A stretch of 64,000 nucleotides of DNA from Selenomonadaceae bacterium (GTDB taxonomy: Bacteria > Vulcanimicrobiota > Xenobia > Xenobiales > JADMJV01). Below the pieces are notes generated by a model, which saw nothing but the letters and a program-made list of their open reading frames with translations, did no database searches and was not told the DNA's origin. The stretch is taken from positions 259,067-323,066 of the forward strand of contig JBBCJA010000013.1 of NCBI GenBank assembly GCA_037189585.1. The letters run 5' to 3'. Within the stretch, counting starts at the first letter, position 1. Each line of letters begins with the position of its first letter. Positions 1 to 64,000 of the stretch are shown one piece after another. A program made the translations under genes and the position numbers.

Positions 1-106
1 CTTGTTGCCAGCTGGAAAGTTCGCCTCGCATACCAGGGCTGTTCGACCCGCTTGGATAAAACCTTGGTCGCTTGACTTTCTCTCATCAGGTAGGACATAT
101 GGAGCT

Positions 107-1051
107 ATGAGCCGTGACCTTTGGATTGTGACAGGCCTCTCCGGGGCAGGGAAGAGCCTGGCCTTAAAATGCCTTGAGGATCTCGGCTTTTGGTGTGTCG
201 ACAACCTTCCGGCTCCGCTGATGCGAGCGTATATGGAGCTTGAGGCGACGAAAGAGGAGACCACGGCGTTATTGCCCACCGCGCTGGGACTTCGTGGAAT
301 CGAACAGCTTGAGGAGTTGGGAGATGCGCTGGCTCAACTGCCCGACATTCCCATTCGGACCAGAGTCATTTATCTCGAATGCGACGAGCCCACCCTGGTC
401 AAGCGTTACTCCGAATCTCGCCGGCGGCATCCACTCATGGGGCTCGACGGTAGAGGACTGCTGAAAGCCTTGGCCGATGAGCGAGTAGCCTTAGAGTCCG
501 TTCGGGAAAGGGCGGATTACATCGTCGACACCACGAGCCTTTCCCCGCACACTCTTTTGATGAGACTAGAGTCGATCCAGGCTAGTCTTTCAGGGCGCCA
601 TCAGCCGCTTCTTGTCCACATTCAGTCCTTTGGCTTCAAAAAGGGCGCCCCCGCGGACGCCGAATGGCTGTGGGACGTCCGGTTTCTTCCCAACCCTTAC
701 TATAACCCCGAGCTTCGTGCTTGCTCGGGTGTGGAGCCGGCGGTGGCCGAAGTGGTTTTCTCCGAGTCTTCTCAAGTGGCCTTGATCGATCGGATGATCG
801 CGAATTTGCTGGAGTTGATCGGGATCTATTCCGAGCAGGGACGGCGTCACGTCAGTGTCGGGATCGGATGCACCGGAGGGCAACATCGCTCGGTCGCGAC
901 GGCCGAGAAGCTGGCCGACATCTGTTTGCGAGCGGGTTATGTGGTGTCCTTGAATCATCGTGACGTTCATCTCAAGCCGGAACTGACCGGATATCGCTGT
1001 CAGTTGCTGGAACCGGATCGTCCGGCCAAGATGGTGGGAGCGGCTTCGTGA
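107..1051 (+). CDS. rapZ: RapZ-like (YvcJ/UPF0042) P-loop nucleotide-binding regulatory protein
   Basis: Translation MSRDLWIVTGLSGAGKS with a Walker A motif and a conserved C-terminal half. RBS GGAG at 101-104. The upstream in-frame sequence looks like read-through, so the start was placed at ATG 107. Confidence 0.85.
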   Translation: MSRDLWIVTGLSGAGKSLALKCLEDLGFWCVDNLPAPLMRAYMELEATKEETTALLPTALGLRGIEQLEELGDALAQLPDIPIRTRVIYLECDEPTLVKRYSESRRRHPLMGLDGRGLLKALADERVALESVRERADYIVDTTSLSPHTLLMRLESIQASLSGRHQPLLVHIQSFGFKKGAPADAEWLWDVRFLPNPYYNPELRACSGVEPAVAEVVFSESSQVALIDRMIANLLELIGIYSEQGRRHVSVGIGCTGGQHRSVATAEKLADICLRAGYVVSLNHRDVHLKPELTGYRCQLLEPDRPAKMVGAAS

Positions 1052-2382
1052 GCTATCGACGACCCGGTCCATGGGGATGGAAGGCCCTACGGAAGTGGTT
1101 GACTCCGGGAATTCGCGTCAAGCGCTGGTTTGGCGTTTCACTCCTTGGGTTTTTGGTCTTTACCATCGGTATTCTTATCTTGGCCGACATGCCGACCCAC
1201 TTTTGGGAACTCATGAGGGAGCGGTTTTCAGTTCGAAACACTCTGGGGATCGGTGCCGCCGTGAGCGGGATGGTGGGAATCGTGTTTGGCCTGGTTCGCG
1301 GATTTCAGACCATGTACGCGGCGGTACAGCCGAATCCAACGCGCAAGCTTGTCGATATGCTCTACGAGCGGAGCCAGCTCGGCGTGGGATTGAAAATTGT
1401 CGCTCTGGGTGGGGGAACGGGGCTCTCCTCGCTTCTTCGGGGACTCAAGCCGATGACCAGCAATCTGGTGGCGGTGGTGACGGTGTGCGACGACGGTGGG
1501 TCGTCGGGTCGACTTTCCAAAGACCTTGGAGTTCTTCCCCCGGGTGATATTCGTAACTGCCTGGTGGCCTTGGCCGACGACGAGTCGCTTTTGTCCGAGC
1601 TCTTCAACCATCGTTTTCAAGACGGTAACGATCTGGGAGGCCATTCCTTCGGGAATCTGTTTTTGGCCGCTCTGTCCGAGGTGGTGGGGGATTTTGAGGA
1701 AGCGGTTCAGGTGTCGAGCCAAATTTTGGCGATTCGTGGGAAAGTTCTGCCCGCGACCCTGGATAAAGTGACCCTGTGCGCCCGGATGAAGGATGGACAA
1801 GTTGTCTGTGGAGAGTCCGCCATCCCCAAGAGTGGCGGCGTGGTGGAACAGGTCTATCTTGACCCGTCAGGGGCGACCCCGGCACCTCAGGTTCTTTCAA
1901 GCTTTGCTTCGGCCGATGCTATCATTCTTGGGCCGGGCAGTCTTTTCACAAGTGTGATTCCCAACCTTTTGGTGGACGGCATGGAGCAAGCGCTTCGAGA
2001 GTTGAAGATTCCAAAGATCTACGTCTGCAACGTGATGACTCAGCCTGGAGAGACGGACGGATTCGGCGCGGCGGATCACCTGGAAGCGCTGGAGCGCCAT
2101 GTCGGCACGGGCGTCATCGACACCATTGTGGTCAACGTCGAGACTCCGAGCTCAGAACTCCTTCGCCGCTATGAAGCGGAGGGCGCCCGTCCGGTCGACC
2201 CGCAGCTCGAGCGGCTCAATAAGATGGGAGTCAAAGTTGTGGGCGCGAACCTCTTGTCGACTCACGATCTGGTCCGCCATGATAGCCAGCGTCTGGCTGC
2301 CGCTATCATCGATCTGCTGGCTCGCCATCACACCGGCGCGGGTGAGACGATGAAGACTCGCCACCTACGGGTTGTGAGTTAA
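1048..2382 (+). CDS. YvcK/CofD-family (UPF0052, gluconeogenesis-factor-like) protein with an N-terminal two-helix membrane extension
   Basis: Core IVALGGGTGLSSLL...VVTVCDDGGSSGRL matches YvcK/CofD. GTG start at 1048 overlaps the rapZ stop (GTGA). Residues about 20-100 form two hydrophobic helices. An alternative canonical-length start is ATG 1357. Confidence 0.75.
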   Translation: MSYRRPGPWGWKALRKWLTPGIRVKRWFGVSLLGFLVFTIGILILADMPTHFWELMRERFSVRNTLGIGAAVSGMVGIVFGLVRGFQTMYAAVQPNPTRKLVDMLYERSQLGVGLKIVALGGGTGLSSLLRGLKPMTSNLVAVVTVCDDGGSSGRLSKDLGVLPPGDIRNCLVALADDESLLSELFNHRFQDGNDLGGHSFGNLFLAALSEVVGDFEEAVQVSSQILAIRGKVLPATLDKVTLCARMKDGQVVCGESAIPKSGGVVEQVYLDPSGATPAPQVLSSFASADAIILGPGSLFTSVIPNLLVDGMEQALRELKIPKIYVCNVMTQPGETDGFGAADHLEALERHVGTGVIDTIVVNVETPSSELLRRYEAEGARPVDPQLERLNKMGVKVVGANLLSTHDLVRHDSQRLAAAIIDLLARHHTGAGETMKTRHLRVVS

Positions 2383-2495
2383 GAGCCCCCGCGGCTTGGG
2401 GCGGCGTGGCTGATTGAATTGCACGCGCGGATGTCGCTTGAAGTGCACGCGGCGCGGCTGATTGAATAGCACGCGCGGGGATGCCACTGAAAGCG

Positions 2496-2527
2496 TAAAG
2501 ACCTCCACGATAGGAGGTCTTTACGCT
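2496..2527. terminator. Bidirectional hairpin terminator between the convergent yvcK-like gene and recX
   Basis: gtaaagacctcc-N-ggaggtctttac perfect 12-bp stem. It is preceded by a 23-bp imperfect direct repeat (ggctgattgaatTgcacgcgcgg at 2409 and 2457). Confidence 0.5.
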
Positions 2528-2539
2528 GTCAACTATTTT

Positions 2540-3034
2540 CTAGTCGTGCTCGGTGTGCTCGGCCAGCGCTTCGCGAATCTCAGAGTAAGCAAAGCCTCGA
2601 CGCAATAGAGAGGCGATGATTTTTCGCGGGTCCTTCCCCCGTGAGAGGTCGCGCTCGACTAAACTGGTCAACTTCCGAGAGGGATCGAAGCCGTCGTCCT
2701 CCTGGGCTTCCAGTAAAACTTCCGTCACCATCTCTGAGGGCAACCCGCGCGCTATCAGCTCTTGACGGAATCGTTGGCGGCCCCAGGCCTTACCGGAGCG
2801 CGAGAGCAGAAAACTCCTGGCATAGCGGCGGTCGTCCAGGAGGCCGATGTCGCGCAGATCCGAAAGAACTCGCGCGACATCGTCCTCCCTTCCGCCTCGG
2901 GATCGGAGTTTGTCCTCTAGCTCCTTTTCCGAGTGGTCTCGACGGGTCAGCAGGTCCAGCGCCTTCGTGCGTAATTGCTTCGGCGTTAGAGGCTCCGCGT
3001 CACCGCCACGACCCCCTTGAAAAGCCCGTGCCAC
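2540..3034 (-). CDS. recX: RecX, RecA regulatory protein
   Basis: 164 aa with the three-repeat helical RecX pattern (RRYARSF..., ...LRRGFAYSEI). It lies immediately downstream of recA, 14 bp gap. Confidence 0.8.
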   Translation of the reverse strand: MARAFQGGRGGDAEPLTPKQLRTKALDLLTRRDHSEKELEDKLRSRGGREDDVARVLSDLRDIGLLDDRRYARSFLLSRSGKAWGRQRFRQELIARGLPSEMVTEVLLEAQEDDGFDPSRKLTSLVERDLSRGKDPRKIIASLLRRGFAYSEIREALAEHTEHD

Positions 3035-3048
3035 CGGACTAAACCTTC

Positions 3049-4092
3049 CTAGGCCTCGACGGGCTCCTCTTCGTTGACTTCGTTGGCCTGACCGTTCGTC
3101 TGGCCCCGATTAGTGCCGGACACCGCGCGAACTTGACGTTCAATGGCGTCGGCCATCTCGGGATTATCCTCTAAGAAAGTCCGTGAGTTATCGCGTCCTT
3201 GACCTAGCTTGGTATCGCCGAAGGCGTACCAGCTTCCGGTTCGTGTGGTCACACCAAGTCCGGTCGCCACATCCAAGAGAGAGCCTTCACGCGAGATCCC
3301 TTTGCCGAAGAGAATGTCGAACTCGGCTGTCTTGAAGGGAGGAGCCAGTTTGTTCTTCACCACTTTCACCCGCGCGCGGTTTCCTGTGACATCCTGACCT
3401 TGCTTGATGCTCTCCACTCGTCGCACTTCCAAGCGGACAGAGGAGTAGAACTTCAGAGCGCGTCCGCCTGGAGTGGTCTCCGGCGAGCCGAACATCACTC
3501 CGACCTTCTCACGGATCTGGTTGACGAAGATGACGGCGGTTTTCGACTTGGAGATTACCGCGGTCAACTTACGCAGAGCTTGCGACATCAAGCGGGCCTG
3601 CAGACCCACGTGGGCATCTCCCATGTCGCCCTCAATCTCGGCTCGGGGCACCATCGCGGCCACCGAGTCGACGACGACGACGTCCACGGCGTTGGAGCGG
3701 ACCAGGGTCTCCACAATCTCGAGGCCCTGTTCACCGGTATCCGGCTGAGAAACGTAGAGATTTTCAAGATCGACTCCGATATTGGCCGCGTAGATGGGGT
3801 CCAGAGCATGCTCGACGTCGATGAAGGCCGCTACTCCGCCCATTTTCTGGGCTTCGGCCAGAACATGCAGAGTCAATGTGGTTTTACCGGAAGATTCCGG
3901 TCCGTAGATTTCAGTCACGCGCCCGCGCGGAATTCCACCGACGCCGAGAGCGACGTCAATGGCGATGGAGCCGCTGGGGATGACGGGAACCTCAAAGCGG
4001 TTGCCGGCTTCCCCCAATTTCATGATAGAGCCCTTGCCGAACTGGCGCTCAATCTGTGATAATGCTGCTTCAAGAGCTTTTTTCTTGTCCAT
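3049..4092 (-). CDS. recA: Recombinase RecA
   Basis: [28 protein letters not shown]..., Walker [10 protein letters not shown], and L2/L1 loop motifs. Start set at the MDKKK codon (4092), with GGAG 8 nt upstream on the minus strand. Confidence 0.95.
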
Positions 4093-4114
4093 AGTTTTTC
4101 TCCTCAGGGGTATG

Positions 4115-4130
4115 GTGAACATATTTTCAC
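4115..4130. promoter_or_regulatory. Candidate LexA (SOS) box, Cheo-like palindrome, in the recA leader
   Basis: On the recA strand the sequence is GTGAAAATATGTTCAC, containing GAAA-N4-GTTC. This is one mismatch from GAAC-N4-GTTC. It lies 22 nt upstream of the recA ATG. Confidence 0.35.
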
Positions 4131-4290
4131 TTTTTCGAGAATCTCCTTCTCGAAACCCAATTTTTTTTCGACCTCCACTTTTTCGTGAGGATTTTCACCA
4201 AACCACCGATCATCATGTAAAAATTTTGAGTCAAAAGGTCTTCCGAGGGGATTTCGTGTAGGCCCCGATTCGGAAACTACTCTAGGAGTC

Positions 4291-7041
4291 ATGATGAAAC
4301 TATCCCAACGATTCAAGCGCTCGCTTGTGAGTCTCTTCTTTCTCGGTCTTTCCGGTACGGCGTTGGCCTTTCCGTTGCCCCCCGGAACAAAGGAGGTCAC
4401 CAAAGTGGCCGGTATCACCGAGTACAGACTCGACAATGGACTGAGGGTGTTGCTTTTTCCTGACCCCTCGTCGGCCAAGACCACGGTCAACATCACCTAT
4501 CTCGTGGGGTCTCGTCATGAAGGTTACGGTGAAACCGGAATGGCCCATCTCTTGGAGCATCTCTTGTTCAAAGGTTCTAAGAATCACACCAATGTTCCAC
4601 AGGAACTCTCCGAGCATGGAGCCCAGGCCAACGGAACCACCTGGTATGACCGGACCAACTATTACGAGACCTTCCCCTCTTCTCCGGAAAATCTCGACTG
4701 GGCGCTTTCTTTGGAAAGCGACCGTATGGTCAACTCTTTCATCGCCAAAAAAGACCTCGATTCCGAGATGACCGTGGTCCGTAATGAATTCGAACGTGGC
4801 GAGAACGATCCCAGCAGTATTCTCGAGGAGCGAGTCTTCTCCACGGCTTATCTCTGGCACAACTATGGAAAATCCACCATCGGAGCGAGATCCGACATCG
4901 AACAGGTTCCGATTCACCGTCTTCAGGCCTTCTATCGCTACTACTACCAGCCGGACAACGCGGTATTAGTGGTGGCTGGGCGCTTTGATGAAGCCGAGAC
5001 CCTGACCAAGATTGTGCAAAAGTTTGGAGCTATCCCCAAGCCGACGCGAGAACTGCAAGCCACCTACACCCAGGAGCCGACCCAGGATGGAGAGCGTGAA
5101 GTCGAGCTTCGCCGGACCGGAGACAGCAAAGTCGCCACGGTGGCTTTTCATATCCCGGCGGGAACAGCTCCGGATTTCGCCGCCGTCGACGTTCTGGGAG
5201 AGATCCTGGCCGACACCCCCTCGGGCCGTCTCTATAAGGCGCTGGTGGTACCGAAGATCGCGACCAGTGTGGGGGGAGGAGCCTATCAGCTTCACGACCC
5301 CGGCCTGATGCTGTTCTCCGCCTCGGCCCGCAAAGACGCCGATCTGGATAAGGTTCAGAAGATCCTACTCGACACGGTTGACTCCTTCACTAAAAATCCG
5401 CCCACGGAGGAAGAGGTGAATAGAGCCAAGGGAGCGCTTTTAAAGTCGGCCGAGTCCACTTTGCGTGACTCTCGCCGTCTGGCTCTTCAGATCTCCGAAT
5501 GGGAAGCCATGGGAGACTGGCGGATGTTCTTTCTCTACAAACAGCGAATCGCCGCAGTAACTCCGGCCGATGTGGCCAAGGCCGCCCAAGCTTATCTGAA
5601 AGTATCCAATCGCACTGTGGGAACATTCCTGCCCGATGACGCCCCCTCGCGCTCGGAGATCGCTCAAGTTAAAAAAGAGGACCTTACCGCGGCGCTCGCC
5701 GACCTGAAGGTGGATAAAGACGTGGTCGCGGGTGAGGAGTTCGACGCGACTCCCACCAACATCAAGGCTCGTACCACCTATTCCGAGCTCGCTCCGGGGA
5801 TCAAGCTCGCGCTTCTTCCCAAGGACAATCGTGGAGAGACCGTGGTCTTCGACCTCACTTTCCGCTTCAATAACGTCAAGGACGCGCAGAACCAAGCCGG
5901 AGTGGCCGCTTTCACCGGTGGGATGTTGATGCGGGGCACTCAGGGGAAAACCCGAGAGCAGATCAAGGATAAGCTGACCGAACTCGAAGCCAGTGGCTCT
6001 GTCAGTGGCGACTACGAGTCTGTCTCCGCCTCTTTCTCCACCACTCGGGAGCACCTACCGGAAGTTCTGAAACTGGCTGCCGAGATCATGAAAGAGCCGA
6101 GCTTCCCTTCGGGTGAGCTCGAAACCATGCGAGAAGGCTATCTCGCTGCTCTGGAAGAGGCTCGCAGCGAACCCGAGACGAGAGCTTCACTCCTACTGAG
6201 CCAGGTGCTCGATCCCTACGCCAAGGGCGACCCTCGCGCCGCCACGACGCTGGAAGAGGATATGGCCGAAGCCAAGAAGGTCAAACTCGAGGAGCTGCGC
6301 TCCTTCCACAAAAAGTTCTACGGAGCCGAACGGGGAGAGATCGCGGTTGTGGGAGATTTCGATCCCAAAGAGATCGAGCCGCTTCTCAAGGAGCTGTTCG
6401 TCGGATGGAAGTCGGCCGGTAACGTTCCCTACGAGCGAATGGCCAGTCGGGTAAAAGAAGGCGTGAAGGGTCAAAGCCTGACCGTCGAGATCCCGGACAA
6501 AGCCAACGCGGTTTACTACGCCAGCATGCCGCTTGCCATCACCGACGAGCATCCCGACTACGCTGCGCTTCGCCTCGGTAACTATCTTTTGGGCGGCGGA
6601 TTTCTCAACAGCCGACTGGCCACGCGGGTCCGCCAACAGGAGGGGCTCTCCTACTCGATCAGCTCCTCGCTTTCAGCCAACGCTCTCGACCCGGTGGGCG
6701 GCTTCGGAGTCTACGCCATCGCGGCGCCGGAGAACGTAGGCAAGGTGAAGACGGCCATCGTGGAGGAGGTCAACCGTGCCATCAAGGATGGATTCACCAC
6801 AGCGGAGGTGGAAGCGGCTAAGCGGGGCTACCTGGAATCGCTCAAAGTCTCCCGCAGCCAGGACGGGAACCTGGTGGGGTTGTTGAGCGGCTACATGTTC
6901 TATGACCGTGACGTCGAATGGCTCAACGCTTGGGACAAGAAGATCACCGCCCTGACTCCCCAACAGATTCAAACGGCGCTGGCCAAGCATATCGATCCGA
7001 GCAAGCTGGTAGTGGTCACCGCGGGCACCTTGTCCAAGTAA
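4291..7041 (+). CDS. Secreted M16-family (pitrilysin/insulinase-like) zinc peptidase, two-repeat type
   Basis: N-terminal signal peptide. Inverted zinc motif HLLEHLLFKGS (HxxEH). 916 aa with duplicated M16 active and inactive halves. Confidence 0.85.
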   Translation: MMKLSQRFKRSLVSLFFLGLSGTALAFPLPPGTKEVTKVAGITEYRLDNGLRVLLFPDPSSAKTTVNITYLVGSRHEGYGETGMAHLLEHLLFKGSKNHTNVPQELSEHGAQANGTTWYDRTNYYETFPSSPENLDWALSLESDRMVNSFIAKKDLDSEMTVVRNEFERGENDPSSILEERVFSTAYLWHNYGKSTIGARSDIEQVPIHRLQAFYRYYYQPDNAVLVVAGRFDEAETLTKIVQKFGAIPKPTRELQATYTQEPTQDGEREVELRRTGDSKVATVAFHIPAGTAPDFAAVDVLGEILADTPSGRLYKALVVPKIATSVGGGAYQLHDPGLMLFSASARKDADLDKVQKILLDTVDSFTKNPPTEEEVNRAKGALLKSAESTLRDSRRLALQISEWEAMGDWRMFFLYKQRIAAVTPADVAKAAQAYLKVSNRTVGTFLPDDAPSRSEIAQVKKEDLTAALADLKVDKDVVAGEEFDATPTNIKARTTYSELAPGIKLALLPKDNRGETVVFDLTFRFNNVKDAQNQAGVAAFTGGMLMRGTQGKTREQIKDKLTELEASGSVSGDYESVSASFSTTREHLPEVLKLAAEIMKEPSFPSGELETMREGYLAALEEARSEPETRASLLLSQVLDPYAKGDPRAATTLEEDMAEAKKVKLEELRSFHKKFYGAERGEIAVVGDFDPKEIEPLLKELFVGWKSAGNVPYERMASRVKEGVKGQSLTVEIPDKANAVYYASMPLAITDEHPDYAALRLGNYLLGGGFLNSRLATRVRQQEGLSYSISSSLSANALDPVGGFGVYAIAAPENVGKVKTAIVEEVNRAIKDGFTTAEVEAAKRGYLESLKVSRSQDGNLVGLLSGYMFYDRDVEWLNAWDKKITALTPQQIQTALAKHIDPSKLVVVTAGTLSK

Positions 7042-7145
7042 CACTGTCTCCGGGGTAGGATTCCCGCCCGATTCATCCGAGCGCGTCGCTTCCACTTCGG
7101 GCGGACTTTCGCGCCCGCTTCAACCAGATGTGACACAACCTAGTA

Positions 7146-7176
7146 AAAGGCCCGATGCGAGAGCACCGGGCCTTTT
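7146..7176. terminator. Bidirectional rho-independent terminator
   Basis: aaaaggcccgatgcgagagcaccgggccttttact: GC stem flanked by A and T runs, between convergent genes. Confidence 0.45.
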
Positions 7177-7195
7177 ACTGACGAGTAAAGTTCGC

Positions 7196-8557
7196 TCAGT
7201 CGCAATACGGGTCGGCTAACGACAGCGCTTCGTCGATGATGGAGAGGCCTTCCTCGAGCTCCTCGTCGCTGATGCACAGCGGGGGAACGGCGAAGATCCA
7301 GTCCCAGCGGACCTGAGTGGAGAGGCCGCGGGACTTGAGGTGTCCGGCGACTTTGGCCATCGCTTCGGAGGCGGGTTTGTTGAAGCCGGAGATGGGCTCT
7401 TTGGTCTCCTGATTCTTCACCAGCTCCAACACACGGAATAGGCCGATGCCGCGATGGTCACCCACGCACTTGTGGTTGGCCTTCAGCTCGTTCATCCGTT
7501 GGCCAAGCTTTTCGCCCTGCACGCGGGCTCGCTCGATCAAGTTGTCTTCCGTGTAGACATCCAAGCAGGCTGAAGCGGCGGCGCAGGCGATGGGGTGGGA
7601 GCTGTAGGTCAGCCCGCACCACAAGGGCCTTGTGTCGAAGTAGTCGCCGATCTCGGGTGAGACGACCACGGCGCCCAGTGGAATGTAGCCGCAGGTCAGC
7701 CCCTTGGCGCAAACCAGGATGTCGGGCCGCACGCCGTAGTGGTCGATACCCCACCATTCGCCGGTGCGACCGAAGCCGCTCATCACTTCGTCCACGATCA
7801 GCTTGATGCCGTACTTGTCGCACAGCGCGCGCACACCTTTCCAGTAGCCCACGGTGGAAGGGGCGATGATACCGGAAGAGCCGGAGTAGCCTTCCAGCAA
7901 GATGGCCGCGATGTCGTTGGGGCCTTCCATTTCGATCTGCTCTTCGATCAGATCGACCAAGGCCTGGTCTCCCTGCTCCGGCGTGCAGTGACGATACAGA
8001 GGGCTGCGGTAAGAGTAAGGATCGAGCATGCGCACGATCCATGGCACGCCGGGTTCGTTGGCCAGACGACGAGGGTCACCACCGGCGCTCATCGCTCCGA
8101 AGGTCGCGCCGTGATAGGCGCGGTAGCGGGTCATCACCTTCTGGCGGCCGGTCACCAAGCGGGCCATCTTCATGGCGTTCTCGATGGCGTCGGCGCCACC
8201 GTTGGTGAAGAAGACTTTCTTGAGATTGCCGGGGGCGATCTTGGACAGCTTTTCGGCTGCCTCACCGCGCGGCTTGGTGGCGCATCCGGGATAGATGAAG
8301 GCCAGTTCGTCGGCCTGGGCCTTGATGGCCTCGATCACCTTTGGGTGGCCATGACCGATATTCATGTTCATCAGCTGGGAGGAGAAATCGAGATAGCGTC
8401 GTCCCTCCACGTCCCAGAAACAGCTTCCTTTAGCTTTCGCCACCGCGATAGGGTTGGCGACCGACTGCACCGACCAGGAGAACAGGGTGTACTCCATATT
8501 CTTGGCGATGATCTCTTTAGAGGCACGCACGGCCTCTGATTCTTGCTCTGCGATCAC
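7196..8557 (-). CDS. Class-III (omega) PLP-dependent aminotransferase
   Basis: DEVMSGFGRTGEWWG PLP-lysine region and overall class-III aminotransferase pattern. GGAG RBS upstream of the start. Confidence 0.85.
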   Translation of the reverse strand: MIAEQESEAVRASKEIIAKNMEYTLFSWSVQSVANPIAVAKAKGSCFWDVEGRRYLDFSSQLMNMNIGHGHPKVIEAIKAQADELAFIYPGCATKPRGEAAEKLSKIAPGNLKKVFFTNGGADAIENAMKMARLVTGRQKVMTRYRAYHGATFGAMSAGGDPRRLANEPGVPWIVRMLDPYSYRSPLYRHCTPEQGDQALVDLIEEQIEMEGPNDIAAILLEGYSGSSGIIAPSTVGYWKGVRALCDKYGIKLIVDEVMSGFGRTGEWWGIDHYGVRPDILVCAKGLTCGYIPLGAVVVSPEIGDYFDTRPLWCGLTYSSHPIACAAASACLDVYTEDNLIERARVQGEKLGQRMNELKANHKCVGDHRGIGLFRVLELVKNQETKEPISGFNKPASEAMAKVAGHLKSRGLSTQVRWDWIFAVPPLCISDEELEEGLSIIDEALSLADPYCD

Positions 8558-8611
8558 GGTGACTTTTTCTCCTAGAGATTGATTGAGCGGAGGATTTCAG
8601 GGCAAGGGTTG

Positions 8612-9394
8612 ATGGACCCTGCCGAAGAACCTCCGCTTCCCATGTTGCGCAACAAGATTCAGGGCCTCGAGGCGACCGATCCCGATTTCCCGCAGCTCAG
8701 TTTAGCCGAGAGGCGGAAGAAGTTGCGCGTCCGGACCTACATAAGGCTTGAGATCGCCACCGACAAGGGGCGGGTCTCCGCCATCGTCACCGACCTGTCT
8801 TTGGACGGCATGCGCATGCGCTGCCAACACCCGGTGCGGGATGGCGAACGGGTGGAGGTCTTCTTCCCCGATGGCCAGGATCCCGAGAGCACGGGCTCGG
8901 TACGCTGCCGTATCGTCTGGGTGCAGCAGATTCAGCAGGTCGGGCGGACCAGCTACGAAGCGGGACTGGCCTTCGAGGATAGCCGGGACAACATGAAGCG
9001 ATCCTGGGTGCGCTATGTTCTCGAGCAGCTCGGCTTCGACGAGAATAAGACGTTTCAAAAGCGAAAGTTTCTCCGCGTGAAAGGTCAGATCCCGGCTCGG
9101 ATCTTCACTGTTCGTCCCGACGACCCGGCTACCGGCGAGGTGGTCAATCTCGGCGTGGGGGGCGCGCTCCTGGCCCTCGACGCTCCGCTCGAGCGGGACA
9201 GCCAGATCCACTGCGAAATCTGCCTCTGGCGCATCCTGCCCGCGCTCCGGCTTCCCTGTCGCGTCATGGGCGTTCGGGAAGACCCGGATGTACCGGGACG
9301 CCACCTCCACTCGCTGCTCTTTCTGGGCATGGACACCGAGGAGGTGAAGCTCCTCGGTAACTACGTCATCTTCTTGATCAATCAGTCGGAATAG
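8612..9394 (+). CDS. Tandem PilZ-domain protein (putative c-di-GMP receptor)
   Basis: Domain 1 carries RKKLR ... DLSLDG (RxxxR / DxSxxG). Domain 2 carries RKFLR ... NLGVGG. ATG 8612 preferred over the upstream TTG 8579. Confidence 0.6.
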   Translation: MDPAEEPPLPMLRNKIQGLEATDPDFPQLSLAERRKKLRVRTYIRLEIATDKGRVSAIVTDLSLDGMRMRCQHPVRDGERVEVFFPDGQDPESTGSVRCRIVWVQQIQQVGRTSYEAGLAFEDSRDNMKRSWVRYVLEQLGFDENKTFQKRKFLRVKGQIPARIFTVRPDDPATGEVVNLGVGGALLALDAPLERDSQIHCEICLWRILPALRLPCRVMGVREDPDVPGRHLHSLLFLGMDTEEVKLLGNYVIFLINQSE

Positions 9395-9441
9395 ACGATC
9401 GTTTGAAGGGGAAATATTCAACGCGAACTCAATAGCCTCGA

Positions 9442-9996
9442 ATGGATGCGTTTCGCGGGCTGGGTCAACTTGTCGGTATACTATTGGCGTTGTTCGGAGT
9501 TTTCTTCGGGGTTTTTCTCGTTCGGCGTGCAGTTAACCACGAAAAGGATCAGCGACGCGAGCGGGAGCGCGCGAATCCGCAAGAGCTGGAGCGACTCAAG
9601 GCGGAAAAAGCAAAGCGAGATTGGCGTATGGTGTCTTGCGCCTGTCTCCCGCCTCTCTTGATTCTTGTAGGTTTTATGGTCACTGGAGGATTGCACGCGG
9701 TTAAGCTGGAGAAGGCCTATAACTTGACGGACCAACATTTTAAAGCGGGAGCTTATGGAGAAGCTATCAAGTCCGCGCAGCCTGTCTTAGACGAGATCGA
9801 AGAGCGTTACGACCGCTATGGCTTAAAATTGCATGCAAAGCCACTTCCGGTAGATTCGGCCAGGCTGACCCGAATAGTTATCCGGTCTCTGATGAAGGAA
9901 GGGCGAAAGGAAGAAGCGGCTCAGCTTTTTTCAGTGTACCGTCAGAGGTTTTCTGACGCGCCGGACCCGGCGCTCGCCCGCGAAGTAGGGAAATGA
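9442..9996 (+). CDS. Hypothetical membrane protein (2 TM segments plus helical, TPR-like C-terminus)
   Basis: Two hydrophobic helices (LVGILLALFGVFFGVFLV, PPLLILVGFMVTGGL) and a charged linker. No recognisable catalytic motif. Confidence 0.4.
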   Translation: MDAFRGLGQLVGILLALFGVFFGVFLVRRAVNHEKDQRRERERANPQELERLKAEKAKRDWRMVSCACLPPLLILVGFMVTGGLHAVKLEKAYNLTDQHFKAGAYGEAIKSAQPVLDEIEERYDRYGLKLHAKPLPVDSARLTRIVIRSLMKEGRKEEAAQLFSVYRQRFSDAPDPALAREVGK

Positions 9997-10021
9997 GCCC
10001 TTTGTGGCTTCACTTCCGCAT

Positions 10022-11074
10022 TCACTTCCGCATTGCATACTCTCGGCATCGCTCGAAGTAGCGACCGACCTCTCCGGAGCGCAAAGCTTCGTAGGCTCGC
10101 TGATAGCCGGCGGCCAGGTCGTTCTCGACCTCGGTCAGCCATAGGGCGGCGGCGACATTCATGGCCACGGCACAAGCCAGCTCCTCGCGACCGCCGGCGA
10201 GAAGCTCGCGCGATATCGAGGCGTTGGTCGCCGCGTCGCCGCCTCGTAAAGATTCCAAAGCGATGGGGGAGGTGCCGAACACCGCCGGAGTCCATTCCCA
10301 GTTCCGAACCGGCTGGCCGGCCTCGGCCATGCTGACCCAGCTGATCCCGTTGGGACTCAATTCATCCAGGCCGCCCTCGCCGTGAACAACCAGAACGCGA
10401 CGCAAGCCGAGCCGAATTGCCGCCTGAGCCATCGGCTCCACCAATTCGCGAGCATACACGCCCAGCAGTTGATGGCTCACTCCCGCCGGATTGACCAGCG
10501 GGCCGAGAAGGTTGAAAAGTGTCCGCACCCCCAGGGCGCGTCGTAAGCTCGCCAGCTGTTTCATAGCGGGATGAAAGTGGGGGGCGAAAAGAAAGCCGAA
10601 TCCGCCGGAAGCGATGTGCCTAGCGACCTCCTCGGGGCGATGCCCCAGCGGATAGCCCAGCTCCGCCAACAGATCGGCGCTCCCGCAGGCCGAGGATATG
10701 GAGCGGTTACCGTGCTTGGCTACCCTCACCCCCAAGGAGGCGAGCACCAGGGCGGCCAAAGTCGAGATGTTGATCAGGTGAGCTCCGTCTCCGCCTGTGC
10801 CACAGGTGTCCAGAAGGGTCTCCCCCTCAGCGCCGACTGAAACACTGACCTGGTGCTCCTTTAAGGACTGGGCCGCCCCCACGATCTCATCCACCGTCTC
10901 GCCGCGCACCTTCAGCGCGCTCAGAAGCCCGGCCGCCAGAAGCGATTCGGGAGCGTTTTCCAGATTCGCTCTCATCAAAGCGCTCACCACCGAGCGCATG
11001 GTTTGCTCGGTCAACCTCTCTCCCGAGGTCACCGCGTGAAGCGCCTCTCGCAGTACCTGTTCATCAGCTTTCAT
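10022..11074 (-). CDS. trpD: Anthranilate phosphoribosyltransferase
   Basis: [46 protein letters not shown] is the canonical TrpD signature. Confidence 0.9.
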   Translation of the reverse strand: [350 protein letters not shown]

Positions 11075-11270
11075 ACCAAGCCCGGAAATTATCTCGTGAG
11101 ACCTTGTTTTCCTGGAGGAGGAACGCTTGAAAAACTATCCTGTTGGAACGAAACTTTTATCTGTCTGTATACTTCAAACATCGTATATATCTGGGGTATC
11201 CTCAGGTATATAACGTGCCTCCGGGGTGCTACGTGCCCTCCGGGTACAGTTTTGGAAGGTAGGGTTCTCG

Positions 11271-12518
11271 GTGCTTGTTCCACGCTCTTGGCGGTCTTTA
11301 GTCTTATGTGCCCTACTGGCGCTCAGTCTACTTTCTCCCACCCAGGCCGATCGCGGAGACGCGCTTCGTTTCGAAGCCGCCGTGGCCCAGATCTCGAAGC
11401 TCGCTAAGAAGCGCCCCACGATCGAGACCCTTCTGGATAGTGCCCGAAACGCCGTTCCCTCACTGGGAGACGACGCCTTGACCGTGGCGGGACTTTCCCA
11501 TCGCCTGAACGGAAGTTCGGACGCGGAACTTTCCACCGCCGTCATCAAGGCGATGCTGAAGTCTCTCGATGATCGATGGGCCCGTCTCTACTCTCCGGAG
11601 GAGAGCCAGAACATGCGATCGGGTCTCAACGGAGATGGGTTGGGTAGCTTAGGTCTCAACCTGGTCCACGACGGCACTAAAAATCAGGGCTACCTGATCT
11701 CCGACGTCGCTCCCAATGGGCCAGCCCTGGGGTTGATCAAAGCCGGCGAGCGACTGCGGTCGGTGGACGGTACGGATTTGACCAAGCCGACAGAAGTGTC
11801 CCTCGATTCCCTCTTGCACGGACAACCGGGGTCGGTGGCGCATCTGTTGGTTTCCGACATTAAGGGAAAGAGCCGCGAGGTGGATGTCACTCGGGTCGAT
11901 CTGGATGCCCCCACGGCCTATCTGACCAAGACCGACCGGGATAGCGCGGAGATTCGTATCACCAGTTTTGGCGCCGATACCGCCAAGGAACTCCAACAGA
12001 TTCTGGACCAAACCCGAGTCGAGACACTGGTCCTCGACCTTCGCTGCAATGGGGGAGGGTACGTCAAGTCGGCGGTGGCCTGCTCCTCCCTTTTTGTCAA
12101 GGACGGCTCTCTGGTCGTGCAGACCGAATCGCCCGACGGCGTGACTCCGCTTTATAGCGAGGGCGCCCCTCGTTTCAAAGGCTCCGTGGTGCTGCTAGTC
12201 AATAGCAAAACGGCCAGCGCCGCGGAGATCTTCACCGCTTGTCTACAACATCACCTGGATGCCGAAGTCATCGGCGAGACCACTTACGGCAAAGGATCGG
12301 TTCAGCGGATCGTCGACCTGCCCGGTAAATGGGCTCTCAAAGTTACCACTTCGGCCTATCGAACCGCGGCCGGTGATCTGATCGACGGGATCGGGATCAA
12401 GCCCGACCTGGAGCTTAAGATGCCCATCGCCGCGTGCCGCACCGAGGACGACACCCAGATGGCTCAAGCACGCCAACACGTTCGTCATCTGGCCGCCAGT
12501 CCCCCTAGCAAATCCTAA
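11271..12518 (+). CDS. S41 family C-terminal processing (tail-specific) protease with PDZ domain
   Basis: Signal peptide (MLVPRSWRSLVLCALLALSLLSPTQA), a PDZ region, and the S41 catalytic block DLRCNGGGYV...NSKTASAAEIF. GTG 11271 has a better RBS than GTG 11226. Confidence 0.8.
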   Translation: MLVPRSWRSLVLCALLALSLLSPTQADRGDALRFEAAVAQISKLAKKRPTIETLLDSARNAVPSLGDDALTVAGLSHRLNGSSDAELSTAVIKAMLKSLDDRWARLYSPEESQNMRSGLNGDGLGSLGLNLVHDGTKNQGYLISDVAPNGPALGLIKAGERLRSVDGTDLTKPTEVSLDSLLHGQPGSVAHLLVSDIKGKSREVDVTRVDLDAPTAYLTKTDRDSAEIRITSFGADTAKELQQILDQTRVETLVLDLRCNGGGYVKSAVACSSLFVKDGSLVVQTESPDGVTPLYSEGAPRFKGSVVLLVNSKTASAAEIFTACLQHHLDAEVIGETTYGKGSVQRIVDLPGKWALKVTTSAYRTAAGDLIDGIGIKPDLELKMPIAACRTEDDTQMAQARQHVRHLAASPPSKS

Positions 12519-12557
12519 GCAAGACAAAGCGGGCACCGAAGGGTTATACTGAGTCTC

Positions 12558-13610
12558 GTGGCCTTTAGCCCTATTTCCGGACCCAATTTTGGCCGCTACG
12601 AAGGCCAGCACATCCAAGCCGTCCCTCGGCAAAAGACCGAGAGTGTCGCGCCTAATTTGCTGCGCGATCTCAAGACTTTCATCGATCTCGATGACGAGCT
12701 TGATGCTGAGGAACTGCTCAGACTTCTCACCCTCGACGAGGTGGAACTCTCGGAAGAAGCTCGTGACATCTTACGCAAAATCAAGAAGAAGAAAAAACGA
12801 GGTCGAGACCGCGAGGCCGAGCAGAGCGAGGAAGAGTTTCTCCAGTTGCTAGCTCAGCTGGATGAGGAGGAGCTAACGCCGCTGAGCGAACTGCCGCGAA
12901 AAGATGTCACGCCCTATCTCCCTCCCGTACTGACCCTATCGACTTATGGACCTTTGGTGGAAGAGAGCCGGCCAGCGCCCATCGCGCCTCGACCTCAGCC
13001 GGCCGAGGACGATATCTCGCAGTTGACCCGGGCGGGGAAGCTGGCTCTGGCTATGGTCGCCATTGCCCCAGATAAAAAGCAGGCGATGAAAGTCGCTCGA
13101 GATCTGGAGGTCTTCGGGGCCGAACTGTTGGGCGAAGTCAAGCGTTTTGGTACCCGTGTGGTTGTGGTTGGAGCCAGGACGGCCTTCACCGATATCGAGA
13201 TCGCCGGGATCCGGCTCTTTGGAGCGGGAGAGAAGACCTTCGACGGGCGCCCTTGGTCGGTGGTCCGCGGTGTCTATTCGGCCAAGCGGCGCATTATCTG
13301 CGTCGGAGAAGAGCTGCTCGACGAGAGCAAGCGCAGCGGACGTTCCACCGTCCGGCACGAATTCGCTCACGCCTACGAGGACACCTGGAGCCGGAAGCGC
13401 CAACGACGACAGCCATTGAGCGTGGAGCTCTGGTACCGTTTCGAAAAGACCCGCAAAAGTTTTGTCTCGGCCTACGCCTCGACCCAGCCGGCGGAGTACT
13501 TCGCTGAATCGGTGGAGGCTTATTTCGCGCCCGGACTGCGCGACACCCTGATGGCCGGAGACCCCGAGATGTTCGCCTATCTTGGTGAGCTTTTCGGCGG
13601 TACTTATTAA
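12558..13610 (+). CDS. ATLF-like / M34-type zincin metallopeptidase with an acidic, lysine-rich and proline-rich N-terminal region
   Basis: HEFAHAY (HExxH) followed about 40 aa later by AEYFAESVEAYF. The third-ligand Glu lies in an E-F-A-E context, as in the anthrax lethal factor / Pro-Pro-endopeptidase family. N-terminal stretch KKKKKRGRDREAEQSEEEF followed by a Pro-rich linker. Confidence 0.55.
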   Translation: MAFSPISGPNFGRYEGQHIQAVPRQKTESVAPNLLRDLKTFIDLDDELDAEELLRLLTLDEVELSEEARDILRKIKKKKKRGRDREAEQSEEEFLQLLAQLDEEELTPLSELPRKDVTPYLPPVLTLSTYGPLVEESRPAPIAPRPQPAEDDISQLTRAGKLALAMVAIAPDKKQAMKVARDLEVFGAELLGEVKRFGTRVVVVGARTAFTDIEIAGIRLFGAGEKTFDGRPWSVVRGVYSAKRRIICVGEELLDESKRSGRSTVRHEFAHAYEDTWSRKRQRRQPLSVELWYRFEKTRKSFVSAYASTQPAEYFAESVEAYFAPGLRDTLMAGDPEMFAYLGELFGGTY

Positions 13611-13709
13611 CCCTCGCTCAGGGGATTCGGCCGCTCTCAATCCTTGAAAAAAATCCTACTCCAGGAAGGAGGCTTGAAGATCTGTCAGAATTTTCCTTGA
13701 AAGTTTTTC

Positions 13710-15077
13710 ATGAGGTTTCACAGTTCGTTGAGTCACCCCGGTAAGCCCAAGTTGTCACTTTCTCGTCTCCGTCGCTCCGAGCAGACAGGAATCATCTCGC
13801 GCGGCTTTTCCGTTCGCTGGACAGCGGCCGTCTTGTTGATGGGAAGCGTGGGAGCGGCCTGGGCTTTCAATCCTCTTTCGGGAAGCGGAAAGGCTGTGGG
13901 GACCACCACGGTCGCCGACTCCCATCTTGTGGTGGAGGGAGACCCCCAGGTCGTGGCGCCTCTCCTTGGCTCGTTGGTGGGCGAAGTGGCCTTAAGTTCT
14001 CAAGACCGGGAATTGATATCTAAGTCAGCGGGTCAGCGCATGGTGTTGCGTTCTAAACCTGTGGTCGACCTCGGTGGGAAGAGTCTGCGCGACAAAGGGA
14101 AGTTCTTGCGTGCCGTGGAGGAGGTCGAGGAGCAGTTTCTGCTTTCGGGCGCTTATCCCCCCTTGCCTCCGGATGGAGCGGCGGGATCGATGAATTATCG
14201 CACAGACGGGCAAGACTTCACCCTGGGGTCTGGACATCGCCGCTATACGGCGGAGGAGGGTCTGACTTATGGATCCCCTCCGGTCGCCGGGCAGAGCTTC
14301 GAGGTGGCCGGTTTTTTGCGAAGTCAAGACATAGGCTGGGGGCCGTGGCGAAAGGCTTCGATGGAGTTCTTCGGGCAGAAAGAGGTCACGAATTCGGAGG
14401 CCTTGGAGTTTCTCGTCGAAAATGTTCCTGACTCAAAAAGTTCCGCTCGTCTTTTCTTCCCCGTGGATCGCGCTACATGCGGCTACCTGTTTCGTAAAAA
14501 GGATGGAACGAGTGCCTACAGGTCGGGGGAGTTGGCCTACGACGCCGCCTTGGGCACTTTTTCCCTGAAGCTTTTCCGTGTCAATCTCGCCTCTAGTCCG
14601 GCCCTTCGGGCTGACCGGTTAGAGGCCGAGGCTAAAGCTCGCGATGGCGCGGTGGTTCTGGTGGGCGACCAGGGGCTGCTCGGCGACCTCGGGTTGGCCG
14701 AGCCGCCGGCCGAGAGTCCAGACGGGGTAGTCGTTCTTTCCTCGGCCGCCGTGATGCCCTGCTCGGTCAGTAGCGCGCTCGACGGTCTGCGTTTGTCCGC
14801 TTTGGCCAGACATCAAGAAAGTCTGGCGCGGGGCCTGTATGTGGCTTCTGAGGGAGAGAAGTCTCAAGCGGTCGTGGCTGGACGGGTGAAGCTTCTCGAT
14901 CAACTGGGCCAGCTTCATCAACTGCACCTCCGCGCCGGACGTGGCGCCGACTATGATTGGGTGATCGGTCAGGTGTGCCCGGTGAAGGAGGAGCCGCGAG
15001 CGGAGAAGTTTGTAGACAGTGGGCTCAGTTTTGAGGAGAGCCCCACGACGGAGCCTCTGGTGAAGGCGGGACGGTAG
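13710..15077 (+). CDS. Secreted hypothetical protein
   Basis: N-terminal signal peptide (AAVLLMGSVGAAWA). 455 aa with no recognisable motif. Coding-like codon usage. Confidence 0.45.
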   Translation: MRFHSSLSHPGKPKLSLSRLRRSEQTGIISRGFSVRWTAAVLLMGSVGAAWAFNPLSGSGKAVGTTTVADSHLVVEGDPQVVAPLLGSLVGEVALSSQDRELISKSAGQRMVLRSKPVVDLGGKSLRDKGKFLRAVEEVEEQFLLSGAYPPLPPDGAAGSMNYRTDGQDFTLGSGHRRYTAEEGLTYGSPPVAGQSFEVAGFLRSQDIGWGPWRKASMEFFGQKEVTNSEALEFLVENVPDSKSSARLFFPVDRATCGYLFRKKDGTSAYRSGELAYDAALGTFSLKLFRVNLASSPALRADRLEAEAKARDGAVVLVGDQGLLGDLGLAEPPAESPDGVVVLSSAAVMPCSVSSALDGLRLSALARHQESLARGLYVASEGEKSQAVVAGRVKLLDQLGQLHQLHLRAGRGADYDWVIGQVCPVKEEPRAEKFVDSGLSFEESPTTEPLVKAGR

Positions 15078-15687
15078 TCGTCGCTCTCCATTGCTCGGCG
15101 GATAATCTCATTATGACCCGCTTTTCGGTCCATCGGTTGTGAAGACCGATAATCTCCATCTCTCGAATGATTTCGAAACCGCACTTTTGAAAGCAGCCCT
15201 GGGCGCCTAAATTGAAACTGGCGGTGTCTAGCTCGATAGTATCGACACCGCGAGTCTCGAAAAGGTACCGGACCAGAATCCTCATCGCTTCCGAGCCCAG
15301 GCCACGACCTCGTTGTTGGCTCGCGCCCACCATGATTCCGACACGGGCCAAGCTCCGCCGGTCTTTACGGAAGAGTTTGTAGCGCAAGAAGCCCAGGGGC
15401 AGATTGGCTGTGGCTTCCTCGATGAGAAGCACTCCTCGCCCGTCGCAGCGAAGATCGTCCAAATACTCCCGGGACATTTCGGCGAGAGTCTCGCTATCCG
15501 TGTCCACGCCGAAGGCCAGTCGGCAGCTCTCGGAGTCGGCGAACCAGCCGGCTACGGCCTGGTGATCCTGGGAAAGTAGAGGGCGCAAACGCAACCTGCC
15601 CGACTCCGATAGCAGAGGCGGGTTCAAGTTTTCTCTGGAACGACCCAGGATTCGGCGCAACAGGCTCCGCATATGTGGGTTTACCAC
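15025..15687 (-). CDS. GNAT family N-acetyltransferase (RimJ/RimL-like)
   Basis: GNAT A-motif QRGRGLGSEAMRILVRYLF and the C-terminal CGFEIIREMEI. The 3' end is convergent with and overlaps the upstream gene by about 50 nt. The true start may be M6 (15672). Confidence 0.7.
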   Translation of the reverse strand: MVNPHMRSLLRRILGRSRENLNPPLLSESGRLRLRPLLSQDHQAVAGWFADSESCRLAFGVDTDSETLAEMSREYLDDLRCDGRGVLLIEEATANLPLGFLRYKLFRKDRRSLARVGIMVGASQQRGRGLGSEAMRILVRYLFETRGVDTIELDTASFNLGAQGCFQKCGFEIIREMEIIGLHNRWTEKRVIMRLSAEQWRATTTVPPSPEAPSWGSPQN

Positions 15688-15823
15688 GGATTGAGCCGAG
15701 GTTCCCTCAGGTTGGTCAGAATTTTATGAAGTCGCGAGGCTCGGTGTCCTCGAGCGACGAATAGTCCAATCTTGGAGGAATGCCCCGGGAAGAATCCAAA
15801 AGGGGCCCTCAAGATGACATGGC

Positions 15824-16492
15824 TTGGGGATGTTGAGCCTTCGAGCTATTACGGGTCAAAGGAGCGTCGAGTTGCAAAAGCGAGATTTCTATATGGTCCT
15901 TCGGGTCAAGCCCGTCGCGTCCCCTGACGAGATCAGAAAGGCCTACAGGGAACTCTCCAAAAAGTACCATCCCGACCTCAATCCGGGGATGAAGGCGGCT
16001 TCTGACGAGAAGATGAAAGAACTCGTCGCGGCTTACAACGTGCTCAATAATAAGGAACAGCGTAAAGCCTACGACGCGCAGCCGCAGTTTCAGTATCGGA
16101 AGTTTGGCAAAGGCCGAGACAAGCCGACCAAAGACACCTTTAAGAAGCAGGCGCCTAAAAAGCAGGGCTTGTTGCAGAAGATGTTGTCATTTGTGAGAAA
16201 GAAAGATGGAGCGAGTGCTGGAGTCGATCCTAAGCAGGCCGATGTGCATTTCATGTTGGGTTTGTCCATGGCTGAAAGCGACAATTTTCTCGAGCAGGCC
16301 AAGGCGGAGTTCGTTAAAGCCTTGGAGTACGATCCAAAGCATCTCGAAGCGACCTACAATCTCGCCCTGACCTCCTACCGAAACGGGGATTTCGAAGGGG
16401 CTCGCTTCGGACTCAATGATGTGCTCAAGCTTAATTCCAACGATGTTCACGCTAAACATCTGCTAAAGCTCCTCCACGATCCCGATCTATAG
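15824..16492 (+). CDS. J-domain (DnaJ-like) protein with TPR-like C-terminal repeats
   Basis: DFYMVLRVKPVASPDEIRKAYRELSKKYHPDLNP shows the HPD tripeptide. The C-terminus has TPR-like AKAEFVKALEYDPKHLEATYNLAL. Confidence 0.65.
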   Translation: MGMLSLRAITGQRSVELQKRDFYMVLRVKPVASPDEIRKAYRELSKKYHPDLNPGMKAASDEKMKELVAAYNVLNNKEQRKAYDAQPQFQYRKFGKGRDKPTKDTFKKQAPKKQGLLQKMLSFVRKKDGASAGVDPKQADVHFMLGLSMAESDNFLEQAKAEFVKALEYDPKHLEATYNLALTSYRNGDFEGARFGLNDVLKLNSNDVHAKHLLKLLHDPDL

Positions 16493-16567
16493 CTCCCGGG
16501 AACTTCGTCGGTATTTTTCGAACGTTCACATCTCGTTAAAGTCCGTTTTGCTCTTTAGCCTTAAAAT

Positions 16568-17197
16568 GTGGCTGTGATAATTACGGGCGTACATAGTTGG
16601 ACGAGTGGTCCCTTTTCGGCGGTCCGTCCCGGAGAGGTCGCCCAGGACCCCGTGGAGTCGTCTCCCAGGGAGCCCATCGACGAGGTGGTTCCCATGCAGC
16701 CACCCGCGGACAGTCAGAGGTCCGGGAGTTCCATGTCCAGTTCTCGGATGCGAGATCAGGGAGCGAAATCGGTCGGAGCGGCCCTGGCGGCCTTTCCTCA
16801 GATCGTTCATGTTTTAGCCGATCCGGAACTTCATTTAGGAAAGCAGCTTTCCACCGCCACAGGACTCCCCGTTGTCTCCCTGGAGGAAAACTCCATCGAG
16901 GAGCTCGCTACCGTTTTGTCCGCGGAAGAATTCGCCCAAGGATTTATCTTAGAAGGCTTCCCTACGGATCGCGGTGTGGCCGAGGGGCTGGACAGCTTGC
17001 TGTCCGCGACCAGTCCCAACGAGCGCCGAGTTTTGGGTTGGCAGGCCGAAAAAGACGATCATCAGCAGATCATCTTGGACCACTACATCGACCAGGGACT
17101 ACTCTGGAATGTTCCTAACGAGAGTCCGGCCGCTCCTTCCGAGCAGGTCACGGACGCGCTCTTAGAGTGCATGGTGGGCCTACCCGCTCGTAAGTAG
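16568..17197 (+). CDS. Degenerate adenylate-kinase-like protein (P-loop glycines lost, no LID domain)
   Basis: GFILEGFPTDRGVAEGLDSLL matches Adk GFLLDGFPRT..QA.AL. DDHQQIILDHYIDQ matches the Adk C-terminal helix. The Walker A region reads ADPELHLGK. The start is uncertain; internal Met codons lie at 16694, 16733 and 16748. Confidence 0.45.
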   Translation: MAVIITGVHSWTSGPFSAVRPGEVAQDPVESSPREPIDEVVPMQPPADSQRSGSSMSSSRMRDQGAKSVGAALAAFPQIVHVLADPELHLGKQLSTATGLPVVSLEENSIEELATVLSAEEFAQGFILEGFPTDRGVAEGLDSLLSATSPNERRVLGWQAEKDDHQQIILDHYIDQGLLWNVPNESPAAPSEQVTDALLECMVGLPARK

Positions 17198-17317
17198 GTT
17201 GGCGGGCTGTACCCGAGACCACTGACTCGCCCGAAGGAATGCACTCCGTACACCTCTAATAGGCACTCTGCCCGAGGCTCCCGCTAGGTATGGCTCGGTG
17301 ATGATCTTGGAGGATTC

Positions 17318-19054
17318 ATGGCTGGTACACAATCGACCCCCCCACAATCGCCGCAGCAAGGCGAGACCCCGTCTCCCCTGTGTAATCACCTGCTCGAACA
17401 GGTTCGGCTGCGCTTGGAGGACAAGCTCGCGGCGGAGGACCTTCGCAATGCCGCTCAGGAAGCCATCAAGAGTCTCGAGCAAGCTCGCGAGCAGACCCTA
17501 GCGAACCTGGAGAAGGGGGGAGCCAAGGACGAAGTTCTCGACGCCTTCGAGCGTAGCTTTGAAGAGATGCAAGTCGCACTCGAGGAGATCGACGAGTATG
17601 CCGACAAAGCCGACGACAAGACTCACGAGAGTGTTCGAGGCTCTATCTTTCGCGCCGCCCACGCCAGCGCTCTGGCGGTTCTAGCCATGCAGCAGGCGGA
17701 GCTCTCCGATGGGCCCACCGACATGCCTCTTTTCAACGGCCTCTTCAAGATGAAGGAAGGCTATCTTCAAAATCAGGTCGAGGGAAGCCAGCTTCAGGCG
17801 GCGCTCGACAACATCGTCAAGATGACCAAAGCCGCGATGGCTGAGCTTTTGGCCGCCGAAGGCGAGCAGCCTCCGCAGAGGGACGGCTTGGTACGGGCTT
17901 ACGAAGAGCAGATCGAAAGTCTCGAGCACGTCGGTGAGACGATCGACAGCGGAAGCAAGGACAAAGGCACCGTGGACGATGCCTTTGAGCGCTTACTTAA
18001 GACGAGTCAGGGTGTTCGTGAGGCGATGGCTTCACTCAACGAAGCCATGATGAGCGTTGGGCCATGCCGATTGGTGCGAGCCAATGTCTTGCTTTCCGCC
18101 TCCGAGACTTTTCGTGCCGGTGGCATCAGTCCCGATCAGTTTGGTCGGACTTTGGATTCCTTTGAGGGAGAGCTCAAGGAAGAGCGGGCCGCCGTGGATG
18201 AGATGGCGGGTCTTCCGGGGCAAAACGAGGCGGTCATCAAGGAGATTGAAGGTGTTCGCACGGCCTACGACCTTCATGACGAAGCTATCGCCATTTTTTC
18301 CGAGATCATTGATGGAGAGGCTGCTCCCGAGGACTTTGCCAAAGCGCAGACGCTTCTCATCGAGGCCTCCGAGAAGCTCTCCGATCACAAAGAAGAGCTC
18401 GAGCGTCTTGGGGAGAGCGAGGGGAAAGTCTCTTGTGTTCGCTGCGGATCCCCCAACGAAGCTGGACAGCGTGTCTGCGGAAAGTGTGGAGCGCAGTTGC
18501 CCCAGCAGGCCGGGGTCGGTGGAGTCTCTTCCACCATGTCTTATCAGGAATCTGACGGAGCCGCTGATTTCGGCGAACAAGAACTCGAGATGACCACGAA
18601 CCTGGAACGTCTTTTCCAGGCAGTCAACGAGGTTGCGGAGAGTCGCCGTAGCGATAGAGACTTCGAAGAAGTGATCGACTGGATGGATGGGCTGCTCGAA
18701 GAAGCCGCCCAAACGATGCCGGATGTTCCAGCGATGCAGTATCCGGATTGCCCTCCTGACATGCAAGAGAAGATCGAGGAGCTTCAAGTTCAGCTTTCGA
18801 CTCAGCGAGAGTTGATGATGGAAGGTATCGAAGCCGTTCGCGAGGCGTTGGGCATCCTGGGCAGCTATGTCGAGACTCACGACAAGGACGTTCTTGTCCA
18901 GGGTGTTCGTGGGGTCCGCGATGGCGTGATCAAAATGCAGTCCTCCGAAAAAGCCTTAACCGCTATTAGCGAAACATTGCAGAAAGCCGCGGCGGAAGCG
19001 CAGGCCTCTCGAGAGGACGAGGATTCAGAATCCGACGAATCCGAGACCGAATAG
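17318..19054 (+). CDS. Acidic coiled-coil protein with an internal zinc ribbon ([19 protein letters not shown])
   Basis: 578 aa, Glu/Asp-rich, heptad-like helices, a single C-x2-C-x11-C-x2-C zinc ribbon. No known catalytic motif. Confidence 0.5.
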
Positions 19055-19077
19055 GTCGCGAACCGCGAACATTATTC

Positions 19078-22000
19078 ATGGAAGAAGCTTTTAAGCAAGC
19101 CGCCTCGGAGCGGATTCTCATTCTCGATGGGGCGATGGGGACCGCTCTTCAGGGCTACCGGCTGGACGAAGCCGCTTTCCGGGGTGAGCGCTTCGCCGAG
19201 TGGCCCCAGTCGCTCCAGGGCTGCAACGACCTGTTGTGCCTGACTCAGCCGCACATCGTTCGTGAGGTTCACACGGCTTACATCGAGGCCGGTTCGGACC
19301 TGATCGAGACCAACACTTTCAATGCTCAGAGCCTTTCCATGGCCGATTACGGGGCTCAGTCGCTGGTGGCCGAAATCAACCGCGAGGCCGCGCGTCTGGC
19401 CAAAGAGTGCGCGCAGACCGTAGGTCGGACGGTGTGGGTGGCCGGTGCGGTCGGACCGACCAGCAAGACCCTGTCGCTTTCCGTCGATGTCAATCGTCCG
19501 GGAGCGCGCGAGGTCACTTTCGCCCAGGTCCGACAAGCCTACGATGAGCAGATCGAAGCTCTGATCGAAGGCGGCGTGGACTGTCTTTTGATCGAGACGA
19601 TCTTCGACACCCAGAACTCCAAGGCCGCGGTGGTGGCCGCCGAGGATGTCTTCGCCCGTCTCGGACGCCGTATCCCCGTTTTGATTTCGGTGACCATCAC
19701 CGACCGCAGCGGTCGGACCCTTTCGGGCCAGCAGTTGGAAGCCTTCTGGCACTCCATTCGCCACTGCCGGCCGCTCTGCGTGGGCCTCAACTGCGCCCTG
19801 GGTGCCGAGGAGATGACGACTTACCTGGGTGAGCTCTCGGAGCTTGCCGACACTCTTGTCTCCTGCTATCCCAACGCGGGTTTGCCCAACGCTTTGGGCG
19901 GTTACGACGAGACTCCGGAGCAGATGGCGGCTGTCCTGGGTCGCTTCGCCGACAACGGATGGCTCAACATGGTCGGCGGATGCTGTGGGACCACACCGGA
20001 GTTCATCGCGGCCATCGCGCGGGAGATGAAGGGTCGCGCTCCACGCCGGCCCAAGCCGACTCGATCGGGTTTTGCCGTCAGCGGCCTCGAGCCGTTCCGC
20101 CAAACCGCCGACACAGGCCTGATCGTGGTGGGGGAGAGAACCAACGTGACCGGTTCTCCCAAGTTCGCCAGGCTGGTTCGGGAAGGCGACTTGGAGGGCG
20201 CATTGGTGGTTGCCCGGCAGCAGGTCGATAACGGAGCCAACATTCTCGACGTCAACATGGACGAGGGGCTGCTGGACTCGGAAGCCTTCATGCGTCAGTT
20301 CTTGCAGTTGGTCGCTTCCGAGCCCGACATCTCCAAAGTCCCTCTGATGATCGACTCCTCCCGCTGGGAAGTGTTGGTGGCCGGAATCGAGAGCGCCCAG
20401 GGTCGCTGCGTGGTCAACAGCATCTCGCTCAAGGACGGTGAGGAGGAGTTCCTGTATCGAGCCGAGTTCCTCAAGAGGTTCGGCGCCGCCGTGGTGGTCA
20501 TGGCTTTCGACGAACAGGGACAAGCCGACACCACCGAGCGCCGCATCGCGATCTGCCGTCGAGCCTACAAGCTTTTGACCGAAAAGGTCGGCATGGACCC
20601 CTGGGATATCATTTTCGATCCCAACGTCTTGACCGTGGCCACGGGAATCCCCGAGCATGACGGCTACGGATTGAGCTTCATCGAAGCCATTTCCGCCATC
20701 AAGAAAGAGTGTCCCGGAGTGCTGATCTCCGGTGGAATCTCCAACGTCAGTTTTTCCTTTCGTGGAAACAATCCGGTGCGTGAAGCCATGCACACGGTCT
20801 TCCTCTATCACGCCATCAAGGCCGGCTTGGACATGGCCATCGTCAACGCCGGTATGTTGGGGATCTATGAGGATATCCCCGAGGACCTGCGGGTCGCGAC
20901 CGAGGATGTCTTGTTGGCAAGAGACCCCGAGGCGACCGAGCGACTACTGGCCATGGCCGAGAAGTACCGCGAGGAAGGCGGCAAGAAAGCCGAGGAGGGG
21001 ACGGGTCTTGCCTGGCGCTCGGGCAGCGTGGAAGAGCGTCTTTCCCACGCCTTGGTCAACGGAGTGGTCGACTTCATCGACCAAGACACCGAGGAGGCTC
21101 GTCAGAAGTACCCTCGTCCTCTGGAAGTGATCGAGGGTCCGCTGATGGCTGGCATGGCGATCGTGGGTGAACGGTTCGGCGAGGGAAAGATGTTCTTGCC
21201 CCAGGTGGTCAAGAGCGCCCGCGTGATGAAAAAGGCAGTGGCCTACCTACTTCCGTTTATGGACGCCGAGAAAGAGCAAGGCGGCGCCAAGTCCCAGGGG
21301 CGCATTCTGATGGCGACGGTCAAAGGCGACGTGCACGATATCGGCAAAAATATCGTTGGAGTCGTTCTGGGATGTAATGGATTTGAAGTGATCGATCTGG
21401 GGGTGATGGTCCCGACGGAGGAAATTTTACGTCAGGCCAAATCCCACCAGGTCGACCTGGTGGGGCTTTCCGGGTTGATCACCCCCTCGCTCGATGAAAT
21501 GGTCAGAGTGGCCGAAGCCATGGCAAGAGACGGACTAGATCAGCCGCTTTTGATCGGCGGAGCCACCACGTCGGCCACCCACACCGCGCTCAAGATCGCT
21601 CCCACCCGTTCTCAGCCTGTGGTCCACGTGTTGGACGCCTCCAGAGCCGCGGCGGTTTGTGGGAAACTTCTCGATGTTGACGGTCGCGGAAGCTATCTGG
21701 CCGAGGTGGAAATTGAGCACGAGCGGTTGCGGCAGAGATTTCTCAAAAAATCTCAAGTCGCCCTACTCCCTCTCGCCGAAGCGCGCTCCAAGGGATGGAC
21801 CTGGGCCTGCCCTAACGGTGGGGTCCCTAGAGCGGCGAATCTTTCTCAAATCATAGTACGAGACCCGCTTCCCTTGGAAGAGCTGGTGCCCTTGATCGAT
21901 TGGACTCCGTTTTTCATCGTCTGGCAGATGCGGGGCACCTACCCTCGAATCTTGGAGCGGCCGGAGGCCAGAGCTCTCTTCGAGGAGGCTCAAGAGCTGC

Positions 22001-22692
22001 TCGAGAGTTTGGTGAAAGACAAAATTTTGAGCGCTCGAGCCGTCTTCGGGGTCTTCCCGGCTCATTCCGAGGGAGATGACCTGGTGGTCGCGGGACAGCG
22101 CTGGCCCATGCTTCGGCAGCAGATCGAGCGGTCGGAAGGCAAGCCGTCGCGATCGCTTGTCGACTTTCTCTCCACCACTCCGCAAGCCGACAGCTTGGGA
22201 CTTTTCGCGGTCAGCACCGGTTTTGGTTGCGACGAGGCGGTGAAAGCTTACCAGGCTGACCACGATGACTATCACGCCATCATGATTCGAGCCCTGGCCG
22301 ACCGCCTGGCCGAAGCCGGCGCCGAGTGGGTCCATCGGGAGTTACGCGTCGCCTGGGGATTGGAAAGTCGCGGCAGCTTCTCTCCCGAGCAGCTGATCAA
22401 GGAAGAGTATTCCGGGATCCGTCCGGCGCCGGGATATCCCGCTTGTCCTGACCATGTGACCAAGCATGAGCTATGGAAACTTCTCCAGGTGGAGCAAAGG
22501 ACGGGGATCAAGCTGCTCGACTCTGGAGCCATGTGGCCGGCTGCGTCGGTCAGCGGGATGGTCTTTCATCATCCCGAGGCGCGCTATTTCGCTATCAACC
22601 GAATCGGCTCGGACCAGTTGGCGGACTACGCCGCTCGTTTGGGGGAAAATCCCGAGGAGGTGGCGCGCCGCCTGGCGACGCTACTGTCGTGA
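19078..22692 (+). CDS. metH: Cobalamin-dependent methionine synthase
   Basis: 1204 aa. Hcy-binding and pterin-binding barrels, B12-binding motif [21 protein letters not shown], and a C-terminal AdoMet reactivation domain. Confidence 0.95.
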
Positions 22693-23489
22693 ATTCCGGT
22701 CCGTGGTTTGAGCCTGGACGCCATCACCGTCTTTGGAAACAGTGGCGGCGCATCGGAAAGGGCCAGGAGGAGAAGTTCTTTCTGGAGCACCGACACGCGG
22801 TTTTGGAATCGCTGCGAGGGCATTATCCCCCCGAACAGGTGCTCCTTTCCAAAGAACTCTACAGCTCCGAACCGGAATTTTGGGCCGGCCTGGCTCTGGG
22901 GATCCCTAGTATAGAGTGGTTTTTGGTCGAGGGTGAGCGCTTGAATCAGGTCACCAGCGTTCCTGCTAGTAGCGGACTCTGCGCCGTCTTTTCACCGCGC
23001 CCGGTGACCCTGGAGGAGCTTCTCGAGGTATCCTTTCTTATGGTGCTCTGGAAGATCAGCGATCCCGGAAATATGGGCACCTTGATCCGAGCCGGTAGGT
23101 CGCTTTGCCGAGCCGCGATTTTAGTTGTCGGCGGTTGTTCGGTTTGGTCGTCCAAGGTGGCCCGGGCTTCCGCCGGTAGCTTGATGTCGACACAGGTCTG
23201 CCAGCTGGAGGTCTCCTCGGGACGAGAAGCGCTAGAGAAACTCCAAGCCTCGGGGTTCACTCTGCGCCAGGCTGTCCCCAGAGGGGGAGAGGCGCTGCCG
23301 GGTCTGACCTGGAGCGAAAAAGACGCCGTACTTTTGGGCAATGAATCTCACGGTCTTCCTCAAGAACTCGAGGGGCTCGGACAGCCCTTCACTATCCCTT
23401 GCGCTCCCGAAGTAGAGTCGCTCAACGTGGCCATGAGCGGCTCCATCATCGCCTGGGAGTGGGCGCGCGCACACCCACTGGAGGCTTGA
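22689..23489 (+). CDS. TrmH/SpoU-family RNA 2'-O-methyltransferase (RlmB-like)
   Basis: SpoU motifs [30 protein letters not shown] and [24 protein letters not shown] start overlaps the metH stop (GTGA). The long upstream in-frame ORF from 22473 lies inside metH and was rejected. Confidence 0.75.
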
Positions 23490-23561
23490 GCCTCTTCCGG
23501 CGGCAGGCCTCGGCATCACCGGCGACAAAGCAGATCGCCTGCCGAATTTTTCCGGTTGACA

Positions 23562-23587
23562 CACATTGTGAAAAGCTTCACAATGTG
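23562..23587. promoter_or_regulatory. Perfect CRP-consensus palindrome (TGTGA-N6-TCACA) overlapping a TTGACA -35-like hexamer upstream of the cox operon
   Basis: cacatTGTGAaaagctTCACAatgtg is an 11-4-11 perfect inverted repeat at 23562-23587. TTGACA sits at 23556-23561. The ctaA-ctaB ATG is at 23615. Confidence 0.5.
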
Positions 23588-23614
23588 ACCCGGTTTGGGA
23601 GTGTATTTCTATTT

Positions 23615-25447
23615 ATGAAAAGAGAATCCAAAAGTCTGGGGGAGACGGCTTTACCGAGTCCCTTCGCGCTTTTTGTCAGGGTTCTCGTCGTATGTACCGC
23701 ACTCTTGGTTCTCGTCGGAGCGATGGTGACCACTACCGGCTCGGGCCTGTCGGTTCCCGACTGGCCCCTTTCCTTCGGAAAGATCAATCCGACCATGGTC
23801 GGGGGAGTGGCTTTCGAGCATGGACATCGCCTGGTCGCCTCGGCGGTGGGCTTTCTGGTCCTTGTCGCCGCTATCTGGGCCACCTCGATTCGAGCCAACA
23901 CGGTGGTCCGAAGGCTTTCACTGTTCGCTCTCGCCTTGGTTATTTTCCAAGGACTCCTGGGCGGATTGACCGTTCTCATGCGCCTGCCCACCGCGGTTTC
24001 CGTTGCCCACGGCACCACCGCTCAGATTTTCTTTTGCACGATCGTCGCTCTACTCTGGTGGACCGATTCGCGCTTTGTCGCCTCGATCGCCAAGATTGAA
24101 GGGCCGGCCGCTCGAGATCTTATGATCTCGAGCGGGGCGATGACCGGATTGATCTTCGCCCAGCTGTTGGTGGCCGCCACCATGCGACATCTCGGCGCGG
24201 GATTAGTCATTCCCGACTTCCCGACCTCACTGGGGCGGATTATTCCGCCTTTGACCTCTCTTCCCATCGCCATCAACTTCACCCACCGAGTTTTGGCTTT
24301 AGCCATCTTCGCCATGGCGATTCTACTGTGCCGGCGCGTCTTCAAGTTTCATCGCGAGATGACCGTGCTGAGCAGACTTTCAGCCGTTCTTGTCGGCTTG
24401 ATTTTGGTCCAGGTCACCCTGGGTGCTCTGACGGTGTGGGGAGGCCGAGGGCTTTTTTCGACCTCCCTTCACGTGATGAATGGAGCCCTGGTGCTCGCCA
24501 CCGCTTTCTCCATCTTTCTCTGGTCCTGGCGGCTCACCCGCCCTCGTCGCGACGACGGGAATAAGGGTGAGGAATCTTCCAGCGCGGCCACTAAGATGAG
24601 CGACGTCAGCCGCAAGGACTGGATGGACCTGGCCAAGGTTCGGCTAGTGACGATGAGCGTCTTCACCGCTCTGTGTGGATTTCTCCTCGGGGGAACAGCC
24701 TTGAGTGTCGCGGGTCTGGTTGTCACCGTGATCGGCGTTTCTCTTCTTGGTGCTGGTTCGAGCATGCTCAACCACGTTATGGAGGTGGAGACCGACGCCC
24801 GCATGGAGCGGACGCGGAATCGACCTCTTCCCACGGGCCGAGTCTCGGTGGCTTTGGTGGAGCGTACCGGCGGTCTGCTGATCGCGGCGGGGACGCTTTG
24901 TCTGGGGCTATGGCAACCCTGGGCGGGACTGCTGGCTTTTGCCGCCTTCTTTTCCTACGTCTTCGTGTACACCCCGATGAAGACTTGGAGCCCGAGCTGT
25001 ACGGTGGTTGGCGCCGTCCCGGGGGCTCTCCCGGTGTTGATAGGTTACGTTGTCCGCACGGGAGTGCTCGACATCGGTGGGTTAATCTTGTTCGCCATCC
25101 TGTTTCTTTGGCAGTTGCCACATTTTATGGCTATCGCCTGGCTCTGCCGCGAGGATTACGCTCGCGCGGGCTTACCGATGGTCACGGTGATCGATCCGAA
25201 AGGGACCCTGGCCTCTTCTCAGATTTTGATCTATAGCCTGGCCCTGCTGCCGGTCTCGATGGCTCCAACCCTGGTAGGGATGGCCGGCCAACTTTATTTC
25301 TACTGCGCGCTATTGCTCGGGATCGTCTACCTCTCCTCGGGTGTGAACTTGTGCTGGCGTAAGTCCACCGTGGCGGCGCGAAAGCTGTTGTTGACCTCGG
25401 TGGTCTACCTCCCCTTACTGTACGGAGTGATGGTTGTGAACAGTTGA
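23615..25447 (+). CDS. Fused heme A synthase (CtaA/COX15-like) and protoheme IX farnesyltransferase (CtaB/CyoE)
   Basis: The N-terminal half has CtaA His-containing helices (FEHGHRLVASAVGF...). The C-terminal half has the CtaB motif NHVMEVETDARMERTRNRPLPTGRVS. 610 aa, polytopic. Confidence 0.8.
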   Translation: MKRESKSLGETALPSPFALFVRVLVVCTALLVLVGAMVTTTGSGLSVPDWPLSFGKINPTMVGGVAFEHGHRLVASAVGFLVLVAAIWATSIRANTVVRRLSLFALALVIFQGLLGGLTVLMRLPTAVSVAHGTTAQIFFCTIVALLWWTDSRFVASIAKIEGPAARDLMISSGAMTGLIFAQLLVAATMRHLGAGLVIPDFPTSLGRIIPPLTSLPIAINFTHRVLALAIFAMAILLCRRVFKFHREMTVLSRLSAVLVGLILVQVTLGALTVWGGRGLFSTSLHVMNGALVLATAFSIFLWSWRLTRPRRDDGNKGEESSSAATKMSDVSRKDWMDLAKVRLVTMSVFTALCGFLLGGTALSVAGLVVTVIGVSLLGAGSSMLNHVMEVETDARMERTRNRPLPTGRVSVALVERTGGLLIAAGTLCLGLWQPWAGLLAFAAFFSYVFVYTPMKTWSPSCTVVGAVPGALPVLIGYVVRTGVLDIGGLILFAILFLWQLPHFMAIAWLCREDYARAGLPMVTVIDPKGTLASSQILIYSLALLPVSMAPTLVGMAGQLYFYCALLLGIVYLSSGVNLCWRKSTVAARKLLLTSVVYLPLLYGVMVVNS

Positions 25448-25539
25448 TGACCATTTAGGAAAGCGACTGTTCTAGTCGTCTCCAAGGGAGGGGGGGAGCA
25501 TTCCCCGGATGAAAGCGTTACGAACCTAGAAGCCATTCT

Positions 25540-26727
25540 ATGAGGAATATGATGCCAAAAAGATACCTGAAAGCCGTGAGTGGTCCCCTCTCGCGGATTC
25601 TTCTCGCGCTCCTGGCGATCTTGAACACCGGTTGTGTGAACGAGGTGCGCGGCACCTTGAATCCGCTCGGCCCGGTGGCCGAACGCCAGATGAGCACGTT
25701 CATGGTGACCTTGTGGGTCAGCTTGGGGATGTTCGTGGTGGTGGGTTCCTTTCTCGTCTACTGCCTCGTGAAGTTTCACCATAAGGGCGAGATCACGAAG
25801 GACACGCCGCTGCCCGACCAGAGTCACGGTAACGCCTTGACCGAAATAGGCCTGATCTTGATCTCCGTGTTCTTAGTCGGGATCATCGCCTTGCCCACCG
25901 TGCAGGGTGTGTTCTACGTCGGGACCTTACCGAGCGACCAGAAGGTCTACGAAGTCAACGTCACCGGCCTTCAGTGGTGGTGGAAATTCGAATACCCCGA
26001 ATATGGAGTCGTGACGGCCAACGAGATCGCCATCCCGGCCGGTCGCCCGGTCAAGTTCAATCTCCAGACAGCGGACGTGCTCCATTCCTTCTGGGTGCCC
26101 CGCCTTGGCGGCAAGATGGACTTAAATCCAGGCCAGGATAACTGGCTCTGGTTGCAAGCCGATCCGGAAATGCTGGCGGCCGACGCCAAGGAACTGTCAA
26201 CTTCGGGCGGCTCTCCCCGTTGGGCTCATCTTCCCGCTGACTATCCCTTCCAAGGCTACGTTCTCTATGGGCAGTGCGCTGAGTACTGCGGGTCTTCACA
26301 CGCCTTCATGCAGTTTCGAGTGTTAGTGCTCGATGACGCCAACTTCCAGAAGTGGGTCGAGTGGCAGAAGTCGGATTCGAAGTCGACCCTAACCGCTGGC
26401 GAGGTCGCCCAAGGCCAAGCGGTGTTCATGAAGAACAAGTGCCAAACGTGTCACACGGTTCGCGGCACCAATGCCAAAGGTCTGGTCGGTCCTGACCTGA
26501 CCCACATTGGAAGTCGCACCTCCATCGCGGCCGGTTGGTTGGAAAACACTCCGGAGAATCTGGGACACTGGATTCAAAAGCCGGGTGAACTCAAGCCCGA
26601 GAACATCATGTACGTGACAGGTTACCAGCACACAGACAAGTGGGGTGGCCTGGTCAACAACTCTCAGATCGTCGTTACCGACGAGGAGCGTGACGTGCTG
26701 GCCAAATATCTCTACAGTCTTAAGTAA
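25540..26727 (+). CDS. coxB: Cytochrome c oxidase subunit II with fused C-terminal cytochrome c domain (caa3-type)
   Basis: CuA ligands HSFWVPRLGGKMD ... CAEYCGSSHAFM, followed by the heme-c site CQTCHTV. N-terminal signal plus 2 TM segments. Confidence 0.9.
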   Translation: MRNMMPKRYLKAVSGPLSRILLALLAILNTGCVNEVRGTLNPLGPVAERQMSTFMVTLWVSLGMFVVVGSFLVYCLVKFHHKGEITKDTPLPDQSHGNALTEIGLILISVFLVGIIALPTVQGVFYVGTLPSDQKVYEVNVTGLQWWWKFEYPEYGVVTANEIAIPAGRPVKFNLQTADVLHSFWVPRLGGKMDLNPGQDNWLWLQADPEMLAADAKELSTSGGSPRWAHLPADYPFQGYVLYGQCAEYCGSSHAFMQFRVLVLDDANFQKWVEWQKSDSKSTLTAGEVAQGQAVFMKNKCQTCHTVRGTNAKGLVGPDLTHIGSRTSIAAGWLENTPENLGHWIQKPGELKPENIMYVTGYQHTDKWGGLVNNSQIVVTDEERDVLAKYLYSLK

Positions 26728-26738
26728 GGGAGCTTAAA

Positions 26739-28745
26739 GTGTCCTCCGAAGAAATGCACATAGAACCGGCCCCCGAAAAGGGCTTCTTCGATAACATCTT
26801 TCCCCGTCAGGTCGAGCCCAAGGGTTTGATCGGATGGCTTACCACCATCGACCACAAACGGATCGGTATTCTTTACGGAGTGACCGCGCTGTTCTGGTTC
26901 CTGGTGGGCGGCTTGGAAGCGCTGATGATCCGCATCCAGCTGCATACCTCGGACTTCCGGGGTTTCATCTCGGCCGAGACTTACAATAGTCTGTTCACGA
27001 TGCACGGCACCACGATGATCTTCTTGGTCGTGATGCCCCTGGCGGTGGCCTTCTTTAACTACGTGATGCCGCTACAGATCGGCGCTCGAGACGTGGCTTT
27101 TCCACGCATGAACGCGTTTAGTTATTGGATGTTCTTGTTCGCCTCCATCTTGCTGAACATCTCCTGGTTCTTCGGTGAAGCGCCTCACATGAGCTGGGTA
27201 GGGTACGCGCCTATCACCGAGATTCAGTACACGCCCGGTATGGCCGGTGAGTTCTGGATTATCGGCCTGCAGCTTCTCGGTGTGGCCTCTATCGTGGGTT
27301 CATTGAACTTCATCACCACCATCATCAACATGCGAGCGCCCGGTATGACCTTTATGAGAATGCCGGTGTTCTCTTGGATGACCTTGGTGACCGGTTTTCT
27401 GATCATCCTGGCTTTCCCGGCCATCACCATCTGCTTGGCGGAGTTGATGTTCGACCGGCTCTTCGGTACCAACTTTTTCCAGGCGGCCGCCGGTGGTCTC
27501 CCTATTTTGTGGCAACACCTTTTTTGGGTCTTCGGCCACCCCGAAGTTTACATTTTGATTTTGCCTCCGATGGGTATGGTCAGCGAGATCCTTCCGGTCT
27601 TCTCTCGTAGGCCGCTCTTCGGCTATCCGCTGATCGTCGGTTCCGGCATCGCCATCGGCCTGATGGGCTTCACTGTGTGGAGCCACCATATGTTCACCTC
27701 GGGTCTGGGCAATATCGCCACCGCGGCTTTCGCCCTGACCACGATGGCTATCGCGGTTCCCACCGGCGTTAAGATCTTCAACTGGATCGGAACGCTCTAC
27801 AAGGGTCAACTGATCATGGCCACTCCGATGTTGTTCTCGCTCGGATTCATCTACCAGTTCATGATGGGCGGATTCTCCGGCTTGATGCACGCCAACGCGG
27901 TGCACGACCTTCAGCAGCACGACTCCTACTTCATCGTGGCTCACTTCCACTACGTCTTGATCGGCGGAGCGCTCTTCGGAACGTTCGCGGGTCTATACTA
28001 CTGGTTTCCCAAGGTGACCGGTCGAAAGCTTGACGAAAAGTTCGGAAAATTCGTTTTTTGGTTCCTCTTCGTAGGCTTCAACCTAACTTTCTTCCCGATG
28101 CACTGGTTGGGCCTCAACGGAATGCCCCGCCGTATCTACACCTACTCACCAAACATGGGTTGGGATACGATCAACATGGTCTGTACCTTCGGCGCGTTGC
28201 TGATGGCGGTCGCCGTGGTGGTGTTCTTCTGGGACCTCTTCCGCACGGCTAAGAGCGGACAAGTGGCGGGATTCGATCCCTGGGACGCTCGCACTGTCGA
28301 GTGGTCCATCCCGAATCCTCCGCCCGTGTACAACTTCAAAGACACCCCACAGGTCAAGTGCCTGGACGATTTCTGGTACGCGAAGTACCCCGAGACCATG
28401 GTGCACGACGAGGACGAGACTATGCACCCGTCCGACTACGTCGCGGCTGACCCGGCCGTTCATGGCCACAGCCACGACGACCACGGTATCCACATGCCGG
28501 GCGGAAGTTGGTTCCCGATGTTCGCCGCGCTGGGGTTCTGTATCGGTGGCTTCGGCATTGTGATGCACGGTTTCTTCATTCCAGATCCGGTAGCGGCTAA
28601 ATCCATGTCCACCCTCAGTATCCTACTTCGCGAATACTGGCTCGCGATTCTGGGTGGACTGATGGGAGTCGCCTCGGTCTTCGCCTGGGCGATGGAGCCG
28701 ATTGGCGGTTACAACATTCACTTCAAGGAAGAGGACAACAAATGA
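26739..28745 (+). CDS. ctaD: Cytochrome c oxidase subunit I with a C-terminal extension of about 110 aa (His-rich loop plus 2 extra helices)
   Basis: Canonical heme-copper oxidase helices and His ligands (WFFGHPEVYIL, HHMF). GTG start with an AAGGGA RBS. The extension carries HGHSHDDHGIH. Confidence 0.95.
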   Translation: MSSEEMHIEPAPEKGFFDNIFPRQVEPKGLIGWLTTIDHKRIGILYGVTALFWFLVGGLEALMIRIQLHTSDFRGFISAETYNSLFTMHGTTMIFLVVMPLAVAFFNYVMPLQIGARDVAFPRMNAFSYWMFLFASILLNISWFFGEAPHMSWVGYAPITEIQYTPGMAGEFWIIGLQLLGVASIVGSLNFITTIINMRAPGMTFMRMPVFSWMTLVTGFLIILAFPAITICLAELMFDRLFGTNFFQAAAGGLPILWQHLFWVFGHPEVYILILPPMGMVSEILPVFSRRPLFGYPLIVGSGIAIGLMGFTVWSHHMFTSGLGNIATAAFALTTMAIAVPTGVKIFNWIGTLYKGQLIMATPMLFSLGFIYQFMMGGFSGLMHANAVHDLQQHDSYFIVAHFHYVLIGGALFGTFAGLYYWFPKVTGRKLDEKFGKFVFWFLFVGFNLTFFPMHWLGLNGMPRRIYTYSPNMGWDTINMVCTFGALLMAVAVVVFFWDLFRTAKSGQVAGFDPWDARTVEWSIPNPPPVYNFKDTPQVKCLDDFWYAKYPETMVHDEDETMHPSDYVAADPAVHGHSHDDHGIHMPGGSWFPMFAALGFCIGGFGIVMHGFFIPDPVAAKSMSTLSILLREYWLAILGGLMGVASVFAWAMEPIGGYNIHFKEEDNK

Positions 28746-29353
28746 GCGCGCATGGGTCCCATCTGATAGAGAACCCGCACGAGATCGGAACCACGGGGCT
28801 TCCTCACCGGAAGATCATGATGTGGCTCTTCCTGGCCTCGGACTGTATGTTCTTCGGAGCGTTGATCAGCACGTATCTGATCTATCGAGGACGAAGTATC
28901 GCCGGGCCGACTCCAGAGGAGATCTTCGACATCCCCCTGACCTCCACGTCCTCGTTCGTGCTGTTGATGAGTTCGTACCTGATGGTACTGGCTCTGGCGG
29001 CGATCGAGCGCAACGACTTGACCAAGTTTAGGGTCTACTGCCTGGGAACAGCCTTCTTCGGTTCGATCTTTTTGGGCTTCCAGGTCTACGAGTTCACCCA
29101 CTTCTATCACGCCGGCTTGACCTTGCATGGTTCGGTCTTCGGTAGTTCGTTCTACGTTCTGACCGGGACGCACGGCTGTCACGTGGCGATAGGCGTTCTC
29201 TGGCTACTGGCCCTTTTCTTCTATTCGTTCACCGGTGGGGTAACCCAGCGACGAGCCTTGGACGTGGAGATCGCCGGTCTGTACTGGCACTTCGTGGACA
29301 TCGTCTGGATCGTGATCTTTGTCGCTGTCTATCTGCTCGAGTACATTATTTAA
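28742..29353 (+). CDS. ctaE: Cytochrome c oxidase subunit III
   Basis: ATGA overlap with the ctaD stop. MWLFLASDCMFFGALISTYLIYRG and the conserved subunit III helices. Confidence 0.85.
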   Translation: MSAHGSHLIENPHEIGTTGLPHRKIMMWLFLASDCMFFGALISTYLIYRGRSIAGPTPEEIFDIPLTSTSSFVLLMSSYLMVLALAAIERNDLTKFRVYCLGTAFFGSIFLGFQVYEFTHFYHAGLTLHGSVFGSSFYVLTGTHGCHVAIGVLWLLALFFYSFTGGVTQRRALDVEIAGLYWHFVDIVWIVIFVAVYLLEYII

Positions 29354-29364
29354 AGGAAGGTCCG

Positions 29365-29805
29365 ATGAAGCACGAAGAAGATAAAGAAGTTCAAGGCCTC
29401 TCGATTGTCGCGCGCTATACCATCACCGCGGTGGTGTTGGCCGTCGTGACCGCGATCGAGGTGCTGGTTCTCTACCCGCCGCTGGTTCGGGCCGGAGACA
29501 CTTTTAAGATCGCACTGCTGGCCTTTTTGGGTATCGGCAAGTTCATTCTGGTGGTCGGGCTGTTCATGCACCTTTGGAACGATGACCCTATCTTCACCGG
29601 AATCTTCGGTCTAGGTATGGTCATCGGTGTTGGAACTCTGGTCGCGCTGCTGGCGGTGATGAACGTGTATCCTCACCGAAGCGACGCCGTGAAGGCTCCC
29701 CCGCTAAGACAGATCTATGAAGATAGGGAGAAGGTTCGCCGAGGCGAGGCTCTACCCCATACTGAACAGCACTCTTGGCGGCAGTGGGAAGCCCTTAGCG
29801 CCTAA
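29365..29805 (+). CDS. Small membrane subunit, CoxIV/CtaF-like (prokaryotic COX4 family) with C-terminal tail
   Basis: Three TM helices immediately after ctaE. Pattern resembles bacterial subunit IV. Confidence 0.5.
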   Translation: MKHEEDKEVQGLSIVARYTITAVVLAVVTAIEVLVLYPPLVRAGDTFKIALLAFLGIGKFILVVGLFMHLWNDDPIFTGIFGLGMVIGVGTLVALLAVMNVYPHRSDAVKAPPLRQIYEDREKVRRGEALPHTEQHSWRQWEALSA

Positions 29806-29815
29806 GGGGTACGAG

Positions 29816-30250
29816 ATGCGTCCTGAGCGGCTACTACCCATCATCGTGGTGATCGTGGGAGTGGTCGCTTTTTTTTCAGTCTATCACAAGAAGAGCCAGC
29901 CCGTTCCGGTCCCTCCGGAGCTGGCTGGCCTGCCTGGGCCTCGGCTCTTTTTCGAGCACGATTGTGTCACGTGCCATACCGTGACCGCGCTACCGGGCGC
30001 ACGCGGCACCCTGGGTCCGGGGCTTGACGACATCGGACAGCGCGCGCCTACTATGGATGGGGGAGACGGCCGGAACTATCTTCGGGACTCGCTACTGGAA
30101 CCCGGGAAGACCGTACGGGAAGGATTTGTCAACGCCATGCCAAGTTTCGCGGGCAAGATTTCGGATCAGGAACTCAACCAGATGGTCGACTGGCTTCTAA
30201 CTCTCAAGAAGGACGAGGCTAGGTCGCCGGGAGGAAAGTCTGGTGAGTGA
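29816..30250 (+). CDS. Membrane-anchored mono-heme cytochrome c
   Basis: N-terminal TM anchor, then heme-c motif CVTCHTV, with a Met distal ligand candidate at NAMPSF. The start ATG follows the upstream stop. Confidence 0.65.
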   Translation: MRPERLLPIIVVIVGVVAFFSVYHKKSQPVPVPPELAGLPGPRLFFEHDCVTCHTVTALPGARGTLGPGLDDIGQRAPTMDGGDGRNYLRDSLLEPGKTVREGFVNAMPSFAGKISDQELNQMVDWLLTLKKDEARSPGGKSGE

Positions 30251-31040
30251 TTTTCTAGGCGGCCTCTTCACCCCGGACCCTGGAGTCGTGGATGGGATCC
30301 TTGCCCTGTCGGTTCTTTACGTTCTAGCTGTCTGGCCCTTGCGTCGTTACCTGGTACCGGAAGAGCCTTTTGAAAGATGGCGGGCGAGCCTCTTTGCCAC
30401 CGGGGTCGTGATCTTGATTCTCGCGGTAGCGACGCCGATGGACGAGATCGGGGAGAAGTATCTCTTCTCCATGCATATGTTGCAGCATGTCATTTTGATT
30501 TTCATTCTGCCCCCGTTCTTGATTCTCGGCTTGCCCAACTGGTTGGTTGACTTTCTCTTGCGCACCGAGGGACTGGGCGCCGTTTTGAGATTTTTGATCA
30601 AACCCGTGGTGGCCTGCGTTCTGTTCAACGCAATGCTCATCATCTGGCACATACCGGCTTTTTACGAGCTGGCCCTTCGCGACAGTTTGGTCCATCTGCT
30701 CGAACATCTCGGTTTCACCGGGACGGCGATTTTGATGTACTGGCCCCTGATCGACCCTGGGACGAAGAAAGAAGAGAAACCCGTGCATCCGGGGATCAAG
30801 ATCCTTTACATCCTCGGGGTCAGTATCGGCCAGCTGCCGCTCTTCGCGGCCTTGACCTTCTCCAACACGGTTTTCTACCCGACTTATGAGGCCGCGCCCC
30901 GGTTGGAGAGCTTTAACATCAGTCCTATTGATGACCAGATTCTGGGAGGAGCGATCATGAAGATCGCCGCGGTGGCTTATATGTTTTTTGGACTAGCCGT
31001 GTACTTCTATCGCTGGTATTGGTCCGAGCACCGAAGATAG
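30243..31040 (+). CDS. ctaG: caa3-type cytochrome oxidase assembly factor CtaG (Caa3_CtaG family membrane protein)
   Basis: Polytopic. HMLQHVILIFILPPFLILG and WHIPAFYELALRD are typical of Bacillus-type CtaG. GTG start overlaps the upstream stop. Confidence 0.65.
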   Translation: MSDFLGGLFTPDPGVVDGILALSVLYVLAVWPLRRYLVPEEPFERWRASLFATGVVILILAVATPMDEIGEKYLFSMHMLQHVILIFILPPFLILGLPNWLVDFLLRTEGLGAVLRFLIKPVVACVLFNAMLIIWHIPAFYELALRDSLVHLLEHLGFTGTAILMYWPLIDPGTKKEEKPVHPGIKILYILGVSIGQLPLFAALTFSNTVFYPTYEAAPRLESFNISPIDDQILGGAIMKIAAVAYMFFGLAVYFYRWYWSEHRR

Positions 31041-31624
31041 GGCTGCAGCTCCTCGGGAGTGGAGGCGCGGATTTTCGCCCGCGCGTGATGGACGCGACGA
31101 AAAAGGCAGCTCCAGGTTAACAGAACTAAAACCCCGAGCGGCCAAAAAGGTAAGGGCTGGAACCAATAGGCGAGGGCTATCAGTACGGCTCGGTCGGGAT
31201 AGTCTCCCCAGCCCGGCCAGTCTCGGTTGTCCATCAAGCAGACCAGAGCGCAGCGTGCTTTGGCGAAAGATACGAGACATCCGCCGGCCAGAGACAGTAG
31301 AACCAGGTTGGGTGCCAGGGGAAGAAGCCCGAACAACAAGACGCATTCGCAGATTCGATCCCCCATCGCATCGAGGTAGTTTCCCTCGGGGGATTCCTCT
31401 CCACTCTCGCGGGCGACTTCGCCGTCAGCGAGATCGGTCAGTAAACTTGAGGCCGCGAGCCAAAAAGAAAGCTGCGTCTCTCCCGCGCGGGCCGCGCCCG
31501 CCGCCGCCAAAGCGAGGATGATTCCCAACACGCCAACCTGGAACGGGCCTAGCCCTAGACGGAGAAAAGGCCAGGCGAGCAAGCGTTTCAAGGGCCCGAT
31601 GACCGGGCGCAGATGACTCAACAT
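31007..31624 (-). CDS. CDP-alcohol phosphatidyltransferase family membrane protein
   Basis: DGEVARESGEESPEGNYLDAMGDRI matches D-G-x2-A-R-x8-G-x3-D-x3-D. Confidence 0.6.
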   Translation of the reverse strand: MLSHLRPVIGPLKRLLAWPFLRLGLGPFQVGVLGIILALAAAGAARAGETQLSFWLAASSLLTDLADGEVARESGEESPEGNYLDAMGDRICECVLLFGLLPLAPNLVLLSLAGGCLVSFAKARCALVCLMDNRDWPGWGDYPDRAVLIALAYWFQPLPFWPLGVLVLLTWSCLFRRVHHARAKIRASTPEELQPYLRCSDQYQR

Positions 31625-31630
31625 CGGAAA

Positions 31631-32368
31631 TCAGGAAAAGTGGGGACGCGCCACGTCCACCGCGGGATAGACCTCGACCTCCGAGCCTATGGCATGAAAA
31701 GCAGTGTCGGGTTGGGCCTCCCTCAGTGTTCGCGCCCACATTGGTCCGTAGAGCGATAACCAGTCGATGTCGTGAGAGGCCTCGTGAAGATCGCGAAAGA
31801 GCCAGCGGGGGTGGGAAACGTGATAGCGGTTGAGACTACCGTCGTGACCTAAACCGAAGCCCCACTCTTGCTGGGTAAACCAGTCGGCCCATTCGCCGGC
31901 GCGAGAGGCGCTGGTGCCAGGTCCGACTCGCACCTCGACCTGGCTTGCGCGGCCCTGCCAGGAAAGTCTGGTGACCTGCGTCTGGCTGCCGTCGTCGTGA
32001 CTGGTGACCGTGCGCTGCATCGGGCAGGCGGAGTAAGGCTCGTTGTAGGCCATTCGGGCGATCAGGGCGGGGAGACGGCCGGGTATCAGCTCCTTAACGA
32101 ACATCACTCCACGCCGTCCAGCTTCCTCACATTTGACGTAAACACGAAGGTTGAATTCAGGAAACCTGGTGTATCCGGGCCAGGGAACTCCGGCTACTCG
32201 AATGTTTTCGAAATCAAAGGCGACCAAACTGGCGAACGCGGCCCCATCTCTGGTGTCTGGGACCAGACCGGTTGGAAGGGTGCTGGCCAGCATGATCGGA
32301 TCCAGGCGGAAGTTGAGCAAAGTCAGCTCTTTCCAGTCCGCGGTTAAAAACGGAATGTTGGTCTTCAT
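31631..32368 (-). CDS. DUF2071 (YqjF-like) family protein
   Basis: W..LTLLNF...P.GL.PDTRDG.A..SLVAF....RV.G.PWP....FPEFNLRVYV matches the DUF2071 core. The ATG at 32368 is preferred over the upstream TTG. Confidence 0.5.
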   Translation of the reverse strand: MKTNIPFLTADWKELTLLNFRLDPIMLASTLPTGLVPDTRDGAAFASLVAFDFENIRVAGVPWPGYTRFPEFNLRVYVKCEEAGRRGVMFVKELIPGRLPALIARMAYNEPYSACPMQRTVTSHDDGSQTQVTRLSWQGRASQVEVRVGPGTSASRAGEWADWFTQQEWGFGLGHDGSLNRYHVSHPRWLFRDLHEASHDIDWLSLYGPMWARTLREAQPDTAFHAIGSEVEVYPAVDVARPHFS

Positions 32369-32435
32369 TGACCGTAGGCTTTGCGATGAGACTGGAGGAA
32401 TCCCTGTCGACCCCGCCAAGTGGGGCTCACGGACG

Positions 32436-33101
32436 ATGCGAGTCGACTATTTAGCCCATAGCTGCTTTCTCTTGGAGAACTCGGGATTCCGCGTTCTTTT
32501 CGATCCTTACCCGACCGGTATCGGTTATCCGCCGCCCCGGGTTCACGACCCCAATCTGATCGTCGTCAGCCATGATCATTTCGATCACAACGCCGTCGAC
32601 CAGGTCCCCGGGAGAGCCACTGTGGTTCGAGGCATCGCCCGTCGAACCTACGGTCCCGTCACCGTCTCCGGCGCCATCGGTTGGCACGATGACGGCGAGG
32701 GGGCTGAGCCGGTCAGTTTGACTCTACTGGAGTGGTCCGGGCGTCGACTGGCCCACTTCGGCGACCTGGGTTGCCCATTGGATTCAGAGCAGGAAGCTAT
32801 GTTTGAGGATGTCGACCTCCTTTTGCTCCCTTGCGGTGGGGATTTCACTCTCGATGGGGTTTCGGCGGCGCGGGTGGTGGAGAGGCTCCGCCCTAAGGTC
32901 GTGGTTCCGATGCACTACCAGACACCGTTTCTGCGCAAGGACAAGTTCCCTCACATGCAGACCGTGGACAGTTTCCTCTCGGCTTGCGCCAAGTTCGCGA
33001 AGGTGGTTCCGGAACGCTCGGGCGGGAGCGACCTCGAGCGATACTGGTCGCAAGCGGCAGCTGACCCAATCGTATTACACCTTCAACATCAGATGGCTTA
33101 G
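32436..33101 (+). CDS. Metallo-beta-lactamase-fold hydrolase (UlaG/UPF0173-like)
   Basis: HSCFLLE...VSHDHFDH metal-binding motif. About 220 aa. Confidence 0.7.
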
Positions 33102-33108
33102 GACGTTC

Positions 33109-34662
33109 ATGGAGACATATCAAGATAAATTGGAACGGCTTCACCGGCTCGGTCAAGAGAGCGCCCTGGGTGGGGGAGCCGATCGGCTGGAAAAACATCG
33201 GGCTAAAGGCAAGATGACGGCGCGAGAGCGAATCGAGGCTTTTCTCGATCCGGGGAGCTTCCGCGAACTCGATCGCTTCGTGACCCACCGCTGTCAGGAT
33301 TTTGGCATGGCCGAGAAGACCTTTCTGGGTGACGGCGTGGTCACCGGTCACGGGACCGTCTATGGTCGACTGGTCTACGTTTTTGCTCAGGACTTCACCG
33401 TTTTCGGCGGAGCCCTGGGTGAAGCTCACGCTCAGAAAGTTTGCAAGATCATGGATCTCGCCGTGCAAAACGGGGCTCCGGTGATCGGTCTCAACGACTC
33501 GGGCGGCGCTCGTATTCAAGAGGGAGTGGAGTCACTGGGGGGCTACGCCGAGATCTTCTATCGCAACACGCAGGCCTCTGGAGTTGTCCCTCAGATCTCC
33601 GTCATCTTAGGCCCCTGCGCCGGCGGAGCGGTCTATTCTCCGGCTATCACCGACTTCGTCCTGATGGTGCGGGAGTCGTCCCACATGTTCATCACCGGGC
33701 CCGACGTGATCAAGACGGTGACCAATGAAGAGGTCACTTTCGAGGAGTTGGGTGGCGCCGACACCCACGCCTCCAAGTCCGGAGTCAACCACTTTACCTT
33801 CGATTCCGAGTCGCAGTGCTTACGCTTTCTGCGCGACTTTCTGCAATTTTTGCCTTCCAATAACCTCGACGATCCGCCTCTCGCTCCCACCTCGGACCCG
33901 GCCGACAGGCTGTGCCGGGGGCTTGAGGAGTTGGTTCCGGATAACCCCAACAAGCCTTACGATGTGACCAGGGTGATCGAGGAGATCGTCGACGACCAGC
34001 TCTTTGTTCCCGTTCAGACCGACTGGGCGGGCAACATCGTGGTGGGCTTTGCCCGCTTGGAGGGTCGTTCGGTAGGAATCGTGGCCAACAATCCGATCGT
34101 CCTAGCCGGAGTGCTCGACATCGAGGCCTCTCAGAAAGCTGCTCGTTTCGTACGTTTTTGCGATGCTTTCAACATTCCGCTGGTCACCCTAGTCGACGTT
34201 CCCGGCTTTCTGCCCGGGGTCAAGCAAGAGCACGGCGGTATCATCCGTCACGGGGCCAAGCTTCTGTACGCCTACTGCGAGGCGACCGTACCCAAGGTCA
34301 CCGTCATCTTGCGCAAAGCCTACGGAGGCGCTTACGACGTGATGTGCTCCTCTCACATCCGCTCTGACGCGAACTTCTCCTGGCCGACCGGGGAGATCGC
34401 GGTGATGGGACCGCAAGGGGCAATCAACATCATCTTCCGGCGTGAACTGGCTGAGGCGGCCGACCCCGAAGCCAAAAGAGAAGAGCTGGTGGAAGACTAC
34501 AAGCGCCGGTTCGCTTCGCCTTACGTGGCGGCGTCGCGCGGATTCCTCGACGACATCATCGAACCCAAGGACACCAGGGCTCGGCTGATCGATACGTTGA
34601 GGACTTTACGCGGCAAACGCGTCACTCCGCCATCCCGCAAGCACGGAAATATCCCCTTGTAG
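33109..34662 (+). CDS. Acyl-CoA carboxylase carboxyltransferase (beta) subunit, propionyl-CoA carboxylase PccB-like
   Basis: N-terminus ...[45 protein letters not shown] and two crotonase-fold halves typical of PccB/AccD5. Confidence 0.9.
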
Positions 34663-34669
34663 CTACGTG

Positions 34670-35455
34670 TTAGATCATACCGGGGGTGAGCGCGTCTAAA
34701 ACGGCTCGGTTGAAAAGCTCGGGGGTTTCCAGCATGCAGGCATGGCCGGTGCCACGGAGACGCTCGAGTTTGGCTCCTGGAATGGCTTCGGCAAGCTGTT
34801 GCCCGGAGGACGGTCGGACGAGGAGATCTCCTTCGGCCAGGAGTACCACTGTGTGAGATTGGATTCGATGGAGGTGCGGCGAACTGTCGAAGTCGCGAAT
34901 GGCCGCGACCTGAGCCGCCACGCTGGTGGCATCGAGAGGGTAGGGGTGGGCCGCCAGAGCACTGTGGGCGGCTTCGAGATGTCCCGGACGGTCGAGAAAT
35001 TCTTCCGTGTAGAGCCAGGGAAAAAGGGCGTTTCCGATATCGCGCGGCTGAGCCTGGCTAGCGGCGATGGTTGCGGCCCAACTTTCCAGGACCGCCAGGT
35101 TGCGAGCCCCGATTTTACTGAAGGTACAAGCCAGGAGTAGGCGGTCGACCCGCTGGGGATGCTCTATCGCGATGTGTTGAGCGATCGCTCCTCCCATAGA
35201 GTGACCCAACATGTGGACTTGGGTCAAATTGAGCGTGTCGAGCAGTTCTAGGACATCCTGGGCCATCGAGGCGACAGAATAGGGTCCCGGAGGTTTGGGG
35301 CTTCTGCCTACACCGCGATTGTCAAAAGTGATCAATCGAAACTCCTGGGATAACGCCTCCTTCTGAAAGGTCCAGGAGATTTCGTCGCTGGCTAATCCGG
35401 CGATGAGCAGCAGGGGAGGCTTTTCCGTCGACGTGTCTTCGAAGTAGAGTTTCAT
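34670..35455 (-). CDS. Alpha/beta-fold hydrolase (3-oxoadipate enol-lactonase-like)
   Basis: Nucleophile elbow GHSMGG. 261 aa. Confidence 0.8.
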   Translation of the reverse strand: MKLYFEDTSTEKPPLLLIAGLASDEISWTFQKEALSQEFRLITFDNRGVGRSPKPPGPYSVASMAQDVLELLDTLNLTQVHMLGHSMGGAIAQHIAIEHPQRVDRLLLACTFSKIGARNLAVLESWAATIAASQAQPRDIGNALFPWLYTEEFLDRPGHLEAAHSALAAHPYPLDATSVAAQVAAIRDFDSSPHLHRIQSHTVVLLAEGDLLVRPSSGQQLAEAIPGAKLERLRGTGHACMLETPELFNRAVLDALTPGMI

Positions 35456-35516
35456 TGGCTGAGCTTTCTCTTCAAGTTCGGTAATCCTCGGATTACGTTA
35501 TGCTCCTTCTGGAATG

Positions 35517-35543
35517 AAAGAAGGTCCAGACAGCGTCTGGACC
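35517..35543. terminator. Hairpin terminator downstream of sod
   Basis: aaggtccagac-agcg-tctggacctt perfect stem, followed on the minus strand by a T-rich tract. Confidence 0.35.
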
Positions 35544-35602
35544 TTCCGGCAAGTTTGCCATCAGTGCGGAGCCCGCTTTTAGGCTTGACGCGTCACTAGG
35601 GC

Positions 35603-36349
<747 letters not shown>

Positions 36350-36608
36350 ATGCTTGCCTTTCTTGAGAGCGGCGGAGCACGCCCTGCCGCCCTCCGGATA
36401 TACAGACCCCCTACCTTTGGACAGTCAACCGGCTTTCCGGAGCGCGGTTCCTAGGCTCGGGTTTCGCACTTCTCTCGAAAGATTGGTTTTCGAGGCATTA
36501 TTGTCGATAGGAACCCGAGTGCGGTGTACGATGGTACATAAGCGAGGGACGACAACGCGACAATGATGCCTCGGGAAGCAAGATTCGAGAGAAGTGCGAA
36601 ATCCAAGC

Positions 36609-37877
36609 CTAGGCGGTCACGTAGGAGAACTCGGCTTTGAACTGGTCCGGGGTCAGGTTGACGATGTCGGCCAGACGCTTGAGCGCCGCGGGGTCTTCGA
36701 AGTCCGACCTCTCCAGGCGAATCATGTATTCTCGGGCGATTTGGAAAGAGAGCGAGTTGATATCGACTTCACGAACTCTGGTTTTACCCGTCGTGGGATC
36801 TTTAAGGTCCTCGAAGGTCAGCGGTACGAACTGTTCACGCTGAATCGAGATCATAGCGCCGGAGTTACCTTCCTCCAGGAATTTGACCGCGCCGAATCCG
36901 AGATTCCGGGTGTAGTCGATGTCGTAGGCGCACGGATCGATGCAGCGGAGCTCGTACCCGATCTCTTGATCCACGATGCGGGTTCCGATCCCCAGTTGAT
37001 CCAGTCGTTGTTTGACCGAGAATTTCAATATATCGCTGAAATTAAGCTCGGCCAGTCGCAGGTGGCCGTGCTCGTCATGCTCGATCGACTGGTGCGAGGT
37101 GATCAGTTTGCGCAGCTCGTTCTCATCGAGAAACTCCAGGAAGCCCTCGGCCACGATGGCCAATCCGTGAGGTTTCCCGGCAGCGCGCTTCTTGATGATG
37201 GAGCCCACGATCAAGTCGGTGATCAGCTTGAGAGAGATTTTCCCTTTGAACTCTTCAGGAATCAGAGTGAGGTTGGCCGAGCCGGACTTTCCGATACCCA
37301 GGGCCAGGTGTCCGGTCTTGCGTCCCATCGCCACCACCACGAACCAGCGGCCGGTGGCCCGAGCATCGGCGATGAAGGTATTGACGGTACGAGCTCCCTC
37401 GGCTCGCGCGGTCTCGAAACCGAAGGTTCGGATACCAGGGGGCAGAGGGAGATCGTTGTCGATGGTTTTGGGAACGTGGCAAAAGCGCAGGTCGTAGTCG
37501 AAGTGCTCTTTCGAGTATTCGGCGACCTTGGTGGCCGAAAAGAGGGTGTCGTCACCGCCGATGGTGACCAGGTGCGTGACTCCGATGGCTTTGAGGGTTT
37601 CCACCGCGTTGCGCAGATGCTCTTCCTGCTTGGTGGGATTGGCCCGAGAGGTGCGCAAGATGCTCCCCCCCAGACGATGGATGCGGGTAACCTTAGAGAT
37701 GGAAAGCTCCTCGGTGTTCACGGTACCGGCCATCAGGTGCTTGTAGCCGTCGTAAATGCCGACGACGGAGTGGCCGCGTTTGCTGGCCTCGATGGTGACC
37801 GAGGAGATGACGGAATTGATTCCGGGGGCCGGACCGCCGCCGACCAGGATGCCATAACGTTTTTTCTTGTCTGTCAT
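36609..37877 (-). CDS. 6-phosphofructokinase (PPi-dependent / group III long type)
   Basis: GILVGGGPAPGINSVI, IGGDDT and MGR motifs. 422 aa. Confidence 0.85.
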   Translation of the reverse strand: MTDKKKRYGILVGGGPAPGINSVISSVTIEASKRGHSVVGIYDGYKHLMAGTVNTEELSISKVTRIHRLGGSILRTSRANPTKQEEHLRNAVETLKAIGVTHLVTIGGDDTLFSATKVAEYSKEHFDYDLRFCHVPKTIDNDLPLPPGIRTFGFETARAEGARTVNTFIADARATGRWFVVVAMGRKTGHLALGIGKSGSANLTLIPEEFKGKISLKLITDLIVGSIIKKRAAGKPHGLAIVAEGFLEFLDENELRKLITSHQSIEHDEHGHLRLAELNFSDILKFSVKQRLDQLGIGTRIVDQEIGYELRCIDPCAYDIDYTRNLGFGAVKFLEEGNSGAMISIQREQFVPLTFEDLKDPTTGKTRVREVDINSLSFQIAREYMIRLERSDFEDPAALKRLADIVNLTPDQFKAEFSYVTA

Positions 37878-37927
37878 GGGGCGCGGATTTCCGCGTGTTC
37901 TAAGGGAATCCTTTGACTTTTCTTCAT

Positions 37928-39190
37928 TTATGACAGTCGTTTTAAGGCTTCAAGAACTCCCTGGGCGGCGCGCTCGAAGCTTTGTTCCCTCGCGGCTCGA
38001 GACGCTCCAGCGGAAAGGGCTTGGCGAAGTTGATCGGCCTCGCCACCGAGGAGAAGCTCCAGTTCGCCCCACAGGCGCCTGACGAGTTCGGGTCCGGGTT
38101 TCACCAACCGGCCCGCGCTAGACGACACGGTGGCCCGTGTGCCAAAAGAGGAGACGGCGACCACGGGACATCCTTGTTGCATGGCTTCCAGTGTGGTCAA
38201 TCCGTAGCTTTCGTGCAGTGAACAGACGACAAAAAGGTCGGCCGCGCGGTACCATCCCGCTTTCTCCAGTCCGCCGACATGACCGGGGAAAATGACGCGA
38301 GTCTTGAGTTTTCGAGCCAGTTTTTCTAGCTGTCGGGCGTGGGACGGACCTTGCATGAAGGCTGGGGCTCCAGCGATGACCACGGTGAGATTTCTGGGCG
38401 CTCGACCTTCCGATTCGGCCAGCGCCACGGCTTGCAGAAGACGATGTTGAGCTTTCTCGGGGGAGAGTCGGGAGAGGGTCAAAAGGAGCTGATGGCTTTC
38501 CGGGATGTCGCGGTCGGCGCGCAACTCCCGAGCCCTGGCCGCGATCTCTTCATCGGTGTAGGAGAGAGAAGGGGCACCCCAGCCGATCACCTCGGTCGGA
38601 GAACAGGCTTGCGGATAACTCTCCTTGAGAAGTTCCGCCGCCCCGTATGAAGGCACAAGGTTCAACTGCCCATGCCTCACCACACGCTGTTGTTTCTGAA
38701 ACACTAGCTTCAAGACCTCAGGCCAGGGGAGTCTCTCCGCCTTGTCATAGGCCCAGGCTAAAGAGCGGGGAGAGATCAGGGAGGCGAGATAGAGGCGTGA
38801 AAAGATGTCCACCACGTCGACGTGAAAGATGGTCGCCAGGGAGATGTTCGCGTTGCGCAACGCCAGCACGTTGGGTCCCTCGGAGATATCGTGAGCCAGA
38901 ACGACATCCGGTTTCTCGGTCAGGGCCAGTCGTGTGCTGGCTTTTTCGAAATCTTGGCAAAATCGAGCGTAGGCGAAGGTCGAGAGCGCGCTGGGAGCTT
39001 TCGGCGGGGCGGCGACTTGATAATATCGAGTCTTCGTGGGCGCGCGCGGGCCGGCCCCCACGGCCACCAGTTCGATCCCTTCGCGGCCCGACCACGCTTG
39101 GCACAGTCGCTCGAAGACAGCGGCGCCCCCCCCTAGGGGAACGTCCTCCGAGCCGAAACCGCCGTGGGCGGCTGTCATCAGAATCTTCAC
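37928..39190 (-). CDS. GT4-family (group 1) glycosyltransferase
   Basis: C-terminal E-x7-E retaining-GT motif region (LHESYGLTTLEAM). 420 aa. Confidence 0.8.
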   Translation of the reverse strand: MKILMTAAHGGFGSEDVPLGGGAAVFERLCQAWSGREGIELVAVGAGPRAPTKTRYYQVAAPPKAPSALSTFAYARFCQDFEKASTRLALTEKPDVVLAHDISEGPNVLALRNANISLATIFHVDVVDIFSRLYLASLISPRSLAWAYDKAERLPWPEVLKLVFQKQQRVVRHGQLNLVPSYGAAELLKESYPQACSPTEVIGWGAPSLSYTDEEIAARARELRADRDIPESHQLLLTLSRLSPEKAQHRLLQAVALAESEGRAPRNLTVVIAGAPAFMQGPSHARQLEKLARKLKTRVIFPGHVGGLEKAGWYRAADLFVVCSLHESYGLTTLEAMQQGCPVVAVSSFGTRATVSSSAGRLVKPGPELVRRLWGELELLLGGEADQLRQALSAGASRAAREQSFERAAQGVLEALKRLS

Positions 39191-39300
39191 CCCAACCGGT
39201 TCGTATCAGACTGGTCTCCTCCTTGAGACGGGAGGGAGAAGGGGAATCGTCGATCGGGAAAAATCATGCCGCCAGTTATCTGTAGGGAGGATGATGGATC

Positions 39301-39495
39301 GTGCAAGATTTTATCGCAAAGGTCAGTGGGGAACATAACGACTTGGACTGCCCTGTCTGCAAAAAGCGAGAGTGGGCAACTCTCCCGCTACAGGGGAAGC
39401 TTCCCGTCGGTGAGGGGTCACAGTCGCTCGGCGTCGCCGTCAAGGTGTGCACCAACTGTCACTTTGGACGTTTCTTCGTTCAGTTCTCGAAGTAG
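39301..39495 (+). CDS. Candidate small (64 aa) zinc-ribbon protein
   Basis: CPVCKKREW ... CTNCHFG are two CxxC pairs. GTG start 10 nt downstream of a GGGAGG RBS. It overlaps the probable start of the downstream lipoprotein by about 30 nt. Confidence 0.3.
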   Translation: MQDFIAKVSGEHNDLDCPVCKKREWATLPLQGKLPVGEGSQSLGVAVKVCTNCHFGRFFVQFSK

Positions 39496-41239
39496 CCGAA
39501 GAGTTCGGTGGGCGCTCGTCGCCGGTCTGCTGTTTTCGTGCTGCTCCTCCGGCTGCGAGTCTCCCGAACCGTTGGCACGAGAGACTCCGCGGCCCGCTCG
39601 ACCCGGCTCGAGGTTACCCCGGACGCAGCCCGAGCCCGCGGTTCCGATTGTCGTTGCGACGGCGACCGCCGACCCAACTCCGACCGTCGTAGGGAATGCG
39701 TCCGTCGTTGCCGCGCCGACTCGGACTTCCGAGCCGCCGGCTCAACCCGACCCGAGTAGTAGCCTACCTCTGACCCTTCCGGGTCCCACCAACGCGACCA
39801 GTTCTGATGACGGGGAACTCAAGACGCTTCTGGCCGAGGCCAGGAGTTCCAAAATGGCGGCACAATGGCGCAAGGCTGGGGAGCGCGCTCTCAAGTTGGA
39901 CCTTTACGGAGAAGCCGCCAAGGCGTTCCGGCAAGAAGCCAGCATCTACCGGTCCAAAGGGATTCTTCAGGCCGCGCTGGCCCAGGAGGCGCGGGCCGAT
40001 CAGTATTCCACCGAATTCGGATTTTACCTTAGCGGGCGCTCTAGCCTTTCCACCCAACGGACCGCCGAGCGTCTAGAGCCGCCCGCGGGATGTCTGGTGG
40101 GCGCGTTCATCGACCGCGACGACAAGGTGCGAAACTTCATGATGGTCTCGCAGACCCACGGCGATGTCGATGAATTCAACGAGTTGACGGGGAAAAAACA
40201 CGCCAGCTTTTTCATGTATCGCTCCTACGGCGAGCCTTTCCCCAAGCAGTGGGCCGAGTATCTGAAGGCCCGCGGCGCCATTGTCCACCTGGCCTGGGAG
40301 CCGCGCGATCTGGCCAGGGTCAAAGACGACGCCTATCTGAAGAGTTTTGTCGACGCGATGGTCGCCTTGGACCACCCTGTCATGTTGCGCTTCGCCAGTG
40401 AGATGAACGGTGAGTGGACTCCTTATCATGGCGACCCCAAGGCTTACAAAGCAGCCTTTCGCTTAGTCCACCGAGCCACGCGGCGGGCCTCTAAAGTTGC
40501 CATGATGTGGTGTCCCAACACCATCCCTCGCCAGGGACTCGAGGATTACTATCCGGGCGACGACGCGGTGGATTGGGTCGGAGTCAACTTTTACAGCGTT
40601 CCTTTTCTCGATAACGATCGCAACCGCCCGGGAGAACTGATCCATCCCACCGATCACTTGAAAACGGTCTACGGTCTCTACTCCTCTCGTAAGCCGATCG
40701 CCATTGGAGAATGGGCGGCCAGCCACCAGTCGAGCGCGACACCGATACCCCTGGTGGATTTCGCCAAGACCAAGATCTCCCAACTGTACGGCTCACTTCC
40801 CACCCGCTTCCCTCGAGTGAAGATGGTCAACTGGTATAGCTCGAACAATCTTCGTCACGCCAGCCCGTCGCGCCAACTCAACAACTACCAGGTGACCGAG
40901 CCGGAGGAACTGCTCGAGCACTACCGCCGGGCCGTTTCCTCCTCTTACTACCTCGGCGCGGAGGGGAACGGTGAAGGGACGGAGCAGGCCTTCCGACCCG
41001 TGTTCGGACGAGTTTCCGCGAGCACTTCCTCGGAATTGCGCATTGCACTGAAAACCTACGAGCAACGCCCCAAAGTCTATTTCCGGGTCAACGACGAGTT
41101 GAAGTTAGCATCGGACGAGCCTTTGGATTGGCGGCTGTCGGCACGAAATTGGAGAGACGGAAAAAATATCGTCGAGGTACTGGTTTACGATCAAAAGAAT
41201 CGGTTCATCACCAGCGAGAAGCTTATACTTGTCCGTTGA
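39464..41239 (+). CDS. Secreted (lipoprotein-like) protein with Pro/Thr-rich linker, helical region and C-terminal GH26-like (mannanase-family) glycoside-hydrolase domain
   Basis: Signal-like RRVRWALVAGLLFSCCSSGC. The C-terminal block WEPRD...MLRFASEMNGEW...YYPGDDAVDWVGVNFY...IAIGEWA resembles the GH26 catalytic Glu contexts. The start (TTG 39464) is uncertain; the upstream part of the long ORF from 39266 looks non-coding. Confidence 0.55.
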   Translation: MDVSSFSSRSSRRVRWALVAGLLFSCCSSGCESPEPLARETPRPARPGSRLPRTQPEPAVPIVVATATADPTPTVVGNASVVAAPTRTSEPPAQPDPSSSLPLTLPGPTNATSSDDGELKTLLAEARSSKMAAQWRKAGERALKLDLYGEAAKAFRQEASIYRSKGILQAALAQEARADQYSTEFGFYLSGRSSLSTQRTAERLEPPAGCLVGAFIDRDDKVRNFMMVSQTHGDVDEFNELTGKKHASFFMYRSYGEPFPKQWAEYLKARGAIVHLAWEPRDLARVKDDAYLKSFVDAMVALDHPVMLRFASEMNGEWTPYHGDPKAYKAAFRLVHRATRRASKVAMMWCPNTIPRQGLEDYYPGDDAVDWVGVNFYSVPFLDNDRNRPGELIHPTDHLKTVYGLYSSRKPIAIGEWAASHQSSATPIPLVDFAKTKISQLYGSLPTRFPRVKMVNWYSSNNLRHASPSRQLNNYQVTEPEELLEHYRRAVSSSYYLGAEGNGEGTEQAFRPVFGRVSASTSSELRIALKTYEQRPKVYFRVNDELKLASDEPLDWRLSARNWRDGKNIVEVLVYDQKNRFITSEKLILVR

Positions 41240-41282
41240 GAATCCCGAGGAGATCGCTCCTTGGAACCAAAAGAGCCTCCTT

Positions 41283-42440
41283 ATGCAGCCACACGATATC
41301 GACCAGACACAGGCCCATTCCACGGCCGAGCTCGAGCAGATCCGTCCGACGGACTTTTCCCTCGTCTGCCGAGCCAGCGGGGAGCGCCGGCGAGTGGTGG
41401 TGCCACGGACTCACCTTTTTATCTCTTCAAAGTCCTATCTGGTGGTTGACGAGCAAGAGGTTCAGCTGCATACCGAACACCCTGACATCGTGACGGTCAA
41501 CGGCGCGGCTTTCAGCGGAGAGCCTTTGCGACCGGGAGACGAGATCGCGGAGAATGGGAGAGCCTTTGTGTTGGAGAGTTCTCCCGTGGTGGCTTTCTTG
41601 GAAGGTCTGACCCCCCCTCACCAGGGGACCTTCTGGCCCTTAGGGGAGGAGAGCGTCACCGTGGGCCGTCCCGGCAAGCGAGACAATACCATCTCTCTTT
41701 TGGACAAGACGGTCAGTCGCGAACAAGCGACCCTGACATACCAGCAGGGACGATTCGTGCTGATACCCGAGGCCGCTAGCAGCACCAGTACGGTGAACGG
41801 CCGCCCGGTGGAGCAGAAGATGGTTCTGCGCAACGGAGACCTTCTGGCCTTCGGACAACAGATTGTGCGCTTCCAGAGCAATCACGATACCTTCGGTGCG
41901 GGTCAAGGGACGATTTTCTTTTGCGACGTGTGGGACTACTCCAATCTCTTCCACGGCCGGGCCGTGCACGAGGTCGCGCAGCTGATGAGGGAGTTTTACG
42001 AGGCCGCCGGGGAGGTGGTCGAAGGGAACGGAGGACTGGTCCTTCGTTACATCGGGGATGCCCTTTTGGCTGCTTTCTCCGAGGATGGACACGCGGACTC
42101 CGCGGTGGCGGCGGGCTTGGCGCTGCAGGCTCGGCTGGCCGAGCTCAACGCGGACTGGGCGACGCGCGGCATGCCGGTGTTGCAAGTGGGAGTCGGGATC
42201 AACTCGGGTGAATTCGCGGTCGGCCATATGGGCTTCGCTGGCTACATCGAGTTCGGAGCACTTGGGCCTGATGTGAATATGGCGGCTCGGATCGAGAAAC
42301 TGACCCGAGATCACGATTCGAAAGTTCTCTTGGGAGAGTCGACGGCGACTCTCTTGACCCGGGACTACCCCCTGCACTCGCTAGGCAGGCTAAACCTCAA
42401 GGGAGCTCAGGAAGAGATCGAAGTCTTCGCTGTGGTCTAG
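41283..42440 (+). CDS. FHA-domain (x2) class-III adenylate cyclase
   Basis: Canonical FHA VTVGRPGKRDNTISLLDKTVSREQATL...NGRPV. A divergent FHA-like segment lies upstream. The cyclase domain has metal Asp residues in FFCDVWDYS and YIGDALLAAF, and GPDVNMAARIE suggests adenylyl specificity. Confidence 0.8.
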   Translation: MQPHDIDQTQAHSTAELEQIRPTDFSLVCRASGERRRVVVPRTHLFISSKSYLVVDEQEVQLHTEHPDIVTVNGAAFSGEPLRPGDEIAENGRAFVLESSPVVAFLEGLTPPHQGTFWPLGEESVTVGRPGKRDNTISLLDKTVSREQATLTYQQGRFVLIPEAASSTSTVNGRPVEQKMVLRNGDLLAFGQQIVRFQSNHDTFGAGQGTIFFCDVWDYSNLFHGRAVHEVAQLMREFYEAAGEVVEGNGGLVLRYIGDALLAAFSEDGHADSAVAAGLALQARLAELNADWATRGMPVLQVGVGINSGEFAVGHMGFAGYIEFGALGPDVNMAARIEKLTRDHDSKVLLGESTATLLTRDYPLHSLGRLNLKGAQEEIEVFAVV

Positions 42441-44386
42441 GCTAGAGTCGCCCCTCCGAACAGCCGGAGCGCCTCGGTGGGGAGAATCTGCCCCTGGGCG
42501 ACCAGGACCTTGGCGAAGCTCTTGAACGAGAACAGTAGCCCGTGGGAGATGGCAGCCTTGCGGACGGCCTCGGGGCTACGTCCGGCGCGCATCATTTCGG
42601 CCAGGAACGGATTGAGTTTGAGCGACTCGAAAACCGCGACCTTGCCGGAAACCCCGCTTCCTCGACAACTGTCGCAGCCGGCTCCATGGAAGAAGCGGTC
42701 GTCGCGCGAGCCCAGGCCGGAGAGCTCCAGTTGAGAAACGACGGCGGGTGAAGGGCTATACGCCTGACGGCAGTGCGAACAGACTCGGCGCAGTAGCTGC
42801 TGGCCCAGAACCAGGCTGAGATTCTCCACGGTGGAGGCGGGTGCGTCCGGGCGACCCAGCAGCCCGGACAGTGCCGAGATGGGGTCGGTTCCACGCGTGG
42901 TGGTCAGCACGGTCAGTCCGTCCTCGGCGGCCTCTAAAACAGAGTTGAGACTCTCGCAGCCAGGTTCGTCGACCATCAAAACATCAGGTTTTTGCTCCAG
43001 AGCCACCCGCAAGGCCGAGGTGAGGTTCTGTCGCTCGCATTGACCCAGCAGGTCCCCTGGAAGTCGAACTTGGGCTATCTGATCCAGGGTTAGGAGAGGC
43101 TTTGTTTCTAAAGTCAAAGCGTTGACCCGTCCCGTCTCCTGGTCAAGGAGTCGAAGCAGACTATAGAGTGTCGTGCTACGTCCGGAGTGAGAGGAGCCGA
43201 CCACCAGCACGGCGCCCCCCTCGCCACGGATGGCAGCTTCGATCGTCTGTTTGAGAACGTCGACGGGCCACAGAGCGGAGGGCGAAGGGACAGCTTCTCG
43301 CGGGTCGGTGACGCCGACGGCATAACGCGCGCCGCGCAGGGTTTGCAAACGGGACAGGTGGACCTCGCATCGCTGCCCGTCGATCACGACCACTCGGGTC
43401 CGCACCTCGTTGGCCTCGGTGTCGGCCCCAAAGAGCGCCTTCAGCTGTTGCCCGAGCGCATTCTTTTGAGTCGAGTCAAGCTGGCAGTCGAGCGGTTCGA
43501 GTCGTCCTGACGAGCCGGCCGCGAAGAGGGCGACGCCATTGGGTGTCGGCTCCACGATCACCCTTCCCTGGTCACCAGCGTAGGCATGGGCCAGCAGAGT
43601 GTCAAAGGGAGCTCTCACCGGTTCCCCGCCTTCCAGAGTGATGCTCCTTGGAGGAGTGGCCGCGACGCTTGTCGAGGAAGGGGCTACGGTGGGAAGAAAC
43701 CGTTGAGCGAAGTCGGCGAAATCCTCCGCCGTACAGGCCATGGGGTTGATGCTCAGCCCCGGCGCCTGGCGACGCAGGGCGGCAAGTGTTGCCGTGTCGT
43801 GGGGGCGGGTCATGGCTACGGTGACCACGCCGGCTTCGAGACGCAGCGGAATGGCCTTGAGGGTTCGCAACAAGTTGGGAGTGAAAGTTTCGATGAGATC
43901 GGGCTGATTGATGATCTCTTCGGCGCGGGCGAAGTGAAATCCCATGCCGCCGAGCTGCTGGGCCAGACGAGTGGCCAAGTATCGGCTGATCTCGACAGCC
44001 ACCTGAGGCAGCTTCTCCAGGACCGAATCAAAAGAGGCCTTGGCCAGAACAAGGCAGGTTGTCGGCTCGAGGGCGCGCACCGTCGCCGCCCGGGGAGCCT
44101 CGGTCAGAAGTGACATCTCCCCGAAGGATTCCGGGCTGCGCCTCTCCGAGAGGACCTGTTCAACCCCCAGACTCGGCTCCTCTCGCACTACCACCACCGA
44201 GCCTTCGACTAAAATGAACAGTTCCGACCCTGGGTCGCCCTGGCGGACGATGACGGCGTCGGTCTCGAAAGCCATGGCTCGGGTGACTTTGGCTACCGCC
44301 TCGAGCAAGGGTGGAGAGAGTCTTGAGAAGAGGTCCGTCTGGGATAGGAGAGCAACGGCGGCTTGTTGGTCGAACATGGTGGGCAT
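42437..44386 (-). CDS. GspE/PilB-family secretion-ATPase homologue with N-terminal cyclic-nucleotide-binding domain and degenerate catalytic motifs (putative pseudo-ATPase)
   Basis: The cNMP domain (LFSRLSPP...FGEMSLL...RAATVRALEPTTCLVL) is followed by a T2SSE_N-like region and an ATPase core. Walker A is GSSHSGRSTTLYSLL versus the consensus GPTGSGKSTTLY (Lys to Arg). The Asp box is TLETKP versus TIEDP. The His box is GLTVLTTTRGT versus GHLVLSTLHTN, with both His lost. The tetracysteine CSHC...CDSC is retained. Start at M60 (44386, RBS GGGAAG) avoids overlap with the divergent TerB gene. Confidence 0.75.
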   Translation of the reverse strand: MPTMFDQQAAVALLSQTDLFSRLSPPLLEAVAKVTRAMAFETDAVIVRQGDPGSELFILVEGSVVVVREEPSLGVEQVLSERRSPESFGEMSLLTEAPRAATVRALEPTTCLVLAKASFDSVLEKLPQVAVEISRYLATRLAQQLGGMGFHFARAEEIINQPDLIETFTPNLLRTLKAIPLRLEAGVVTVAMTRPHDTATLAALRRQAPGLSINPMACTAEDFADFAQRFLPTVAPSSTSVAATPPRSITLEGGEPVRAPFDTLLAHAYAGDQGRVIVEPTPNGVALFAAGSSGRLEPLDCQLDSTQKNALGQQLKALFGADTEANEVRTRVVVIDGQRCEVHLSRLQTLRGARYAVGVTDPREAVPSPSALWPVDVLKQTIEAAIRGEGGAVLVVGSSHSGRSTTLYSLLRLLDQETGRVNALTLETKPLLTLDQIAQVRLPGDLLGQCERQNLTSALRVALEQKPDVLMVDEPGCESLNSVLEAAEDGLTVLTTTRGTDPISALSGLLGRPDAPASTVENLSLVLGQQLLRRVCSHCRQAYSPSPAVVSQLELSGLGSRDDRFFHGAGCDSCRGSGVSGKVAVFESLKLNPFLAEMMRAGRSPEAVRKAAISHGLLFSFKSFAKVLVAQGQILPTEALRLFGGATLA

Positions 44387-44459
44387 GGATACTTCCCGCG
44401 AAGGAAAGCGACCTTCCGCCAGGAGAATACCGTGGGTCGGAAAATCGTGCCCGGTGAGC

Positions 44460-45023
44460 ATGCAGAATCCATTTCGCGACGCCATGGTCTCTATTTCCAT
44501 TGCCGCCGCTTGGGCCGACGGGGGAGTGGAGGACTTCGAGAAGCAATCGCTGGACAGAATCATGGTGAGCCTGGGCTACAGTCGGGGCGAGATCATGACT
44601 CGCATCAGTCAGGCCTTGGAAGGACCGGACCTCGATCCCATCGAGCTTCCAGTCGAACCAAGTCTGTGCGTCCAGACGATGCGTTACGCTCTGGCGGTGA
44701 CCTTGTCCGACGGGGCTCTCTCGGCCGCGGAAGTGAACTTTTTGGCCAAGCTCGCTGAACATCTGGGACTTGACGCCAAAACTTTGGAGACGCTGCGAGC
44801 CGAGGCGGAGGGGATGGTGTCGGAGCGTCGCGCCGAGGGGCTCGTCAAACCGATCGAAAGATTGGAGTCTCTGCCCCCGGAAGCCAGAGTCAAGCTGGCC
44901 GACGCCGAGCTTGACCAGAAACCCTCCCCCAGGCATGGACCTGGCGAAGCTGTTGCTGGAGGAATCCTGGAGCCCAAAGTCCTCTACGAGGGTGAGGGCT
45001 TCGGTGGCCAGTTGGAGCTGTAG
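44460..45023 (+). CDS. TerB-like (tellurite-resistance TerB / DjlA N-terminal fold) domain protein
   Basis: ISIAAAWADGGVEDFEKQSLDRIMVSLGY and a second repeat, LAVTLSDGALSAAEVNFLAKLAEHLGL. GGTGAG RBS. Confidence 0.55.
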   Translation: MQNPFRDAMVSISIAAAWADGGVEDFEKQSLDRIMVSLGYSRGEIMTRISQALEGPDLDPIELPVEPSLCVQTMRYALAVTLSDGALSAAEVNFLAKLAEHLGLDAKTLETLRAEAEGMVSERRAEGLVKPIERLESLPPEARVKLADAELDQKPSPRHGPGEAVAGGILEPKVLYEGEGFGGQLEL

Positions 45024-45025
45024 GA

Positions 45026-46363
45026 TTGAAGCCCGGGGTGGGGAGCCAGAGGTGTCTGCTCGGGTTGGGCTTGGCCGGCTGGTTGTTTTCTGCGGGCTCT
45101 TCCCTGGCCCAAGAGCAGGCTCCAGTGGTGCGAGCGGAGTTTGTCGTCGATCCTGGAAATACCGAAGTTTGGCGCTCCTCCGGGGAGGGAGTGAGCAACT
45201 ATGTCGGCCCGGCCAACAAGATGCTGTCTTTAGACCTCGACGCGGCGGAAATGGCCGGAAATCGCGATATCGTGGTGGAGTTCAAAGTGCCTCTCTGGTT
45301 CTCCACCTGGACCAGTCCCGCCGAGTATGTCTCTCCCGGCCGCTTACGCGAAACCCGTCGATTCCCGGAGCGTGATGTCCATCGCCTGGAGCTCGGCGGC
45401 TGGCGGCGTTTCCAAGCCTGGACACTGGCCCATCCGAGCCTGGCGCTAGGCGCCCCGGCGGGGCTCTTCGTCACCCTGGTGGCGGGCTGGCTATGGAGAC
45501 GTCGACCTCGACCGAAGCCCCATGGAGAATTGACCGATGGATATTCATTGAGAGAAAGGCTCGGCGCGGGAGCGATGGGTGAGGTTTTCGCCGCGACCGA
45601 TTCCGATGGGATGGAGTGCGCGTTGAAGTTTCTCCGCTCCGAGCTGACCGCGAATCCGAGGGCGGCCGAGAGGTTCAACCGAGAGATCGCCGCCAGCGTC
45701 TCTTTAAGCCATCCCAACTTGCTGAAGGTGTTCGGCTACGGATTCGCCCGTGACGGACGGCTCTACCTATCCACCGAGCTTTTGAAGGGCCGAACTCTTA
45801 AGGAGGAGCTCAAGAAAAATGATCGCTCGCCGGAGCTGGCTCTCGACGTGGTCGAGGAGGTCGGAGCGGCTCTAGCTTATCTGCAGGGACGCGGAGTGGT
45901 CCATCGCGACGTCAAGCCCGAGAATATCTTTGTTCGGGAGAGCGGCGGACTGGTGTTGATGGACCTTGGAATCGCGCAGACCGCGAACACGGAGTCGATC
46001 ACCGTCGCGGGTCAGGCCATGGGCTCTCCGCTTTACATGGCACCCGAGCAGGTTCAGGGGAAACCCGGTCCGGCTACCGACCAGTACGCTTTGGGTCTTG
46101 TTCTGTACGAGATTTTGACCGGACGACGTCCCTTCCGGGCCACCGACGTGGCCGCCCTGGTCCATCAGCATATCCATGAAACTCCGCCCCCGCCGCGCCA
46201 AATCGAACCGCGTATTCCCGAGGTCGTGGAGAGGGCTCTACTGCGCATGTTGACCAAGCGCCCAGAGGAGCGCTTCGCCTCCGTGGAGGAGGCGCGCCGG
46301 GCGGTGTCCGAGGGACTGGCGGGCCAGCGCTGGCGAAGATCTAGAGAGACTCGGACATTTTGA
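45026..46363 (+). CDS. Receptor-type Ser/Thr protein kinase (signal peptide, ectodomain, TM, Hanks kinase)
   Basis: GAMGEVFAA...ALK (subdomains I and II), HRDVKPENIF, DLGIA and APE motifs. A single TM segment (LFVTLVAGWLW) precedes the kinase. Confidence 0.85.
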   Translation: MKPGVGSQRCLLGLGLAGWLFSAGSSLAQEQAPVVRAEFVVDPGNTEVWRSSGEGVSNYVGPANKMLSLDLDAAEMAGNRDIVVEFKVPLWFSTWTSPAEYVSPGRLRETRRFPERDVHRLELGGWRRFQAWTLAHPSLALGAPAGLFVTLVAGWLWRRRPRPKPHGELTDGYSLRERLGAGAMGEVFAATDSDGMECALKFLRSELTANPRAAERFNREIAASVSLSHPNLLKVFGYGFARDGRLYLSTELLKGRTLKEELKKNDRSPELALDVVEEVGAALAYLQGRGVVHRDVKPENIFVRESGGLVLMDLGIAQTANTESITVAGQAMGSPLYMAPEQVQGKPGPATDQYALGLVLYEILTGRRPFRATDVAALVHQHIHETPPPPRQIEPRIPEVVERALLRMLTKRPEERFASVEEARRAVSEGLAGQRWRRSRETRTF

Positions 46364-48044
46364 GGATCGGCAGCAGGCACCCGATGGAGAAAAAGCCGAC
46401 GCAGATTCCCAGGAAGGCCATGAAAAGGGGCTCGACCAGACTCATCAGCGCTTCTATGCGATATTCGAGTTCGGCGTCGACGATACGCGCCACACTCTCC
46501 ATCATCCCCGTCACGTCGCCGCTCTGTTGACCCGCCTCGACAGCTTCGATCACCAGCGGCGGCAGTATGTCTCCAACTTCTAGCGACTCGCGCAGGGTAC
46601 TGCCGTCGATCAGGGCCTGTTTCATTCTGGGTCCGGCCAGTGTGGCCTTGCGTGAGCCTGTGGCCTCGGCGGCCATGAGAAAACACTGGGGAGCGGTCAG
46701 CCCGACATCATAGGTCATGATGAAGATTCTTAGGAAACGAAGCGAGACCGCGGTCTGGATCAGGTTTCCGACACCCGGTAGCGCCCAGGCCATCGGCTCC
46801 AGATTCACCAACCTTTCACGGACTTTTCCGCTACGGAGCCCCAGGAATCCGAGGACCGTCAGAGACGCCGCAGTGATGAGGAAGGCCGGAGAAGAGAGGG
46901 AACGCGAGAACCAGAGAATCCCCTTGGTGATAGCCGGGGGGTCGCCACTGAGCTCCACAACCTGGGTCAAGACGTCGGCCAAAACGAAAGGCGGGAGTAG
47001 AACCACCGCCAGAAGTGTGAGCGAGGCGATGGTGAGCGGATAGAAGAGATGACTCTGCAAGGTTTGGCGCAGCTTCCATCGATGCTCCTCGTCAGCCGCC
47101 AAACGGTGAAGAACGGCCACCAGCTTACCCGAACGCATGCCGATCTCGACCAGCTTGACCGCGATCTCGCTAAAAAGAGCGGGCTCTTTGTAGGCTGCCC
47201 GGTGAAGCGGCTGACCCGCTAATAGGTCTTGAGAAATACGTCGACAGGCTTCAGCTTGTTCGGGACTTTCCGACTCTCGAGCGAGAAAGTCGAAGACTCC
47301 GAACATAGGCAGGCCAGCCCCCAGCATGGTGGTGAGGGAGCGGTAGAAGGTCACTCGTTGGCGCTGGAGGTTGCCGGACCAGGATTGGATCAAAGATCGC
47401 CGAGGCACCGAGGTGGCGACGGATTCGACCGCCACGGGAGATTTTTTGACCGGCGGGGGCGATGGAGGAGTGGGGGGAGGTTTTAAGGGAGGTTTTGAGG
47501 CGTCGAGCTCCGGAGCCGTGACGGAGGGTGAGGGTGCCTCTAGCTTGGCTACCCAGGCGGGAACCGGTGGATCGTCGAGACTTTCCGGCTTAGCCCAGGC
47601 GGGTCGTTCGGGAGCTGAGGGCGCTGGAGGTGTCTTCTCGATGGGTTTCGGGCCTGGCGGCTTGGCCAATTTGAGCTCCACCGGAGGGAGGGCCGGGGGT
47701 TGTTTCGCAGCTTTCTCGACGGCTTCAGCGTGGGAAAGCATCTCAGGAAGCCCGACTTCTCCGGTGGGCGATTCCTCTTTCTTGGGGCGACTTCGTTGCC
47801 AGGCCCGCATCATTTCATCGCTACTGACTTCAAATGTCTCCGAGGTCTCACGGGCGACCCAGCCACCGCTGGAGGTAAAGTGGTCCGACCCGGCTGGACG
47901 GCTCAGGGGCTGCGAGTCCGATGTGATCAATCCGGAAAGCCAACCTGTATAAGTCGACTCCGTGTCCATCTCTGGACCTGGAGTGGCCAAGACGTCATCG
48001 CCCCACTGCACCGGCTTGGGTTCAGCAGACTTATCTTCGGCCAT
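46341..48044 (-). CDS. GspF/PilC-like inner-membrane platform protein (two T2SSF repeats) with an approximately 320-aa proline-rich N-terminal extension
   Basis: Two T2SSF-domain repeats (RVTFYRSLTTMLGAGLP...; ...GPRMKQALIDGSTLRESL...) with 3 TM segments. N-terminal low-complexity PPxP-rich region. Start placed at MAEDKS (48044); the first about 97 codons of the long ORF look non-coding. Confidence 0.7.
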   Translation of the reverse strand: MAEDKSAEPKPVQWGDDVLATPGPEMDTESTYTGWLSGLITSDSQPLSRPAGSDHFTSSGGWVARETSETFEVSSDEMMRAWQRSRPKKEESPTGEVGLPEMLSHAEAVEKAAKQPPALPPVELKLAKPPGPKPIEKTPPAPSAPERPAWAKPESLDDPPVPAWVAKLEAPSPSVTAPELDASKPPLKPPPTPPSPPPVKKSPVAVESVATSVPRRSLIQSWSGNLQRQRVTFYRSLTTMLGAGLPMFGVFDFLARESESPEQAEACRRISQDLLAGQPLHRAAYKEPALFSEIAVKLVEIGMRSGKLVAVLHRLAADEEHRWKLRQTLQSHLFYPLTIASLTLLAVVLLPPFVLADVLTQVVELSGDPPAITKGILWFSRSLSSPAFLITAASLTVLGFLGLRSGKVRERLVNLEPMAWALPGVGNLIQTAVSLRFLRIFIMTYDVGLTAPQCFLMAAEATGSRKATLAGPRMKQALIDGSTLRESLEVGDILPPLVIEAVEAGQQSGDVTGMMESVARIVDAELEYRIEALMSLVEPLFMAFLGICVGFFSIGCLLPILKMSESL

Positions 48045-48297
48045 TTCCCACTCGAGTCGACATAAAATTGGAGCTATCTTAGCAGCTTTGCTCGGCCTGC
48101 GAAATTGGCCTTGGAGCTTGAGAAAGTCTCGTTCCACGCCGAAGCGAGGAGATCGGAAAATAATCGGAAAAACTTCGATTACATTGTTCACTGACCTCCT
48201 GTGTCGAAAGGTCGCCGCGGACTGTTTTAGACAGTGTATGGACGACCAGGTGCGAGGAAATTTGATCAAAAATTTAACGTTAACCCGAGGTCGTCCG

Positions 48298-49818
48298 TTA
48301 GTTGGGAATGATGACGCCGCAGGTCGCGTCGTCAAGATCCCCTATGTCGGCTAGCGCGGTTTCGATGGCTTGAGCCGCTTCGGTGATTGAGGGGAATCGT
48401 GTTTCCGGCCTTTTGGCCATCAGACGTTGAACCACCACTTCTAGCAGTGGACTGGCATCGGGCACCTCGTGAAAGATAGACGGGACGGGGGCGGTCAGGT
48501 GTTGGGTTATGACCTCGATGGGGTCGCCCTCGGGATAGGGGCGGTCCCCGGTCAGCATCTCGAAAAGGATCACTCCCACGGCGTATTGATCGCTTTCGGG
48601 ACGAACCTCTCCCTTGGCCTGTTCCGGCGCCATGTAGTGAGGGCTTCCCACAGCCATTCCGGTTCGAGTGATGGCTTCGAACTCTAGACCTCGAGCGATC
48701 CCGAGATCGACGAGTTTGACTCCAGTGCGGTCCAAAAAGATGTTCGATGGCTTGACGTCGCGATGAACCATACCCTTTTTATGGATGTAAGCTAGAGCTT
48801 TGCACAAGGGAAGCAAAATGTTCGCGATCTTCTCTCTGGGCGGTTGAATATCGTCGTCGAGCTCCTCCGAGAGGGTACGACCTTCCAACAACTCCATCAC
48901 CAGGTAGGTCTCGCCGTCGGGACCCACGCCGGTATCATACATCCTGACGAGGTTAGGATGGTTTAGCTTGGAGCAGATCTCGATCTCTCGAAGGAATCGT
49001 TTCTTGGTGTCACGGTCTTCCAGCAGTTCGGGACGCACGACTTTGATGGCCACCTCTCGACCAGGCGCCTTGGGCGAGGTGCCGCGGTAGATGATCGCCA
49101 TTCCCCCCTCGGCGATCTTCTCTTTTATGACGTAAGGCGGCCCGGTCGGCGGGATGGGGTCTGCTCGGCCGGAAGTCGTTTGGGGCAACCGGGTCGAGGG
49201 CGGCGTCTGCTGCTGGCGACCTCGTCGCCCGAGGATAAATCCACCGGCGCCCACCCCCAGAACCAGAAGGGCGAGCCCCGGAGCAAGCCACGATCCGGAT
49301 CCGACAGGCTCAAGCCTGTAGGTCCCCTGGCTAGGAAGGCGCCGACTGCCTCGGAGTTCAGGCGCGGTGAGTGAGATAACTTTAGGCACGTAGCCGTCGG
49401 CGCTAAGGGTGAATTCAAAAGACTTGTCTCCCGAAGCGGGAAGCTCGAGAGCTAGCGGTTGAGCGGCGCTCTGCTCCACCACTCCGTCGACCTTGACGAT
49501 CGCGTTGGGAGGATCGACATGGACTTTCACTATGACCTGCTCGGCATCGCCGGGCAGTCTCATCAGAGCAAAGACAATAGCGGTAAGCATCCATGGCGCG
49601 CGCACGCGGCCTACTTTGCTTTTTTCGACCTGGCTCCTGGAATCAAACGGATACAGTGGTGGAAACGACCGACTCCTACCCCAGCAGAGAATCCAGGGCA
49701 TTCCGAAAGTCGTTTGAGTAGAGGGGTCCCACCGCGTTCCCTCTTTCGGCCCGCCGCGAAGCGCTTTGGAAGGTCGAGGTGCGGTCCGGGGAGGAGGAGG
49801 AGGTGTTGCCAAGTCCAC
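48298..49818 (-). CDS. Receptor-type Ser/Thr protein kinase with PEGA-like ectodomain
   Basis: Kinase motifs GGMAIIYRG...AIK, HRDVKPSNIF, DLGIARG and SPHYMAPE. An ectodomain VIVKVHVDPPNAIVKVDGV...GYVPKV (PEGA-like) is followed by one TM segment. A second ORF in another frame (49676..50083) overlaps the 5' end, so a frameshift or alternative N-terminus is possible. Confidence 0.8.
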   Translation of the reverse strand: MDLATPPPPPRTAPRPSKALRGGPKEGTRWDPSTQTTFGMPWILCWGRSRSFPPLYPFDSRSQVEKSKVGRVRAPWMLTAIVFALMRLPGDAEQVIVKVHVDPPNAIVKVDGVVEQSAAQPLALELPASGDKSFEFTLSADGYVPKVISLTAPELRGSRRLPSQGTYRLEPVGSGSWLAPGLALLVLGVGAGGFILGRRGRQQQTPPSTRLPQTTSGRADPIPPTGPPYVIKEKIAEGGMAIIYRGTSPKAPGREVAIKVVRPELLEDRDTKKRFLREIEICSKLNHPNLVRMYDTGVGPDGETYLVMELLEGRTLSEELDDDIQPPREKIANILLPLCKALAYIHKKGMVHRDVKPSNIFLDRTGVKLVDLGIARGLEFEAITRTGMAVGSPHYMAPEQAKGEVRPESDQYAVGVILFEMLTGDRPYPEGDPIEVITQHLTAPVPSIFHEVPDASPLLEVVVQRLMAKRPETRFPSITEAAQAIETALADIGDLDDATCGVIIPN

Positions 49819-50251
49819 GAGTTTCTAAGGAGAAGACCACTCCGTCATGAAAACTACCCCCGTTGGACGGAACCGCGATCGAGGGCTGTGCCGGGCTTGC
49901 CACGGGGCGAGCGACCGGGCGGGTCGTCGGAGCGATAGCGGTGACGGGGCGGGCCTGTCCGTTGCTGTAGGTGGCGCCGAAAGCCGAGCGGGAATCGTGA
50001 CGCTCGGGCTGCCCGCCGTAAAACAGCGAGGTCGCGTATCGGTCGGCTCCTTGGAAGTGTCTCTCTCGTTGTTGGGCTGCCACGGCTAGCTTTCTCCTTA
50101 GGTCCCCTAGGGGTGTGTTCTTGCCCTCAAGATACAGCCTCGAGGTTTTCTCATGGTTGAGCGAGCGGGGGTAAATGTTAACTTTTTGTGACGAATATGA
50201 CCATCTAGTCGTCGGTGTCAGTTTTTGAACGACTTCTTCTAAGAAACAACA

Positions 50252-50278
50252 AAGCCCCGCGGCGAGGCGGGGCTTTGG
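50252..50278. terminator. Rho-independent terminator downstream of the acyl-CoA ligase gene
   Basis: aaagccccgc-ggcgag-gcggggcttt stem with flanking T-rich and A-rich tracts. Confidence 0.5.
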
Positions 50279-50300
50279 AGATGAGTCGAGGTGGAATGGC

Positions 50301-51971
50301 TTACTGCCAGGAAACCTTTTCCTTGCTCTCGGCCCACTTGTCCATCTCGGGTCCGTATTTATCCTCCACGGTGCGCCGTTTGAGCTTCATACTGGGAGTG
50401 AGAAACTCATTCTCGATGGTCCACTCTTCTTTGATAATGATCAAACTCGAGAGGCGTTCCCATTCCTCGACGGAGCGATTAACCTTGGCTAAGAGCTCCT
50501 TGAGTTGACTTTCGATTTCGGCTTTGTTGGCCTTACCGGCGGCTAGGTCCTTACGAAGACCCTCGGCCAGCATCACGAAGGCAAACGCCATGGCGTAGCC
50601 GGAACCGGTCACGCAGGACATCTCGACGTAAGGATGAGCGTTGAGCATATTCTCGATGGGGGCCGGCGAAATGTACTTGCCCTTACTGGTTTTGAACAGC
50701 TCCTTGACGCGGCCTGTAATCTTGAGGCGTCCGGCGTCGTCGCGTTCACCCCGGTCGCCGGTTTTAAGCCATCCGTCCTCAGTGAGGGTCTCCTGAGTGG
50801 CTTCCGGCTGCTTGAAGTAGCCCTTCATCAATCCGGGGGTGTGGAGTTGAATCTCCCCCTCGTCAGAGATACGGACCTGCACTCCGGGCATCGGGTGACC
50901 CACGTAGCCGACACGGGATTTTCCTGGGAGCGAGACGTGAGAGCAAACGAACTCCTCGGTCATTGCGTAACCTTCGAGAAGCTCTAGACCCAGGCGTCGA
51001 TACCACTCGATCAACTGAGGCGGAATGGGAGCCGAGCCCGAAAGCGCGAAGCGGGTCTGATCCAGACCAAGCCCGGCGAGGATTTTATTCTTCACGATGC
51101 CCGAGATGATGGGAATCTTAAGAAGAAGGGACAGCTTCTTCTCGGGCATTTTGGCCGAGACACCCTGCTGAAACTTCAGCCAGAGACGGGGAACGGAGTG
51201 GAAGATGGTCGGACGGGCCCGTTTGACATCCTCCACGAATGTATCCAAAGAGTCGGCGAAGAACAACTGGCAGCCGGCAAGACAGGTCGCCACCTCCACC
51301 GCGGCACGCTCGAAGACGTGAGCTAGGGGGAGATAAGAGATAAAGCGGTCGTCAGTGGTGAGACTGAAGATTTTGATGGCGCCTTTGGGACCGGCCACAG
51401 TGCTTGCGAAGGTATGTTCTACCCCCTTGGGCTGACCGGTCGATCCGGAGGTGTAGATCAAAAGAGCGGTGTCGTCCTTGTCGCGAGTCGGGCTTCCCTC
51501 GATCGGCTCGGTCGACTTGATGATGTCGTCCCACTTGGTGTAGTCGGTTTTAGGAGACAGAGGATAGCTGATGCACGGCATCCCCTCGGGGACCATGGTT
51601 TTGGCGTCGAAAACGTCGAGTTTTCCGACAAACATCAGCTTGGACTCACTGTGCTCGAGGATGTACTGAATGGTATCCGGACTCGAGGTGGGGTACAGTG
51701 CGACGGAGACGTATCCGGCCATCCAGATGGCGAGATCGCTCATGATGAAATGGGCACAGTTTTTCGACAGGATGGCGATGCGCGACCCCTGCGGGTACCC
51801 TTGGGCTTTGAGGTGAGCCGCCATGCGGCGGGCTTCGTCGAGAGTCTGAGCCCAGGTGAATTCCCGTAGGGCGCCGCCCCCCATCGGCTGTGTCATGTAG
51901 ACACGCTGGGGGCTCTCTTTTTCCCAGCGATAGACGTTTTCTAGAACGAGATCCTTGGCTTCGATCGACAT
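50301..51971 (-). CDS. Long-chain-fatty-acid--CoA ligase (AMP-binding superfamily)
   Basis: AMP-binding motifs LIYTSGSTGQPKGV and TGDRGERDDAGRLKITGRVKE. Start at MSIEAK with GGAG 8 nt upstream. Confidence 0.85.
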   Translation of the reverse strand: MSIEAKDLVLENVYRWEKESPQRVYMTQPMGGGALREFTWAQTLDEARRMAAHLKAQGYPQGSRIAILSKNCAHFIMSDLAIWMAGYVSVALYPTSSPDTIQYILEHSESKLMFVGKLDVFDAKTMVPEGMPCISYPLSPKTDYTKWDDIIKSTEPIEGSPTRDKDDTALLIYTSGSTGQPKGVEHTFASTVAGPKGAIKIFSLTTDDRFISYLPLAHVFERAAVEVATCLAGCQLFFADSLDTFVEDVKRARPTIFHSVPRLWLKFQQGVSAKMPEKKLSLLLKIPIISGIVKNKILAGLGLDQTRFALSGSAPIPPQLIEWYRRLGLELLEGYAMTEEFVCSHVSLPGKSRVGYVGHPMPGVQVRISDEGEIQLHTPGLMKGYFKQPEATQETLTEDGWLKTGDRGERDDAGRLKITGRVKELFKTSKGKYISPAPIENMLNAHPYVEMSCVTGSGYAMAFAFVMLAEGLRKDLAAGKANKAEIESQLKELLAKVNRSVEEWERLSSLIIIKEEWTIENEFLTPSMKLKRRTVEDKYGPEMDKWAESKEKVSWQ

Positions 51972-52094
51972 ACGGTAACTCCAATCTCGGGGATTTTGAG
52001 GCGGACAAATGACGACCACGACCCCCTTGAATTCCATCCGCCGCTTTCGGATGAAGCAGGAAAGACCCTCTAAAAAGAAGCAAAGATCGTCGAA

Positions 52095-53471
52095 CTATAG
52101 ACCCATTGAAGCGCGATAGTAGAGCTTCATCAACTCCGGGTCGGGATCGAGGTCGTCGGACTTGAGCGCTTTGACGGTCGCTTCGTAGACTTCCACCGCG
52201 CGTTCCGGCTTGGCCATTTTCAGGTAGGCCTCCATTAAAAGGCCGGCCGCATCCTCGTTGGTGGGGTCCACTTCCAGCAGTTTTCGTCCGGAACTCTCCA
52301 CTGCTTCGAATTCGTTGTGTTCCAGCATCGTCCGACCCGAAGCCAGCACCGTTTCGGTGAAACAGATCTCGAGTTTGGACCGGGCCACGTCGGCCCAGTC
52401 TTCATAACAGGTTCGCAGAAACGGACCACGATAGAGATCGAGCAGCCTTCGTAGGGCCGCGGCCGAGGTGAGAGGTTTGCGAGGTTCGGTCATTTTCATG
52501 ACCTCGGTGTAGTCATGTTGGCCGAGGCGTTCGGGATTGAGTTGCAGGGTCGAGGGTGTCCGCAGTACCAGGGATTCGAAGGCCGCGTCGTCGAGAGCCA
52601 GGGAATCGCGCAGCTGGAGCAGAGTGTAGCTGAGATTTTTTCGGCCACGGGTTGCCGCGACCCCGGGCCAGAACTCCTCCAACAAGGACTCCACGGCCAG
52701 AGGTTCGCCCCACTGCAAAGCCAGTCGAGCCAGCAGCCAGCGACTCTTCTCGTTACGAACGTCTTGCCCCAGATTAGCGTCGCCACCTAAGGAGACCCAA
52801 AAGGTGCCCAAGGTCCTAATAGAGATGAGCGACTCGGTGCTAGAGGCTTCAGCGGGGACGGAGAAACGGAAGAAAAGTTGGCCGACTCCGATCAGATCGC
52901 CATGGTGAAGCCGCTTGGTGGCTCCGGGCGCCAGCGCCTCCCCGTTGACCGTGGTGGCACTACCGGCCGACTCGCTCATCAACGAAACCTGGCCGTGACG
53001 ATCGGGCAGAAAGGTCGCATGGGCTCGAGATATGGTCGGATGCTCGAGCTCGATATGGTTGAGTCGCTTGCCCCGACGACCCAACAGAGTCTGTTGACCC
53101 TTAAGGTGCCAAACCCGACCGGTGAAAGGAGCGTCAACCCCCTCCAGCGTTCCCACCGGAGGCTGACGTACGTCCAGCAGCCAGATGTTCGCTCCGTCGA
53201 GAATCGCGCTCTCTCCCACGTGCAGCGGACGGCTTTCGCCGTTCTCGCTGTTGAAAAGGACCACGCTGTCGCCTTTGAGTCTGGCAGACCATGTCGAGCC
53301 CGCGGGAAAAGCCGTGGCCGCTTCCTTGGCGAAGCTGATCTCCTCGGAGATGAAAGGGAAACGGTACTCCCGCTGACCGTCGAGAACCAGCTGCAGTTCG
53401 AGATGTGGATGGGCCAGAGTGACCGACTGGGCCAACACGTTCTGAGTGGGATCGCTAGACTGTTCCGTCAT
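52095..53471 (-). CDS. FHA-domain plus SARP/BTAD (OmpR-like wHTH with bacterial transcriptional activation domain) regulator, a reverse EmbR architecture
   Basis: N-terminal FHA (TLLGRRGKRLNHIELEHPTISRAHATF...NGEAL). C-terminal winged helix (LGTFWVSLGGDANLG...RWLLARLAL) and BTAD helices (LDLYRGPFL...EAYLKMAKPERAVEVYE). Confidence 0.7.
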   Translation of the reverse strand: MTEQSSDPTQNVLAQSVTLAHPHLELQLVLDGQREYRFPFISEEISFAKEAATAFPAGSTWSARLKGDSVVLFNSENGESRPLHVGESAILDGANIWLLDVRQPPVGTLEGVDAPFTGRVWHLKGQQTLLGRRGKRLNHIELEHPTISRAHATFLPDRHGQVSLMSESAGSATTVNGEALAPGATKRLHHGDLIGVGQLFFRFSVPAEASSTESLISIRTLGTFWVSLGGDANLGQDVRNEKSRWLLARLALQWGEPLAVESLLEEFWPGVAATRGRKNLSYTLLQLRDSLALDDAAFESLVLRTPSTLQLNPERLGQHDYTEVMKMTEPRKPLTSAAALRRLLDLYRGPFLRTCYEDWADVARSKLEICFTETVLASGRTMLEHNEFEAVESSGRKLLEVDPTNEDAAGLLMEAYLKMAKPERAVEVYEATVKALKSDDLDPDPELMKLYYRASMGL

Positions 53472-53675
53472 TTCAGTCGGTTCTGCCCCGTTTTCGCCTG
53501 TCCTTTAACTGTCCATGTAGGTGTGTCCAGTTTCAACCTAAAATCTCGGGATGCAGGCTACAACCTCAGCTAAATCCGCAAGGTGATCTTGAAGGATTCG
53601 ATACATCTCTTTGATATCGACCCGCCATATCGGTGGACTACGAAATTTCTCTGCCTGTCCACGCATCATCTGGGT

Positions 53676-55673
53676 TTAACCGACCAGGTAGGTGTAGCGA
53701 CGGAGGCCGGCCTCAAAGCCCTGCAAAAGCAGTTGTGATTCCTTGAGGGTCATTCGGCCGCTTTCGATGGCCCGCTCGGTTCGTTGTCGGATGTTCTCCT
53801 CCAGGTCGTCCACATCGTAGGAGACGTAGGAGAGGACTTCGCGCATGGTGTCGCCTTTGACCACGTGCTCGACCTGGTAGCCGCTGGGAGTCATTTTGAT
53901 ATGAACGGCGTTGACGTCGCCGAACAGATTGTGCAGCGAGCCGAGAATCTCTTGATACGCGCCACTGAGAAAAAGACCGAGAATGTAGGGCTCGAACCGC
54001 CGTGCCGGATCCTGGCTGGGGATCAAAGGATGAAGCTCCAGCAGAGTTTTGTGATCCTCCTTGGGATCGATGAACCTGTCCAGCTTTCCGTCGCTGTCAC
54101 AGGTCAGATCGGCCAGGGTGCCGCGCTCGGTGGGCTCCTCGTCCAGGCGATGGATCGGCATAATGGGAAAGAGCTGATCCATCGCCCAGGTGTCGGGGAC
54201 CGACTGAAAAATGGAGAGGTTGACGTAATACATCGAGGCCATAGTTTTGTCGAGCTCCTCGAGGTCGTCCGGCGGCTCTTCCATCTCACGGAAGAGCTTC
54301 TGAAGGATTCGGCAGATCTGCCAGAACAGTCGCTCGGCCTTGGCCCGTTGCCGAAGGGAGAGATAGCCATGTCCGAAGAGGGAGACCGCCTCTTTTTTGA
54401 ACTGCTTGGCGTCATGCCAGCTCTCCTGGAGATTTTCGCTAGTGATGTGGTCGAGCGTTTCGAACAGGTTCTTCACGATCATATGATCGTCGTCGGCGGG
54501 CGCCTTTGGCTCTGTCCTGGTCACTTCGCCAACTCCTAGGACATCAAAGACCAGCACAGTCATGTGGGAAGCCAGGGCGCGACCGCTTTCGGAAACAAGG
54601 ACGGGTTGGATGACATTGTGGGTGGTGCAGGCGTCTTTAACAGCCGCTACCACATCGTTGGCATAGTTTTGAATGTTGTAGTTTTTGGAGGCGTGAGTGT
54701 TGGACTTTGAGCCATCGTAGTCCACGGCGAGGCCCCCGCCCACATCGAGATAACCCATCGGAGCTCCCAGCTTCACCAACTCAACGTAGACCTGACAGGC
54801 TTCCCGCAAGGCTTCCTTGATAGTGGAAATAGACGAGATCTGAGAGCCGATATGAAAGTGCAAAAGGCGCAGACAGTCCAGCATTCCCGCATCTTGAAGC
54901 CTTTCCACGCACTCGATGATTTCGGGAACGGTCAATCCGAATTTGGCTCCGTCACCCACCGTCTTGGCCCAGTGGCCCTGGCTTCGAATATTGAGCTTGG
55001 AGCGGACACCCAGCCACGGCTTGATACCAAGCTTTTTGGAAGCCTCAAGAACGGTGTCCAACTCCTCAGCTTGCTCTAAGATAATGATGGTTTGCTGGCT
55101 CATCCGCGAAGCCAGCAGCGCCGTCTCGACGTAGTCGGCATCTTTATATCCGTTACAAAGGATGAGAGCGCCGGGCGAATTCAAGGTGGCCAGAGCGATC
55201 AAAAGCTCCGGTTTTGAACCGGCTTCTAGACCAAACTGTTTGTTTGTACCGTATTTGACCAGACTTTCGACAACATGGCGTTGCTGATTGCACTTGACCG
55301 GAAAAACTCCCTGATAATGGTTGCTATAGCTGTAGCGAGTGATGGCTCGAGAGAAAGCTGAAGTTAGGCGTTCCAGCCGATCTTCTAGAATATCGGAAAA
55401 ACGGATCAGAATCGGCATCTCCAGATTACGCTGCTTGAGAGAGGTTACCAACTCATGTAGGTCCAGAGCCCCGCCACGATCGCCCTGAGGACTGACGGTG
55501 ACATGCCCGGCCGCGTTGATGGAAAAATAGGGGTCCCCCCAATACTCGATGCGATAGAGCTCCTCGCTATCCTCAATGGTCCACGCGCTGTCTTGACGAG
55601 TCTCGGTTAGGCTCAATTCTTTCTCCACACTCCGTATTTCATAGATATGCCGGCTGGGGTCGACATTCGGCAA
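53676..55673 (-). CDS. speA: Biosynthetic arginine decarboxylase
   Basis: 665 aa. N-terminus WTIEDSEELYRIEYWGDPYFSINAAGHVTV and the alanine-racemase-fold PLP region are typical of SpeA. Confidence 0.9.
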   Translation of the reverse strand: MPNVDPSRHIYEIRSVEKELSLTETRQDSAWTIEDSEELYRIEYWGDPYFSINAAGHVTVSPQGDRGGALDLHELVTSLKQRNLEMPILIRFSDILEDRLERLTSAFSRAITRYSYSNHYQGVFPVKCNQQRHVVESLVKYGTNKQFGLEAGSKPELLIALATLNSPGALILCNGYKDADYVETALLASRMSQQTIIILEQAEELDTVLEASKKLGIKPWLGVRSKLNIRSQGHWAKTVGDGAKFGLTVPEIIECVERLQDAGMLDCLRLLHFHIGSQISSISTIKEALREACQVYVELVKLGAPMGYLDVGGGLAVDYDGSKSNTHASKNYNIQNYANDVVAAVKDACTTHNVIQPVLVSESGRALASHMTVLVFDVLGVGEVTRTEPKAPADDDHMIVKNLFETLDHITSENLQESWHDAKQFKKEAVSLFGHGYLSLRQRAKAERLFWQICRILQKLFREMEEPPDDLEELDKTMASMYYVNLSIFQSVPDTWAMDQLFPIMPIHRLDEEPTERGTLADLTCDSDGKLDRFIDPKEDHKTLLELHPLIPSQDPARRFEPYILGLFLSGAYQEILGSLHNLFGDVNAVHIKMTPSGYQVEHVVKGDTMREVLSYVSYDVDDLEENIRQRTERAIESGRMTLKESQLLLQGFEAGLRRYTYLVG

Positions 55674-55771
55674 ACTTGTTCGAAGCCCGCACGGCGAAGC
55701 CTCCAGGGAAAGGTGAAGGCCTACGGTACTTTATGCCTAGACGATTGACCCTACTTGGGGATAATAGAGCT

Positions 55772-57367
55772 ATGAGCCATGAAATCCGTACGAACCAGAA
55801 TCAGCCACATCGGCCTATCATTTCACCGTCGATCGAGAAGGTTGCATCCAACTTGGCTGGTGTGGCTGATAGCATTCTCGGAAATCCGGCGGGAGAGGCG
55901 CCCTTGGGCTCGGTTGTCTCGCCCGCGACTCAACGGATGGTGTCCCGCTTGACCGGCGGTTTGATGAACCCCAACCAGAATCTCGGAGTTACCCAGGGAG
56001 TTCCACGCGATGAACGGACCGGATTACCCGAAATTCACCAGGCCCTTCCCAGTGGTATGCTCGCCGAAGGGGTGAAGGCCGGAGTTAAGAAGGCACGTGC
56101 CGACAGGCGTGAGGTGTTGGAGAAGTTCAGCTCAAATCCTGAGCTGTTGGGCCTGGCAAAGACCATGAGAACCAACGACCTTCCCGCTTTGTTGAGCCTC
56201 CAGCAGAAGGGGATCCTGGCCAAGAAAGACATCAAGGGCCAGACCGTGACCGAATCGCTACTGGGCCTGGCTCAGGGGCCTTTGATCAAAGATACGGACG
56301 GAAAAGAGATCGACCGCAAGGCTCTTTTGGGTCAGCTCGTCACCGACCTCGACGATCCCAAAGTGATCTGGCAAGGTCGAGGAAATACCTGCGGAGCAAC
56401 CAGTTCCAGCATCTACCTGGCCCAAACCCGCCCCGCCGAGTACGCTCGCATCACTGCGGAGTTGGCCAAGCCACCCGGAGAAGCTCTTCTTCCGGACGGC
56501 AAAAACAAGATCAGGGCGCTTCAGAGCCAGATTAACAATGACCGCTCTCGCTCTTTGACGGGACAACTCTTGCAGCCGGCTTTCATGGAGTTCGCCAATG
56601 GAGACAAGTACGACTATAAGGTCGACAAGGACTCAGAGGCGCACAAACATAATGCCAACGCCCTTCTTCACAAATCTAGCTTGCCAGCTATCGGTACGGG
56701 ACCGATCTATGCCAAATTTGATGCATCTGAGAAGACTCGCCATTTAGCGGCGACTTTGGGACATCAGATTCCAGGGTTGACCCAGCCGGAAATGGCCAGG
56801 CTGACGACCGCGTTGTTTGGACAAGAGCATGAGGTTCTCGGATCCGACTTGAGTATAGGCGACGTTAGAAGGTCTCTGACCCAGCGAGCCAAGCCAAAGA
56901 ACAAGGCGGCACTAGAAGCTTTGGACCAAAGGCGTTTACCGGCTTTCGTCCTTATGGACGCCGACCATGGAATGAAAACGGAGAAAACCATGGTGGGGGC
57001 ACTCCTCAAGCGTACTTTCCCCGGAATGCTCGATAAATCTGCTTTGGAGGGGCTTCTGGGCAAAGAAGCCCAGGATGCGATTAAGGCTAAGCGGAAAATC
57101 GTCATGCCCGCCGACGGATTTCACTGGGTTCTGGTCCGGGAGATCAAAGACGGTAGAGTCTACTTTGACGATCCGAATCGGCCCAGTAAGGCGCAACTCG
57201 ACCCCAACGACAAAGCTCGCCGAGATTCCGACGATCCGGCTTACAAGTATCGCTATCGCCCGGATGGGTTCCAGGTGGACGAGCAGTCAGGCTTGTCCAG
57301 TATGCCGATCGACAATTTTAAGGAAACCGTCTGGTCGGTGGTGGTTCCGAAACAGCAGCCTAACTAA
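55772..57367 (+). CDS. Hypothetical protein with papain-like (clan CA) cysteine-peptidase signature (Gln...Cys / His...Asp)
   Basis: IWQGRGNTCGATSSSIYLA places a Gln 6 residues before the Cys, as in the papain oxyanion hole. The C-terminal DGFHWVLVREIKDGRVYFDDPN supplies His and Asp/Asn. No signal peptide. The start is uncertain (ATG 55733 or 55772). Confidence 0.45.
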   Translation: MSHEIRTNQNQPHRPIISPSIEKVASNLAGVADSILGNPAGEAPLGSVVSPATQRMVSRLTGGLMNPNQNLGVTQGVPRDERTGLPEIHQALPSGMLAEGVKAGVKKARADRREVLEKFSSNPELLGLAKTMRTNDLPALLSLQQKGILAKKDIKGQTVTESLLGLAQGPLIKDTDGKEIDRKALLGQLVTDLDDPKVIWQGRGNTCGATSSSIYLAQTRPAEYARITAELAKPPGEALLPDGKNKIRALQSQINNDRSRSLTGQLLQPAFMEFANGDKYDYKVDKDSEAHKHNANALLHKSSLPAIGTGPIYAKFDASEKTRHLAATLGHQIPGLTQPEMARLTTALFGQEHEVLGSDLSIGDVRRSLTQRAKPKNKAALEALDQRRLPAFVLMDADHGMKTEKTMVGALLKRTFPGMLDKSALEGLLGKEAQDAIKAKRKIVMPADGFHWVLVREIKDGRVYFDDPNRPSKAQLDPNDKARRDSDDPAYKYRYRPDGFQVDEQSGLSSMPIDNFKETVWSVVVPKQQPN

Positions 57368-58409
57368 GACTGGCCATGTCGATCACGAAACGATATTTAA
57401 TATCGCTTTTCAGCAGTCGTTCATAGGCTTCGTTGACCTTGTCGACCGGGATCAGCTCCACCTCGGAGACGATTCCGTGCTGGGCGCAAAAGTCGAGCAT
57501 CTCCTGTGTCTCGGCGATCCCTCCAATGAGTGAGCCGGCCAGGTTCTTGGAGCCGAAGATGACCGAGAAGGAGGCGACCTGCAGCGGCTCCTCAGGGGCG
57601 CCGACCAGCACCATCGTGCCATGACGCTTGATCAACGAGAGATAGGCGTTGACGTCGTGAGTCGCCGAGACCGTATCGACGATCAGATCGAAGCTTCCGG
57701 CGGCCGCCGCCATCTGATCTGGATTGTTGGATAGAACCACGCTGGAAGCGCCCAGCTTCTTGGCGTCCTCCACTTTGTTCGCGGAGGTGGTGAAGAGAAC
57801 AACTTCGGCTCCCAGGGCGGCGGCGATCTTCACCGCCATATGGCCCAACCCACCCAGGCCCACCACGCCGACCTTTTTACCCGGACCGGCACCCCAGCGT
57901 TTGAGGGGAGAGTAAGTGGTGATGCCGGCGCAAAGCAAAGGCGCCACGGCTTCGAGTTTGTCGGTGTGGCGGATGTGCAGGACAAACTCCTGGTCGACCG
58001 TCACTGACTGGGAATAACCACCGAAAGTGTGACCGCCCAGATGTTTGTCGGGACCGTTGTAAGTGAAGACCGCGCCGTTTTCACAAAACTGTTCCTCGTG
58101 ATCATGGCAGGCCGAGCACTGGCGGCAGGAATCGACCATACAGCCCACGCCGACGGTATCGCCCACTTTGAACTTGCTAACTTCAGCTCCCACCTCGCGA
58201 ACCGTGCCCAAGATCTCATGACCGGGAACGCAAGGATAGAGAGTGTTTTTCCATTCGTTACGAGCTTGATGCAGATCGGAGTGGCAAATACCACAGTAGA
58301 GAATGTCGATCTTGACATCGGTCGGACCGGTCTGGCGACGGTCGATGGTCATAGGGGCGAGCGGCGCGGCCGCGCTGGGATTTCCGTAAGCTGAAACTGA
58401 CATGATCAA
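57360..58409 (-). CDS. Zinc-dependent NAD(P) alcohol dehydrogenase (cinnamyl-ADH family)
   Basis: GICHSDLHQARNEW...CVPGHEILG zinc ligands. GxGxxG Rossmann motif VGVVGLGGLGHMAV. Confidence 0.9.
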   Translation of the reverse strand: MIMSVSAYGNPSAAAPLAPMTIDRRQTGPTDVKIDILYCGICHSDLHQARNEWKNTLYPCVPGHEILGTVREVGAEVSKFKVGDTVGVGCMVDSCRQCSACHDHEEQFCENGAVFTYNGPDKHLGGHTFGGYSQSVTVDQEFVLHIRHTDKLEAVAPLLCAGITTYSPLKRWGAGPGKKVGVVGLGGLGHMAVKIAAALGAEVVLFTTSANKVEDAKKLGASSVVLSNNPDQMAAAAGSFDLIVDTVSATHDVNAYLSLIKRHGTMVLVGAPEEPLQVASFSVIFGSKNLAGSLIGGIAETQEMLDFCAQHGIVSEVELIPVDKVNEAYERLLKSDIKYRFVIDMASLS

Positions 58410-58477
58410 GCCGTTCTCAGTCGAGGCGGCTAAGCCCTTTGGAGGTTGTTCAGGTCCCTTTCGGCGAACCTTGGACC

Positions 58478-59461
58478 ATGTCTGACATCGTCACCGAAGC
58501 ACCGCTCAACCGTCACGTCTCTTGGCAAGGTCTCGAGCACGACGTGACCCCTACCGGAGAGTTCTTCTGCCGTAACCATAACGACTTCCCCGAGCCTCCT
58601 GCCATCTTGGACTGGGCGGGCCACCCCCTGACCCCCGCGGAGCTGGCCGCCATGTCTCAGGTCGAATATCTGGTCACGCTAGAGTGCGCCGGTAACGGAA
58701 GAACCGAATTCAAGCCGGTGCCTAAAGGAACTCCTTGGGGAATTCGAGGTCTTTCCACGGGTCGTTTCCGCGGTGTCGCGGTGGAGACGCTGCTCAGAGA
58801 ATTTCCTCCTTCGTCCGAGGCCAAGCACGTCATCTTTCGCGGGGCCGATCGAGGCGAGGATGGTCTCTACGAGCGCAGCTTGACCTTCGATGAGATCGGT
58901 CGACATAGGGCCCTGGTCGCCTTAGAGATGAACGGAAAGGCTCTACCCTTGCAGCACGGGGCCCCCTTCCGTCTGATCGTTCCGCACTACTACGCGATGA
59001 CGTCCGTCAAGTGGCTGTGTCAGGCTGAATATTCCCCCACGGCGAGCGTCGGCTACTATCAGATCGAGGACTATCTGGTCGACTATCAAGATGGAACCCC
59101 GATTCGTCCGGCCACCTTGATGCGACCCAAGTCGATTCTGGTCTCACCTGCCGAGGGGGAGACCGTTCGGGGGATAGTGAGCATTCACGGTAAGGTCTGG
59201 TCGGGCGAATCGCACGTCAGCGGTGTTGAGCTCGAGCTTCGGGGAGCGGGAGCGGACCGGCTTCTGGTGGCACGGCTGGGAGACGACTTGGGACCTTTCG
59301 CCTGGCGGTCCTTTCATGCCGAAGTTCAACTCGCTCCAGGCTCATACTCGGTAACCTCTTTCTGCCTGACCGATCAGGAGCGCCAACCCAAAAAAGCGCG
59401 CTGGAACGCCCAGGGATACGAGAACAATTCCGCCCATCGAGTGGCCTTCCAGGTCGGTTAA
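58478..59461 (+). CDS. Sulfite-oxidase-family molybdopterin oxidoreductase (Moco-binding plus dimerisation domain)
   Basis: FFCRNHNDFP...LTLECAGNGR Moco-binding Cys context and a C-terminal Ig-like dimerisation domain. An alternative TTG start lies at 58439. Confidence 0.75.
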   Translation: MSDIVTEAPLNRHVSWQGLEHDVTPTGEFFCRNHNDFPEPPAILDWAGHPLTPAELAAMSQVEYLVTLECAGNGRTEFKPVPKGTPWGIRGLSTGRFRGVAVETLLREFPPSSEAKHVIFRGADRGEDGLYERSLTFDEIGRHRALVALEMNGKALPLQHGAPFRLIVPHYYAMTSVKWLCQAEYSPTASVGYYQIEDYLVDYQDGTPIRPATLMRPKSILVSPAEGETVRGIVSIHGKVWSGESHVSGVELELRGAGADRLLVARLGDDLGPFAWRSFHAEVQLAPGSYSVTSFCLTDQERQPKKARWNAQGYENNSAHRVAFQVG

Positions 59462-59591
59462 ATCAGGACCTGGTCTCAGGCCTGACGGCCTCCGACAAAG
59501 CCAGCGCGTCAACGGAAACCTGCTCGTTCTTGGCCTCGAAAAGAGCCAGCGGTTACTGCACTCAACGCACTTCAACCGCTGGCGGTAGACT

Positions 59592-60080
59592 CTAGGCTTG
59601 CCGATGTAGCTTCCGCTTCAGCCATAGCACCGCTTGCTGACGCTGCTCCGAGAGCCTCGTGTCGCCTTGAGCCCGACTACTGCAATCGTCATTGTCGCCT
59701 GACACTTTGCTCTCCTTGCTCTTTCTCTTTGCCCTAAAGCACTCGCTTCGCATCGCCCTGGGATGAGTGCGGCGATGTTCTTTCAGGAGCTCTAGCGGCC
59801 TAACCCGCGTGTAGCTCTCGGTGGTGGTCGAGCTCTCGTGTCCCAAGAGGGCTTGGATGTAAGCCACGTTCGCGCCGGACTCCAAGAGATGGGTCGCGAA
59901 GGAATGACGCTTATGCCGAGCTCGGCATAACCGACACACGCATGCCTCTCAGCTGGACCGAAGCCGCTACCGTCCCGGTCGGTTCACGTCCAGAAAATCC
60001 TTGGGCACAGGCAGCTCGGCTCCACTCAGGTTTACTGCACGGTCACGAAGGAAGAACTTGCTAGATCTGCCAGTGACCTG
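59592..60080 (-). pseudogene. Frameshifted tyrosine-recombinase (phage-type integrase) C-terminal remnant
   Basis: [36 protein letters not shown] covers catalytic box II, but upstream integrase-like segments ([10 protein letters not shown]...) lie in other frames with stops. Confidence 0.55.
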
Positions 60081-60637
60081 GAATAGGGCCATTTTTCGAA
60101 CCGTTCTGGATCGTTACCTAGTGACGTGGTGGCCATCACTGGCGTTAGTGCGTAACGCCCAGTTCCGGGATCGTCTGTGGCCATGTCTCGGCGACTCCTC
60201 GCAGATCCCCCGTAGATCTGGCGATCCTGCGGGGGCCTAACGGCCAGGATCCAAAGACCCTACTTGGGGGGACATGGTGCCGTTTATCGGTATCCGCTCG
60301 TCGCCGCTTCGCTTGGGCTAACGCCCAAGCTCATGGGCCGGGGCTCAAGGGACCGCGAGAGATCCGCGTTCACGATCTCGCATCCAACGCGGGGCCTAAG
60401 GCCGGACTCCAACGATCAGCGATGAGCGGCGACAATTGCGGGCGGGCTCATCGCCCCGGCCAACGCCAGCCATCGCGCTTTGTTCCAAAGCAGAGAAGGT
60501 TACACTCAAAGCTCTCGCTCGAGACCGGCAGCAACCGAGGGTCAGAGCAAACGACAGACTTTGGGGGGCCGGGTGACTCGCGCGGGAGAGGTTCTTGGGC
60601 TCAAGGGGATTGATGGGCAGCTTTCCCCAGCGAATCA

Positions 60638-60833
60638 CCCGGCGCGGAGCCTAAAGGCGGAACTTTGAGCAACGAACAGGCTCAGAGCTTTGGCCGGGCC
60701 CGCGCCGGAAGACGGTGCCCCGCCTTTGCCAGTCCCCTGTCGGGGACTGAAAGCCGGGGCGTAAGGCTCTTCTTCTGTTCTTGGTTCGCAGAAAAGAAAA
60801 AAGCCCCGACCGACCTGGGGAGATCGATCAGGG
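60638..60833. repeat. Copy 1 of an approximately 195-bp structured direct repeat
   Basis: About 90% identical to 61432..61626. It contains the hairpin ccagtcccc-tgtc-ggggactg and a GC-stem/A-rich 3' end. Confidence 0.6.
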
Positions 60834-60923
60834 GAGTGACATGGTCTCGGCAGTTGAATACTCAGATAGACGAATAGCGCCGAGTCACTTCCTTCACTTG
60901 TCTTGAACACGTAATATACGAAT

Positions 60924-61283
60924 ATGCAGGTCCCAAGAGAACAAAGAAAATGGATATTCACGGGACTTTTATTGGTTGTAGTTTGCTTTTGTAGTGTAGT
61001 CGCGTCTGGCAAGACTTGCTGGATTCCGGAGATTGGGGATTCTGAAAATGAAGTTCGCAAACACCTCAGAAATCCGATTCTTATAAGAACTGGTCAAAGC
61101 TTACGAATGCCAGATACAGTTTGGATGTCACTAGATGATTCCGCAAGAGCAATAAGGTTCGATGAACTACCAGCGAGCAGAGGTCATCGACTTCTATACA
61201 CGTGTGGGTTCTTGAGTTCCGAGTTTGTACTAGTGTACATCGAAAACGATAAAGTCTCTCAGGTTTTCAGGGGGGGTACTTGA
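60924..61283 (+). CDS. Low-GC small ORF (119 aa) with signal peptide, a likely horizontally acquired cargo gene
   Basis: Segment 60840-61430 is about 42% GC versus about 60% for the window. The ORF begins MQVPREQRKWIFTGLLLVVVCFCSVVASG. No similarity recognised. Confidence 0.3.
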   Translation: MQVPREQRKWIFTGLLLVVVCFCSVVASGKTCWIPEIGDSENEVRKHLRNPILIRTGQSLRMPDTVWMSLDDSARAIRFDELPASRGHRLLYTCGFLSSEFVLVYIENDKVSQVFRGGT

Positions 61284-61431
61284 GTTGGAGTCACCTTCCA
61301 TGCCTCCGGGGAGGAACATCAAGGTTATGAAAACTTGGGTTGATAGTGGAGTCCAATCGTGTCTTATCACATGGGGCCGGTGGGTTATCAATAGCATCAA
61401 TGCAGGCGCTTGAACAGCTTTTCGTCGGCTG

Positions 61432-61626
61432 AGTCCGGGCGAAGCCTCAAGGCGGGACTTTGAGCAACGAACAGGCCCAGAGCTTTGGCCGGGCCCACGT
61501 CGGAAGACGGTGCCCGCCTTTGCCAGTCCCCTGTCGGGGACTGAAAACCGGGGCGTAAGGCTCTTCTTCTGTTCTTGGTTCGCAGAAAAGAAAAAGCCCT
61601 GGTCGACCCGGGGGAAGCGATCAGGG
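61432..61626. repeat. Copy 2 of the approximately 195-bp structured direct repeat
   Basis: See copy 1. It ends 8 bp before the IS66-type terminal sequence GTAAGCGG. Confidence 0.6.
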
Positions 61627-61673
61627 CTTGCAGTAAGCGGTTCCTGAGTGGTGTTCTTTCGGGGCGTTAGACG

Positions 61674-62024
61674 ATGCCTTATTCTGGATCGATGTCACAA
61701 AGAGTACCGAGAGAGGACCGCCTGGCAATGGCCCGACGGTTCGAACAAACCAGCATCAGTAAGGACAACTTCTGCAAGGCCGAGAACATTTCGATGTCGA
61801 CCCTCGACTACTGGCGACAGCAACTTCGCCTCGATGATACCTTCGGTAACGGCTACGCCTTTCAGGGGGCTGTGGAGGGCCAATTCGTGGAGCTCATCGC
61901 TGATAAGCCCGGTCGTGTCACGACACGGCCGCCAGCACCAGGCCAGAGACCCGATTTGGAGGTCCAGCTTCCCCTTGGTGTCAAGCTTCGCTTCTTCGGA
62001 GTCGGGAGCGACGGTCACAGGTGA
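61674..62024 (+). CDS. IS66 TnpA-like (Orf1) protein
   Basis: Small HTH protein overlapping the next ORF by 4 nt, in the typical IS66 arrangement. Confidence 0.6.
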   Translation: MPYSGSMSQRVPREDRLAMARRFEQTSISKDNFCKAENISMSTLDYWRQQLRLDDTFGNGYAFQGAVEGQFVELIADKPGRVTTRPPAPGQRPDLEVQLPLGVKLRFFGVGSDGHR

Positions 62025-62446
62025 GTCAAGAACTCCTAGCCCCGGCGCGAGTCTTCGTGTTTGGGCAGCCAGTCGACATGCGCAAGAGCTTCGATGGATT
62101 GTACTGCATAGTCCGATACAAGCTCGAGGAAGAGCCCACTAGCGGTGACTTATTCCTGTTTCTGAACCGCCGACGAAATTACGTCAAGGGTTTGCTATGG
62201 GACCGCACAGGCTTCGTGATTATCGCAAAGCGTCTCGAGAACGGTCAGTTCAAGCTGCGAAACAAGGCCTCCAAAATCGTCATCTCGCGAGAATGTCTGA
62301 GAAAATTTCTAGACGGGATTTCTGTGGGAGGAGTTGAGATCGTGGGATCAAACCCTTTAAGCAGTGGACATGCAGACGCAGCTACAGAGGATGTCGAAGG
62401 CCGAACTGGTCTCCTTCGTCCTCCAGCAGCAAGCGGCCCAAGCTGA
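62021..62446 (+). CDS. IS66 Orf2 (TnpB-like) protein
   Basis: VFVFGQPVDMRKSFDGLYCIV...NRRRNYVKGLLWDRTGFVIIAKRLENGQFK is the IS66 Orf2 signature. Confidence 0.7.
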   Translation: MSQELLAPARVFVFGQPVDMRKSFDGLYCIVRYKLEEEPTSGDLFLFLNRRRNYVKGLLWDRTGFVIIAKRLENGQFKLRNKASKIVISRECLRKFLDGISVGGVEIVGSNPLSSGHADAATEDVEGRTGLLRPPAASGPS

Positions 62447-63725
62447 GGTTGAGCGGAAACAGTCCGACACCATCGCAAGTCTTGAGCGCCACATCAAGTG
62501 GCTATCCAACATCGCCCTGGGTTCAAGATCCGAGCGGCGAGTTCTTGACCATCTCGATGCCGAAGGCCAGCTTCTCCTTAGTGGGATGATGCTCGAGCTG
62601 CCGAAGGAGGTTCCCCCGGCTGACACTACCGTTGTTGACCTAGACAAGAAGGGCCGCAAGAAGAAGACCAAGGTCGACGACAAGACGACAGGTGGCATTC
62701 GTTTCAAAGACAACGTGCCCGTCATCGAGGTCAAGGTTGAGAATCCGCTGCTCGCCGGCGCTGACCCCGCAAAGCTCACCGTTATCGAGACCCGCCACAG
62801 CGACCGAATCGTGGCTCTACCGCCCTTCGCTGTCTTGAGAATGGTCCTTGAGACAACCAAGAACAAAGTTACGGGCGAGATCAGCCGGCCCAAGGTTCCC
62901 TCCGGCATCTGGGATCAGTGCTGCGCTGACGTGAGCTTCCTGGCCAAGCTCGTGGTGGACAAGTATCAGTTTCACCAGCCGCTCTACCGTCAGCATCAAG
63001 AGCTTCAGCAGAAAGGTGTTGAGATCCACCGCGGGACAATTTCGCGTTACATCCATCGTGCTGCTGAGCTGCTTGACCCAATCTACGGAAGTCTCTTGAG
63101 CTCGATTCTGAAGTCCAAGGTCATCTCGATGGACGAGACGCCGGTCAAGGCTGGGCATCAGGACGGGAAGACCGACAAGACGAAGAAGGCTTTCTACTGG
63201 CCCATCTACGGTGACCAAGATGAGATCTATTTCCTGTTCTCGCCGACGAGGTCGGGCAAGGTCGTCAAGGATGTGCTGGGCGCCTTTCAGGGCACGCTGC
63301 TTTCCGACGGCTACGATGCCTACGAGACCTTCGCCAACAAGGTGGAAGGGGTTACCTGGGCAGCCTGCTGGGCTCACGTGCGCCGCAAATTCATCGAAGC
63401 CGAGAATCACGAGCCCGACAAGGTGAAGAAGCTGCTTGTCTGGATGCAGACGCTATACAAGGTCGAGAAAAACGCCGGTGATGATCGCAAGCTTCGAGAA
63501 AGGCTTCGGTCGGAGGTCTCGACCGAAGTCGTCGATGAGATATTCACTTATCTAAACCAAGTCTACGCCGAATCGCGTCTACCTCAGACCAGTCCGTTCA
63601 TCATCGCTATAAATTACGCTTTGGAACGCACAGACGGCCTGCGCGTCTTTCTGAGCGACCCCGCCGTTCCTATCGACAACAATCACGTTTATGCCGCGCG
63701 CGGCATAATCCGGGAGTCGGCATAA
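62364..63725 (+). CDS. IS66-family transposase TnpC (C-terminally truncated)
   Basis: Leucine-zipper N-terminus, zinc-finger and DDE region (HQPLYRQHQELQQKGVEIHRGTISRYI...AACWAHVRRKF). The C-terminus is lost after DNN. Confidence 0.75.
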   Translation: MDMQTQLQRMSKAELVSFVLQQQAAQAEVERKQSDTIASLERHIKWLSNIALGSRSERRVLDHLDAEGQLLLSGMMLELPKEVPPADTTVVDLDKKGRKKKTKVDDKTTGGIRFKDNVPVIEVKVENPLLAGADPAKLTVIETRHSDRIVALPPFAVLRMVLETTKNKVTGEISRPKVPSGIWDQCCADVSFLAKLVVDKYQFHQPLYRQHQELQQKGVEIHRGTISRYIHRAAELLDPIYGSLLSSILKSKVISMDETPVKAGHQDGKTDKTKKAFYWPIYGDQDEIYFLFSPTRSGKVVKDVLGAFQGTLLSDGYDAYETFANKVEGVTWAACWAHVRRKFIEAENHEPDKVKKLLVWMQTLYKVEKNAGDDRKLRERLRSEVSTEVVDEIFTYLNQVYAESRLPQTSPFIIAINYALERTDGLRVFLSDPAVPIDNNHVYAARGIIRESA

Positions 63726-63727
63726 CG

Positions 63728-64000
63728 TGGGCGAGGGTGGGCATTGGTACCACAGTCAAAAGTGCTCCCGTCCGCAACTCGGTCAAGGTGTTCGGCGCCA
63801 TTAACGTCACTCACGCAGCGCGCCCTCGCTGGCACTACCGCTTCGACAAAATCTTTAACACTCAGACGTACCTTCGGTTCTTGAAGCAACTCGTCCGTTA
63901 CTATCCCGGGCAAAAGGTTTTTCTGATCGCCGACAACGTTAGCTACCACCACGCGAAGGTCGTGCGAGAATGGGCTGCGGACAACTCCGATGCAATCGAG
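63728..64000 (+). mobile_element. Internal fragment of an IS630/Tc1-mariner-family transposase gene (no start; runs off the window)
   Basis: The in-frame translation reads ...VKVFGAINVTHAARPRWHYRFDKIFNTQTYLRFLKQLVRYYPGQKVFLIADNVSYHHAKVVREW..., the IS630 DDE core. It begins mid-domain directly after the truncated IS66. Confidence 0.55.

Follow-up and report, generated by a model that had tools for sequence, protein, structure and literature searches.

The promoter of the ctaAB-caa3 terminal oxidase operon in this member of Candidatus Eremiobacterota (class Xenobia-like) contains a palindrome which, judged from its sequence, is probably a Rex-type operator (ROP). Analysis of the window, the 64-kb stretch of DNA to which all coordinates below refer, and of orthologous promoters supports the interpretation of the palindrome as a real operator-like site that is under selection and suitably located for control of the caa3 oxidase operon. 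The Rex-type operator is a well-known kind of switch, found here in a little-studied phylum.

The palindrome and the ctaAB-caa3 promoter

The first-pass annotation described a perfect 11-4-11 palindrome that follows TTGACA and lies 28 bp ahead of the ctaA-ctaB start codon, and its coordinates were confirmed: the extended palindrome occupies 23562-23587 (no strand assigned), its arms CACATTGTGAA (23562-23572) and TTCACAATGTG (23577-23587) are 100% complementary across a 4-nt gap, it starts immediately 3' of TTGACA (23556-23561), and 28 bp separate its last base from the ATG at 23615. The conserved functional unit within it is the 18-bp operator TTGTGAAAAGCTTCACAA at 23566-23583 (likewise without strand), in which the half-sites TTGTGAA and TTCACAA flank the centre AAGC. 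This operator matches the Rex consensus TTGTGAA-N4-TTCACAA at 14/14 positions, the consensus being given as 5'-TTGTGAANNNNTTCACAA-3' in two reports (PMC5355995; PMC2883068). The annotation was also right that the half-sites fit the CRP-family core TGTGA-N6-TCACA exactly (23567-23582), a match that spans 10 bases vs 14 specified positions for Rex; the Rex pattern is a subset of the CRP pattern.

Neither the exact Rex pattern nor a palindrome of 22 specified bases occurred in any of 100 dinucleotide-preserving shuffles of the window, and base composition gives an expectation of 7e-5 per window for 14 specified bases. The bare TGTGA-N6-TCACA core, with up to one mismatch, is not rare (2 observed vs 1.09 expected in the window). 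The only other match to the Rex consensus in the window lies at 4183-4200, between recA and a gene encoding an M16 peptidase; with three mismatches it is at chance level and was dismissed on that ground. This leaves one site in the window, too few to define a regulon, which counts against the Rex reading.

Regarding promoter elements, the hexamer TTGACA at 23556-23561 and the hexamer CACAAT at 23579-23584, which overlaps the right half-site, form a predicted -35/-10 pair on the plus strand (TTGACA-17 nt-CACAAT) with 10/12 consensus matches, where 0.1 such sites are expected in shuffles of the region, and the intergenic region (125 bp) holds no other promoter-like site. Transcription is predicted to start near 23588-23592, and a Shine-Dalgarno-like GGGAG is located at 23597-23601 (plus strand), 13 nt 5' of the ATG; close orthologues have GGGAG or GAGGAA at a similar place 5' of ctaAB. 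The operator thus takes up the spacer of 17 bp and reaches into the -10 hexamer of the predicted promoter, which is the geometry of a repressor site. Its centre, between 23574 and 23575, is about 16 bp 5' of the predicted start, so a regulator bound there would be expected to repress and not to activate in the manner of class I or class II CRP sites, which are centred at -41.5, -61.5 or further upstream.

The operon downstream is encoded on the plus strand and begins with a ctaA-ctaB fusion (23615-25447; COX15-CtaA and UbiA domains) combining heme A and heme O synthases, the start of which agrees with a 610-aa gene call (100% match) and with the conserved N-terminus of homologues. The fusion is followed by the genes encoding subunit II of cytochrome c oxidase, which carries a cytochrome c domain at its C-terminus (caa3 type; 25540-26727; gene call from 25552), subunit I (COX1; 26739-28745; gene call from 26754), subunit III (COX3; 28742-29353; domain and gene call), a subunit IV-like protein (29365-29805; COX4_pro, below the curated cut-off), a c-type cytochrome (29816-30250; domain and 144-aa gene call) and, as the last gene of the co-oriented cluster, a Caa3_CtaG assembly factor identified by its domain (30243-31040). 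The gene order is kept in six further loci (L082, L084, L086, L088, L117 and L118). In function, ctaA-ctaB and the caa3 oxidase genes fall within the target class of respiration, heme synthesis and NAD+ regeneration.

A role of the palindrome in nucleic-acid structure (an RNA hairpin, terminator, attenuator or DNA cruciform), or its origin by chance or from a repeat with no regulatory role, is extremely unlikely. As RNA, the 11-bp arms would fold into a hairpin of -17.7 kcal/mol (z-score -2.5), but the outer four base pairs are specific to the source genome and are neither conserved nor compensated in orthologues, pairs 5 and 6 are broken without compensation in four orthologues, no covariation was found and the measures fall within the range of shuffles. 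The stem, rich in A+T, lacks a U-tract, and the site lies 5' of the predicted start and hence would probably not be transcribed from the predicted promoter. Even with up to three mismatches allowed, the window contains just one copy of the palindrome, which therefore does not belong to a dispersed repeat; this deals with the repeated-element alternative that the annotation had itself raised; chance is ruled out by the shuffles together with conservation in 14 genomes. Hairpin, terminator and repeat element were accordingly rejected as explanations.

Conservation of the operator in orthologous promoters

Comparison of 14 distinct orthologous Eremiobacterota ctaAB promoters (CtaAB identity 52-86%) revealed a retained block TTGACA-N4/5-(TT)GTGAA-N4-T(T/C)CACAAT, while the remaining intergenic DNA could not be aligned. 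Within this block GTGAA, the T that follows the 4-nt centre (T12) and CACAA are each present in 14/14 orthologues and the outer TT in 11/14. The -10 hexamer CACAAT is invariant (14/14), and among 15 Eremiobacterota-type promoters the -35 is TTGACA in 13, TTGACG in one (L118) and TTGACC in one (L003). The -10 hexamer overlaps one half of the operator, part of whose conservation could therefore stem from the promoter. The central tetranucleotide is mostly WTCC, more conserved than expected of a free N4.

The distribution of variable positions bears on which protein family reads the site. All 14 orthologues keep the inner A and T, which correspond to the first and sixth bases of the CRP 'N6', while L116, L117, L118 and L003, all distant orthologues, have C or G in place of the first T of TGTGA. 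A classical 5-6-5 CRP site would show the reverse pattern; a conserved 5+5 core with a free N6 was not found in the Eremiobacterota orthologues. Thermotoga Rex contacts a G and an A in its crystallised complex with DNA (PMC8836258); our own alignment of the oligonucleotide places these two at G3 and A6 of the 7-mer half-site, and both are invariant in the Eremiobacterota promoters. In this footprint, the positions under purifying selection throughout the phylum are just those of the Rex type.

A profile scan of genome contigs with the CtaAB alignment returned at least 80 loci by general patterns; 78 of the 80 listed belong to distant phyla and served as a negative control, the useful loci among the matches listed being L002 (Ca. 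Xenobia) and L003. Among the matches listed, the site was absent from the 500 bp upstream in 78/79 ctaAB loci labelled as other phyla, the single exception being L003, which has an Eremiobacterota-type promoter; its absence from these other-phylum loci, among the matches listed, argues that the site is a lineage-specific regulatory feature.

Candidate regulators and the composite in other genomes

Regulator genes were searched for by Pfam scans of about 50 ORFs of the window and by tblastn with four solved Rex proteins, E. coli CRP and E. coli FNR. Neither approach detected a rex gene in the 64-kb window or in the Eremiobacterota loci that were fetched, or a CRP/FNR-type regulator gene in the window, and the lack of rex from these sequences counts against the Rex reading; the supplements of the Vulcanimicrobium paper make no mention of Rex in Eremiobacterota. 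Regarding cAMP, the window does contain a gene with an adenylate/guanylate cyclase domain, which is a point in favour of a CRP/FNR-type regulator, but the sole cNMP-binding domain encoded there forms part of a T2SSE secretion ATPase (42437-44563) adjoining the FHA-cyclase, an arrangement that suggests a local circuit. No evidence was found for a link between the oxidase-promoter site and the cAMP genes of the window, and this part of the earlier proposal was not borne out.

An unbiased search for the composite TTGACA-N4-TTGTGAA-N4-TTCACAA in JGI metagenomes yielded 27 loci, five of which are further Eremiobacterota-type ctaAB promoters. In four others (L090, L091, L093 and L095) the first downstream gene encodes a Rex-family protein (PF06971 and PF02629) with 26-34% identity to solved Rex structures, and in L095 rex is followed by an operon for an NADH-dependent [FeFe]-hydrogenase. 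With rex directly downstream, these loci point to autoregulated rex genes, of at least two divergent Rex lineages, that share one promoter design. The composite in these rex promoters is identical to that of the source promoter. The loci derive from other organisms, lower in GC or anaerobic; they document use of the design elsewhere, and the presence of Rex in Eremiobacterota does not follow from them. A CRP-family protein was the first downstream ORF in 0 of the 27 loci (where an ORF was assigned), vs the four with rex.

An identical composite also occurs in a family of Chloroflexota promoters, about 2 kb from a gene encoding a full-length CRP homologue (crp), the recognition helix of which (TRESVNKQL) we take to resemble that of actinobacterial CRP. 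The genes driven by this family (parA-parB and genes for a DJC28-like protein, a likely P450 and MarR) are atypical of Rex regulons, and in two orthologues that had not been selected by pattern TGTGA and TCACA are kept while the inner A has changed (TTGTGAG), a 5-6-5-like constraint. This crp-linked family means that the -35/N4/box composite alone is no proof of Rex. High-GC loci with the composite had been considered as Eremiobacterota, an assignment that was rejected, their CRP homologues being labelled Chloroflexota.

On these grounds, binding by a CRP/FNR-family regulator, with cAMP or another ligand as effector and acting as a repressor given the position of the site, is unlikely. The exact TGTGA-N6-TCACA, the Chloroflexota composites with their crp gene and 5-6-5-like constraint, and the fact that CRP/FNR proteins are, to our knowledge, nearly ubiquitous all speak for it; the reversed constraint in Eremiobacterota, the centre near -16 of the predicted start, the lack of a regulator gene in the window and the first downstream ORFs of the 27 loci speak against it. 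The annotation had proposed CRP/FNR control of the oxidase operon: an operator-like site at the caa3 promoter is indeed present, and the CRP part of the proposal gives way to the 14/14 Rex match, the footprint and the position.

Another regulator reading TTGTGAA, either a ResD-like response regulator of the OmpR family or an uncharacterised, Eremiobacterota-specific dimer, is quite improbable. Bacillus subtilis ResD activates ctaA and binds sites containing TTGTGAA, the target function (heme A synthase) is shared and the half-site resembles the ResD recognition sequence, and none of the candidate regulators has been identified by gene for the phylum Eremiobacterota. ResD is, however, an OmpR-type activator that binds 5' of its promoter, whereas the site described here is a two-fold symmetric inverted repeat with a fixed 4-bp spacing, as for a symmetric dimer and not for OmpR-type tandem direct repeats, and it lies inside the core promoter, not 5' of the -35 where activators bind; against any such regulator, the exact composite occurs upstream of rex genes. 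Taken broadly, it is unlikely that in Eremiobacterota a CRP/FNR-family repressor or an undescribed regulator has converged on a sequence identical to the ROP, a scenario hinted at by the Chloroflexota crp-linked family. Were this so, sequence alone would not suffice to attribute 'perfect Rex boxes' of uncultured Terrabacteria to Rex.

Putative Rex control and comparison with known systems

Returning to the Rex-type operator as the preferred reading, we infer that Rex binds the site as a repressor and responds to NADH. A dimer of this NAD(H)-sensing repressor would bind TTGTGAA-N4-TTCACAA and, at a low NADH/NAD+ ratio, its presence within TTGACA-N17-CACAAT would block RNA polymerase; accumulation of NADH would then release Rex from the DNA and derepress heme A synthesis and the caa3 oxidase, which may provide more capacity for the reoxidation of NADH via the respiratory chain.

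The closest parallels are the ROP sites of Streptomyces coelicolor and S. avermitilis (cydABCD, rex-hemACD, nuo and atp), which have the same 18-bp consensus and likewise lie inside or overlap the core promoter, one of them between -35 and -10 (PMC5355995). Their targets are respiratory-chain and heme-biosynthesis operons on which repression is lifted by NADH, and the targets here are similar; as the Streptomyces regulon includes the terminal oxidase operon cydABCD and the heme biosynthesis operon rex-hemACD, a ctaAB-caa3 target fits reported Rex regulons (PMC5355995). The systems differ in that the Streptomyces oxidase is cytochrome bd, whereas the source promoter precedes the ctaA-ctaB fusion and a caa3-type cytochrome c oxidase, and in that the source belongs to an uncultured Eremiobacterota lineage for which Rex is putative and no Rex regulon has been described.

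Among Firmicutes, the Staphylococcus aureus Rex site is TTGTGAAW4TTCACAA, and Bacillus subtilis has Rex sites at cydABCD, ldh-lctP and yjlC-ndh. The half-sites and the length of the 4-bp centre are identical to those of the source operator, and the Eremiobacterota centre WTCC, with A/T first, partly resembles the Firmicutes W4 (PMC2883068). Firmicutes regulons serve fermentation and anaerobic NAD+ regeneration, whereas the source target is an aerobic terminal oxidase. Sites of the CRP/FNR type (E. coli CRP and actinobacterial CRP/GlxR) have the same 5+5 core and the same 16-bp span, but conservation of the source operator reaches the inner flanks of the core and relaxes at the first T, and the operator sits at a repressor position with no regulator gene nearby. 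Annotating TGTGA-N6-TCACA as 'CRP' is a plausible misannotation, corrected here, that would wrongly tie respiration to cAMP signalling.

No report tying Rex to a caa3/cta operon was found in the literature searched, nor any description of transcriptional regulation in Eremiobacterota. Direct gating by Rex of heme A synthesis and of the main aerobic caa3 oxidase would be, in the milder sense of novelty, a target class that we have not found reported. Members of the Eremiobacterota (WPS-2) abound in oligotrophic soils, among other habitats, and the phylum has one cultivated representative. The phylum-wide operator leads to the testable hypothesis that the aerobic respiratory capacity of Eremiobacterota is tuned to the NADH/NAD+ ratio.

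Operator and promoter of the ctaAB-caa3 operon

The gene encoding the 610-aa CtaA-CtaB fusion of heme A and heme O synthase (ctaAB, ATG at 23615) is separated by 125 bp of intergenic DNA from an upstream gene for a SpoU-type methylase, whose stop is at 23489, and is followed by co-oriented genes encoding COX2 with a cytochrome c domain, COX1, COX3, a subunit IV-like protein, a c-type cytochrome and Caa3_CtaG. The inverted repeat CACATTGTGAA-AAGC-TTCACAATGTG (23562-23587) starts directly after a -35-like hexamer TTGACA (23556-23561) and has two 11-nt arms with 100% complementarity and a 4-nt spacer, in full agreement with the first-pass annotation. The palindrome is present in a single copy in the window and is therefore not a repeat element, a possibility that the same annotation had raised. 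Neither the 14-base pattern TTGTGAA-N4-TTCACAA nor the full palindrome occurred exactly in any of 100 shuffles, and the composition-based expectation was 7e-5 per window (58% G+C).

The palindrome had been annotated as a CRP operator, and the match to TGTGA-N6-TCACA (23567-23582) is indeed exact. The 18-bp core TTGTGAAAAGCTTCACAA (23566-23583) agrees without mismatch with the operator 5'-TTGTGAANNNNTTCACAA-3' of Rex, the NAD(H)-sensing repressor, the consensus of which was determined experimentally in Streptomyces (PMC5355995). In Staphylococcus aureus the experimental Rex consensus is TTGTGAAW4TTCACAA (PMC2883068). Every sequence that fits the Rex consensus also fits TGTGA-N6-TCACA, and the match to CRP, though real, is therefore less specific.

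The region has a single promoter-like site, TTGACA-17 nt-CACAAT (23556-23584), which agrees with the consensus at 10 of 12 positions, against 0.1 expected in shuffles. The 18-bp operator occupies the spacer of this promoter and overlaps the -10 hexamer, with its centre approximately 16 bp before the inferred transcription start, and a protein on this site would block access of RNA polymerase. Activation by CRP at class I or class II promoters requires a site centred at -41.5 or further upstream. Rex operators within promoters are known, including one located between -35 and -10 (PMC5355995). We regard it as fairly probable, from sequence evidence, that this is a Rex-type operator at which Rex would repress the ctaAB-caa3 operon, repression ending as NADH rises. 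Control by a ResD-like or unknown regulator is improbable, with the strict two-fold symmetry and the location within the promoter speaking against an OmpR-type activator. The site would add a member from a poorly studied phylum to the well-known class of Rex operators; Rex control of heme A synthesis and caa3 oxidase had no report in the searchable literature.

Constraint on the operator among ctaAB orthologues

Promoters were obtained from three sources, the contigs encoding CtaAB homologues, the Candidatus Xenobia MAG L002 (the closest GTDB genome among the matches listed, CtaAB identity 78%) and a pattern scan of metagenomes; CtaAB homologues with organism labels were assigned to Vulcanimicrobiota or Candidatus Eremiobacterota. 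The CtaAB protein of the window is itself matched exactly on a 323-kb NCBI contig and in a Logan assembly. Fourteen distinct ctaAB promoters (CtaAB identity 52-86%) aligned without gaps over the box. All 14 contain GTGAA, the T following the 4-nt centre and CACAAT, and 11 also have TT at the outer end of the left half-site. Sequence varied freely in the 4 nt that separate the box from the -35 hexamer, in the 3' flank and elsewhere in the intergenic region, and the additional four bases per side of the window palindrome were not conserved. A structural role of the palindrome is unlikely: the window sequence could form a hairpin of -17.7 kcal/mol, but this is not kept in the orthologues, in which the changes are uncompensated.

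In four distant orthologues (L116, L117, L118 and L003) the left half-sites read GCGTGAA, CGGTGAA or CCGTGAA, the last being common to L118 and L003, and the first T of the CRP motif TGTGA is therefore lost; G+C was about 0.65-0.68 in the three of these that were measured. The A and T at the inner ends of the half-sites, corresponding to positions 1 and 6 of the CRP N6, do not vary among these Eremiobacterota-type promoters. In the Thermotoga Rex-DNA structure, Rex contacts a G and an A (PMC8836258), which our own alignment of the crystallised oligonucleotide places at half-site positions G3 and A6. Judged from the alignment, the constraint on the ctaAB box is the pattern expected of Rex and is not that of a classical 5-6-5 CRP site, and by the criterion of conservation the operator is functional.

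Among the matches listed, 78 of 79 ctaAB loci with other phylum labels lacked a site of this kind in the 500 bp preceding the gene, the exception being L003, labelled 'uncultured Burkholderiales', which encodes a ctaAB fusion 53% identical to that of the window. As its promoter, TTGACC-N4-CCGTGAA-ATCT-TTCACAAT (3203-3240), is of the Eremiobacterota type, L003 is probably a mis-binned Eremiobacterota contig. Oxidase subunit I is called at 789 aa in the orthologous locus L084 (13079-15448) and at 741 aa in the orthologous locus L086 (13077-15302), compared with 663-668 aa in the window (26739-28745), and the longer forms may contain an insertion or extension.

The composite promoter in other bacteria

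The metagenome scan detected the composite TTGACA-N4-TTGTGAA-N4-TTCACAA at 27 loci, including five additional Eremiobacterota-type ctaAB promoters. At L090, L091, L093 and L095 the first downstream gene codes for a protein of 212-216 aa that combines the Rex domains PF06971 and PF02629; autoregulated rex genes of unrelated bacteria therefore have exactly this composite. The four proteins share 26-34% identity with solved Rex structures and form two groups with a mutual identity of only about 25%. The autoregulated rex gene of L095 (6314-7023) has an extra downstream half-site (TTTCACAAAGG) besides the composite promoter, and is followed by an operon for a trimeric NADH-dependent [FeFe]-hydrogenase (7036-12516) with 2Fe-2S thioredoxin-like, Nuo51-type and Fe-only hydrogenase subunits. 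No CRP-family protein was encoded by the first downstream ORF of the 27 loci, where one was assigned.

A longer palindrome, TTGACAGACATTGTGAA-N4-TTCACAATGTCTGTCAA, is present at 11 of the 27 loci, all on high-GC contigs (L096 3487-3524; L114 4050-4087; L098, L101, L105, L107-L111 and L113), and Chloroflexota orthologues of this family are found in L119 (about 11396-11430) and L120 (about 9845-9880). The site forms back-to-back promoters for a DJC28-like gene in one direction and parA-parB in the other, and also precedes a MarR-type regulator gene and a 474-aa ORF, by eye a likely cytochrome P450. Two of these loci have a full-length CRP homologue approximately 2 kb away in conserved synteny, homologues of which carry Chloroflexota labels, and the composite alone therefore does not prove Rex. 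L119 and L120, which were not picked by the pattern, keep TGTGA and TCACA, but the inner position on the left is G (TTGTGAG), a more CRP-like constraint. This family would favour a CRP/FNR-family repressor at the ctaAB operator, which we nevertheless consider doubtful, since distant ctaAB orthologues lose the first T of TGTGA and none changes the inner A and T; the Eremiobacterota sites are under a different constraint than the Chloroflexota family.

Three Acidobacteriota loci contain a perfect or one-mismatch Rex-box, TTGTGAAAGAGTTCACAA or TTGTGAAAAACTTCACCA (L052 19509-19526, L031 19921-19938, L041 18580-18597). That of L052 is flanked by the end of a nuoN-like gene and the apparent first ATP synthase genes (atpI/Z-like, atpB), an arrangement that would be similar to the atp operon controlled by Rex in Streptomyces. 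On two contigs of 46-47% G+C (L099 794-831, L100 305-342), a 38-bp perfect palindrome, TTGACACCTGTTGTGAAGATCTTCACAACAGGTGTCAA, is flanked by ORFs resembling fragments of a reverse-transcriptase-type element, and may be a mobile-element terminal structure rather than a promoter.

Regulator and cyclic nucleotide genes

Neither a Rex gene nor a CRP/FNR regulator gene was detected in the window or in any fetched Eremiobacterota locus, and the reachable literature has no mention of Rex in this phylum. The ctaAB site is the only exact Rex-type operator in the window; a Rex-box-like sequence, TCGTGAGGATTTTCACCA, in the divergent recA/M16 peptidase intergenic region (4183-4200) has three mismatches, which is at chance level for the window.

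The proposed tie between the oxidase promoter and the cAMP genes of the window found no support. The gene for an FHA-domain adenylate/guanylate cyclase (41229-42440) is convergent with and adjoins that for a T2SSE ATPase with an N-terminal cNMP-binding domain (42437-44563), in a cluster (41229-49818) that also encodes a T2SSF protein, two Ser/Thr kinases and a TerB/DUF533 protein, which suggests a local circuit. The cluster resembles a secretion or pilus system gated by cyclic nucleotides, one unrelated to the oxidase promoter. Towards the right end of the window, an ORF (62364-63725) without an exact counterpart in the gene-position index encodes an IS66-family transposase whose C terminus is apparently short compared with the Pfam model.

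Follow-up and report, generated by a model that had tools for sequence, protein, structure and literature searches.

In type IV filament machines (T4aP PilB/PilC, T2SS GspE/GspF, and MSHA MshE), PilB or GspE docks on PilC or GspF, its established physical partner. The locus described here lies in a 64 kb stretch of DNA, hereafter the window. It resembles these machines in encoding a platform with two T2SSF domains and three transmembrane (TM) segments, as well as a protein, pGspE, with a predicted PilB/GspE fold (N1-like domain, N2D, CTD, and Zn tetracysteine); prepilin genes also stand beside the platform gene in three related loci. It differs from them in that pGspE has no Arg fingers, His box, Walker A Lys, or Asp-box Asp, that a cNMP-binding domain replaces the c-di-GMP-binding N-terminal helices, and that the platform bears a disordered Pro/Ser/Thr tail. 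Moreover, the 64 kb contain no pilin, peptidase, secretin, or PilMNO/GspCLM genes, and the scores of the region are far under the NCBIfam equivalog cut-offs.

In the control of MshE/PilB by c-di-GMP (MshEN), a second-messenger receptor is located at the N-terminus of a PilB-family protein, as in pGspE. However, pGspE has a cNMP domain of the PKA/CRP type as its receptor, a search for the RLGxxLL motifs of MshE found none in it, and the protein is catalytically degenerate. A 2024 review of PilB regulation mentions neither a cyclic-nucleotide-binding domain on PilB nor FHA. The Pil-Chp/CyaB/Vfr system of Pseudomonas also ties a class III cyclase and a cNMP receptor to pilus control, but there cAMP works via a transcription factor, whereas in the present case a PilB-like protein itself carries the receptor domain, and an FHA (or CHASE2) sensor would drive the cyclase.

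The protein kinase PknH phosphorylates the FHA-SARP protein EmbR. As in PknH–EmbR and AfsK–AfsR, Hanks-type receptor kinases are encoded here beside a SARP (wHTH and BTAD) with an FHA phosphothreonine reader, the fold of which matches AfsR and EmbR. In contrast to those systems, there are two kinases, both of type I topology; the FHA is C-terminal in EmbR, while here the order is permuted, with a beta domain and FHA at the N-terminus; and the regulator probably acts on a filament/platform operon instead of on genes for the cell wall or antibiotics. The T6SS (PpkA/PppA/Fha1) and the archaeal Arn network of the archaellum, itself a type IV filament, likewise combine a membrane machine with receptor Ser/Thr kinases and FHA proteins that are encoded alongside it and regulate it. 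Unlike in these cases, no PP2C phosphatase was seen in the cluster, FHA is fused to a cyclase and to a SARP instead of forming a stand-alone scaffold, and the machine is a bacterial T4F-like platform. No description of the architecture was found in the literature searched, as the initial annotation of the region had supposed.

Comparison of Gene Neighborhoods

On sequence grounds, the region is a junction of two conserved, lineage-restricted modules (Eremiobacterota/Xenobia-type), A and B, and not one co-conserved unit. As delimited by co-conservation in a small sample of gene neighborhoods (n = 12), module A comprises a TerB protein and pGspE, a cNMP-binding PilB-like protein of predicted hexamer fold, usually with a class III cyclase alongside. 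Module B, delimited in the same way, comprises the GspF/PilC-like platform, two type I receptor Ser/Thr kinases, and an FHA-SARP activator. Together, A and B probably govern a type IV filament machine of divergent type, either a pilus or a pseudopilus. The best overall explanation, to which we assign a probability of about 0.5, is that kinase/FHA signaling and a cyclic nucleotide control this divergent filament system, with a dead motor as the regulator.

The genome closest to the window is a Candidatus Xenobia MAG, and the family members bear the taxon labels Eremiobacteraeota or Armatimonadota. All genes are under purifying selection, with dN/dS values of 0.04–0.16 for the signaling and machinery genes when compared with a relative at 89% identity. 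The Pfam and NCBIfam annotation established that the GH26-like, TerB, two kinase, T2SSF, and FHA-BTAD genes named initially exist. The reported absence of pilin, prepilin peptidase, secretin, GspC/L/M, and PilM/N/O genes extended to the whole 64 kb: no prepilin motif was present in any frame, no secretin, peptidase, GspC/L/M, or PilM/N/O gene was present among the ORFs scanned, and the cluster is flanked by housekeeping genes.

Cyclase, pGspE, and TerB of Module A

The cyclase gene (41283–42440, plus strand; Pfam) encodes an N-terminal beta domain, one FHA domain (residues 143–209), and a class III nucleotide cyclase domain (Guanylate_cyc, residues 228–400). The ORF runs from 41229, and the conserved start is MQPHD. 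Two FHA domains had been proposed for this protein; one of them and the cyclase domain were recovered, but the beta domain of ~100 aa preceding the FHA does not resemble FHA at the profile level (hhalign probability of 0.7%). The best PDB match was the adenylyl cyclase bPAC. Both metal-binding Asp residues, the Asn, and the Arg are present; the substrate-specifying Lys is replaced by Arg and the Thr/Asp position by Gly. A class III cyclase gene is convergent with the pGspE gene in three lineages (window/L008, L004, and L003), and these cyclases have two sensor types, FHA and CHASE2, yet the identical unusual Arg at the substrate-Lys position. The convergent cyclases thus support the suggested link from the cyclase to the cNMP domain, but the naming of cAMP as the messenger is an assumption given this Arg.

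The same residue occupies the position of R142 in EaPycC, a cytidylate cyclase (PMC11224242), and as in Pycsar, the gene of a class III-type cyclase adjoins that of a cNMP-domain protein. In such anti-phage signaling, infection would lead to a cyclic, possibly pyrimidine, mononucleotide activating pGspE as a cNMP-domain effector. PADLOC indeed matched the cyclase to PycC (1.6e-15) and pGspE to the cNMP domain of PycTIR (5e-18). However, the generic Pfam domains give equal scores, and the matches hence carry no signal specific to the Pycsar families. Furthermore, pGspE carries no toxic domain, such as a TIR or transmembrane one; the locus belongs to the core genome, being syntenic in relatives at 53–89% identity, and is not a variable island; and its companions (CRP, GAF, CHASE2, and kinases) are typical of housekeeping signaling. 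We therefore consider an anti-phage role very improbable.

The pGspE gene (42437–44386, minus strand) encodes 649 aa with matches to Pfam cNMP_binding, MshEN, and T2SSE. A comparison with MshE, PilF, and canonical relatives agreed with the earlier statement that the catalytic motifs of this cNMP-binding GspE homologue are ablated. The Walker A motif reads GSSHSGRST, with Arg in place of Lys, the Asp box (TLETKP) is missing its Asp, and the PQDGR Arg fingers and both His residues of the His box are gone. The Walker B D-E and four Zn cysteines are present. Across the family, the residues G-E...R-x-A-T of the cNMP phosphate-binding cassette (PBC) are invariant, and the P-loop Gly/Ser/Thr scaffold, the Asp-box Glu, and the Walker B Asp-Glu are near- or fully invariant. 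A Foldseek search with the AF2 model (pLDDT of 82.6) placed PilF, PilB, and GspE on top, with a TM of up to 0.80. The motifs and the model indicate that pGspE has probably lost catalysis while keeping the fold, the Zn site, and the N1-like domain. Its dN/dS is 0.12. An exhaustive HMMER search revealed a graded series in which a canonical cNMP-PilB tier is the sister of a degenerate, pGspE-type tier, which comprises some 20 or more clusters at 50% identity.

The invariant nucleotide-site residues, the retained fold, and the canonical ATPases of the sister tier would also fit a working, if unusual, assembly ATPase, directly activated by the cyclic nucleotide and powering a pseudopilus on the adjacent platform. 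With Walker A, Walker B, and the Asp-box Glu still conserved, pGspE may retain ATP binding or slow hydrolysis. However, the Walker A Lys, the His-box His, and the Arg fingers couple ATP hydrolysis in PilB, PilT, and GspE, and it is these residues that are replaced or gone; in sister clusters, Walker A has decayed further, to L, V, A, or Q. A power-generating pGspE is therefore improbable, and we retain the reading of a dead motor with a regulatory role.

The TerB/DUF533-like soluble protein (44460–45023, plus strand; Pfam TerB, 31 bits; dN/dS of 0.11) is encoded divergently from pGspE. This divergent adjacency was found in five of the five degenerate-clade loci, and no TerB gene stands beside the canonical cNMP-PilB genes in L005, L006, and L011.

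Platform, Kinases, and FHA-SARP Regulator of Module B

The GspF/PilC-like platform (46341–48044, minus strand; Pfam T2SSF twice) scored 174 bits against TIGR02120 GspF, under the cut-off of 424. Its family is rare, and the gene has a dN/dS of 0.11. A proline-rich extension had been noted correctly, but its length of 320 aa had to be revised: counted from the conserved start MAEDK, the Pro/Ser/Thr-rich N-terminal extension is ~225 aa, and the database entry P0121 is 567 aa long.

STK1 (45026–46363, plus strand; Pkinase, 1.5e-41) and its paralog STK2 (48298–49590, minus strand; Pkinase, 9.6e-46) are predicted type I receptor Ser/Thr kinases, each with a signal peptide, an ectodomain of ~90–105 aa, one TM segment, and a C-terminal kinase; in STK1, the ectodomain is ~105 aa and the TM segment spans residues 138–156. 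The two receptor kinases were thus as annotated, except that PEGA was undetected in either ectodomain even at E ≤ 1. Orthologs of STK1 occur at 40–42% identity in L091/L092 and 57% in L004, and those of STK2 at 38–39% in L091/L092, 36% in L094, and 60% in L093.

The FHA-SARP regulator (52095–53471, minus strand; Pfam FHA and BTAD) consists of a beta domain, FHA, a winged helix, and BTAD. This predicted architecture was confirmed by the AF2 model (pLDDT of 82.6), with the wHTH at residues 216–311 and with AfsR and EmbR as the top Foldseek matches. About 38 orthologs were found. A tandem direct repeat with an 11-nt period, TTTTCCGAT-TA-TTTTCCGAT (48152–48171, minus strand), lies in the conserved leader upstream of the GspF-like gene and is a candidate SARP site. 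The repeat block is 100% identical in L008; the repeat is present only in the window and L008, and the genome-wide count of the motif is not above chance.

Orthologs of STK2, GspF, STK1, and FHA-SARP occur together in L008, L091, and L092. L093 has STK2, GspF, and STK1 together, with no FHA-SARP on its short 8-kb contig, and L094 has a GspF-like gene adjoined by FHA-SARP, as in L091 and L092, and one kinase scoring closest to STK2. Down to about 40–50% identity, the orthologs of the two kinases are conserved together with FHA-SARP and the GspF-like gene, which supports the kinase-to-FHA link proposed initially. In the deeper relatives (L091, L092, and L094), module B additionally holds two prepilin genes (motifs GFTLVE, GFSLVE, GLTIPE, GLSIVE, and GLSLIE) and a homologous membrane protein of ~550 aa (541–565 aa).

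Because prepilin genes adjoin it in these three loci, the platform is part of a filament system, and the device without filaments considered initially is not demonstrable. Such a device, in which the window clade lost its pilins and the platform, pGspE, and TerB form a membrane signaling hub or minimal exporter for the kinase and cyclic-nucleotide inputs, would agree with the absence of a prepilin motif from the 64 kb, L004, L008, and L093, when prepilin genes do adjoin the platform gene in the deeper clade. The loss of adjacent pilins in the window clade also coincides with the TerB–pGspE juxtaposition, the sole ATPase-like partner nearby is catalytically degenerate, and all parts are under purifying selection. 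However, the visible part of the genome is 64 kb, and pilin genes in T4P loci are commonly unlinked from the platform and ATPase genes. Like the platforms of working machines, this one still has its two T2SSF domains and its three TM segments, and we know of no GspF protein that works without pilins. We judge this alternative unlikely.

Peripheral Genes

The secreted GH26-like protein (39266–41239, plus strand) matches Pfam GH26 weakly (25.9 bits; cut-off of 20.2), is a probable lipoprotein (RRVRWALVAGLLFSCC), and contains a Pro/Thr-rich linker; the stop of its gene overlaps the cyclase start. Orthologs at 62–70% identity are found in L004 and L093, the former also matching GH26. Only remnants of the gene are left in L008, the closest relative; therefore, it is not an essential part, and we treat it as a peripheral member. 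The genes listed initially were all recovered, but two had been missed. One is orf135 (49676–50083, minus strand), a conserved 135-aa ORF and the first gene of an orf135–STK2–GspF unit. It has 79% identity in L008 and a dN/dS of 0.22, family searches gave no match to it, and a promoter-like site and a terminator (50277–50250) lie upstream. The other, identified by its family domain, is an AMP-binding acyl-CoA ligase (50301–52037), which lies inside the cluster and is followed by a strong terminator.

Linkage Between the Modules

Modules A and B adjoin in the window, L008, and L004 only among the loci compared. TerB and STK1 are translationally coupled, with a 3-nt gap in the window and a 17-nt overlap in L004. 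Meanwhile, TerB and pGspE occur without any GspF within 10 kb in L001–L003, and the GspF/kinase/FHA-SARP set occurs without GspE or TerB within 10 kb in L091, L092, and L094, the modules in all six either being separated by over 10 kb or lying on unknown contigs. Since the two sets occur apart in homologous genomes, the description of the region as self-contained fails.

The adjacency of A and B could be inherited gene order and not selected linkage, because the three adjoining loci are related and have common housekeeping synteny (GT4 and PFK). Taken further, there may be no single system at all: independent signaling genes of a kinase- and FHA-rich genome would be linked only in small pairs (TerB–pGspE and GspF–kinases). 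The separation of the modules in six loci, the equal synteny of the housekeeping flanks (GT4, PFK, SOD, and Arg decarboxylase) in L004 and L008, the unrelated acyl-CoA ligase and strong terminator within the cluster, and the decay of GH26 in L008 speak for it. On the other hand, the TerB–STK1 operon structure is conserved at 53% identity, kinases recur adjoining module A in L001 and L002, and PilB-like and PilC-like proteins are established partners. The FHA-cyclase of A and the FHA-SARP of B also have a paralogous sensor module in common (35% identity, E of 3e-17). We find the absence of a single system somewhat unlikely and prefer a filament system under joint control.

Proposed Mechanism

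In the preferred reading, the kinases would sense an envelope or extracellular cue via their small ectodomains and would make phosphothreonine marks, for which the candidate substrates are the juxtamembrane regions of the kinases themselves or the Ser/Thr/Pro-rich platform tail. These marks could recruit two effectors with one paralogous sensor module. FHA-SARP would provide the transcriptional output, possibly through the tandem repeat of 11-nt period in the leader of the platform gene, and the FHA-cyclase the second-messenger output. The cyclic nucleotide would then bind the dead PilB paralog pGspE, which, with TerB, may dock on or compete for the platform in a putative interaction. In this way, pGspE would not power filament assembly but would gate it, serving as a brake or licensing factor that depends on the nucleotide. 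Other parts of the genome, probably outside the 64 kb, would then supply the pilins, the prepilin peptidase, a working ATPase, and any secretin. The locus thus suggests a hitherto undescribed mode of control for a pilus-like machine.

Gene content of the cluster and its surroundings

The gene calls in the window were based on an ORF listing combined with Pfam and NCBIfam scans. These bore out the genes that the initial annotation had placed at 39266-53471 (a GH26-like gene and genes for a cyclase, a GspE homologue, a TerB protein, two kinases, a platform protein and an FHA-BTAD protein), but also revealed two that it had overlooked, an AMP-binding acyl-CoA ligase gene (50301-52037) and a conserved 135-aa ORF without a family match (49676-50083, minus strand). 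The latter is 79% identical in L008, the closest of the related loci compared, with a dN/dS of 0.22. Upstream of it lie a promoter-like site and a strong terminator (50277-50250), so that it is probably the first gene of the transcription unit that contains the kinase gene STK2 and the GspF-like platform gene. The GH26-like ORF (39266-41239, plus strand; weak Pfam match of 25.9 bits) has left only remnants in L008 (L008:13153-13900) and lies near the platform gene in L093.

The cluster is flanked by housekeeping genes (GT4, PFK, SOD, carboxyltransferase, arginine decarboxylase and cytochrome oxidase genes). A 682-aa ORF upstream of the oxidase genes (23399-25447, plus strand) appears to fuse heme A synthase (COX15/CtaA) with heme O synthase (UbiA/CtaB), and a 563-aa ORF (55676-57367, plus strand) with no match in Pfam, NCBIfam or PADLOC adjoins the arginine decarboxylase gene. 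The window also encodes a 350-aa protein with a weak anthrax-lethal-factor-like (ATLF) domain (12558-13610, plus strand) and contains a mobile-element patch (59592-63725) with an integrase remnant (59592-59939, minus strand) and an IS66-family element comprising accessory ORFs (61674-62446) and a transposase (62364-63725).

A PilB/GspE paralog with a cyclic-nucleotide-binding domain and lost catalytic motifs

The GspE homologue, here called pGspE (42437-44386, minus strand), has cNMP_binding, MshEN and T2SSE domains. It was aligned with MshE, canonical relatives and the PilF protein of Thermus. The Walker A motif of pGspE reads GSSHSGRST instead of GxxGxGK[ST], so that Arg stands in place of the Lys and the fourth Gly is gone. 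The Asp box TLETKP has kept the Glu and lost the Asp of the canonical E-D-P, the His-box region DGLTVLTTTRG lacks both His residues of the canonical TGH...H, and the PQDGR Arg fingers are gone from the N2D region, EANEVRTR. The catalytic motifs are thus ablated, as the initial annotation had proposed, and judged by these motifs pGspE would not qualify as a functional PilB/GspE motor. Walker B Asp-Glu and four Zn cysteines (C536, C539, C571 and C574, invariant) are retained together with the Asp-box Glu; that pGspE is a still-active, unusual ATPase appears quite improbable.

Motif loss is accompanied by a retained fold. A confident AlphaFold2 model derived from 12 members of the family (pLDDT 82.6) superposes on the cores of PilF, PilB and GspE, and Foldseek matched it to 5oiu, 5tsh, 5zfr and 4ksr, with E values as low as 1e-28 and TM scores reaching 0.80. 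The model, with its N2D, RecA-like CTD and Zn tetracysteine site, points to membership of the PilB/GspE fold family. The gene is under purifying selection, and the dN/dS of 0.12 against L008, a relative at 89% identity, indicates that it is not decaying.

The phosphate-binding cassette of the cNMP domain is intact (FGEMSLLTEAPRAATVRA, with FGE...PRAATV following the PKA/CRP pattern G-E...R-[ST/A]-A-[TS]), and its residues G89, E90, R99, A101 and T102 are invariant across the family alignment. The best PDB matches were to PKA RI-alpha. pGspE carries a cyclic-nucleotide-binding domain of the PKA/CRP type, predicted to bind a cyclic nucleotide. This domain stands where MshE has tandem c-di-GMP motifs. 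A regular-expression search for the tandem RLGxx(L/V/I)(L/V/I)...Q motifs detected them in the MshE control proteins P0020 and P0023, whereas nine cNMP-PilB proteins all lacked them. At a distance of 30 kb from the cluster, a gene at 8579-9394 (plus strand) encodes a double-PilZ protein, PilZ being a c-di-GMP receptor type.

A word-indexed protein search returned 16 proteins and made the cNMP-PilB architecture look nearly unique; this view was overturned by an exhaustive HMMER search covering 1.84 billion representatives. Roughly 100 of the top 150 representatives were full length, and they form a sizeable family of two tiers. The canonical tier retains PQDGR, GPTGSGKTT, EDP, GE.RD and TGH..H. 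In the degenerate tier of about 20 clusters, to which pGspE belongs, the residue in place of the Walker A Lys varies (R, L, V, A or Q). Arg fingers and His box are missing throughout this tier, and the cNMP cassette and the Zn site are present throughout. The labelled family members are Candidatus Eremiobacteraeota and Armatimonadota MAGs, and the only close relative among species-representative genomes is a Candidatus Xenobia MAG. A metagenome scan with the SGRSTTLY pattern found one short locus only, and a genome scan gave mostly generic cNMP-domain matches with one true relative.

TerB and the class III cyclase

A gene for a small TerB/DUF533 protein (about 44460-45023, plus strand) is divergently adjacent to pGspE in the window, and this arrangement was seen in all five degenerate-clade loci examined (L001-L004 and L008); TerB was not found beside the canonical cNMP-PilB genes of L005, L006 and L011. 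An anti-phage TerY-P reading was considered and rejected; vWA and PP2C genes are absent. In three lineages (window/L008, L004 and L003), a class III cyclase gene is convergent with pGspE, its sensor being FHA in window/L008 and L004 and CHASE2 in L003. In the last locus (L003:5657-11905), two paralogous cNMP-PilB pseudo-ATPases lie 2.4 kb apart, and TerB, the CHASE2-cyclase, a GAF protein and a CRP-family regulator are encoded there too.

The cyclase of the window (41229-42440, plus strand) had been annotated as an adenylate cyclase producing cAMP. Its best solved-structure match is bPAC, and FFCD, YIGD and VNMAAR align to bPAC D156, D200, N274 and R278, so that the class III assignment stands, with both metal-binding Asp and the transition-state Asn and Arg intact. 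The residues for adenine specificity are not conserved: the adenine-specifying Lys is Arg (R273) and the Thr/Asp position is Gly, which makes the product uncertain. All of four cyclases compared, the CHASE2 type among them, share this Arg (L003:11968-13737 and L004:4856-6028 belong to the set), and FHA and CHASE2 types beside pGspE alike read LRYIGD or IRFIGD around it. Since Arg at the same position of the Pycsar cyclase EaPycC, R142, is the CTP-specificity residue (PMC11224242), cAMP is an assumption, and the messenger of the pGspE-linked cyclases may be another nucleotide. A Pycsar-like defence pair would be a very improbable reading of the cyclase and pGspE: PADLOC gave generic matches only, the effector is PilB-like, where Pycsar joins its cNMP domain to a killing domain of TIR or TM type, and in the relatives the locus keeps its synteny with housekeeping genes instead of showing a sporadic, island-like distribution.

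The cyclase has one detectable FHA domain and not the two originally described; the supposed N-terminal FHA is a beta domain of ~100 aa without a Pfam match at E <= 1. For the corresponding N-terminal beta domain of the paralogous FHA-SARP, hhalign against the FHA profile gave a probability of 0.7%, and the structural model has it as all-beta with no assigned fold. In sequence and Pfam match, the cyclase FHA has GR and NG of the signature, and SREQ takes the place of S-x-x-H (His to Gln).

The platform gene, two kinases and FHA-SARP form a second module

The platform protein (46341-48044, minus strand) has two Pfam T2SSF domains and three TM segments (337-355, 383-401 and 540-558), as expected of a GspF/PilC platform. 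It matched TIGR02120 over positions 50-401 of 401, and its score of 174 bits falls short of the equivalog cut-off (424). Its N-terminal extension, first put at 320 aa, shortens to about 225 aa when counted from the conserved start MAEDK; it is indeed Pro-rich (18% Pro, 18% Ser+Thr). The GspF-like protein is rare, its orthologs have 29-84% identity, and in several loci they adjoin kinases and FHA-SARP. Both kinase orthologs and FHA-SARP were found near the GspF-like gene in L008, L091 and L092, and both kinases in L093, where the 8-kb contig is too short for FHA-SARP to show; L094 has FHA-SARP and one kinase, scoring closest to STK2. In L008, a gene for an additional 209-aa secreted protein (L008:5443-6072) lies between STK2 and the platform gene.

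The Hanks-type kinases STK1 (45026-46363, plus strand) and STK2 (48298-49590, minus strand) are of type I, with a signal peptide, an ectodomain of ~90-105 aa, one TM helix and a C-terminal kinase domain with intact HRD, DLG and APE motifs. The ectodomains had been called PEGA-like, but neither matched PF08308 at E <= 1.

FHA-SARP (52095-53471, minus strand) was modelled from 25 orthologs (pLDDT 82.6), which gave a beta domain, FHA, a winged helix and BTAD helices. BTAD was also found by Pfam; the winged helix (216-311, pLDDT above 90) is visible in the AF2 model only, and Pfam Trans_reg_C was not detected in the protein. The predicted order of an OmpR-type winged helix followed by BTAD is that of a SARP, and the FHA signature is complete in sequence and Pfam match (GR, SRAH, NG). 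The top Foldseek matches were AfsR (8k60, 8hvr) and EmbR (2fez), along with FHA domains such as those of DgcB, GarA and OdhI; FHA-SARP is therefore an EmbR-like regulator with a permuted domain order.

SARPs bind repeats of 11-nt period. An exact 9-nt direct repeat of this period, TTTTCCGAT-TA-TTTTCCGAT, lies at 48152-48171 (minus strand), some 110-125 nt ahead of the start codon of the platform gene. It falls within a block of ~70 nt (region 48100-48200) that is 100% identical in L008, where nearby synonymous dS is about 0.5, and is more conserved between the two loci than the flanking coding DNA. Enrichment of the motif across the window was not seen, nor was it clearly conserved in L091-L094, and the leader had no match in Rfam. 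We regard the repeat as a lead only, as a candidate FHA-SARP site or a conserved leader.

Pilins and the question of a filament

The window locus does not hold a complete type IV filament system. A six-frame regular-expression search of the 64 kb for class III (prepilin) signal peptides gave a single false match, inside a glycosyltransferase, and no prepilin peptidase, secretin, PilMNO or GspCLM was present among the scanned ORFs of at least 180 aa (most of the window); the absences reported initially are thereby borne out. Prepilin-type genes were likewise not found in L004, L008 and L093, and the clade that these three loci form with the window has no pilin genes near the platform.

In L091, L092 and L094, the platform gene has beside it two genes for prepilins of about 118 and 197 aa (GFTLVE, GFSLVE, GLTIPE, GLSIVE, GLSLIE) and one for a membrane protein of 541-565 aa, homologous among the three loci, with a TM segment at the N-terminus and only a faint Pfam match to DUF7305 (L091:11341-14019, L092:11693-14304, L094:12123-14690). 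No ATPase was found within 10 kb of these platform genes. The window has no homologs of the relatives' pilins, of their 555-565-aa protein or of the 209-aa secreted protein; the 563-aa ORF was considered as a counterpart of the large protein and rejected for lack of similarity. Vulcanimicrobium shows that Eremiobacterota can be diderm and piliated (PMC9758169), and it is therefore plausible that a full machine is encoded elsewhere in the genome.

That the cluster encodes a signalling device without any filament seems unlikely. Less likely still is its boldest form, a filament machine turned signalling device in which a hydrolysis-dead, cNMP-gated PilB hexamer and TerB would sit on the platform, whose disordered tail would be phosphorylated by the two receptor kinases; the gating nucleotide would possibly not be cAMP, and the complex would integrate phosphothreonine and cyclic-nucleotide signals.

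Linkage of the two modules and proposed mechanism

Two co-conserved modules are thus present: module A (TerB and pGspE, often with a cyclase) and module B (platform, STK1/STK2 and FHA-SARP). They abut in the window, L008 and L004, the window-clade loci with long enough contigs, in a comparison limited mainly by the small number of neighbourhoods and by the 64 kb covered of the window's genome. The modules could be independent and their adjacency merely inherited: the loci where they adjoin are related and share housekeeping synteny, the unrelated ligase gene and then the strong terminator interrupt the cluster, and GH26 is down to remnants in L008. Against this, the TerB-STK1 gap is 3 nt in the window and becomes a 17-nt overlap in L004, which indicates a single operon, maintained at 53% protein identity. 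FHA-cyclase and FHA-SARP moreover share a paralogous sensor module of beta domain and FHA, with 35% identity across 134 aa (E 3e-17), and unrelated kinases occur near module A in L001 and L002. We consider independence unlikely, though it deserves slightly more weight than the filament-less device.

The best-supported reading is a divergent type IV filament system with an unusual control layer. The two receptor kinases would write phosphothreonine marks, to be read by two effectors sharing an FHA sensor; of these, FHA-SARP would switch transcription and FHA-cyclase would produce a cyclic nucleotide. The hydrolysis-dead PilB paralog would read this nucleotide and, together with TerB, gate the platform, on which it would dock, and we infer that the pilins and the true motor lie outside the cluster.

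PilB-family motors are controlled by c-di-GMP and partner proteins, and to our knowledge cAMP acts on pili only via transcription factors in known systems. T6SS and the archaeal archaellum (Arn network) are known cases of nanomachines under kinase/FHA control. The cluster differs from MshE, where control rests on a c-di-GMP module, in the cNMP domain and lost catalysis of pGspE, and FHA-SARP resembles EmbR in fold and differs from it in domain order. The regulation of PilB was reviewed in 2024 (PMC11656802); that review treats c-di-GMP, PilZ/FimX and cAMP through Vfr, and mentions neither a cyclic-nucleotide-binding domain on PilB nor FHA. Our literature search on cNMP-PilB, TerB-GspE pairing and degenerate or pseudo-ATPase PilB paralogs found no matching description.

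The TerB-paired cNMP-PilB clade, which exchanged the c-di-GMP module for a cNMP domain and afterwards lost catalysis, would be a new class of pilus/secretion regulator and would show how a sensor has arisen in nature from a motor. With the kinase pair and FHA-SARP beside the platform, bacterial type IV filaments would join T6SS and the archaellum as machines controlled by threonine phosphorylation. For Eremiobacterota/Xenobia, which are almost uncultured, the cluster also supplies concrete parts with which their biology can be tested.

Follow-up and report, generated by a model that had tools for sequence, protein, structure and literature searches.

A predicted cNMP-regulated pseudo-ATPase of the PilB/GspE type with a conserved TerB-like gene neighbour

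Introduction

The ATPases of the PilT-like family share a set of invariant elements, namely Walker motifs A and B, a catalytic Glu, two arginine fingers, the Glu of the Asp box and the His residues of the His box (McCallum et al. 2017, PMC5424180). In Geobacter PilB the arginine fingers are R271 and R286 (PMC5424180). PilB is known to signal according to its nucleotide state (PMC5544727, PMC11656802), and the nucleotide-bound state of M. xanthus PilB serves the control of exopolysaccharide rather than pilus assembly (PMC5544727). There is also a precedent for the coupling of second-messenger binding at the N-terminus to the ATPase domain (PMC6957770). No description of a pseudo-ATPase in the PilT-like family was found in the searchable literature.

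Here we describe a degenerate PilB/GspE-like protein of 649 amino acids which is encoded on the minus strand (42437..44386) of a stretch of 64,000 nucleotides, the whole of which was analyzed and is called the window. In the protein, a cNMP-binding domain is followed by the C-terminal half of an MshEN domain, by an N2D domain and by the C-terminal domain (CTD) of the T2SSE type. It shares with PilB/GspE proteins (PulE, EpsE, PilF) the order of N1E-like domain, N2D and CTD, the match to PF00437, the tetracysteine zinc motif, the Asp-box Glu and the catalytic Glu. Unlike these proteins it contains an Arg in Walker A and an Asp in place of the Walker B Gly without the following Arg-Asp, lacks the arginine fingers and the His-box His residues, carries an N-terminal cNMP-binding domain and is located outside a pilus or secretion gene cluster.

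In MshE and c-di-GMP-binding PilB, too, an N-terminal second-messenger module is combined with MshEN's beta-rich half and an ATPase domain at the C-terminus, so that the principle of regulation is analogous. However, a CAP/PKA-type cNMP domain takes the place of the helical RLGxx(L/I/V)(L/I/V)xxG half of MshE, and MshE is a working ATPase whereas the 649-aa protein is predicted to be hydrolysis-deficient. Likewise, M. xanthus PilB is a motor of full activity that serves an additional function, while the protein described here appears to have abandoned motor function. FimX-type degenerate signalling enzymes and pseudoenzymes resemble it in keeping their fold for ligand binding or scaffolding with a preserved regulatory ligand site, but they possess another fold and another messenger. 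Beyond the degenerate clade, the closest relatives by sequence are uncharacterised canonical cNMP_binding-MshEN-T2SSE fusions (for example P0165 from Myxococcales, P0312, P0313 and P0210) of the same architecture, about 630–670 aa in length and with an intact cassette and zinc finger. In contrast to the 649-aa protein, they keep the motifs PQDGR, GSGK[ST]T, EDP[IV]E, VGExRDET and HLVLS[ST]LHTN.

Results and Discussion

Gene, Fold and Domain Architecture

The longest possible minus-strand ORF spans 42437-44563 and encodes 708 amino acids. An alignment of the homologues revealed that all of them share the start Met at 44386, where the ATG was verified; this supports the gene limits proposed in an earlier note on this DNA and yields the 649-aa protein. 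A database entry (P0001) is identical to it. All sequences are derived from MAGs or metagenomes. Pfam analysis detected cNMP_binding at residues 39-124 (69.5 bits), MshEN at residues 161-232 (39.8 bits) and T2SSE (PF00437) at residues 333-618. The last match scored 100.6 bits at a cutoff of 24.9, and ordinary members reach several hundred bits. The scores for the equivalog GspE/PilB models fell short of their thresholds (TIGR02533, 107 bits versus 630; TIGR02538, 103 bits versus 676). The AF2 model of the protein has a pLDDT of 87. Its top Foldseek matches were PilF/PilB/GspE structures (5OIU, 5TSH, 1P9W) with E values of ~1e-28 and a TMt of ~0.8, the proteins from T. thermophilus (PilF), Geobacter (PilB) and V. 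cholerae (EpsE) being alike in this respect. The PF00437 match and the Foldseek results together place the protein among those with a PilT-like/T2SSE profile and an N2D-CTD fold.

The cyclic-nucleotide-binding domain comprises residues 8-145 (43952..44365, minus strand). It scored well above the PF00027 cutoff of 27.5 bits, and phmmer aligned it with PKA RI-alpha at an E value of ~1e-16. The phosphate-binding cassette FGEMSLLTEAPRAATVR is encoded at 44075-44125 on the minus strand, and the cassette sequence FGEMSLLTEAPRAATV is canonical. The pattern G-E...R-[AST]-x-T is present in every member of the degenerate clade; next to the cassette Arg, on its C-terminal side, the 649-aa protein has Ala and most relatives have Ser or Thr. 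The domain thus characterized by sequence probably binds a cyclic nucleotide, either cAMP or another cNMP.

The adjoining MshEN/GSPII_E_N-like domain (43691..43906, minus strand) was delimited by PF05157, regular-expression searches and comparison with the MshE N-terminus. Only its C-terminal beta-rich half is present, and PF05157 aligns over no more than the later portion of its profile (positions 14-85). A regular-expression search of all family members found no 24-residue c-di-GMP motif RLGxx(L/I/V)(L/I/V)xxG of the helical half. P0116 and P0041, which served as canonical comparators, clearly contain these motifs, and the N-terminus of Shewanella MshE (P0056) contains RLGDLLV.

Remodelling of the Catalytic Site

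The register of the catalytic motifs was determined by phmmer against the solved PilF, by a MAFFT alignment that included 11 canonical GspE/MshE/PilB proteins and by hmmalign, and all motif coordinates (minus strand) were confirmed by translation. The Walker A motif is GSSHSGRST (43172..43198) as compared to GPTGSGK[ST]T. Arg403 (CGT, 43178-43180) occupies the Lys column in all three alignments, none of which places a Lys there, and the AlphaFold/Foldseek match agrees. The P-loop still has its glycines and Ser/Thr. The Asp box reads TLETKP (43097..43114) versus T[IV]EDP[IV]; the Mg-coordinating Glu427 is present and the next residue is changed from Asp to Thr. This Asp is absent in most members. 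In Walker B, DVLMVDEP (42962..42985) versus D[IV][IL]MVGE[IMT]RD, the catalytic Glu474 is retained and Asp473 stands in place of the Gly typical of the family. This results in a classical hhhhDE motif which lacks the Arg-Asp of GEIRD. The His box GLTVLTTTRGT (42887..42919) versus GHLVLSTLHTN has lost both His residues, their columns being occupied by Leu491 and Arg498; in the family, this box senses the gamma-phosphate through a coordinating His. The zinc-binding tetracysteine (42665..42781; CSHC at 42770-42781, CDSC at 42665-42676) is formed by C536, C539, C571 and C574, and these residues are invariant in 22/22 aligned sequences of the degenerate clade.

These motif readings had been proposed in the earlier note from an alignment by eye. 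The replacement of the Walker A Lys by Arg, the altered Asp box, the missing Arg of Walker B, the loss of both His residues and the retention of zinc cysteines and fold all hold in the formal alignments. The Gly to His change in the P-loop is indeed present in the 649-aa protein, but the position is not conserved in the family (His, Arg or Gly).

Both trans-acting arginine fingers of the N2D domain (43232..43624, minus strand) are lost as well, an alteration absent from the changes listed in the earlier note. The segment corresponding to canonical RxPQDGR...DxR is EANEVRTRVVVIDGQRCEVH, and the finger columns of RxPQDGR...D[FV]R hold Thr330 and a His. The first finger is lost in 8/8 homologues and the second in all of them except P0008. 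Altogether, four residues described as family-invariant (PMC5424180) are lost in the 649-aa protein.

Since the subclade carrying the Walker A Arg shows no variation in the P-loop, the Asp-box Glu and the classical Asp-Glu of Walker B, the sequences suggest a catalytic site that has been remodelled rather than simply inactivated and that still binds nucleotide. In RecA K72R and other mutants with Arg for the Walker A Lys, ATP is bound but not hydrolyzed. Residual or partner-stimulated hydrolysis may occur in the Arg subclade, because it has kept the P-loop along with both the Mg-binding and the catalytic Glu and a mostly basic second His-box residue (Arg or Lys).

Conservation and Family Context

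The Walker A Arg is conserved in orthologues, as had been asked in the earlier note: no relative deviates from it, even at an identity as low as 37%. In an alignment of 8 homologues, SGRST, E427 and D473-E474 were invariant over the same range. The Arg403 codon itself varies among orthologues (CGT, CGC, CGG, CGA and AGG, the last being one step from Lys). Comparison with the orthologue at locus L005 gave a dN/dS of 0.12 over the complete gene and of 0.17 within the ATPase domain. From these sequence comparisons, the Lys-to-Arg change is judged to be ancient and under selection.

The fusion of a cNMP-binding domain to a GspE-like protein was originally considered unusual, which is not the case. 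An exhaustive profile search detected this architecture in at least 112 clusters (112 of the top 150 clusters at 50% identity), 73 of which have fully canonical catalytic motifs. Judged by its sequence relationships, the 649-aa protein is a descendant of this large, catalytically intact family of cNMP-fused PilB/GspE-like ATPases. Approximately 23 clusters are degenerate, with Arg, Val, Leu, Ala or still Lys at the Walker A Lys position and with Walker B and His boxes eroded in different ways. They belong mostly to Eremiobacterota/Xenobia; their ATPase motifs vary while the cNMP cassette is 100% intact. Sister lineages in which the Walker A Lys is replaced by Val, Leu or Ala and the catalytic Glu is lost have kept the remaining protein, and thus the scaffold is maintained without catalysis. 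A midpoint-rooted NJ tree placed the degenerate forms in basal branches apart from the block of canonical fusions, although the tree is crude and long-branch attraction could inflate the monophyly of the degenerate forms.

Genomic Neighbourhood

Ten loci of the degenerate clade were compared (the window, L005, L003, L047, L004, L001, L002, L009, the P0003 contig and the P0157 contigs L049/L050). A TerB-like protein of 187 aa is encoded divergently from the GspE-like gene (44460..45023, plus strand) with a gap of 73 bp and is hence not co-transcribed with it. The aDGxxxxxE repeat occurs twice in it, and its C-terminal tail, LLYEGEGFGGxLEL, is conserved. PF05099 (TerB/DUF533) scored 31.4 bits (cutoff 24.4) on an extended 327-aa ORF (44040-45023) which contains the gene. 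Profile matches to the TerB structures 2JXU and 2OU3 and the conservation of AAAWADGxVxDxEK and LxDGxLSxxEVNFL assign the protein to the TerB superfamily. The divergent TerB-like neighbour was found in all ten degenerate-clade loci and in none of the three canonical-fusion loci examined. The invariant genomic partner is therefore the TerB-like gene and not the cyclase. To our knowledge, TerB-like proteins have no role in pili.

On the other side, a protein with an FHA domain and a class III nucleotidyl cyclase domain (Pfam FHA, Guanylate_cyc) is encoded at 41229..42440 on the plus strand, its start probably lying slightly downstream of 41229. Its TAG stop occupies 42438-42440 and the stop of the GspE-like gene is the reverse complement of 42437-42439, so the two genes are convergent and overlap by 4 bp, as stated in the earlier note. 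The description as an adenylate cyclase is unproven, because the substrate-specifying residues are a non-canonical Arg/Glu/Gly instead of the Lys/Asp/Thr of bPAC, the closest solved structure (K197R/D265E/T267G); the metal-binding Asp residues, the Asn and the Arg are kept. In every associated cyclase, Arg takes the place of the substrate-specifying Lys. Class III cyclases of two architectures lie within 6 kb in 5 of the 10 loci. The FHA-cyclase adjoins the gene only in the window, L005 and L003, while L047 and L004 have a different, CHASE2-type cyclase nearby together with a CRP-type regulator. No cyclase was found within 10 kb in L001, L002, L009 and the P0003 contig or on the short P0157 contigs.

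An orphan GspF/PilC-like platform protein with two T2SSF domains and a long Pro-rich N-terminal extension is encoded at 46341..48335 (minus strand; PF00482, 133.7 bits; TIGR02120, 173 bits versus a cutoff of 424). Its start is uncertain, the L005 counterpart being called at 540 aa. The gene occurs only in the window, L005 and L003 and is absent within 10 kb in L001, L002, L004, L009 and L047; it is possibly a lineage-specific partner. Apart from it, no pilin, secretin or alignment-complex gene (GspL/M or PilMNO) is present in the window. A Ser/Thr protein kinase (45026..46363, plus strand; Pkinase, 143 bits; syntenic in L005 and L003) follows directly downstream of the TerB-like gene, and a second one (48298..49818, minus strand; Pkinase, 156.7 bits; syntenic in L005) lies upstream of the GspF-like gene. 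Synteny of the locus with the housekeeping genes PFK, SOD and GT4 extends to genomes that are only 53% identical. Two of the three canonical-fusion loci are located near other T2SSE/T2SSF/prepilin-like genes.

Proposed Function and Alternative Explanations

We consider the 649-aa protein to be probably a cNMP-gated, hydrolysis-deficient PilB-like scaffold or switch, a second-messenger receptor which is no longer a motor. A cNMP-regulated pseudo-ATPase is the best reading of the sequence because of the motif register, the retained fold, the pattern of losses, the canonical cassette and the conservation in orthologues. The earlier proposal of a cAMP-regulated pseudo-ATPase is thus upheld for cyclic nucleotides in general, among which cAMP is not singled out.

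It is unlikely that the protein is instead a working but atypical ATPase with a rebuilt site, in which Arg403 replaces the Lys, Asp473 serves Mg and Arg498 stands for the His-box His at the gamma-phosphate, so that the cNMP would switch a slow motor. The invariant SGRST, E427 and D473-E474 of the Arg subclade, the basic second His-box position in most of its members, purifying selection on the ATPase domain and the GspF-like platform gene 2 kb away are consistent with such a motor. However, the arginine fingers are lost, sister lineages dispense with both the Lys and the catalytic Glu, and pilin, secretin and alignment-complex genes are missing from the 64-kb window. We know of no natural P-loop NTPase that hydrolyzes efficiently with Arg at the Walker A Lys position. 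An equally doubtful proposal is a dominant-negative brake on a T4P/T2SS encoded elsewhere, in which cNMP-dependent occupation of the PilC/GspF platform blocks the real motor. The retained PilB-like fold with its zinc finger, the GspF-like gene syntenic in three Xenobia-type loci and the secretion-type surroundings of canonical relatives would fit a brake; five loci without a GspF-like gene within 10 kb and a conserved partner of the TerB type, without known pilus role, argue against it.

Domains of the CRP/FNR type can bind other ligands, and half of the loci have no cyclase next to the gene. Nevertheless, a sensor that recognizes another ligand or is purely structural, like several members of the CRP/FNR superfamily, with a coincidental cyclase neighbourhood, seems improbable: the cassette FGE...PR[AST]AT is of the PKA RI-alpha type and invariant across the degenerate clade, and cyclases of two unrelated architectures as well as CRP-type regulators recur nearby. 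There is very little to recommend a Pycsar-like anti-phage pair, with a cyclase that makes a cNMP on infection and the cNMP-binding protein as effector. PADLOC matched the two proteins to PycTIR (63 bits, cNMP-binding part only) and PycC (55 bits), and the cyclase has non-canonical substrate-specifying residues, but these matches are at the level of single domains, and PKA RI-alpha and Pfam Guanylate_cyc are matched at least as well. Moreover, the genes are convergent and do not form one operon, the effector part is T2SSE-like without a TIR or transmembrane killing domain, the synteny with PFK, SOD and GT4 indicates conserved core genome, the cyclases bear sensor domains of the FHA or CHASE2 type, and it is a TerB-like gene that is the conserved partner. 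The several catalytic-site losses and the low T2SSE score of 100 bits might also indicate a decaying, functionless relic or incipient pseudogene of a PilB/GspE gene. This last reading is hardly credible, as the ORF is intact, orthologues are conserved down to 37% identity with invariant blocks and the L047 genome maintains paralogues of the protein; the dN/dS of 0.12 effectively refutes it.

As a cNMP-gated scaffold or switch, the 649-aa protein would still bind nucleotide, with Mg-ATP as the probable ligand in a structural or allosteric role, and its hydrolysis would be absent or extremely slow; the rotary cycle by which the PilC/GspF platform is turned would therefore not be powered. Binding of the cNMP would shift the helices at the C-terminal end of the sensor (residues ~116-144), which continue directly into the N1E-like domain, and this movement would alter the oligomeric state or the binding of partners. 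The output is then presumably a protein-protein interaction with the divergently encoded TerB-like protein as candidate partner in every locus, and in the lineage of the window the orphan GspF-like platform protein nearby is a further possible one. It is probably the FHA-cyclase which provides the local input, and this cyclase is plausibly under the control of the two neighbouring Ser/Thr kinases via phospho-Thr recognition. It is the gene neighbourhood which suggests that the TerB-like protein, the GspF-like protein and the kinases may be linked to the 649-aa protein.

Gene Start and Domain Organization

The longest reading of the cNMP-GspE-like gene covers positions 42437-44563 on the minus strand (708 aa). 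In alignment A1 of its homologues, however, the start corresponds in every sequence to the Met encoded at 44386, which yields a protein of 649 aa. The ATG at 44384-44386 is preceded by GGGAAG. A public record (P0001, 649 aa) is 100% identical to this protein.

Pfam profiles detected a cNMP_binding domain (69.5 bits), an MshEN domain (39.8 bits) and a T2SSE domain (100.6 bits). The NCBIfam equivalogs scored far lower than their cutoffs, with 107 bits versus 630 for GspE and 103 bits versus 676 for PilB. Therefore, the protein is a clear yet strongly divergent member of the fold. The MshEN match was restricted to the beta-rich half, and the RLGxxLLxxG motifs for c-di-GMP were absent. Thus, the cNMP domain takes the place that is held in MshE by the c-di-GMP-binding helices. 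Its phosphate-binding cassette reads PRAATV and is of the PKA RI-alpha type. Since relatives carry Ser or Thr instead of Ala after the cassette Arg, the ligand may be cAMP, cGMP or another cyclic nucleotide. An AlphaFold2 model based on 73 sequences reached a mean pLDDT of 87, and its best Foldseek matches were PilF, PilB and EpsE with a TM score of ~0.8 over N2D and CTD. The fold is retained, as the earlier note had assumed.

Catalytic Motifs and Selection

A Lys to Arg exchange in Walker A had been proposed from alignment by eye. A phmmer comparison with the solved Thermus PilF paired 'lvvGSSHSGRSttl' with 'litGPTGSGKSftt', and the same register was obtained from MAFFT with 11 canonical GspE/MshE/PilB proteins and from hmmalign with 160 sequences. 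All motif coordinates were verified by translation. The Walker A Lys position is occupied by Arg403 (CGT, 43178-43180, minus strand), which bears out the proposed exchange and its register. On these three alignments, together with a pLDDT of 93-94 across the P-loop of the model, a misregistration was rejected. A sequencing error at codon 403 was also rejected, since CGT is three changes away from AAR and Arg is common to all orthologues.

In the Asp box Glu427 is retained and the following Asp is lost. The Walker B motif, DVLMVDEP, keeps the catalytic Glu474, has Asp473 at the position of the family-characteristic Gly and lacks the subsequent Arg-Asp. The His box, GLTVLTTTRGT, carries Leu and Arg in place of its two His, and the CxxC...CxxC motif is preserved. 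The same alignments hence confirmed the Asp-box change, the missing Walker B Arg, the loss of both His and the retained tetracysteine as previously described. That list of losses was nevertheless incomplete: the N2D signature RxPQDGR...DxR, the source of the two arginine fingers, has also disappeared. In PilT-like ATPases Walker A and B, the catalytic Glu, two arginine fingers and the Asp-box Glu are completely conserved, and the His-box residue H420 touches the gamma-phosphate (McCallum et al., PMC5424180). Four of these elements are missing from the protein studied here.

The gene evolves under constraint. Compared with the 89%-identical orthologue at locus L005, dN/dS was 0.12 for the gene as a whole and 0.17 for its ATPase domain. 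Eight homologues, with identities as low as 37%, show no variation in SGRST, E427 and D473-E474. The conservation of the Lys to Arg exchange, a check suggested in the earlier note, was observed in all orthologues with five different codons (CGT, CGC, CGG, CGA and AGG). Since the codon differs between loci, Arg has persisted while its codons turned over synonymously, even to one that is a single step from Lys. A functionless relic is ruled out by the low dN/dS of 0.12, the blocks that stay invariant to 37% identity and the Arg kept across codons.

Distribution of the Fusion and the Degenerate Clade

The family profile was scored against 1.84 billion representatives and the best 150 clusters were examined. 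Both the cNMP region and the ATPase domain were aligned in 112 of these 150 clusters, and in 73 of the 112 all six marker residues (Lys, Glu-Asp, Glu, His, His) are canonical. Consequently, the fusion to a cNMP-binding domain is not the unusual feature it had been taken for. Proteins such as P0165 (Myxococcales), P0312 and P0313 combine intact catalytic motifs with an intact cNMP cassette. In a subgroup of ~890-910 aa (e.g., P0186, P0198, P0207, P0211 and P0314), which carries ~260 additional N-terminal aa, the pattern is reversed: the ATPase motifs are fully canonical, whereas the cNMP cassette is degenerate and its phosphate-binding Arg has been replaced by His, Ser or Asn.

The protein from the window belongs to a clade of about 23 clusters with eroded ATPase motifs. 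There, the Walker A Lys position is occupied by Arg in 12 clusters, by Val or Leu in six, by Ala in one and by Lys in four, and the degree to which the Walker B Glu and the His box have been lost varies. The cassette G-E...R-[AST]-x-T is retained in all ~23 clusters, and none of the four Zn cysteines varies. A catalytic site that erodes in various ways while the ligand site and the fold stay fixed is what would be expected if a pseudoenzyme had been kept as a receptor. When the ATPase region was used for a midpoint-rooted neighbour-joining tree, a crude method in which long-branch effects are possible, the degenerate forms fell on basal branches apart from the block of canonical fusions. Named members derive from Candidatus Eremiobacteraeota, Vulcanimicrobiota and Candidatus Xenobia, with one from Armatimonadota.

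A locus scan with a five-sequence alignment retrieved two true full-length relatives (Ca. Xenobia and Vulcanimicrobiota). The other 35 loci were partial matches, 34 of them to the cNMP domain only and most from Myxococcota; the two that were inspected turned out to be unrelated CNB proteins. Locus L047 encodes two degenerate paralogues (5657-7561 and 10001-11905; 33% identical, with Leu and Arg, respectively, in Walker A), which flank a gene for a CRP-type regulator (8531-9247; cNMP_binding and HTH_Crp_2). An HTH_Crp_2 gene also occurs in L004, where it adjoins the TerB-like gene described below.

In public databases, clade members P0003, P0005, P0008, P0155, P0162, P0352, P0355 and P0356 are entered as 'type IV pilus assembly protein PilB', 'Flp pilus assembly complex ATPase component TadA' or 'ATPase, T2SS/T4P/T4SS family'. 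These labels claim more than the sequences can bear out; under a PilB/TadA annotation, Eremiobacterota MAGs would mistakenly appear to have a pilus motor.

Genomic Neighbourhood

The conserved partner of the degenerate gene is a TerB-like gene and not a cyclase. A divergently transcribed TerB-like gene of ~135-190 aa accompanies the degenerate gene in all 10 loci, including that of P0157 with its Lys to Val exchange. It was absent from the three canonical loci examined. The two genes are separated by 72-98 bp in six loci and by 214 bp in L047, and a 166-aa gene intervenes in the P0157 loci. The TerB-like protein matched the TerB structures 2JXU and 2OU3 weakly in a PDB profile search. According to alignment A3 its aDGxxxxxE repeat occurs twice, and the C-terminal tail, LLYEGEGFGGxLEL, is strongly conserved. 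In the protein from the window (gene at 44460-45023) this tail is preceded by a variable linker and resembles a docking peptide. No shared CRP-type palindrome was found in the intergenic regions (44387-44459 in the window and its equivalents in L001, L003, L005 and L047). A loosely conserved GGCGAAGTA is located a few bases upstream of the cNMP-GspE start in these five loci.

The earlier note had pointed to an adenylate cyclase immediately adjacent to the gene, and the stop regions of both genes indeed overlap by 4 bp. Outside the window, L005 (89% identity) and L003/L008 (53%; Ca. Xenobia GCA_037968995.1), this FHA/class III cyclase (41229-42440) does not adjoin the gene. A CHASE2-type cyclase occupies the same convergent position in L047 and lies 5 kb away in L004. 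No cyclase was found within 10 kb of the degenerate gene in L001, L002, L009 and the P0003 contig, and none was seen on the short P0157 contigs (L049/L050). The cyclase from the window retains both metal-binding Asp residues and the transition-state Asn and Arg. In contrast to bPAC, it has Arg, Glu and Gly at the positions of K197, D265 and T267. Arg at the substrate-specifying K197 position is found in all five class III cyclases near degenerate genes, namely the one in the window and those of L005 (11942-13102), L003 (4856-6028), L047 (11968-13737) and L004 (10131-11909), which span two unrelated architectures, FHA- and CHASE2-. Because of this Arg, the substrate nucleotide of the five enzymes is uncertain.

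Two Ser/Thr kinase genes and an orphan GspF/PilC-like gene are syntenic in the lineage of the window. The product of the latter (46341-48335) is extended at its N-terminus by a long Pro-rich stretch and has two T2SSF domains; it scored 173 bits versus the 424-bit cutoff of the GspF equivalog, and no other machinery genes lie nearby. Pilin, secretin and alignment-complex genes were not found within the window, the rest of which consists of housekeeping genes (RecA, MetH, cytochrome oxidase). Two of the three canonical relatives examined lie close to other T2SSE, T2SSF or prepilin-like genes. An FHA and BTAD (bacterial transcriptional activator domain) protein is encoded at 52095-53471 and is syntenic in L005; alongside the FHA-cyclase and the two kinases, it gives a region with many components of phospho-Thr signalling.

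Proposed Function

At the sequence level the following is established: the cNMP site is intact, the fold and the Zn finger remain, the Walker A Lys has gone together with the arginine fingers and the His box, purifying selection is strong, and a TerB-like gene is the invariant neighbour. On balance, the protein is probably a cNMP-gated scaffold that would bind cNMP, hold ATP with negligible hydrolysis and act by partner binding. Binding of Mg-ATP has probably persisted, as judged from the P-loop, Glu427 and Asp473-Glu474, none of which the Arg subclade has lost. In all cases the TerB-like protein would serve as a partner, joined in this lineage perhaps by the GspF-like protein. The local input may come from the FHA-cyclase under control of the Ser/Thr kinases. 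Thus, the initial reading as a cNMP-regulated pseudo-ATPase was largely right, but has to be recast: the fusion is common, the degeneration is a trait of the clade, and it is the TerB-like gene, not the cyclase, that is conserved as the partner.

The main rival to the scaffold is an active site that was rebuilt and still works, which we consider unlikely. A scaffold that brakes a real pilus motor in a cNMP-dependent way would be a special case of the proposed function; it finds no strong support in the data and appears just as improbable. PADLOC also reported matches to Pycsar components, which would make the cyclase and its neighbour a defence pair; since these matches are domain-level only, this was rejected as the primary reading. 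Gene orientation, effector type and core-genome synteny conflict with such a pair as well, and we regard it as very improbable.

More tentatively, and with some doubt, the degenerate clade and its TerB-like partner may represent a new second-messenger receptor module, in which a PilB-type ring, locked in a nucleotide-bound and non-turning state, would serve purely as a cNMP-gated scaffold free of any pilus or secretion machine. Behind it would stand a large family of PilB/GspE-like ATPases with intact catalytic sites and direct gating by a cyclic mononucleotide. If true, such gating would be a motor control outside current reviews, where cAMP acts on pili only through transcription (in a 2024 review of PilB regulation, only via the transcription factor Vfr; PMC11656802). 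Our literature search returned nothing specific on cNMP-domain PilB/GspE fusions or on a PilT-family pseudo-ATPase. If the reading is correct, the clade would be, as far as this search reached, the first natural pseudo-ATPase lineage described in the PilT-like motor family. It would also mean that a PilB/GspE ring can stay under strong selection for a role other than turning the platform protein. With the wider, experimentally untouched group of PilB/GspE-like ATPases that have a PKA/CAP-type cNMP sensor, cAMP or cGMP would join c-di-GMP among the regulators that act on type IV filament motors directly and post-translationally.

Other Genes in the Window

A protein with two PilZ domains, a potential c-di-GMP receptor, is encoded amid housekeeping genes at 8579-9394. 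The open reading frame at 12558-13610 matched the anthrax lethal factor N/C-terminal domain family weakly (ATLF, 30 bits), and an IS66-family transposase gene (62364-63725) is located close to the right end.

Follow-up and report, generated by a model that had tools for sequence, protein, structure and literature searches.

Results

Genomic context and gene model

The window analysed here, a 64-kb stretch of DNA of an uncultured, Eremiobacterota-like bacterium, harbors a gene for a PilC/GspF-like platform protein of 567 amino acids at positions 46341..48044 (-), recognized by its Pfam T2SSF match and by an identical gene call in the databases. The gene runs from an ATG at 48044 to the stop codon at 46341-46343. 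The initial annotation had described a longer open reading frame, 46341..48335 (-), and had suspected that its first ~97 codons do not code. The frame is present and the suspicion was right, while the coordinates of the gene itself have to be corrected to those given above. In the close relatives L003 and L004 (84% identical) an in-frame TGA and a TAA fall within the region of the ~97 upstream codons, and hence these codons are non-coding. The database gene call (P0001, 567 aa, 100% identical) likewise begins at ATG 48044. A GTG at 48191, preceded by an AGGAGG, was considered as an alternative start of the platform gene and was dismissed because of the L003 stop codons.

The region upstream of the ATG is a conserved non-coding leader or promoter region (48045..48214 (-)) that aligns with L003 over its full length. 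It includes a block of 62 identical nucleotides, although L003 has stop codons there. A direct repeat TTCCGA-N5-TTCCGA lies in the leader (48153..48169 (-)); it occurs once in the window and is found again upstream of PilC in L012 and L013. A TGn-TAAGAT element precedes the ATG by about 35 nt. Rfam returned no match for the leader, its predicted RNA fold is not significant (z -1.18), and a sigma-70 scan returned nothing convincing.

Two receptor-type Ser/Thr kinase genes flank the platform gene, and two genes for FHA-domain proteins, a regulator and a cyclase, lie within 6 kb. Kinase A (48298..49818 (-); Pfam Pkinase, E 9.6e-46; start uncertain) is composed of an extracytoplasmic domain, a TM segment and the kinase domain. 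Kinase B (45026..46363 (+); Pkinase, E 1.5e-41) is encoded convergently with the platform gene. The regulator (52095..53471 (-)) combines Pfam FHA and SARP-like BTAD domains. It shares 52-54% identity across the clade and has an orthologue profile that matches EmbR and AfsR; its single-sequence AlphaFold model is uninformative (pLDDT 43). The FHA-domain adenylate/guanylate cyclase (41229..42440 (+); Pfam FHA and Guanylate_cyc) is conserved in L003 and, as judged from ORF layout only, in L001. Its gene is convergent with that of a PilB/GspE-like ATPase (42437..44386 (-); Pfam), located ~2 kb from the platform gene, which carries an N-terminal cNMP-binding domain and MshEN. The Walker A motif of this ATPase reads GSSHSGRS, with the Lys changed to Arg, and in an alignment with Thermus PilF the His of the His-box is replaced by Arg. 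The Walker A substitution is also found in L003. Given this Lys-to-Arg exchange in the nearby ATPase, it is uncertain even whether the machine is active.

Kinase A, the platform protein, kinase B and the FHA-BTAD regulator form a cassette that recurs in relatives down to 41% identity. Kinase A adjoins the platform gene in L003-L008, L010 and L012, and an orthologue of kinase B is present in L003-L007, L010, L012 and L013. Pilin-like genes adjoin the platform orthologue in L010 and L012; neither a prepilin motif nor a pilin gene was found in the 64-kb window. A PilX-like protein of ~560 aa is encoded beside platform orthologues. It has no homologue in the window and shows no relationship to the ATPase or to an uncharacterized 563-aa ORF. 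Scans of genomes and metagenomes yielded only 5 further loci, and thus the clade is rare in the collections scanned.

Domain architecture of the platform protein

The C-terminal 340 aa constitute a divergent T2SSF platform with an EpsF/PilC-like fold. Two T2SSF repeats and three TM helices had been claimed for this part, and both are borne out by the Pfam search and by three hydropathy peaks. The match to T2SSF (PF00482) scores 133.7 bits (E 4.7e-39) against a cut-off of 25.2 and falls into two stretches. The first and better one, aa 330-447 of the long ORF, places the first cytoplasmic domain at aa 233-350 of the 567-aa protein (46995..47348 (-)). The second repeat covers ~aa 426-555 (46380..46769 (-)), with approximate limits, and corresponds to about residues 275-413 of Myxococcus xanthus PilC, which aligns to the platform protein at E 1.9e-28. 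The internal repeat is seen by Pfam and was not seen by BLASTP. TM helix 1 (aa 337-355, 46980..47036 (-)) has a hydropathy of 2.35 over 19 aa and is an unbroken helix in the AF2 model; TM helices 2 (aa 383-403, 46836..46898 (-)) and 3 (aa 540-558, 46371..46427 (-)) reach 1.75 and 2.44. Hydropathy peaks and the helices of the AF2 model give the order domain 1, TM1, TM2, domain 2, TM3. The core is modelled with a pLDDT of 81-98, and a Foldseek comparison superimposes the first cytoplasmic domain on OutF, EpsF and PilC structures with a TM-score (target) of 0.81-0.90 and an rmsd of 1.2-1.4 A over ~100 residues.

The protein did not reach the NCBIfam equivalog cut-offs for GspF (TIGR02120; 174 vs 424), PilC (NF052606/7; 127 vs 700), ComGB (NF041012; 85 vs 240) or HofC (133 vs 401). 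By its sequence it is thus a member of the T2SSF superfamily that stands outside all named orthologous groups tested.

The core is preceded by an N-terminal extension, here termed the arm, that spans aa 1-225 (47370..48044 (-)). The first T2SSF domain starts at residue 233, compared with ~70 in the canonical protein P0028, so the N-terminus is indeed unusually long and of low complexity. A Pro-rich N-terminal region is present and far above chance; its length is ~225-232 aa and not ~320 aa as first proposed. The arm contains 18% Pro and 18% Ser+Thr. The idea of a disordered tether is in good agreement with the AF2 model, in which pLDDT is only 35-60 across aa 1-220, and the arm is predicted to be disordered on this basis. 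In a charge-hydropathy plot it lies barely on the disordered side (mean H 0.423 vs 0.424), a margin so thin that this test alone is not decisive. We infer the in/out topology of the platform protein, and the canonical topology would make the arm cytoplasmic, since it is followed by the first T2SSF domain, which is cytoplasmic, and no TM helix separates the two.

Could the arm be an artefact of annotation, with the Pro-rich region left untranslated as a leader and the true start near the first T2SSF repeat? In-frame GTG, TTG and ATG codons do exist at codons 301-337 of the long ORF, and short forms of 351-360 aa occur in the clade. However, dN/dS against L003 is 0.16 for the arm, compared with 0.07 for the core, and the two indels that separate the arms, of 54 and 27 nt, stay in frame. 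More than 20 relatives, each assembled independently, keep the frame open for 100-295 codons upstream of the core, and a motif in the arm, described below, is kept at the protein level while its codons vary synonymously among relatives that share 37-89% identity. Orthologues without the extension, which the initial annotation had coupled to an untranslated upstream region, were found: P0022 (360 aa, locus L012) is arm-less. In this locus only 102 nt separate the upstream kinase gene from the start of P0022, which leaves no DNA for an extension, whereas the arm is translated where it is present. We regard the artefact as extremely improbable. Comparative sequence data show that the arm is translated and under purifying selection.

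A conserved short motif within a variable arm

The arm varies from 0 to 295 aa across the clade and its sequence turns over rapidly. The arm-less locus L012 keeps the same cassette neighbours. As arm-less members carry the same cassette, the core machine can do without the arm, and the arm cannot be the only route by which the kinases act. Among the aligned orthologues no positionally conserved Thr or Ser was seen in it.

One part of the arm is a variable, Pro-rich linker at aa 115-204 (47433..47702 (-)), which contains the string PPTPPSPPPVKK quoted in the initial annotation and two RPAW/VPAW elements. Pro accounts for 31 of its 90 residues (34%), compared with a background of 5.3% over 30 of the window's other genes (binomial tail, ~2e-17). 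It is also the least conserved part of the protein, and it is here that the 54- and 27-nt indels separate it even from an 84%-identical relative. The first reading of this stretch took its PxxP, PPxP and KPP repeats as SH3- or WW-type ligands, and PxxP strings are numerous in it. At such a Pro content, however, they are expected from composition alone, and no PxxP or PPxY core is kept at a fixed position across the orthologues compared. No SH3 or WW domain came to light when 35 ORFs from the window, among them the platform gene, were scanned with Pfam. Since the Pro-rich part differs between orthologues, a specific ligand of this type is unsupported, and we consider it very unlikely.

A second element of the arm had gone unmentioned in the initial annotation; it is conserved and distinct from the Pro-rich stretch. 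It is a short linear motif, W-L-S-G-L-I at aa 35-40 (47925..47942 (-)), identified by its conservation in relatives, with the family consensus [GRD][NHG]-W-L-x-G-L-[VI]-K-[PE]-E-P. There are 34 instances, with 1-3 copies in each of 20 out of 23 relatives that bear the extension; P0040, P0042 and P0045 have the extension and lack the motif. Across these instances W, L, G and L are almost invariant while the surrounding sequence cannot be aligned, and the motif residues persist despite the synonymous codon changes mentioned above. A scan of six-frame ORFs above 100 aa for the strict form W-L-x-[GD]-L-[IV] hit PilC N-termini only; these lay in the window and in 8 of 12 scanned loci, and the four loci without a strict match include truncated or distant ones. 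A database search with a 73-aa query carrying three motifs gave no word matches and is silent on the motif in other protein families.

The variability of the arm would fit a passive spacer, that is a largely neutral, lineage-specific disordered tail acting as an entropic bristle or left over from a lost canonical N-domain. Its length range, its fast sequence turnover and its dispensability in some members all point that way. However, four conserved residues in 34 instances, together with purifying selection, are unexpected for a neutral tail, and we judge this explanation to be unlikely.

Discussion

The arm and its conserved motif suggest, at the level of sequence, a pilus-type machine that is regulated via its platform protein. 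On balance we favor, by a modest degree, the reading that the protein is a divergent type IV filament platform whose disordered arm would provide a motif for docking, a Pro-rich spacer and an entry point for signalling. The W-L-x-G-L-[IV](-K) motif near the N-terminus most likely docks a protein partner. The variable linker, rich in Pro, Ser and Thr, may serve as an extended spacer and would be a likely phosphorylation substrate, so that signals could enter the machine at the arm. The flanking receptor-type kinases and the FHA proteins of the cassette might then control partner binding or platform activity post-translationally, comparable to the way in which a kinase and an FHA protein control the membrane component TssL of type VI secretion. 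The stronger version, that W-L-x-G-L-[IV]-K is an undescribed docking element and that the kinases and FHA proteins switch the filament machine on and off through the platform, we put forward only tentatively.

Docking by the motif could also serve assembly, with the kinase signalling uninvolved. Docking of machine components by short N-terminal peptides is an established principle, as in the binding of a PilN peptide to PilM, and it is a precedent for a tether that binds a core component and concentrates it at the platform. Candidates for such a partner are the PilB-like ATPase, with MshEN or the N-terminal domains as possible sites, and the large PilX-like protein. One to three motif copies would suit the multivalent capture of an oligomeric ATPase, and in this lineage an ATPase gene lies 2 kb away. 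However, no called gene with a Pfam match to T2SSE was found in the flanks of 8-10 kb on either side in L006, L007, L010 (as far as listed), L012 and L013, and the arm-less forms keep the same neighbours. A tether for self-assembly seems doubtful to us.

To our knowledge, control of type IV pili and type II secretion has been described mainly at the ATPase (c-di-GMP, PilZ, FimX-type) or at the level of transcription. If regulation through the arm holds true, this superfamily would have a regulated hub in the platform as well as in the ATPase, and sister lineages with GAF- and FHA-fused platforms would have solved the same task in other ways. A platform subfamily with such N-terminal modules (motif arm, GAF, FHA) would indicate a second, unexplored control point. 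For a phylum in which hardly any experimental biology has been done, the locus also offers a concrete and testable handle, namely the 6-residue motif, the two kinases and the FHA/SARP regulator together with its candidate operator, the TTCCGA-N5-TTCCGA repeat.

With the PilC/GspF family (M. xanthus PilC, Vibrio cholerae EpsF, Thermus thermophilus PilC) the protein shares the two T2SSF repeats, the three TM helices and the fold. Identity to canonical members is only 20-27%, and a large score gap separates this clade from others. The small N-terminal domain of the canonical proteins is replaced here by the 225-aa disordered arm with its motif. The family PF28597 accompanies T2SSF in most canonical members listed and is recorded in precomputed Pfam data for no member of the clade. 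The Pro-rich part of the arm has a counterpart in TonB, which has a rigid Pro-rich periplasmic spacer of (Glu-Pro)n/(Lys-Pro)n. Both are low-complexity segments rich in KP, EP and PP, of variable length and likely extended; the TonB spacer is periplasmic, however, while the arm should be cytoplasmic.

A parallel for the proposed control is the threonine-phosphorylation pathway of type VI secretion, which consists of the PpkA kinase, Fha and phospho-TssL (PMC3953482). In Agrobacterium tumefaciens the cytoplasmic N-terminus of TssL is phosphorylated and then bound by an FHA protein (PMC3953482). As in that pathway (PMC3953482), genes for receptor-type Ser/Thr kinases and FHA proteins lie beside the gene of a membrane component that belongs to a machine spanning the envelope. 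In contrast to it, the machine here is of the type IV filament kind, no phosphatase or TagF-type partner was seen, and phosphorylation of the arm is hypothetical.

A further comparison comes from more distant members of the same subfamily, which include GAF-T2SSF fusions (P0054, P0057, P0145) and an FHA-T2SSF fusion (P0091), and which fit the view of the N-terminus as a place for regulatory modules. Our literature search found no publications on platforms with a disordered arm or with GAF/FHA-T2SSF architecture. These fusions are about 30% identical in the shared core (E 1e-31 to 1e-46) and carry an extra module where the arm lies here, at the N-terminus, connected through a short Pro-rich linker. 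In them the module is a folded sensor or a phosphopeptide-binding domain, whereas in the platform described here a disordered arm bearing a short linear motif takes its place.

Results

The initial annotation had described an open reading frame at 46341..48335 (-), which is present in the window, and had suspected its first 97 or so codons of being non-coding. This suspicion holds: in L003 and L004, two loci of relatives (84% identical), the DNA 5' of ATG 48044 aligns well, yet with in-frame TGA and TAA codons, and the public protein collection contains an identical 567-aa gene call that starts at ATG 48044 and reads MAEDK... Therefore the long frame is non-coding over its first 97 codons, and on this comparative evidence the platform gene is 46341..48044 (-). 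GTG 48191, which lies behind AGGAGG, was considered as a start and is ruled out by the same in-frame stops. With the start set at ATG 48044, the N-terminal region comprises 225 residues and not the roughly 320 first proposed.

The predicted T2SSF platform with two repeats is borne out by Pfam (T2SSF, E 4.7e-39; two stretches, of which the first covers residues 330-447 of the long frame). All other residue numbers for core and extension refer to the 567-aa protein. Hydropathy shows the three expected TM-like segments (aa 337-355, 383-403 and 540-558), and AlphaFold2 with a 34-sequence alignment gives a pLDDT of 81-98 at aa 221-567. The first cytoplasmic domain resembles the crystal structures of OutF, EpsF and PilC (Foldseek, TM 0.8-0.9, rmsd 1.2-1.4 A), and aa 224-564 match M. 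xanthus PilC (phmmer, E 1.9e-28). The protein misses every NCBIfam equivalog cut-off (GspF 174 vs 424, PilC 127 vs 700) and the score gap is wide, at least 276 bits within its own clade against at most 110 bits and 20-27% identity for canonical PilC/GspF. It belongs to the T2SSF superfamily as a divergent member and is no orthologue of any named platform protein.

The N-terminus is indeed unusually long for a GspF/PilC protein, since the first T2SSF domain begins at residue 233, compared to about residue 70 in the canonical relative P0028. The 225 residues ahead of the core contain 18% Pro and 18% Ser+Thr. Of the 90 residues at aa 115-204, 31 are Pro, against a Pro content of 5.3% in 30 other window genes (binomial tail ~2e-17). 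A disordered tether is supported by a pLDDT of 35-60 over aa 1-220, where the model shows no more than two short helices (aa 75-84 and 99-113). The first T2SSF domain is cytoplasmic in known platforms and no hydrophobic segment lies between the extension and this domain; therefore the extension should be cytoplasmic. Antisense to the Pro-rich region runs a Gly-rich frame of 193 aa (47371..47952 (+)), which is almost certainly no gene but an artefact that mirrors the CCN codons.

Length and sequence of the Pro-rich part shift even among close relatives, so this part is not conserved. The docking region of SH3/WW type that had been proposed finds no backing: orthologues have no conserved PxxP and the scanned genes encode no SH3 or WW domain. 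What is conserved is a short motif, [GRD][NHG]-W-L-x-G-L-[VI]-K-[PE]-E-P, located 15-112 residues from the N-terminus and present in one to three copies (34 instances) in 20 of 23 extension-bearing relatives; in the window it reads WLSGLI (aa 35-40; 47925..47942 (-)). A scan with the strict pattern W-L-x-[GD]-L-[IV] of six-frame translations of the window and 12 fetched loci (frames >100 aa) matched nothing but platform-protein N-termini. These matches came from the window and eight loci; among the remaining four are truncated or distant loci. A second element, RPAWA[KR]PE, is common to the closest relatives only.

Three lines of evidence show that the extension is translated. Its dN/dS against L003 is 0.16 (core 0.07) and its two indels measure 54 and 27 nt. 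An open frame of 83-295 codons precedes the core in more than 20 relatives (37-89% identity) from independent assemblies, and the motif is retained despite synonymous codons (Leu as CTT, TTG, CTC, CTG or TTA; Gly as GGA, GGC or GGG). The possibility that orthologues lack the extension and that the upstream region is untranslated thus stands in its first part only: P0022 (360 aa) has no extension although its cassette is complete, and its start lies just 102 nt from the kinase gene, but where present the extension is translated. An exhaustive HMMER search gave 143 cluster representatives at E <= 1e-30, most of about 345 aa and starting directly with the core, about one third having at least 440 aa. 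Cassettes without it show that the extension is accessory and that the core does not depend on it.

Relatives in named genomes are Candidatus Xenobia and Vulcanimicrobiota (Eremiobacterota) MAGs, and the cassette is kept down to 41% identity. It encodes two receptor-type Ser/Thr kinases, one directly upstream and one downstream of the platform gene, and an FHA-BTAD protein. Both window kinases (48298..49818 (-) and 45026..46363 (+)) share one architecture of signal/anchor, beta-rich outer domain of ~100 aa, TM helix and kinase domain, and relatives at 41% identity have orthologues of both at equivalent positions. Most lineages add two pilin-like genes and the gene for a protein of ~560 aa that has a hydrophobic PilX-like N-terminus and lacks known domains, all after the platform gene (L010 9379..12149; L012 11080..13738; L006 11341..13621; L007 11693..14196); one pilin-like gene contains RRGLTIPE and has a weak N_methyl match. 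The ~560-aa protein is absent from the window, and pilin-like genes are found neither at the locus in the window lineage, L001 and L003-5 nor anywhere in the 64-kb window. The window lineage instead has a TerB-like gene, a cNMP-binding/MshEN/T2SSE ATPase and an FHA-adenylate cyclase.

This PilB/GspE-like ATPase (42437..44386 (-)), with an N-terminal cyclic-nucleotide-binding domain and MshEN, has the Walker A sequence GSSHSGRS, a Lys-to-Arg change also seen in L003, and the His of its His-box is replaced by Arg. The protein may be a slow ATPase or a pseudo-ATPase that senses cAMP. The FHA-adenylate/guanylate cyclase gene (41229..42440 (+)) is convergent with it and overlaps it by 4 nt, which suggests a putative relay from kinase to FHA-cyclase, cAMP and ATPase.

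The 170-nt leader (48045..48214) aligns with L003 from end to end, and one block of 62 nt is identical. Within the leader lies a direct repeat, TTCCGA-N5-TTCCGA, of 11-nt period (48153..48169 (-)). TTCCGW-N5-TTCCGW occurs exactly once in the window (chance expectation 0.11 per 64 kb) and once each in L003-5 (L003 9771-9787), L012 (9917-9933, inverted) and L013 (9836-9852), in each case 65-165 nt ahead of the platform gene and in three or four independent lineages. It looks like a candidate operator for an OmpR/SARP-type regulator. The FHA-BTAD protein (52095..53471 (-)) is 52-54% identical across the clade, better conserved than the platform protein, and its orthologue profile matches EmbR (E 2e-4) and AfsR (E 2e-3). 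By eye, a segment between its two domains resembles a SARP winged helix. A SARP-type regulator as putative binder of the leader repeats is a reasonable guess, and would tie kinase signalling also to platform-gene transcription.

Some further features were recorded. Between kinase gene and leader, L003 (9014..9726) has ~640 nt more than the window (48215..48285), an insertion in L003 or a deletion in the window; the extra segment bears a 209-aa frame on the opposite strand without known domain. Another Vulcanimicrobiota PilC-like gene (L002 6781..11858) encodes a canonical small N-domain and a disordered linker of ~50 aa. Judged from translations only, its neighbours appear to be a GAF-adenylate cyclase and a kinase of 820 aa whose C-terminal region is long, so this gene too looks to lie in a signalling neighbourhood. 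In the window, 8579..9394 (+) encodes a protein with two PilZ-domain stretches (c-di-GMP receptor type) among housekeeping genes, and frames 55676..57367 (+; 563 aa; L003 has a counterpart of 537 aa in the equivalent position) and 13710..15077 (+; 455 aa) match no Pfam family.

Discussion

Distant long forms of the platform protein carry a folded domain as extra N-terminal part, either GAF (P0054, P0057, P0145) or FHA (P0091), and behind it a short Pro-rich linker. The N-terminus of this subfamily is therefore a recurrent site for added regulatory modules. P0078 has an uncharacterised N-terminal region of 400 aa. We read the extension of the window protein as a cytoplasmic regulatory docking arm. 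Its conserved short linear motif is predicted to bind a partner, the variable part would serve as an extended spacer, and its many Ser/Thr residues would lie within reach of the two membrane kinases; both binding and phosphorylation are predictions.

In the literature searched we found no description of such an arm or of GAF-T2SSF or FHA-T2SSF architectures. The nearest mechanistic precedent comes from type VI secretion in Agrobacterium, where the membrane protein TssL is phosphorylated by PpkA at its cytoplasmic N-terminus, to which Fha then binds (PMC3953482).
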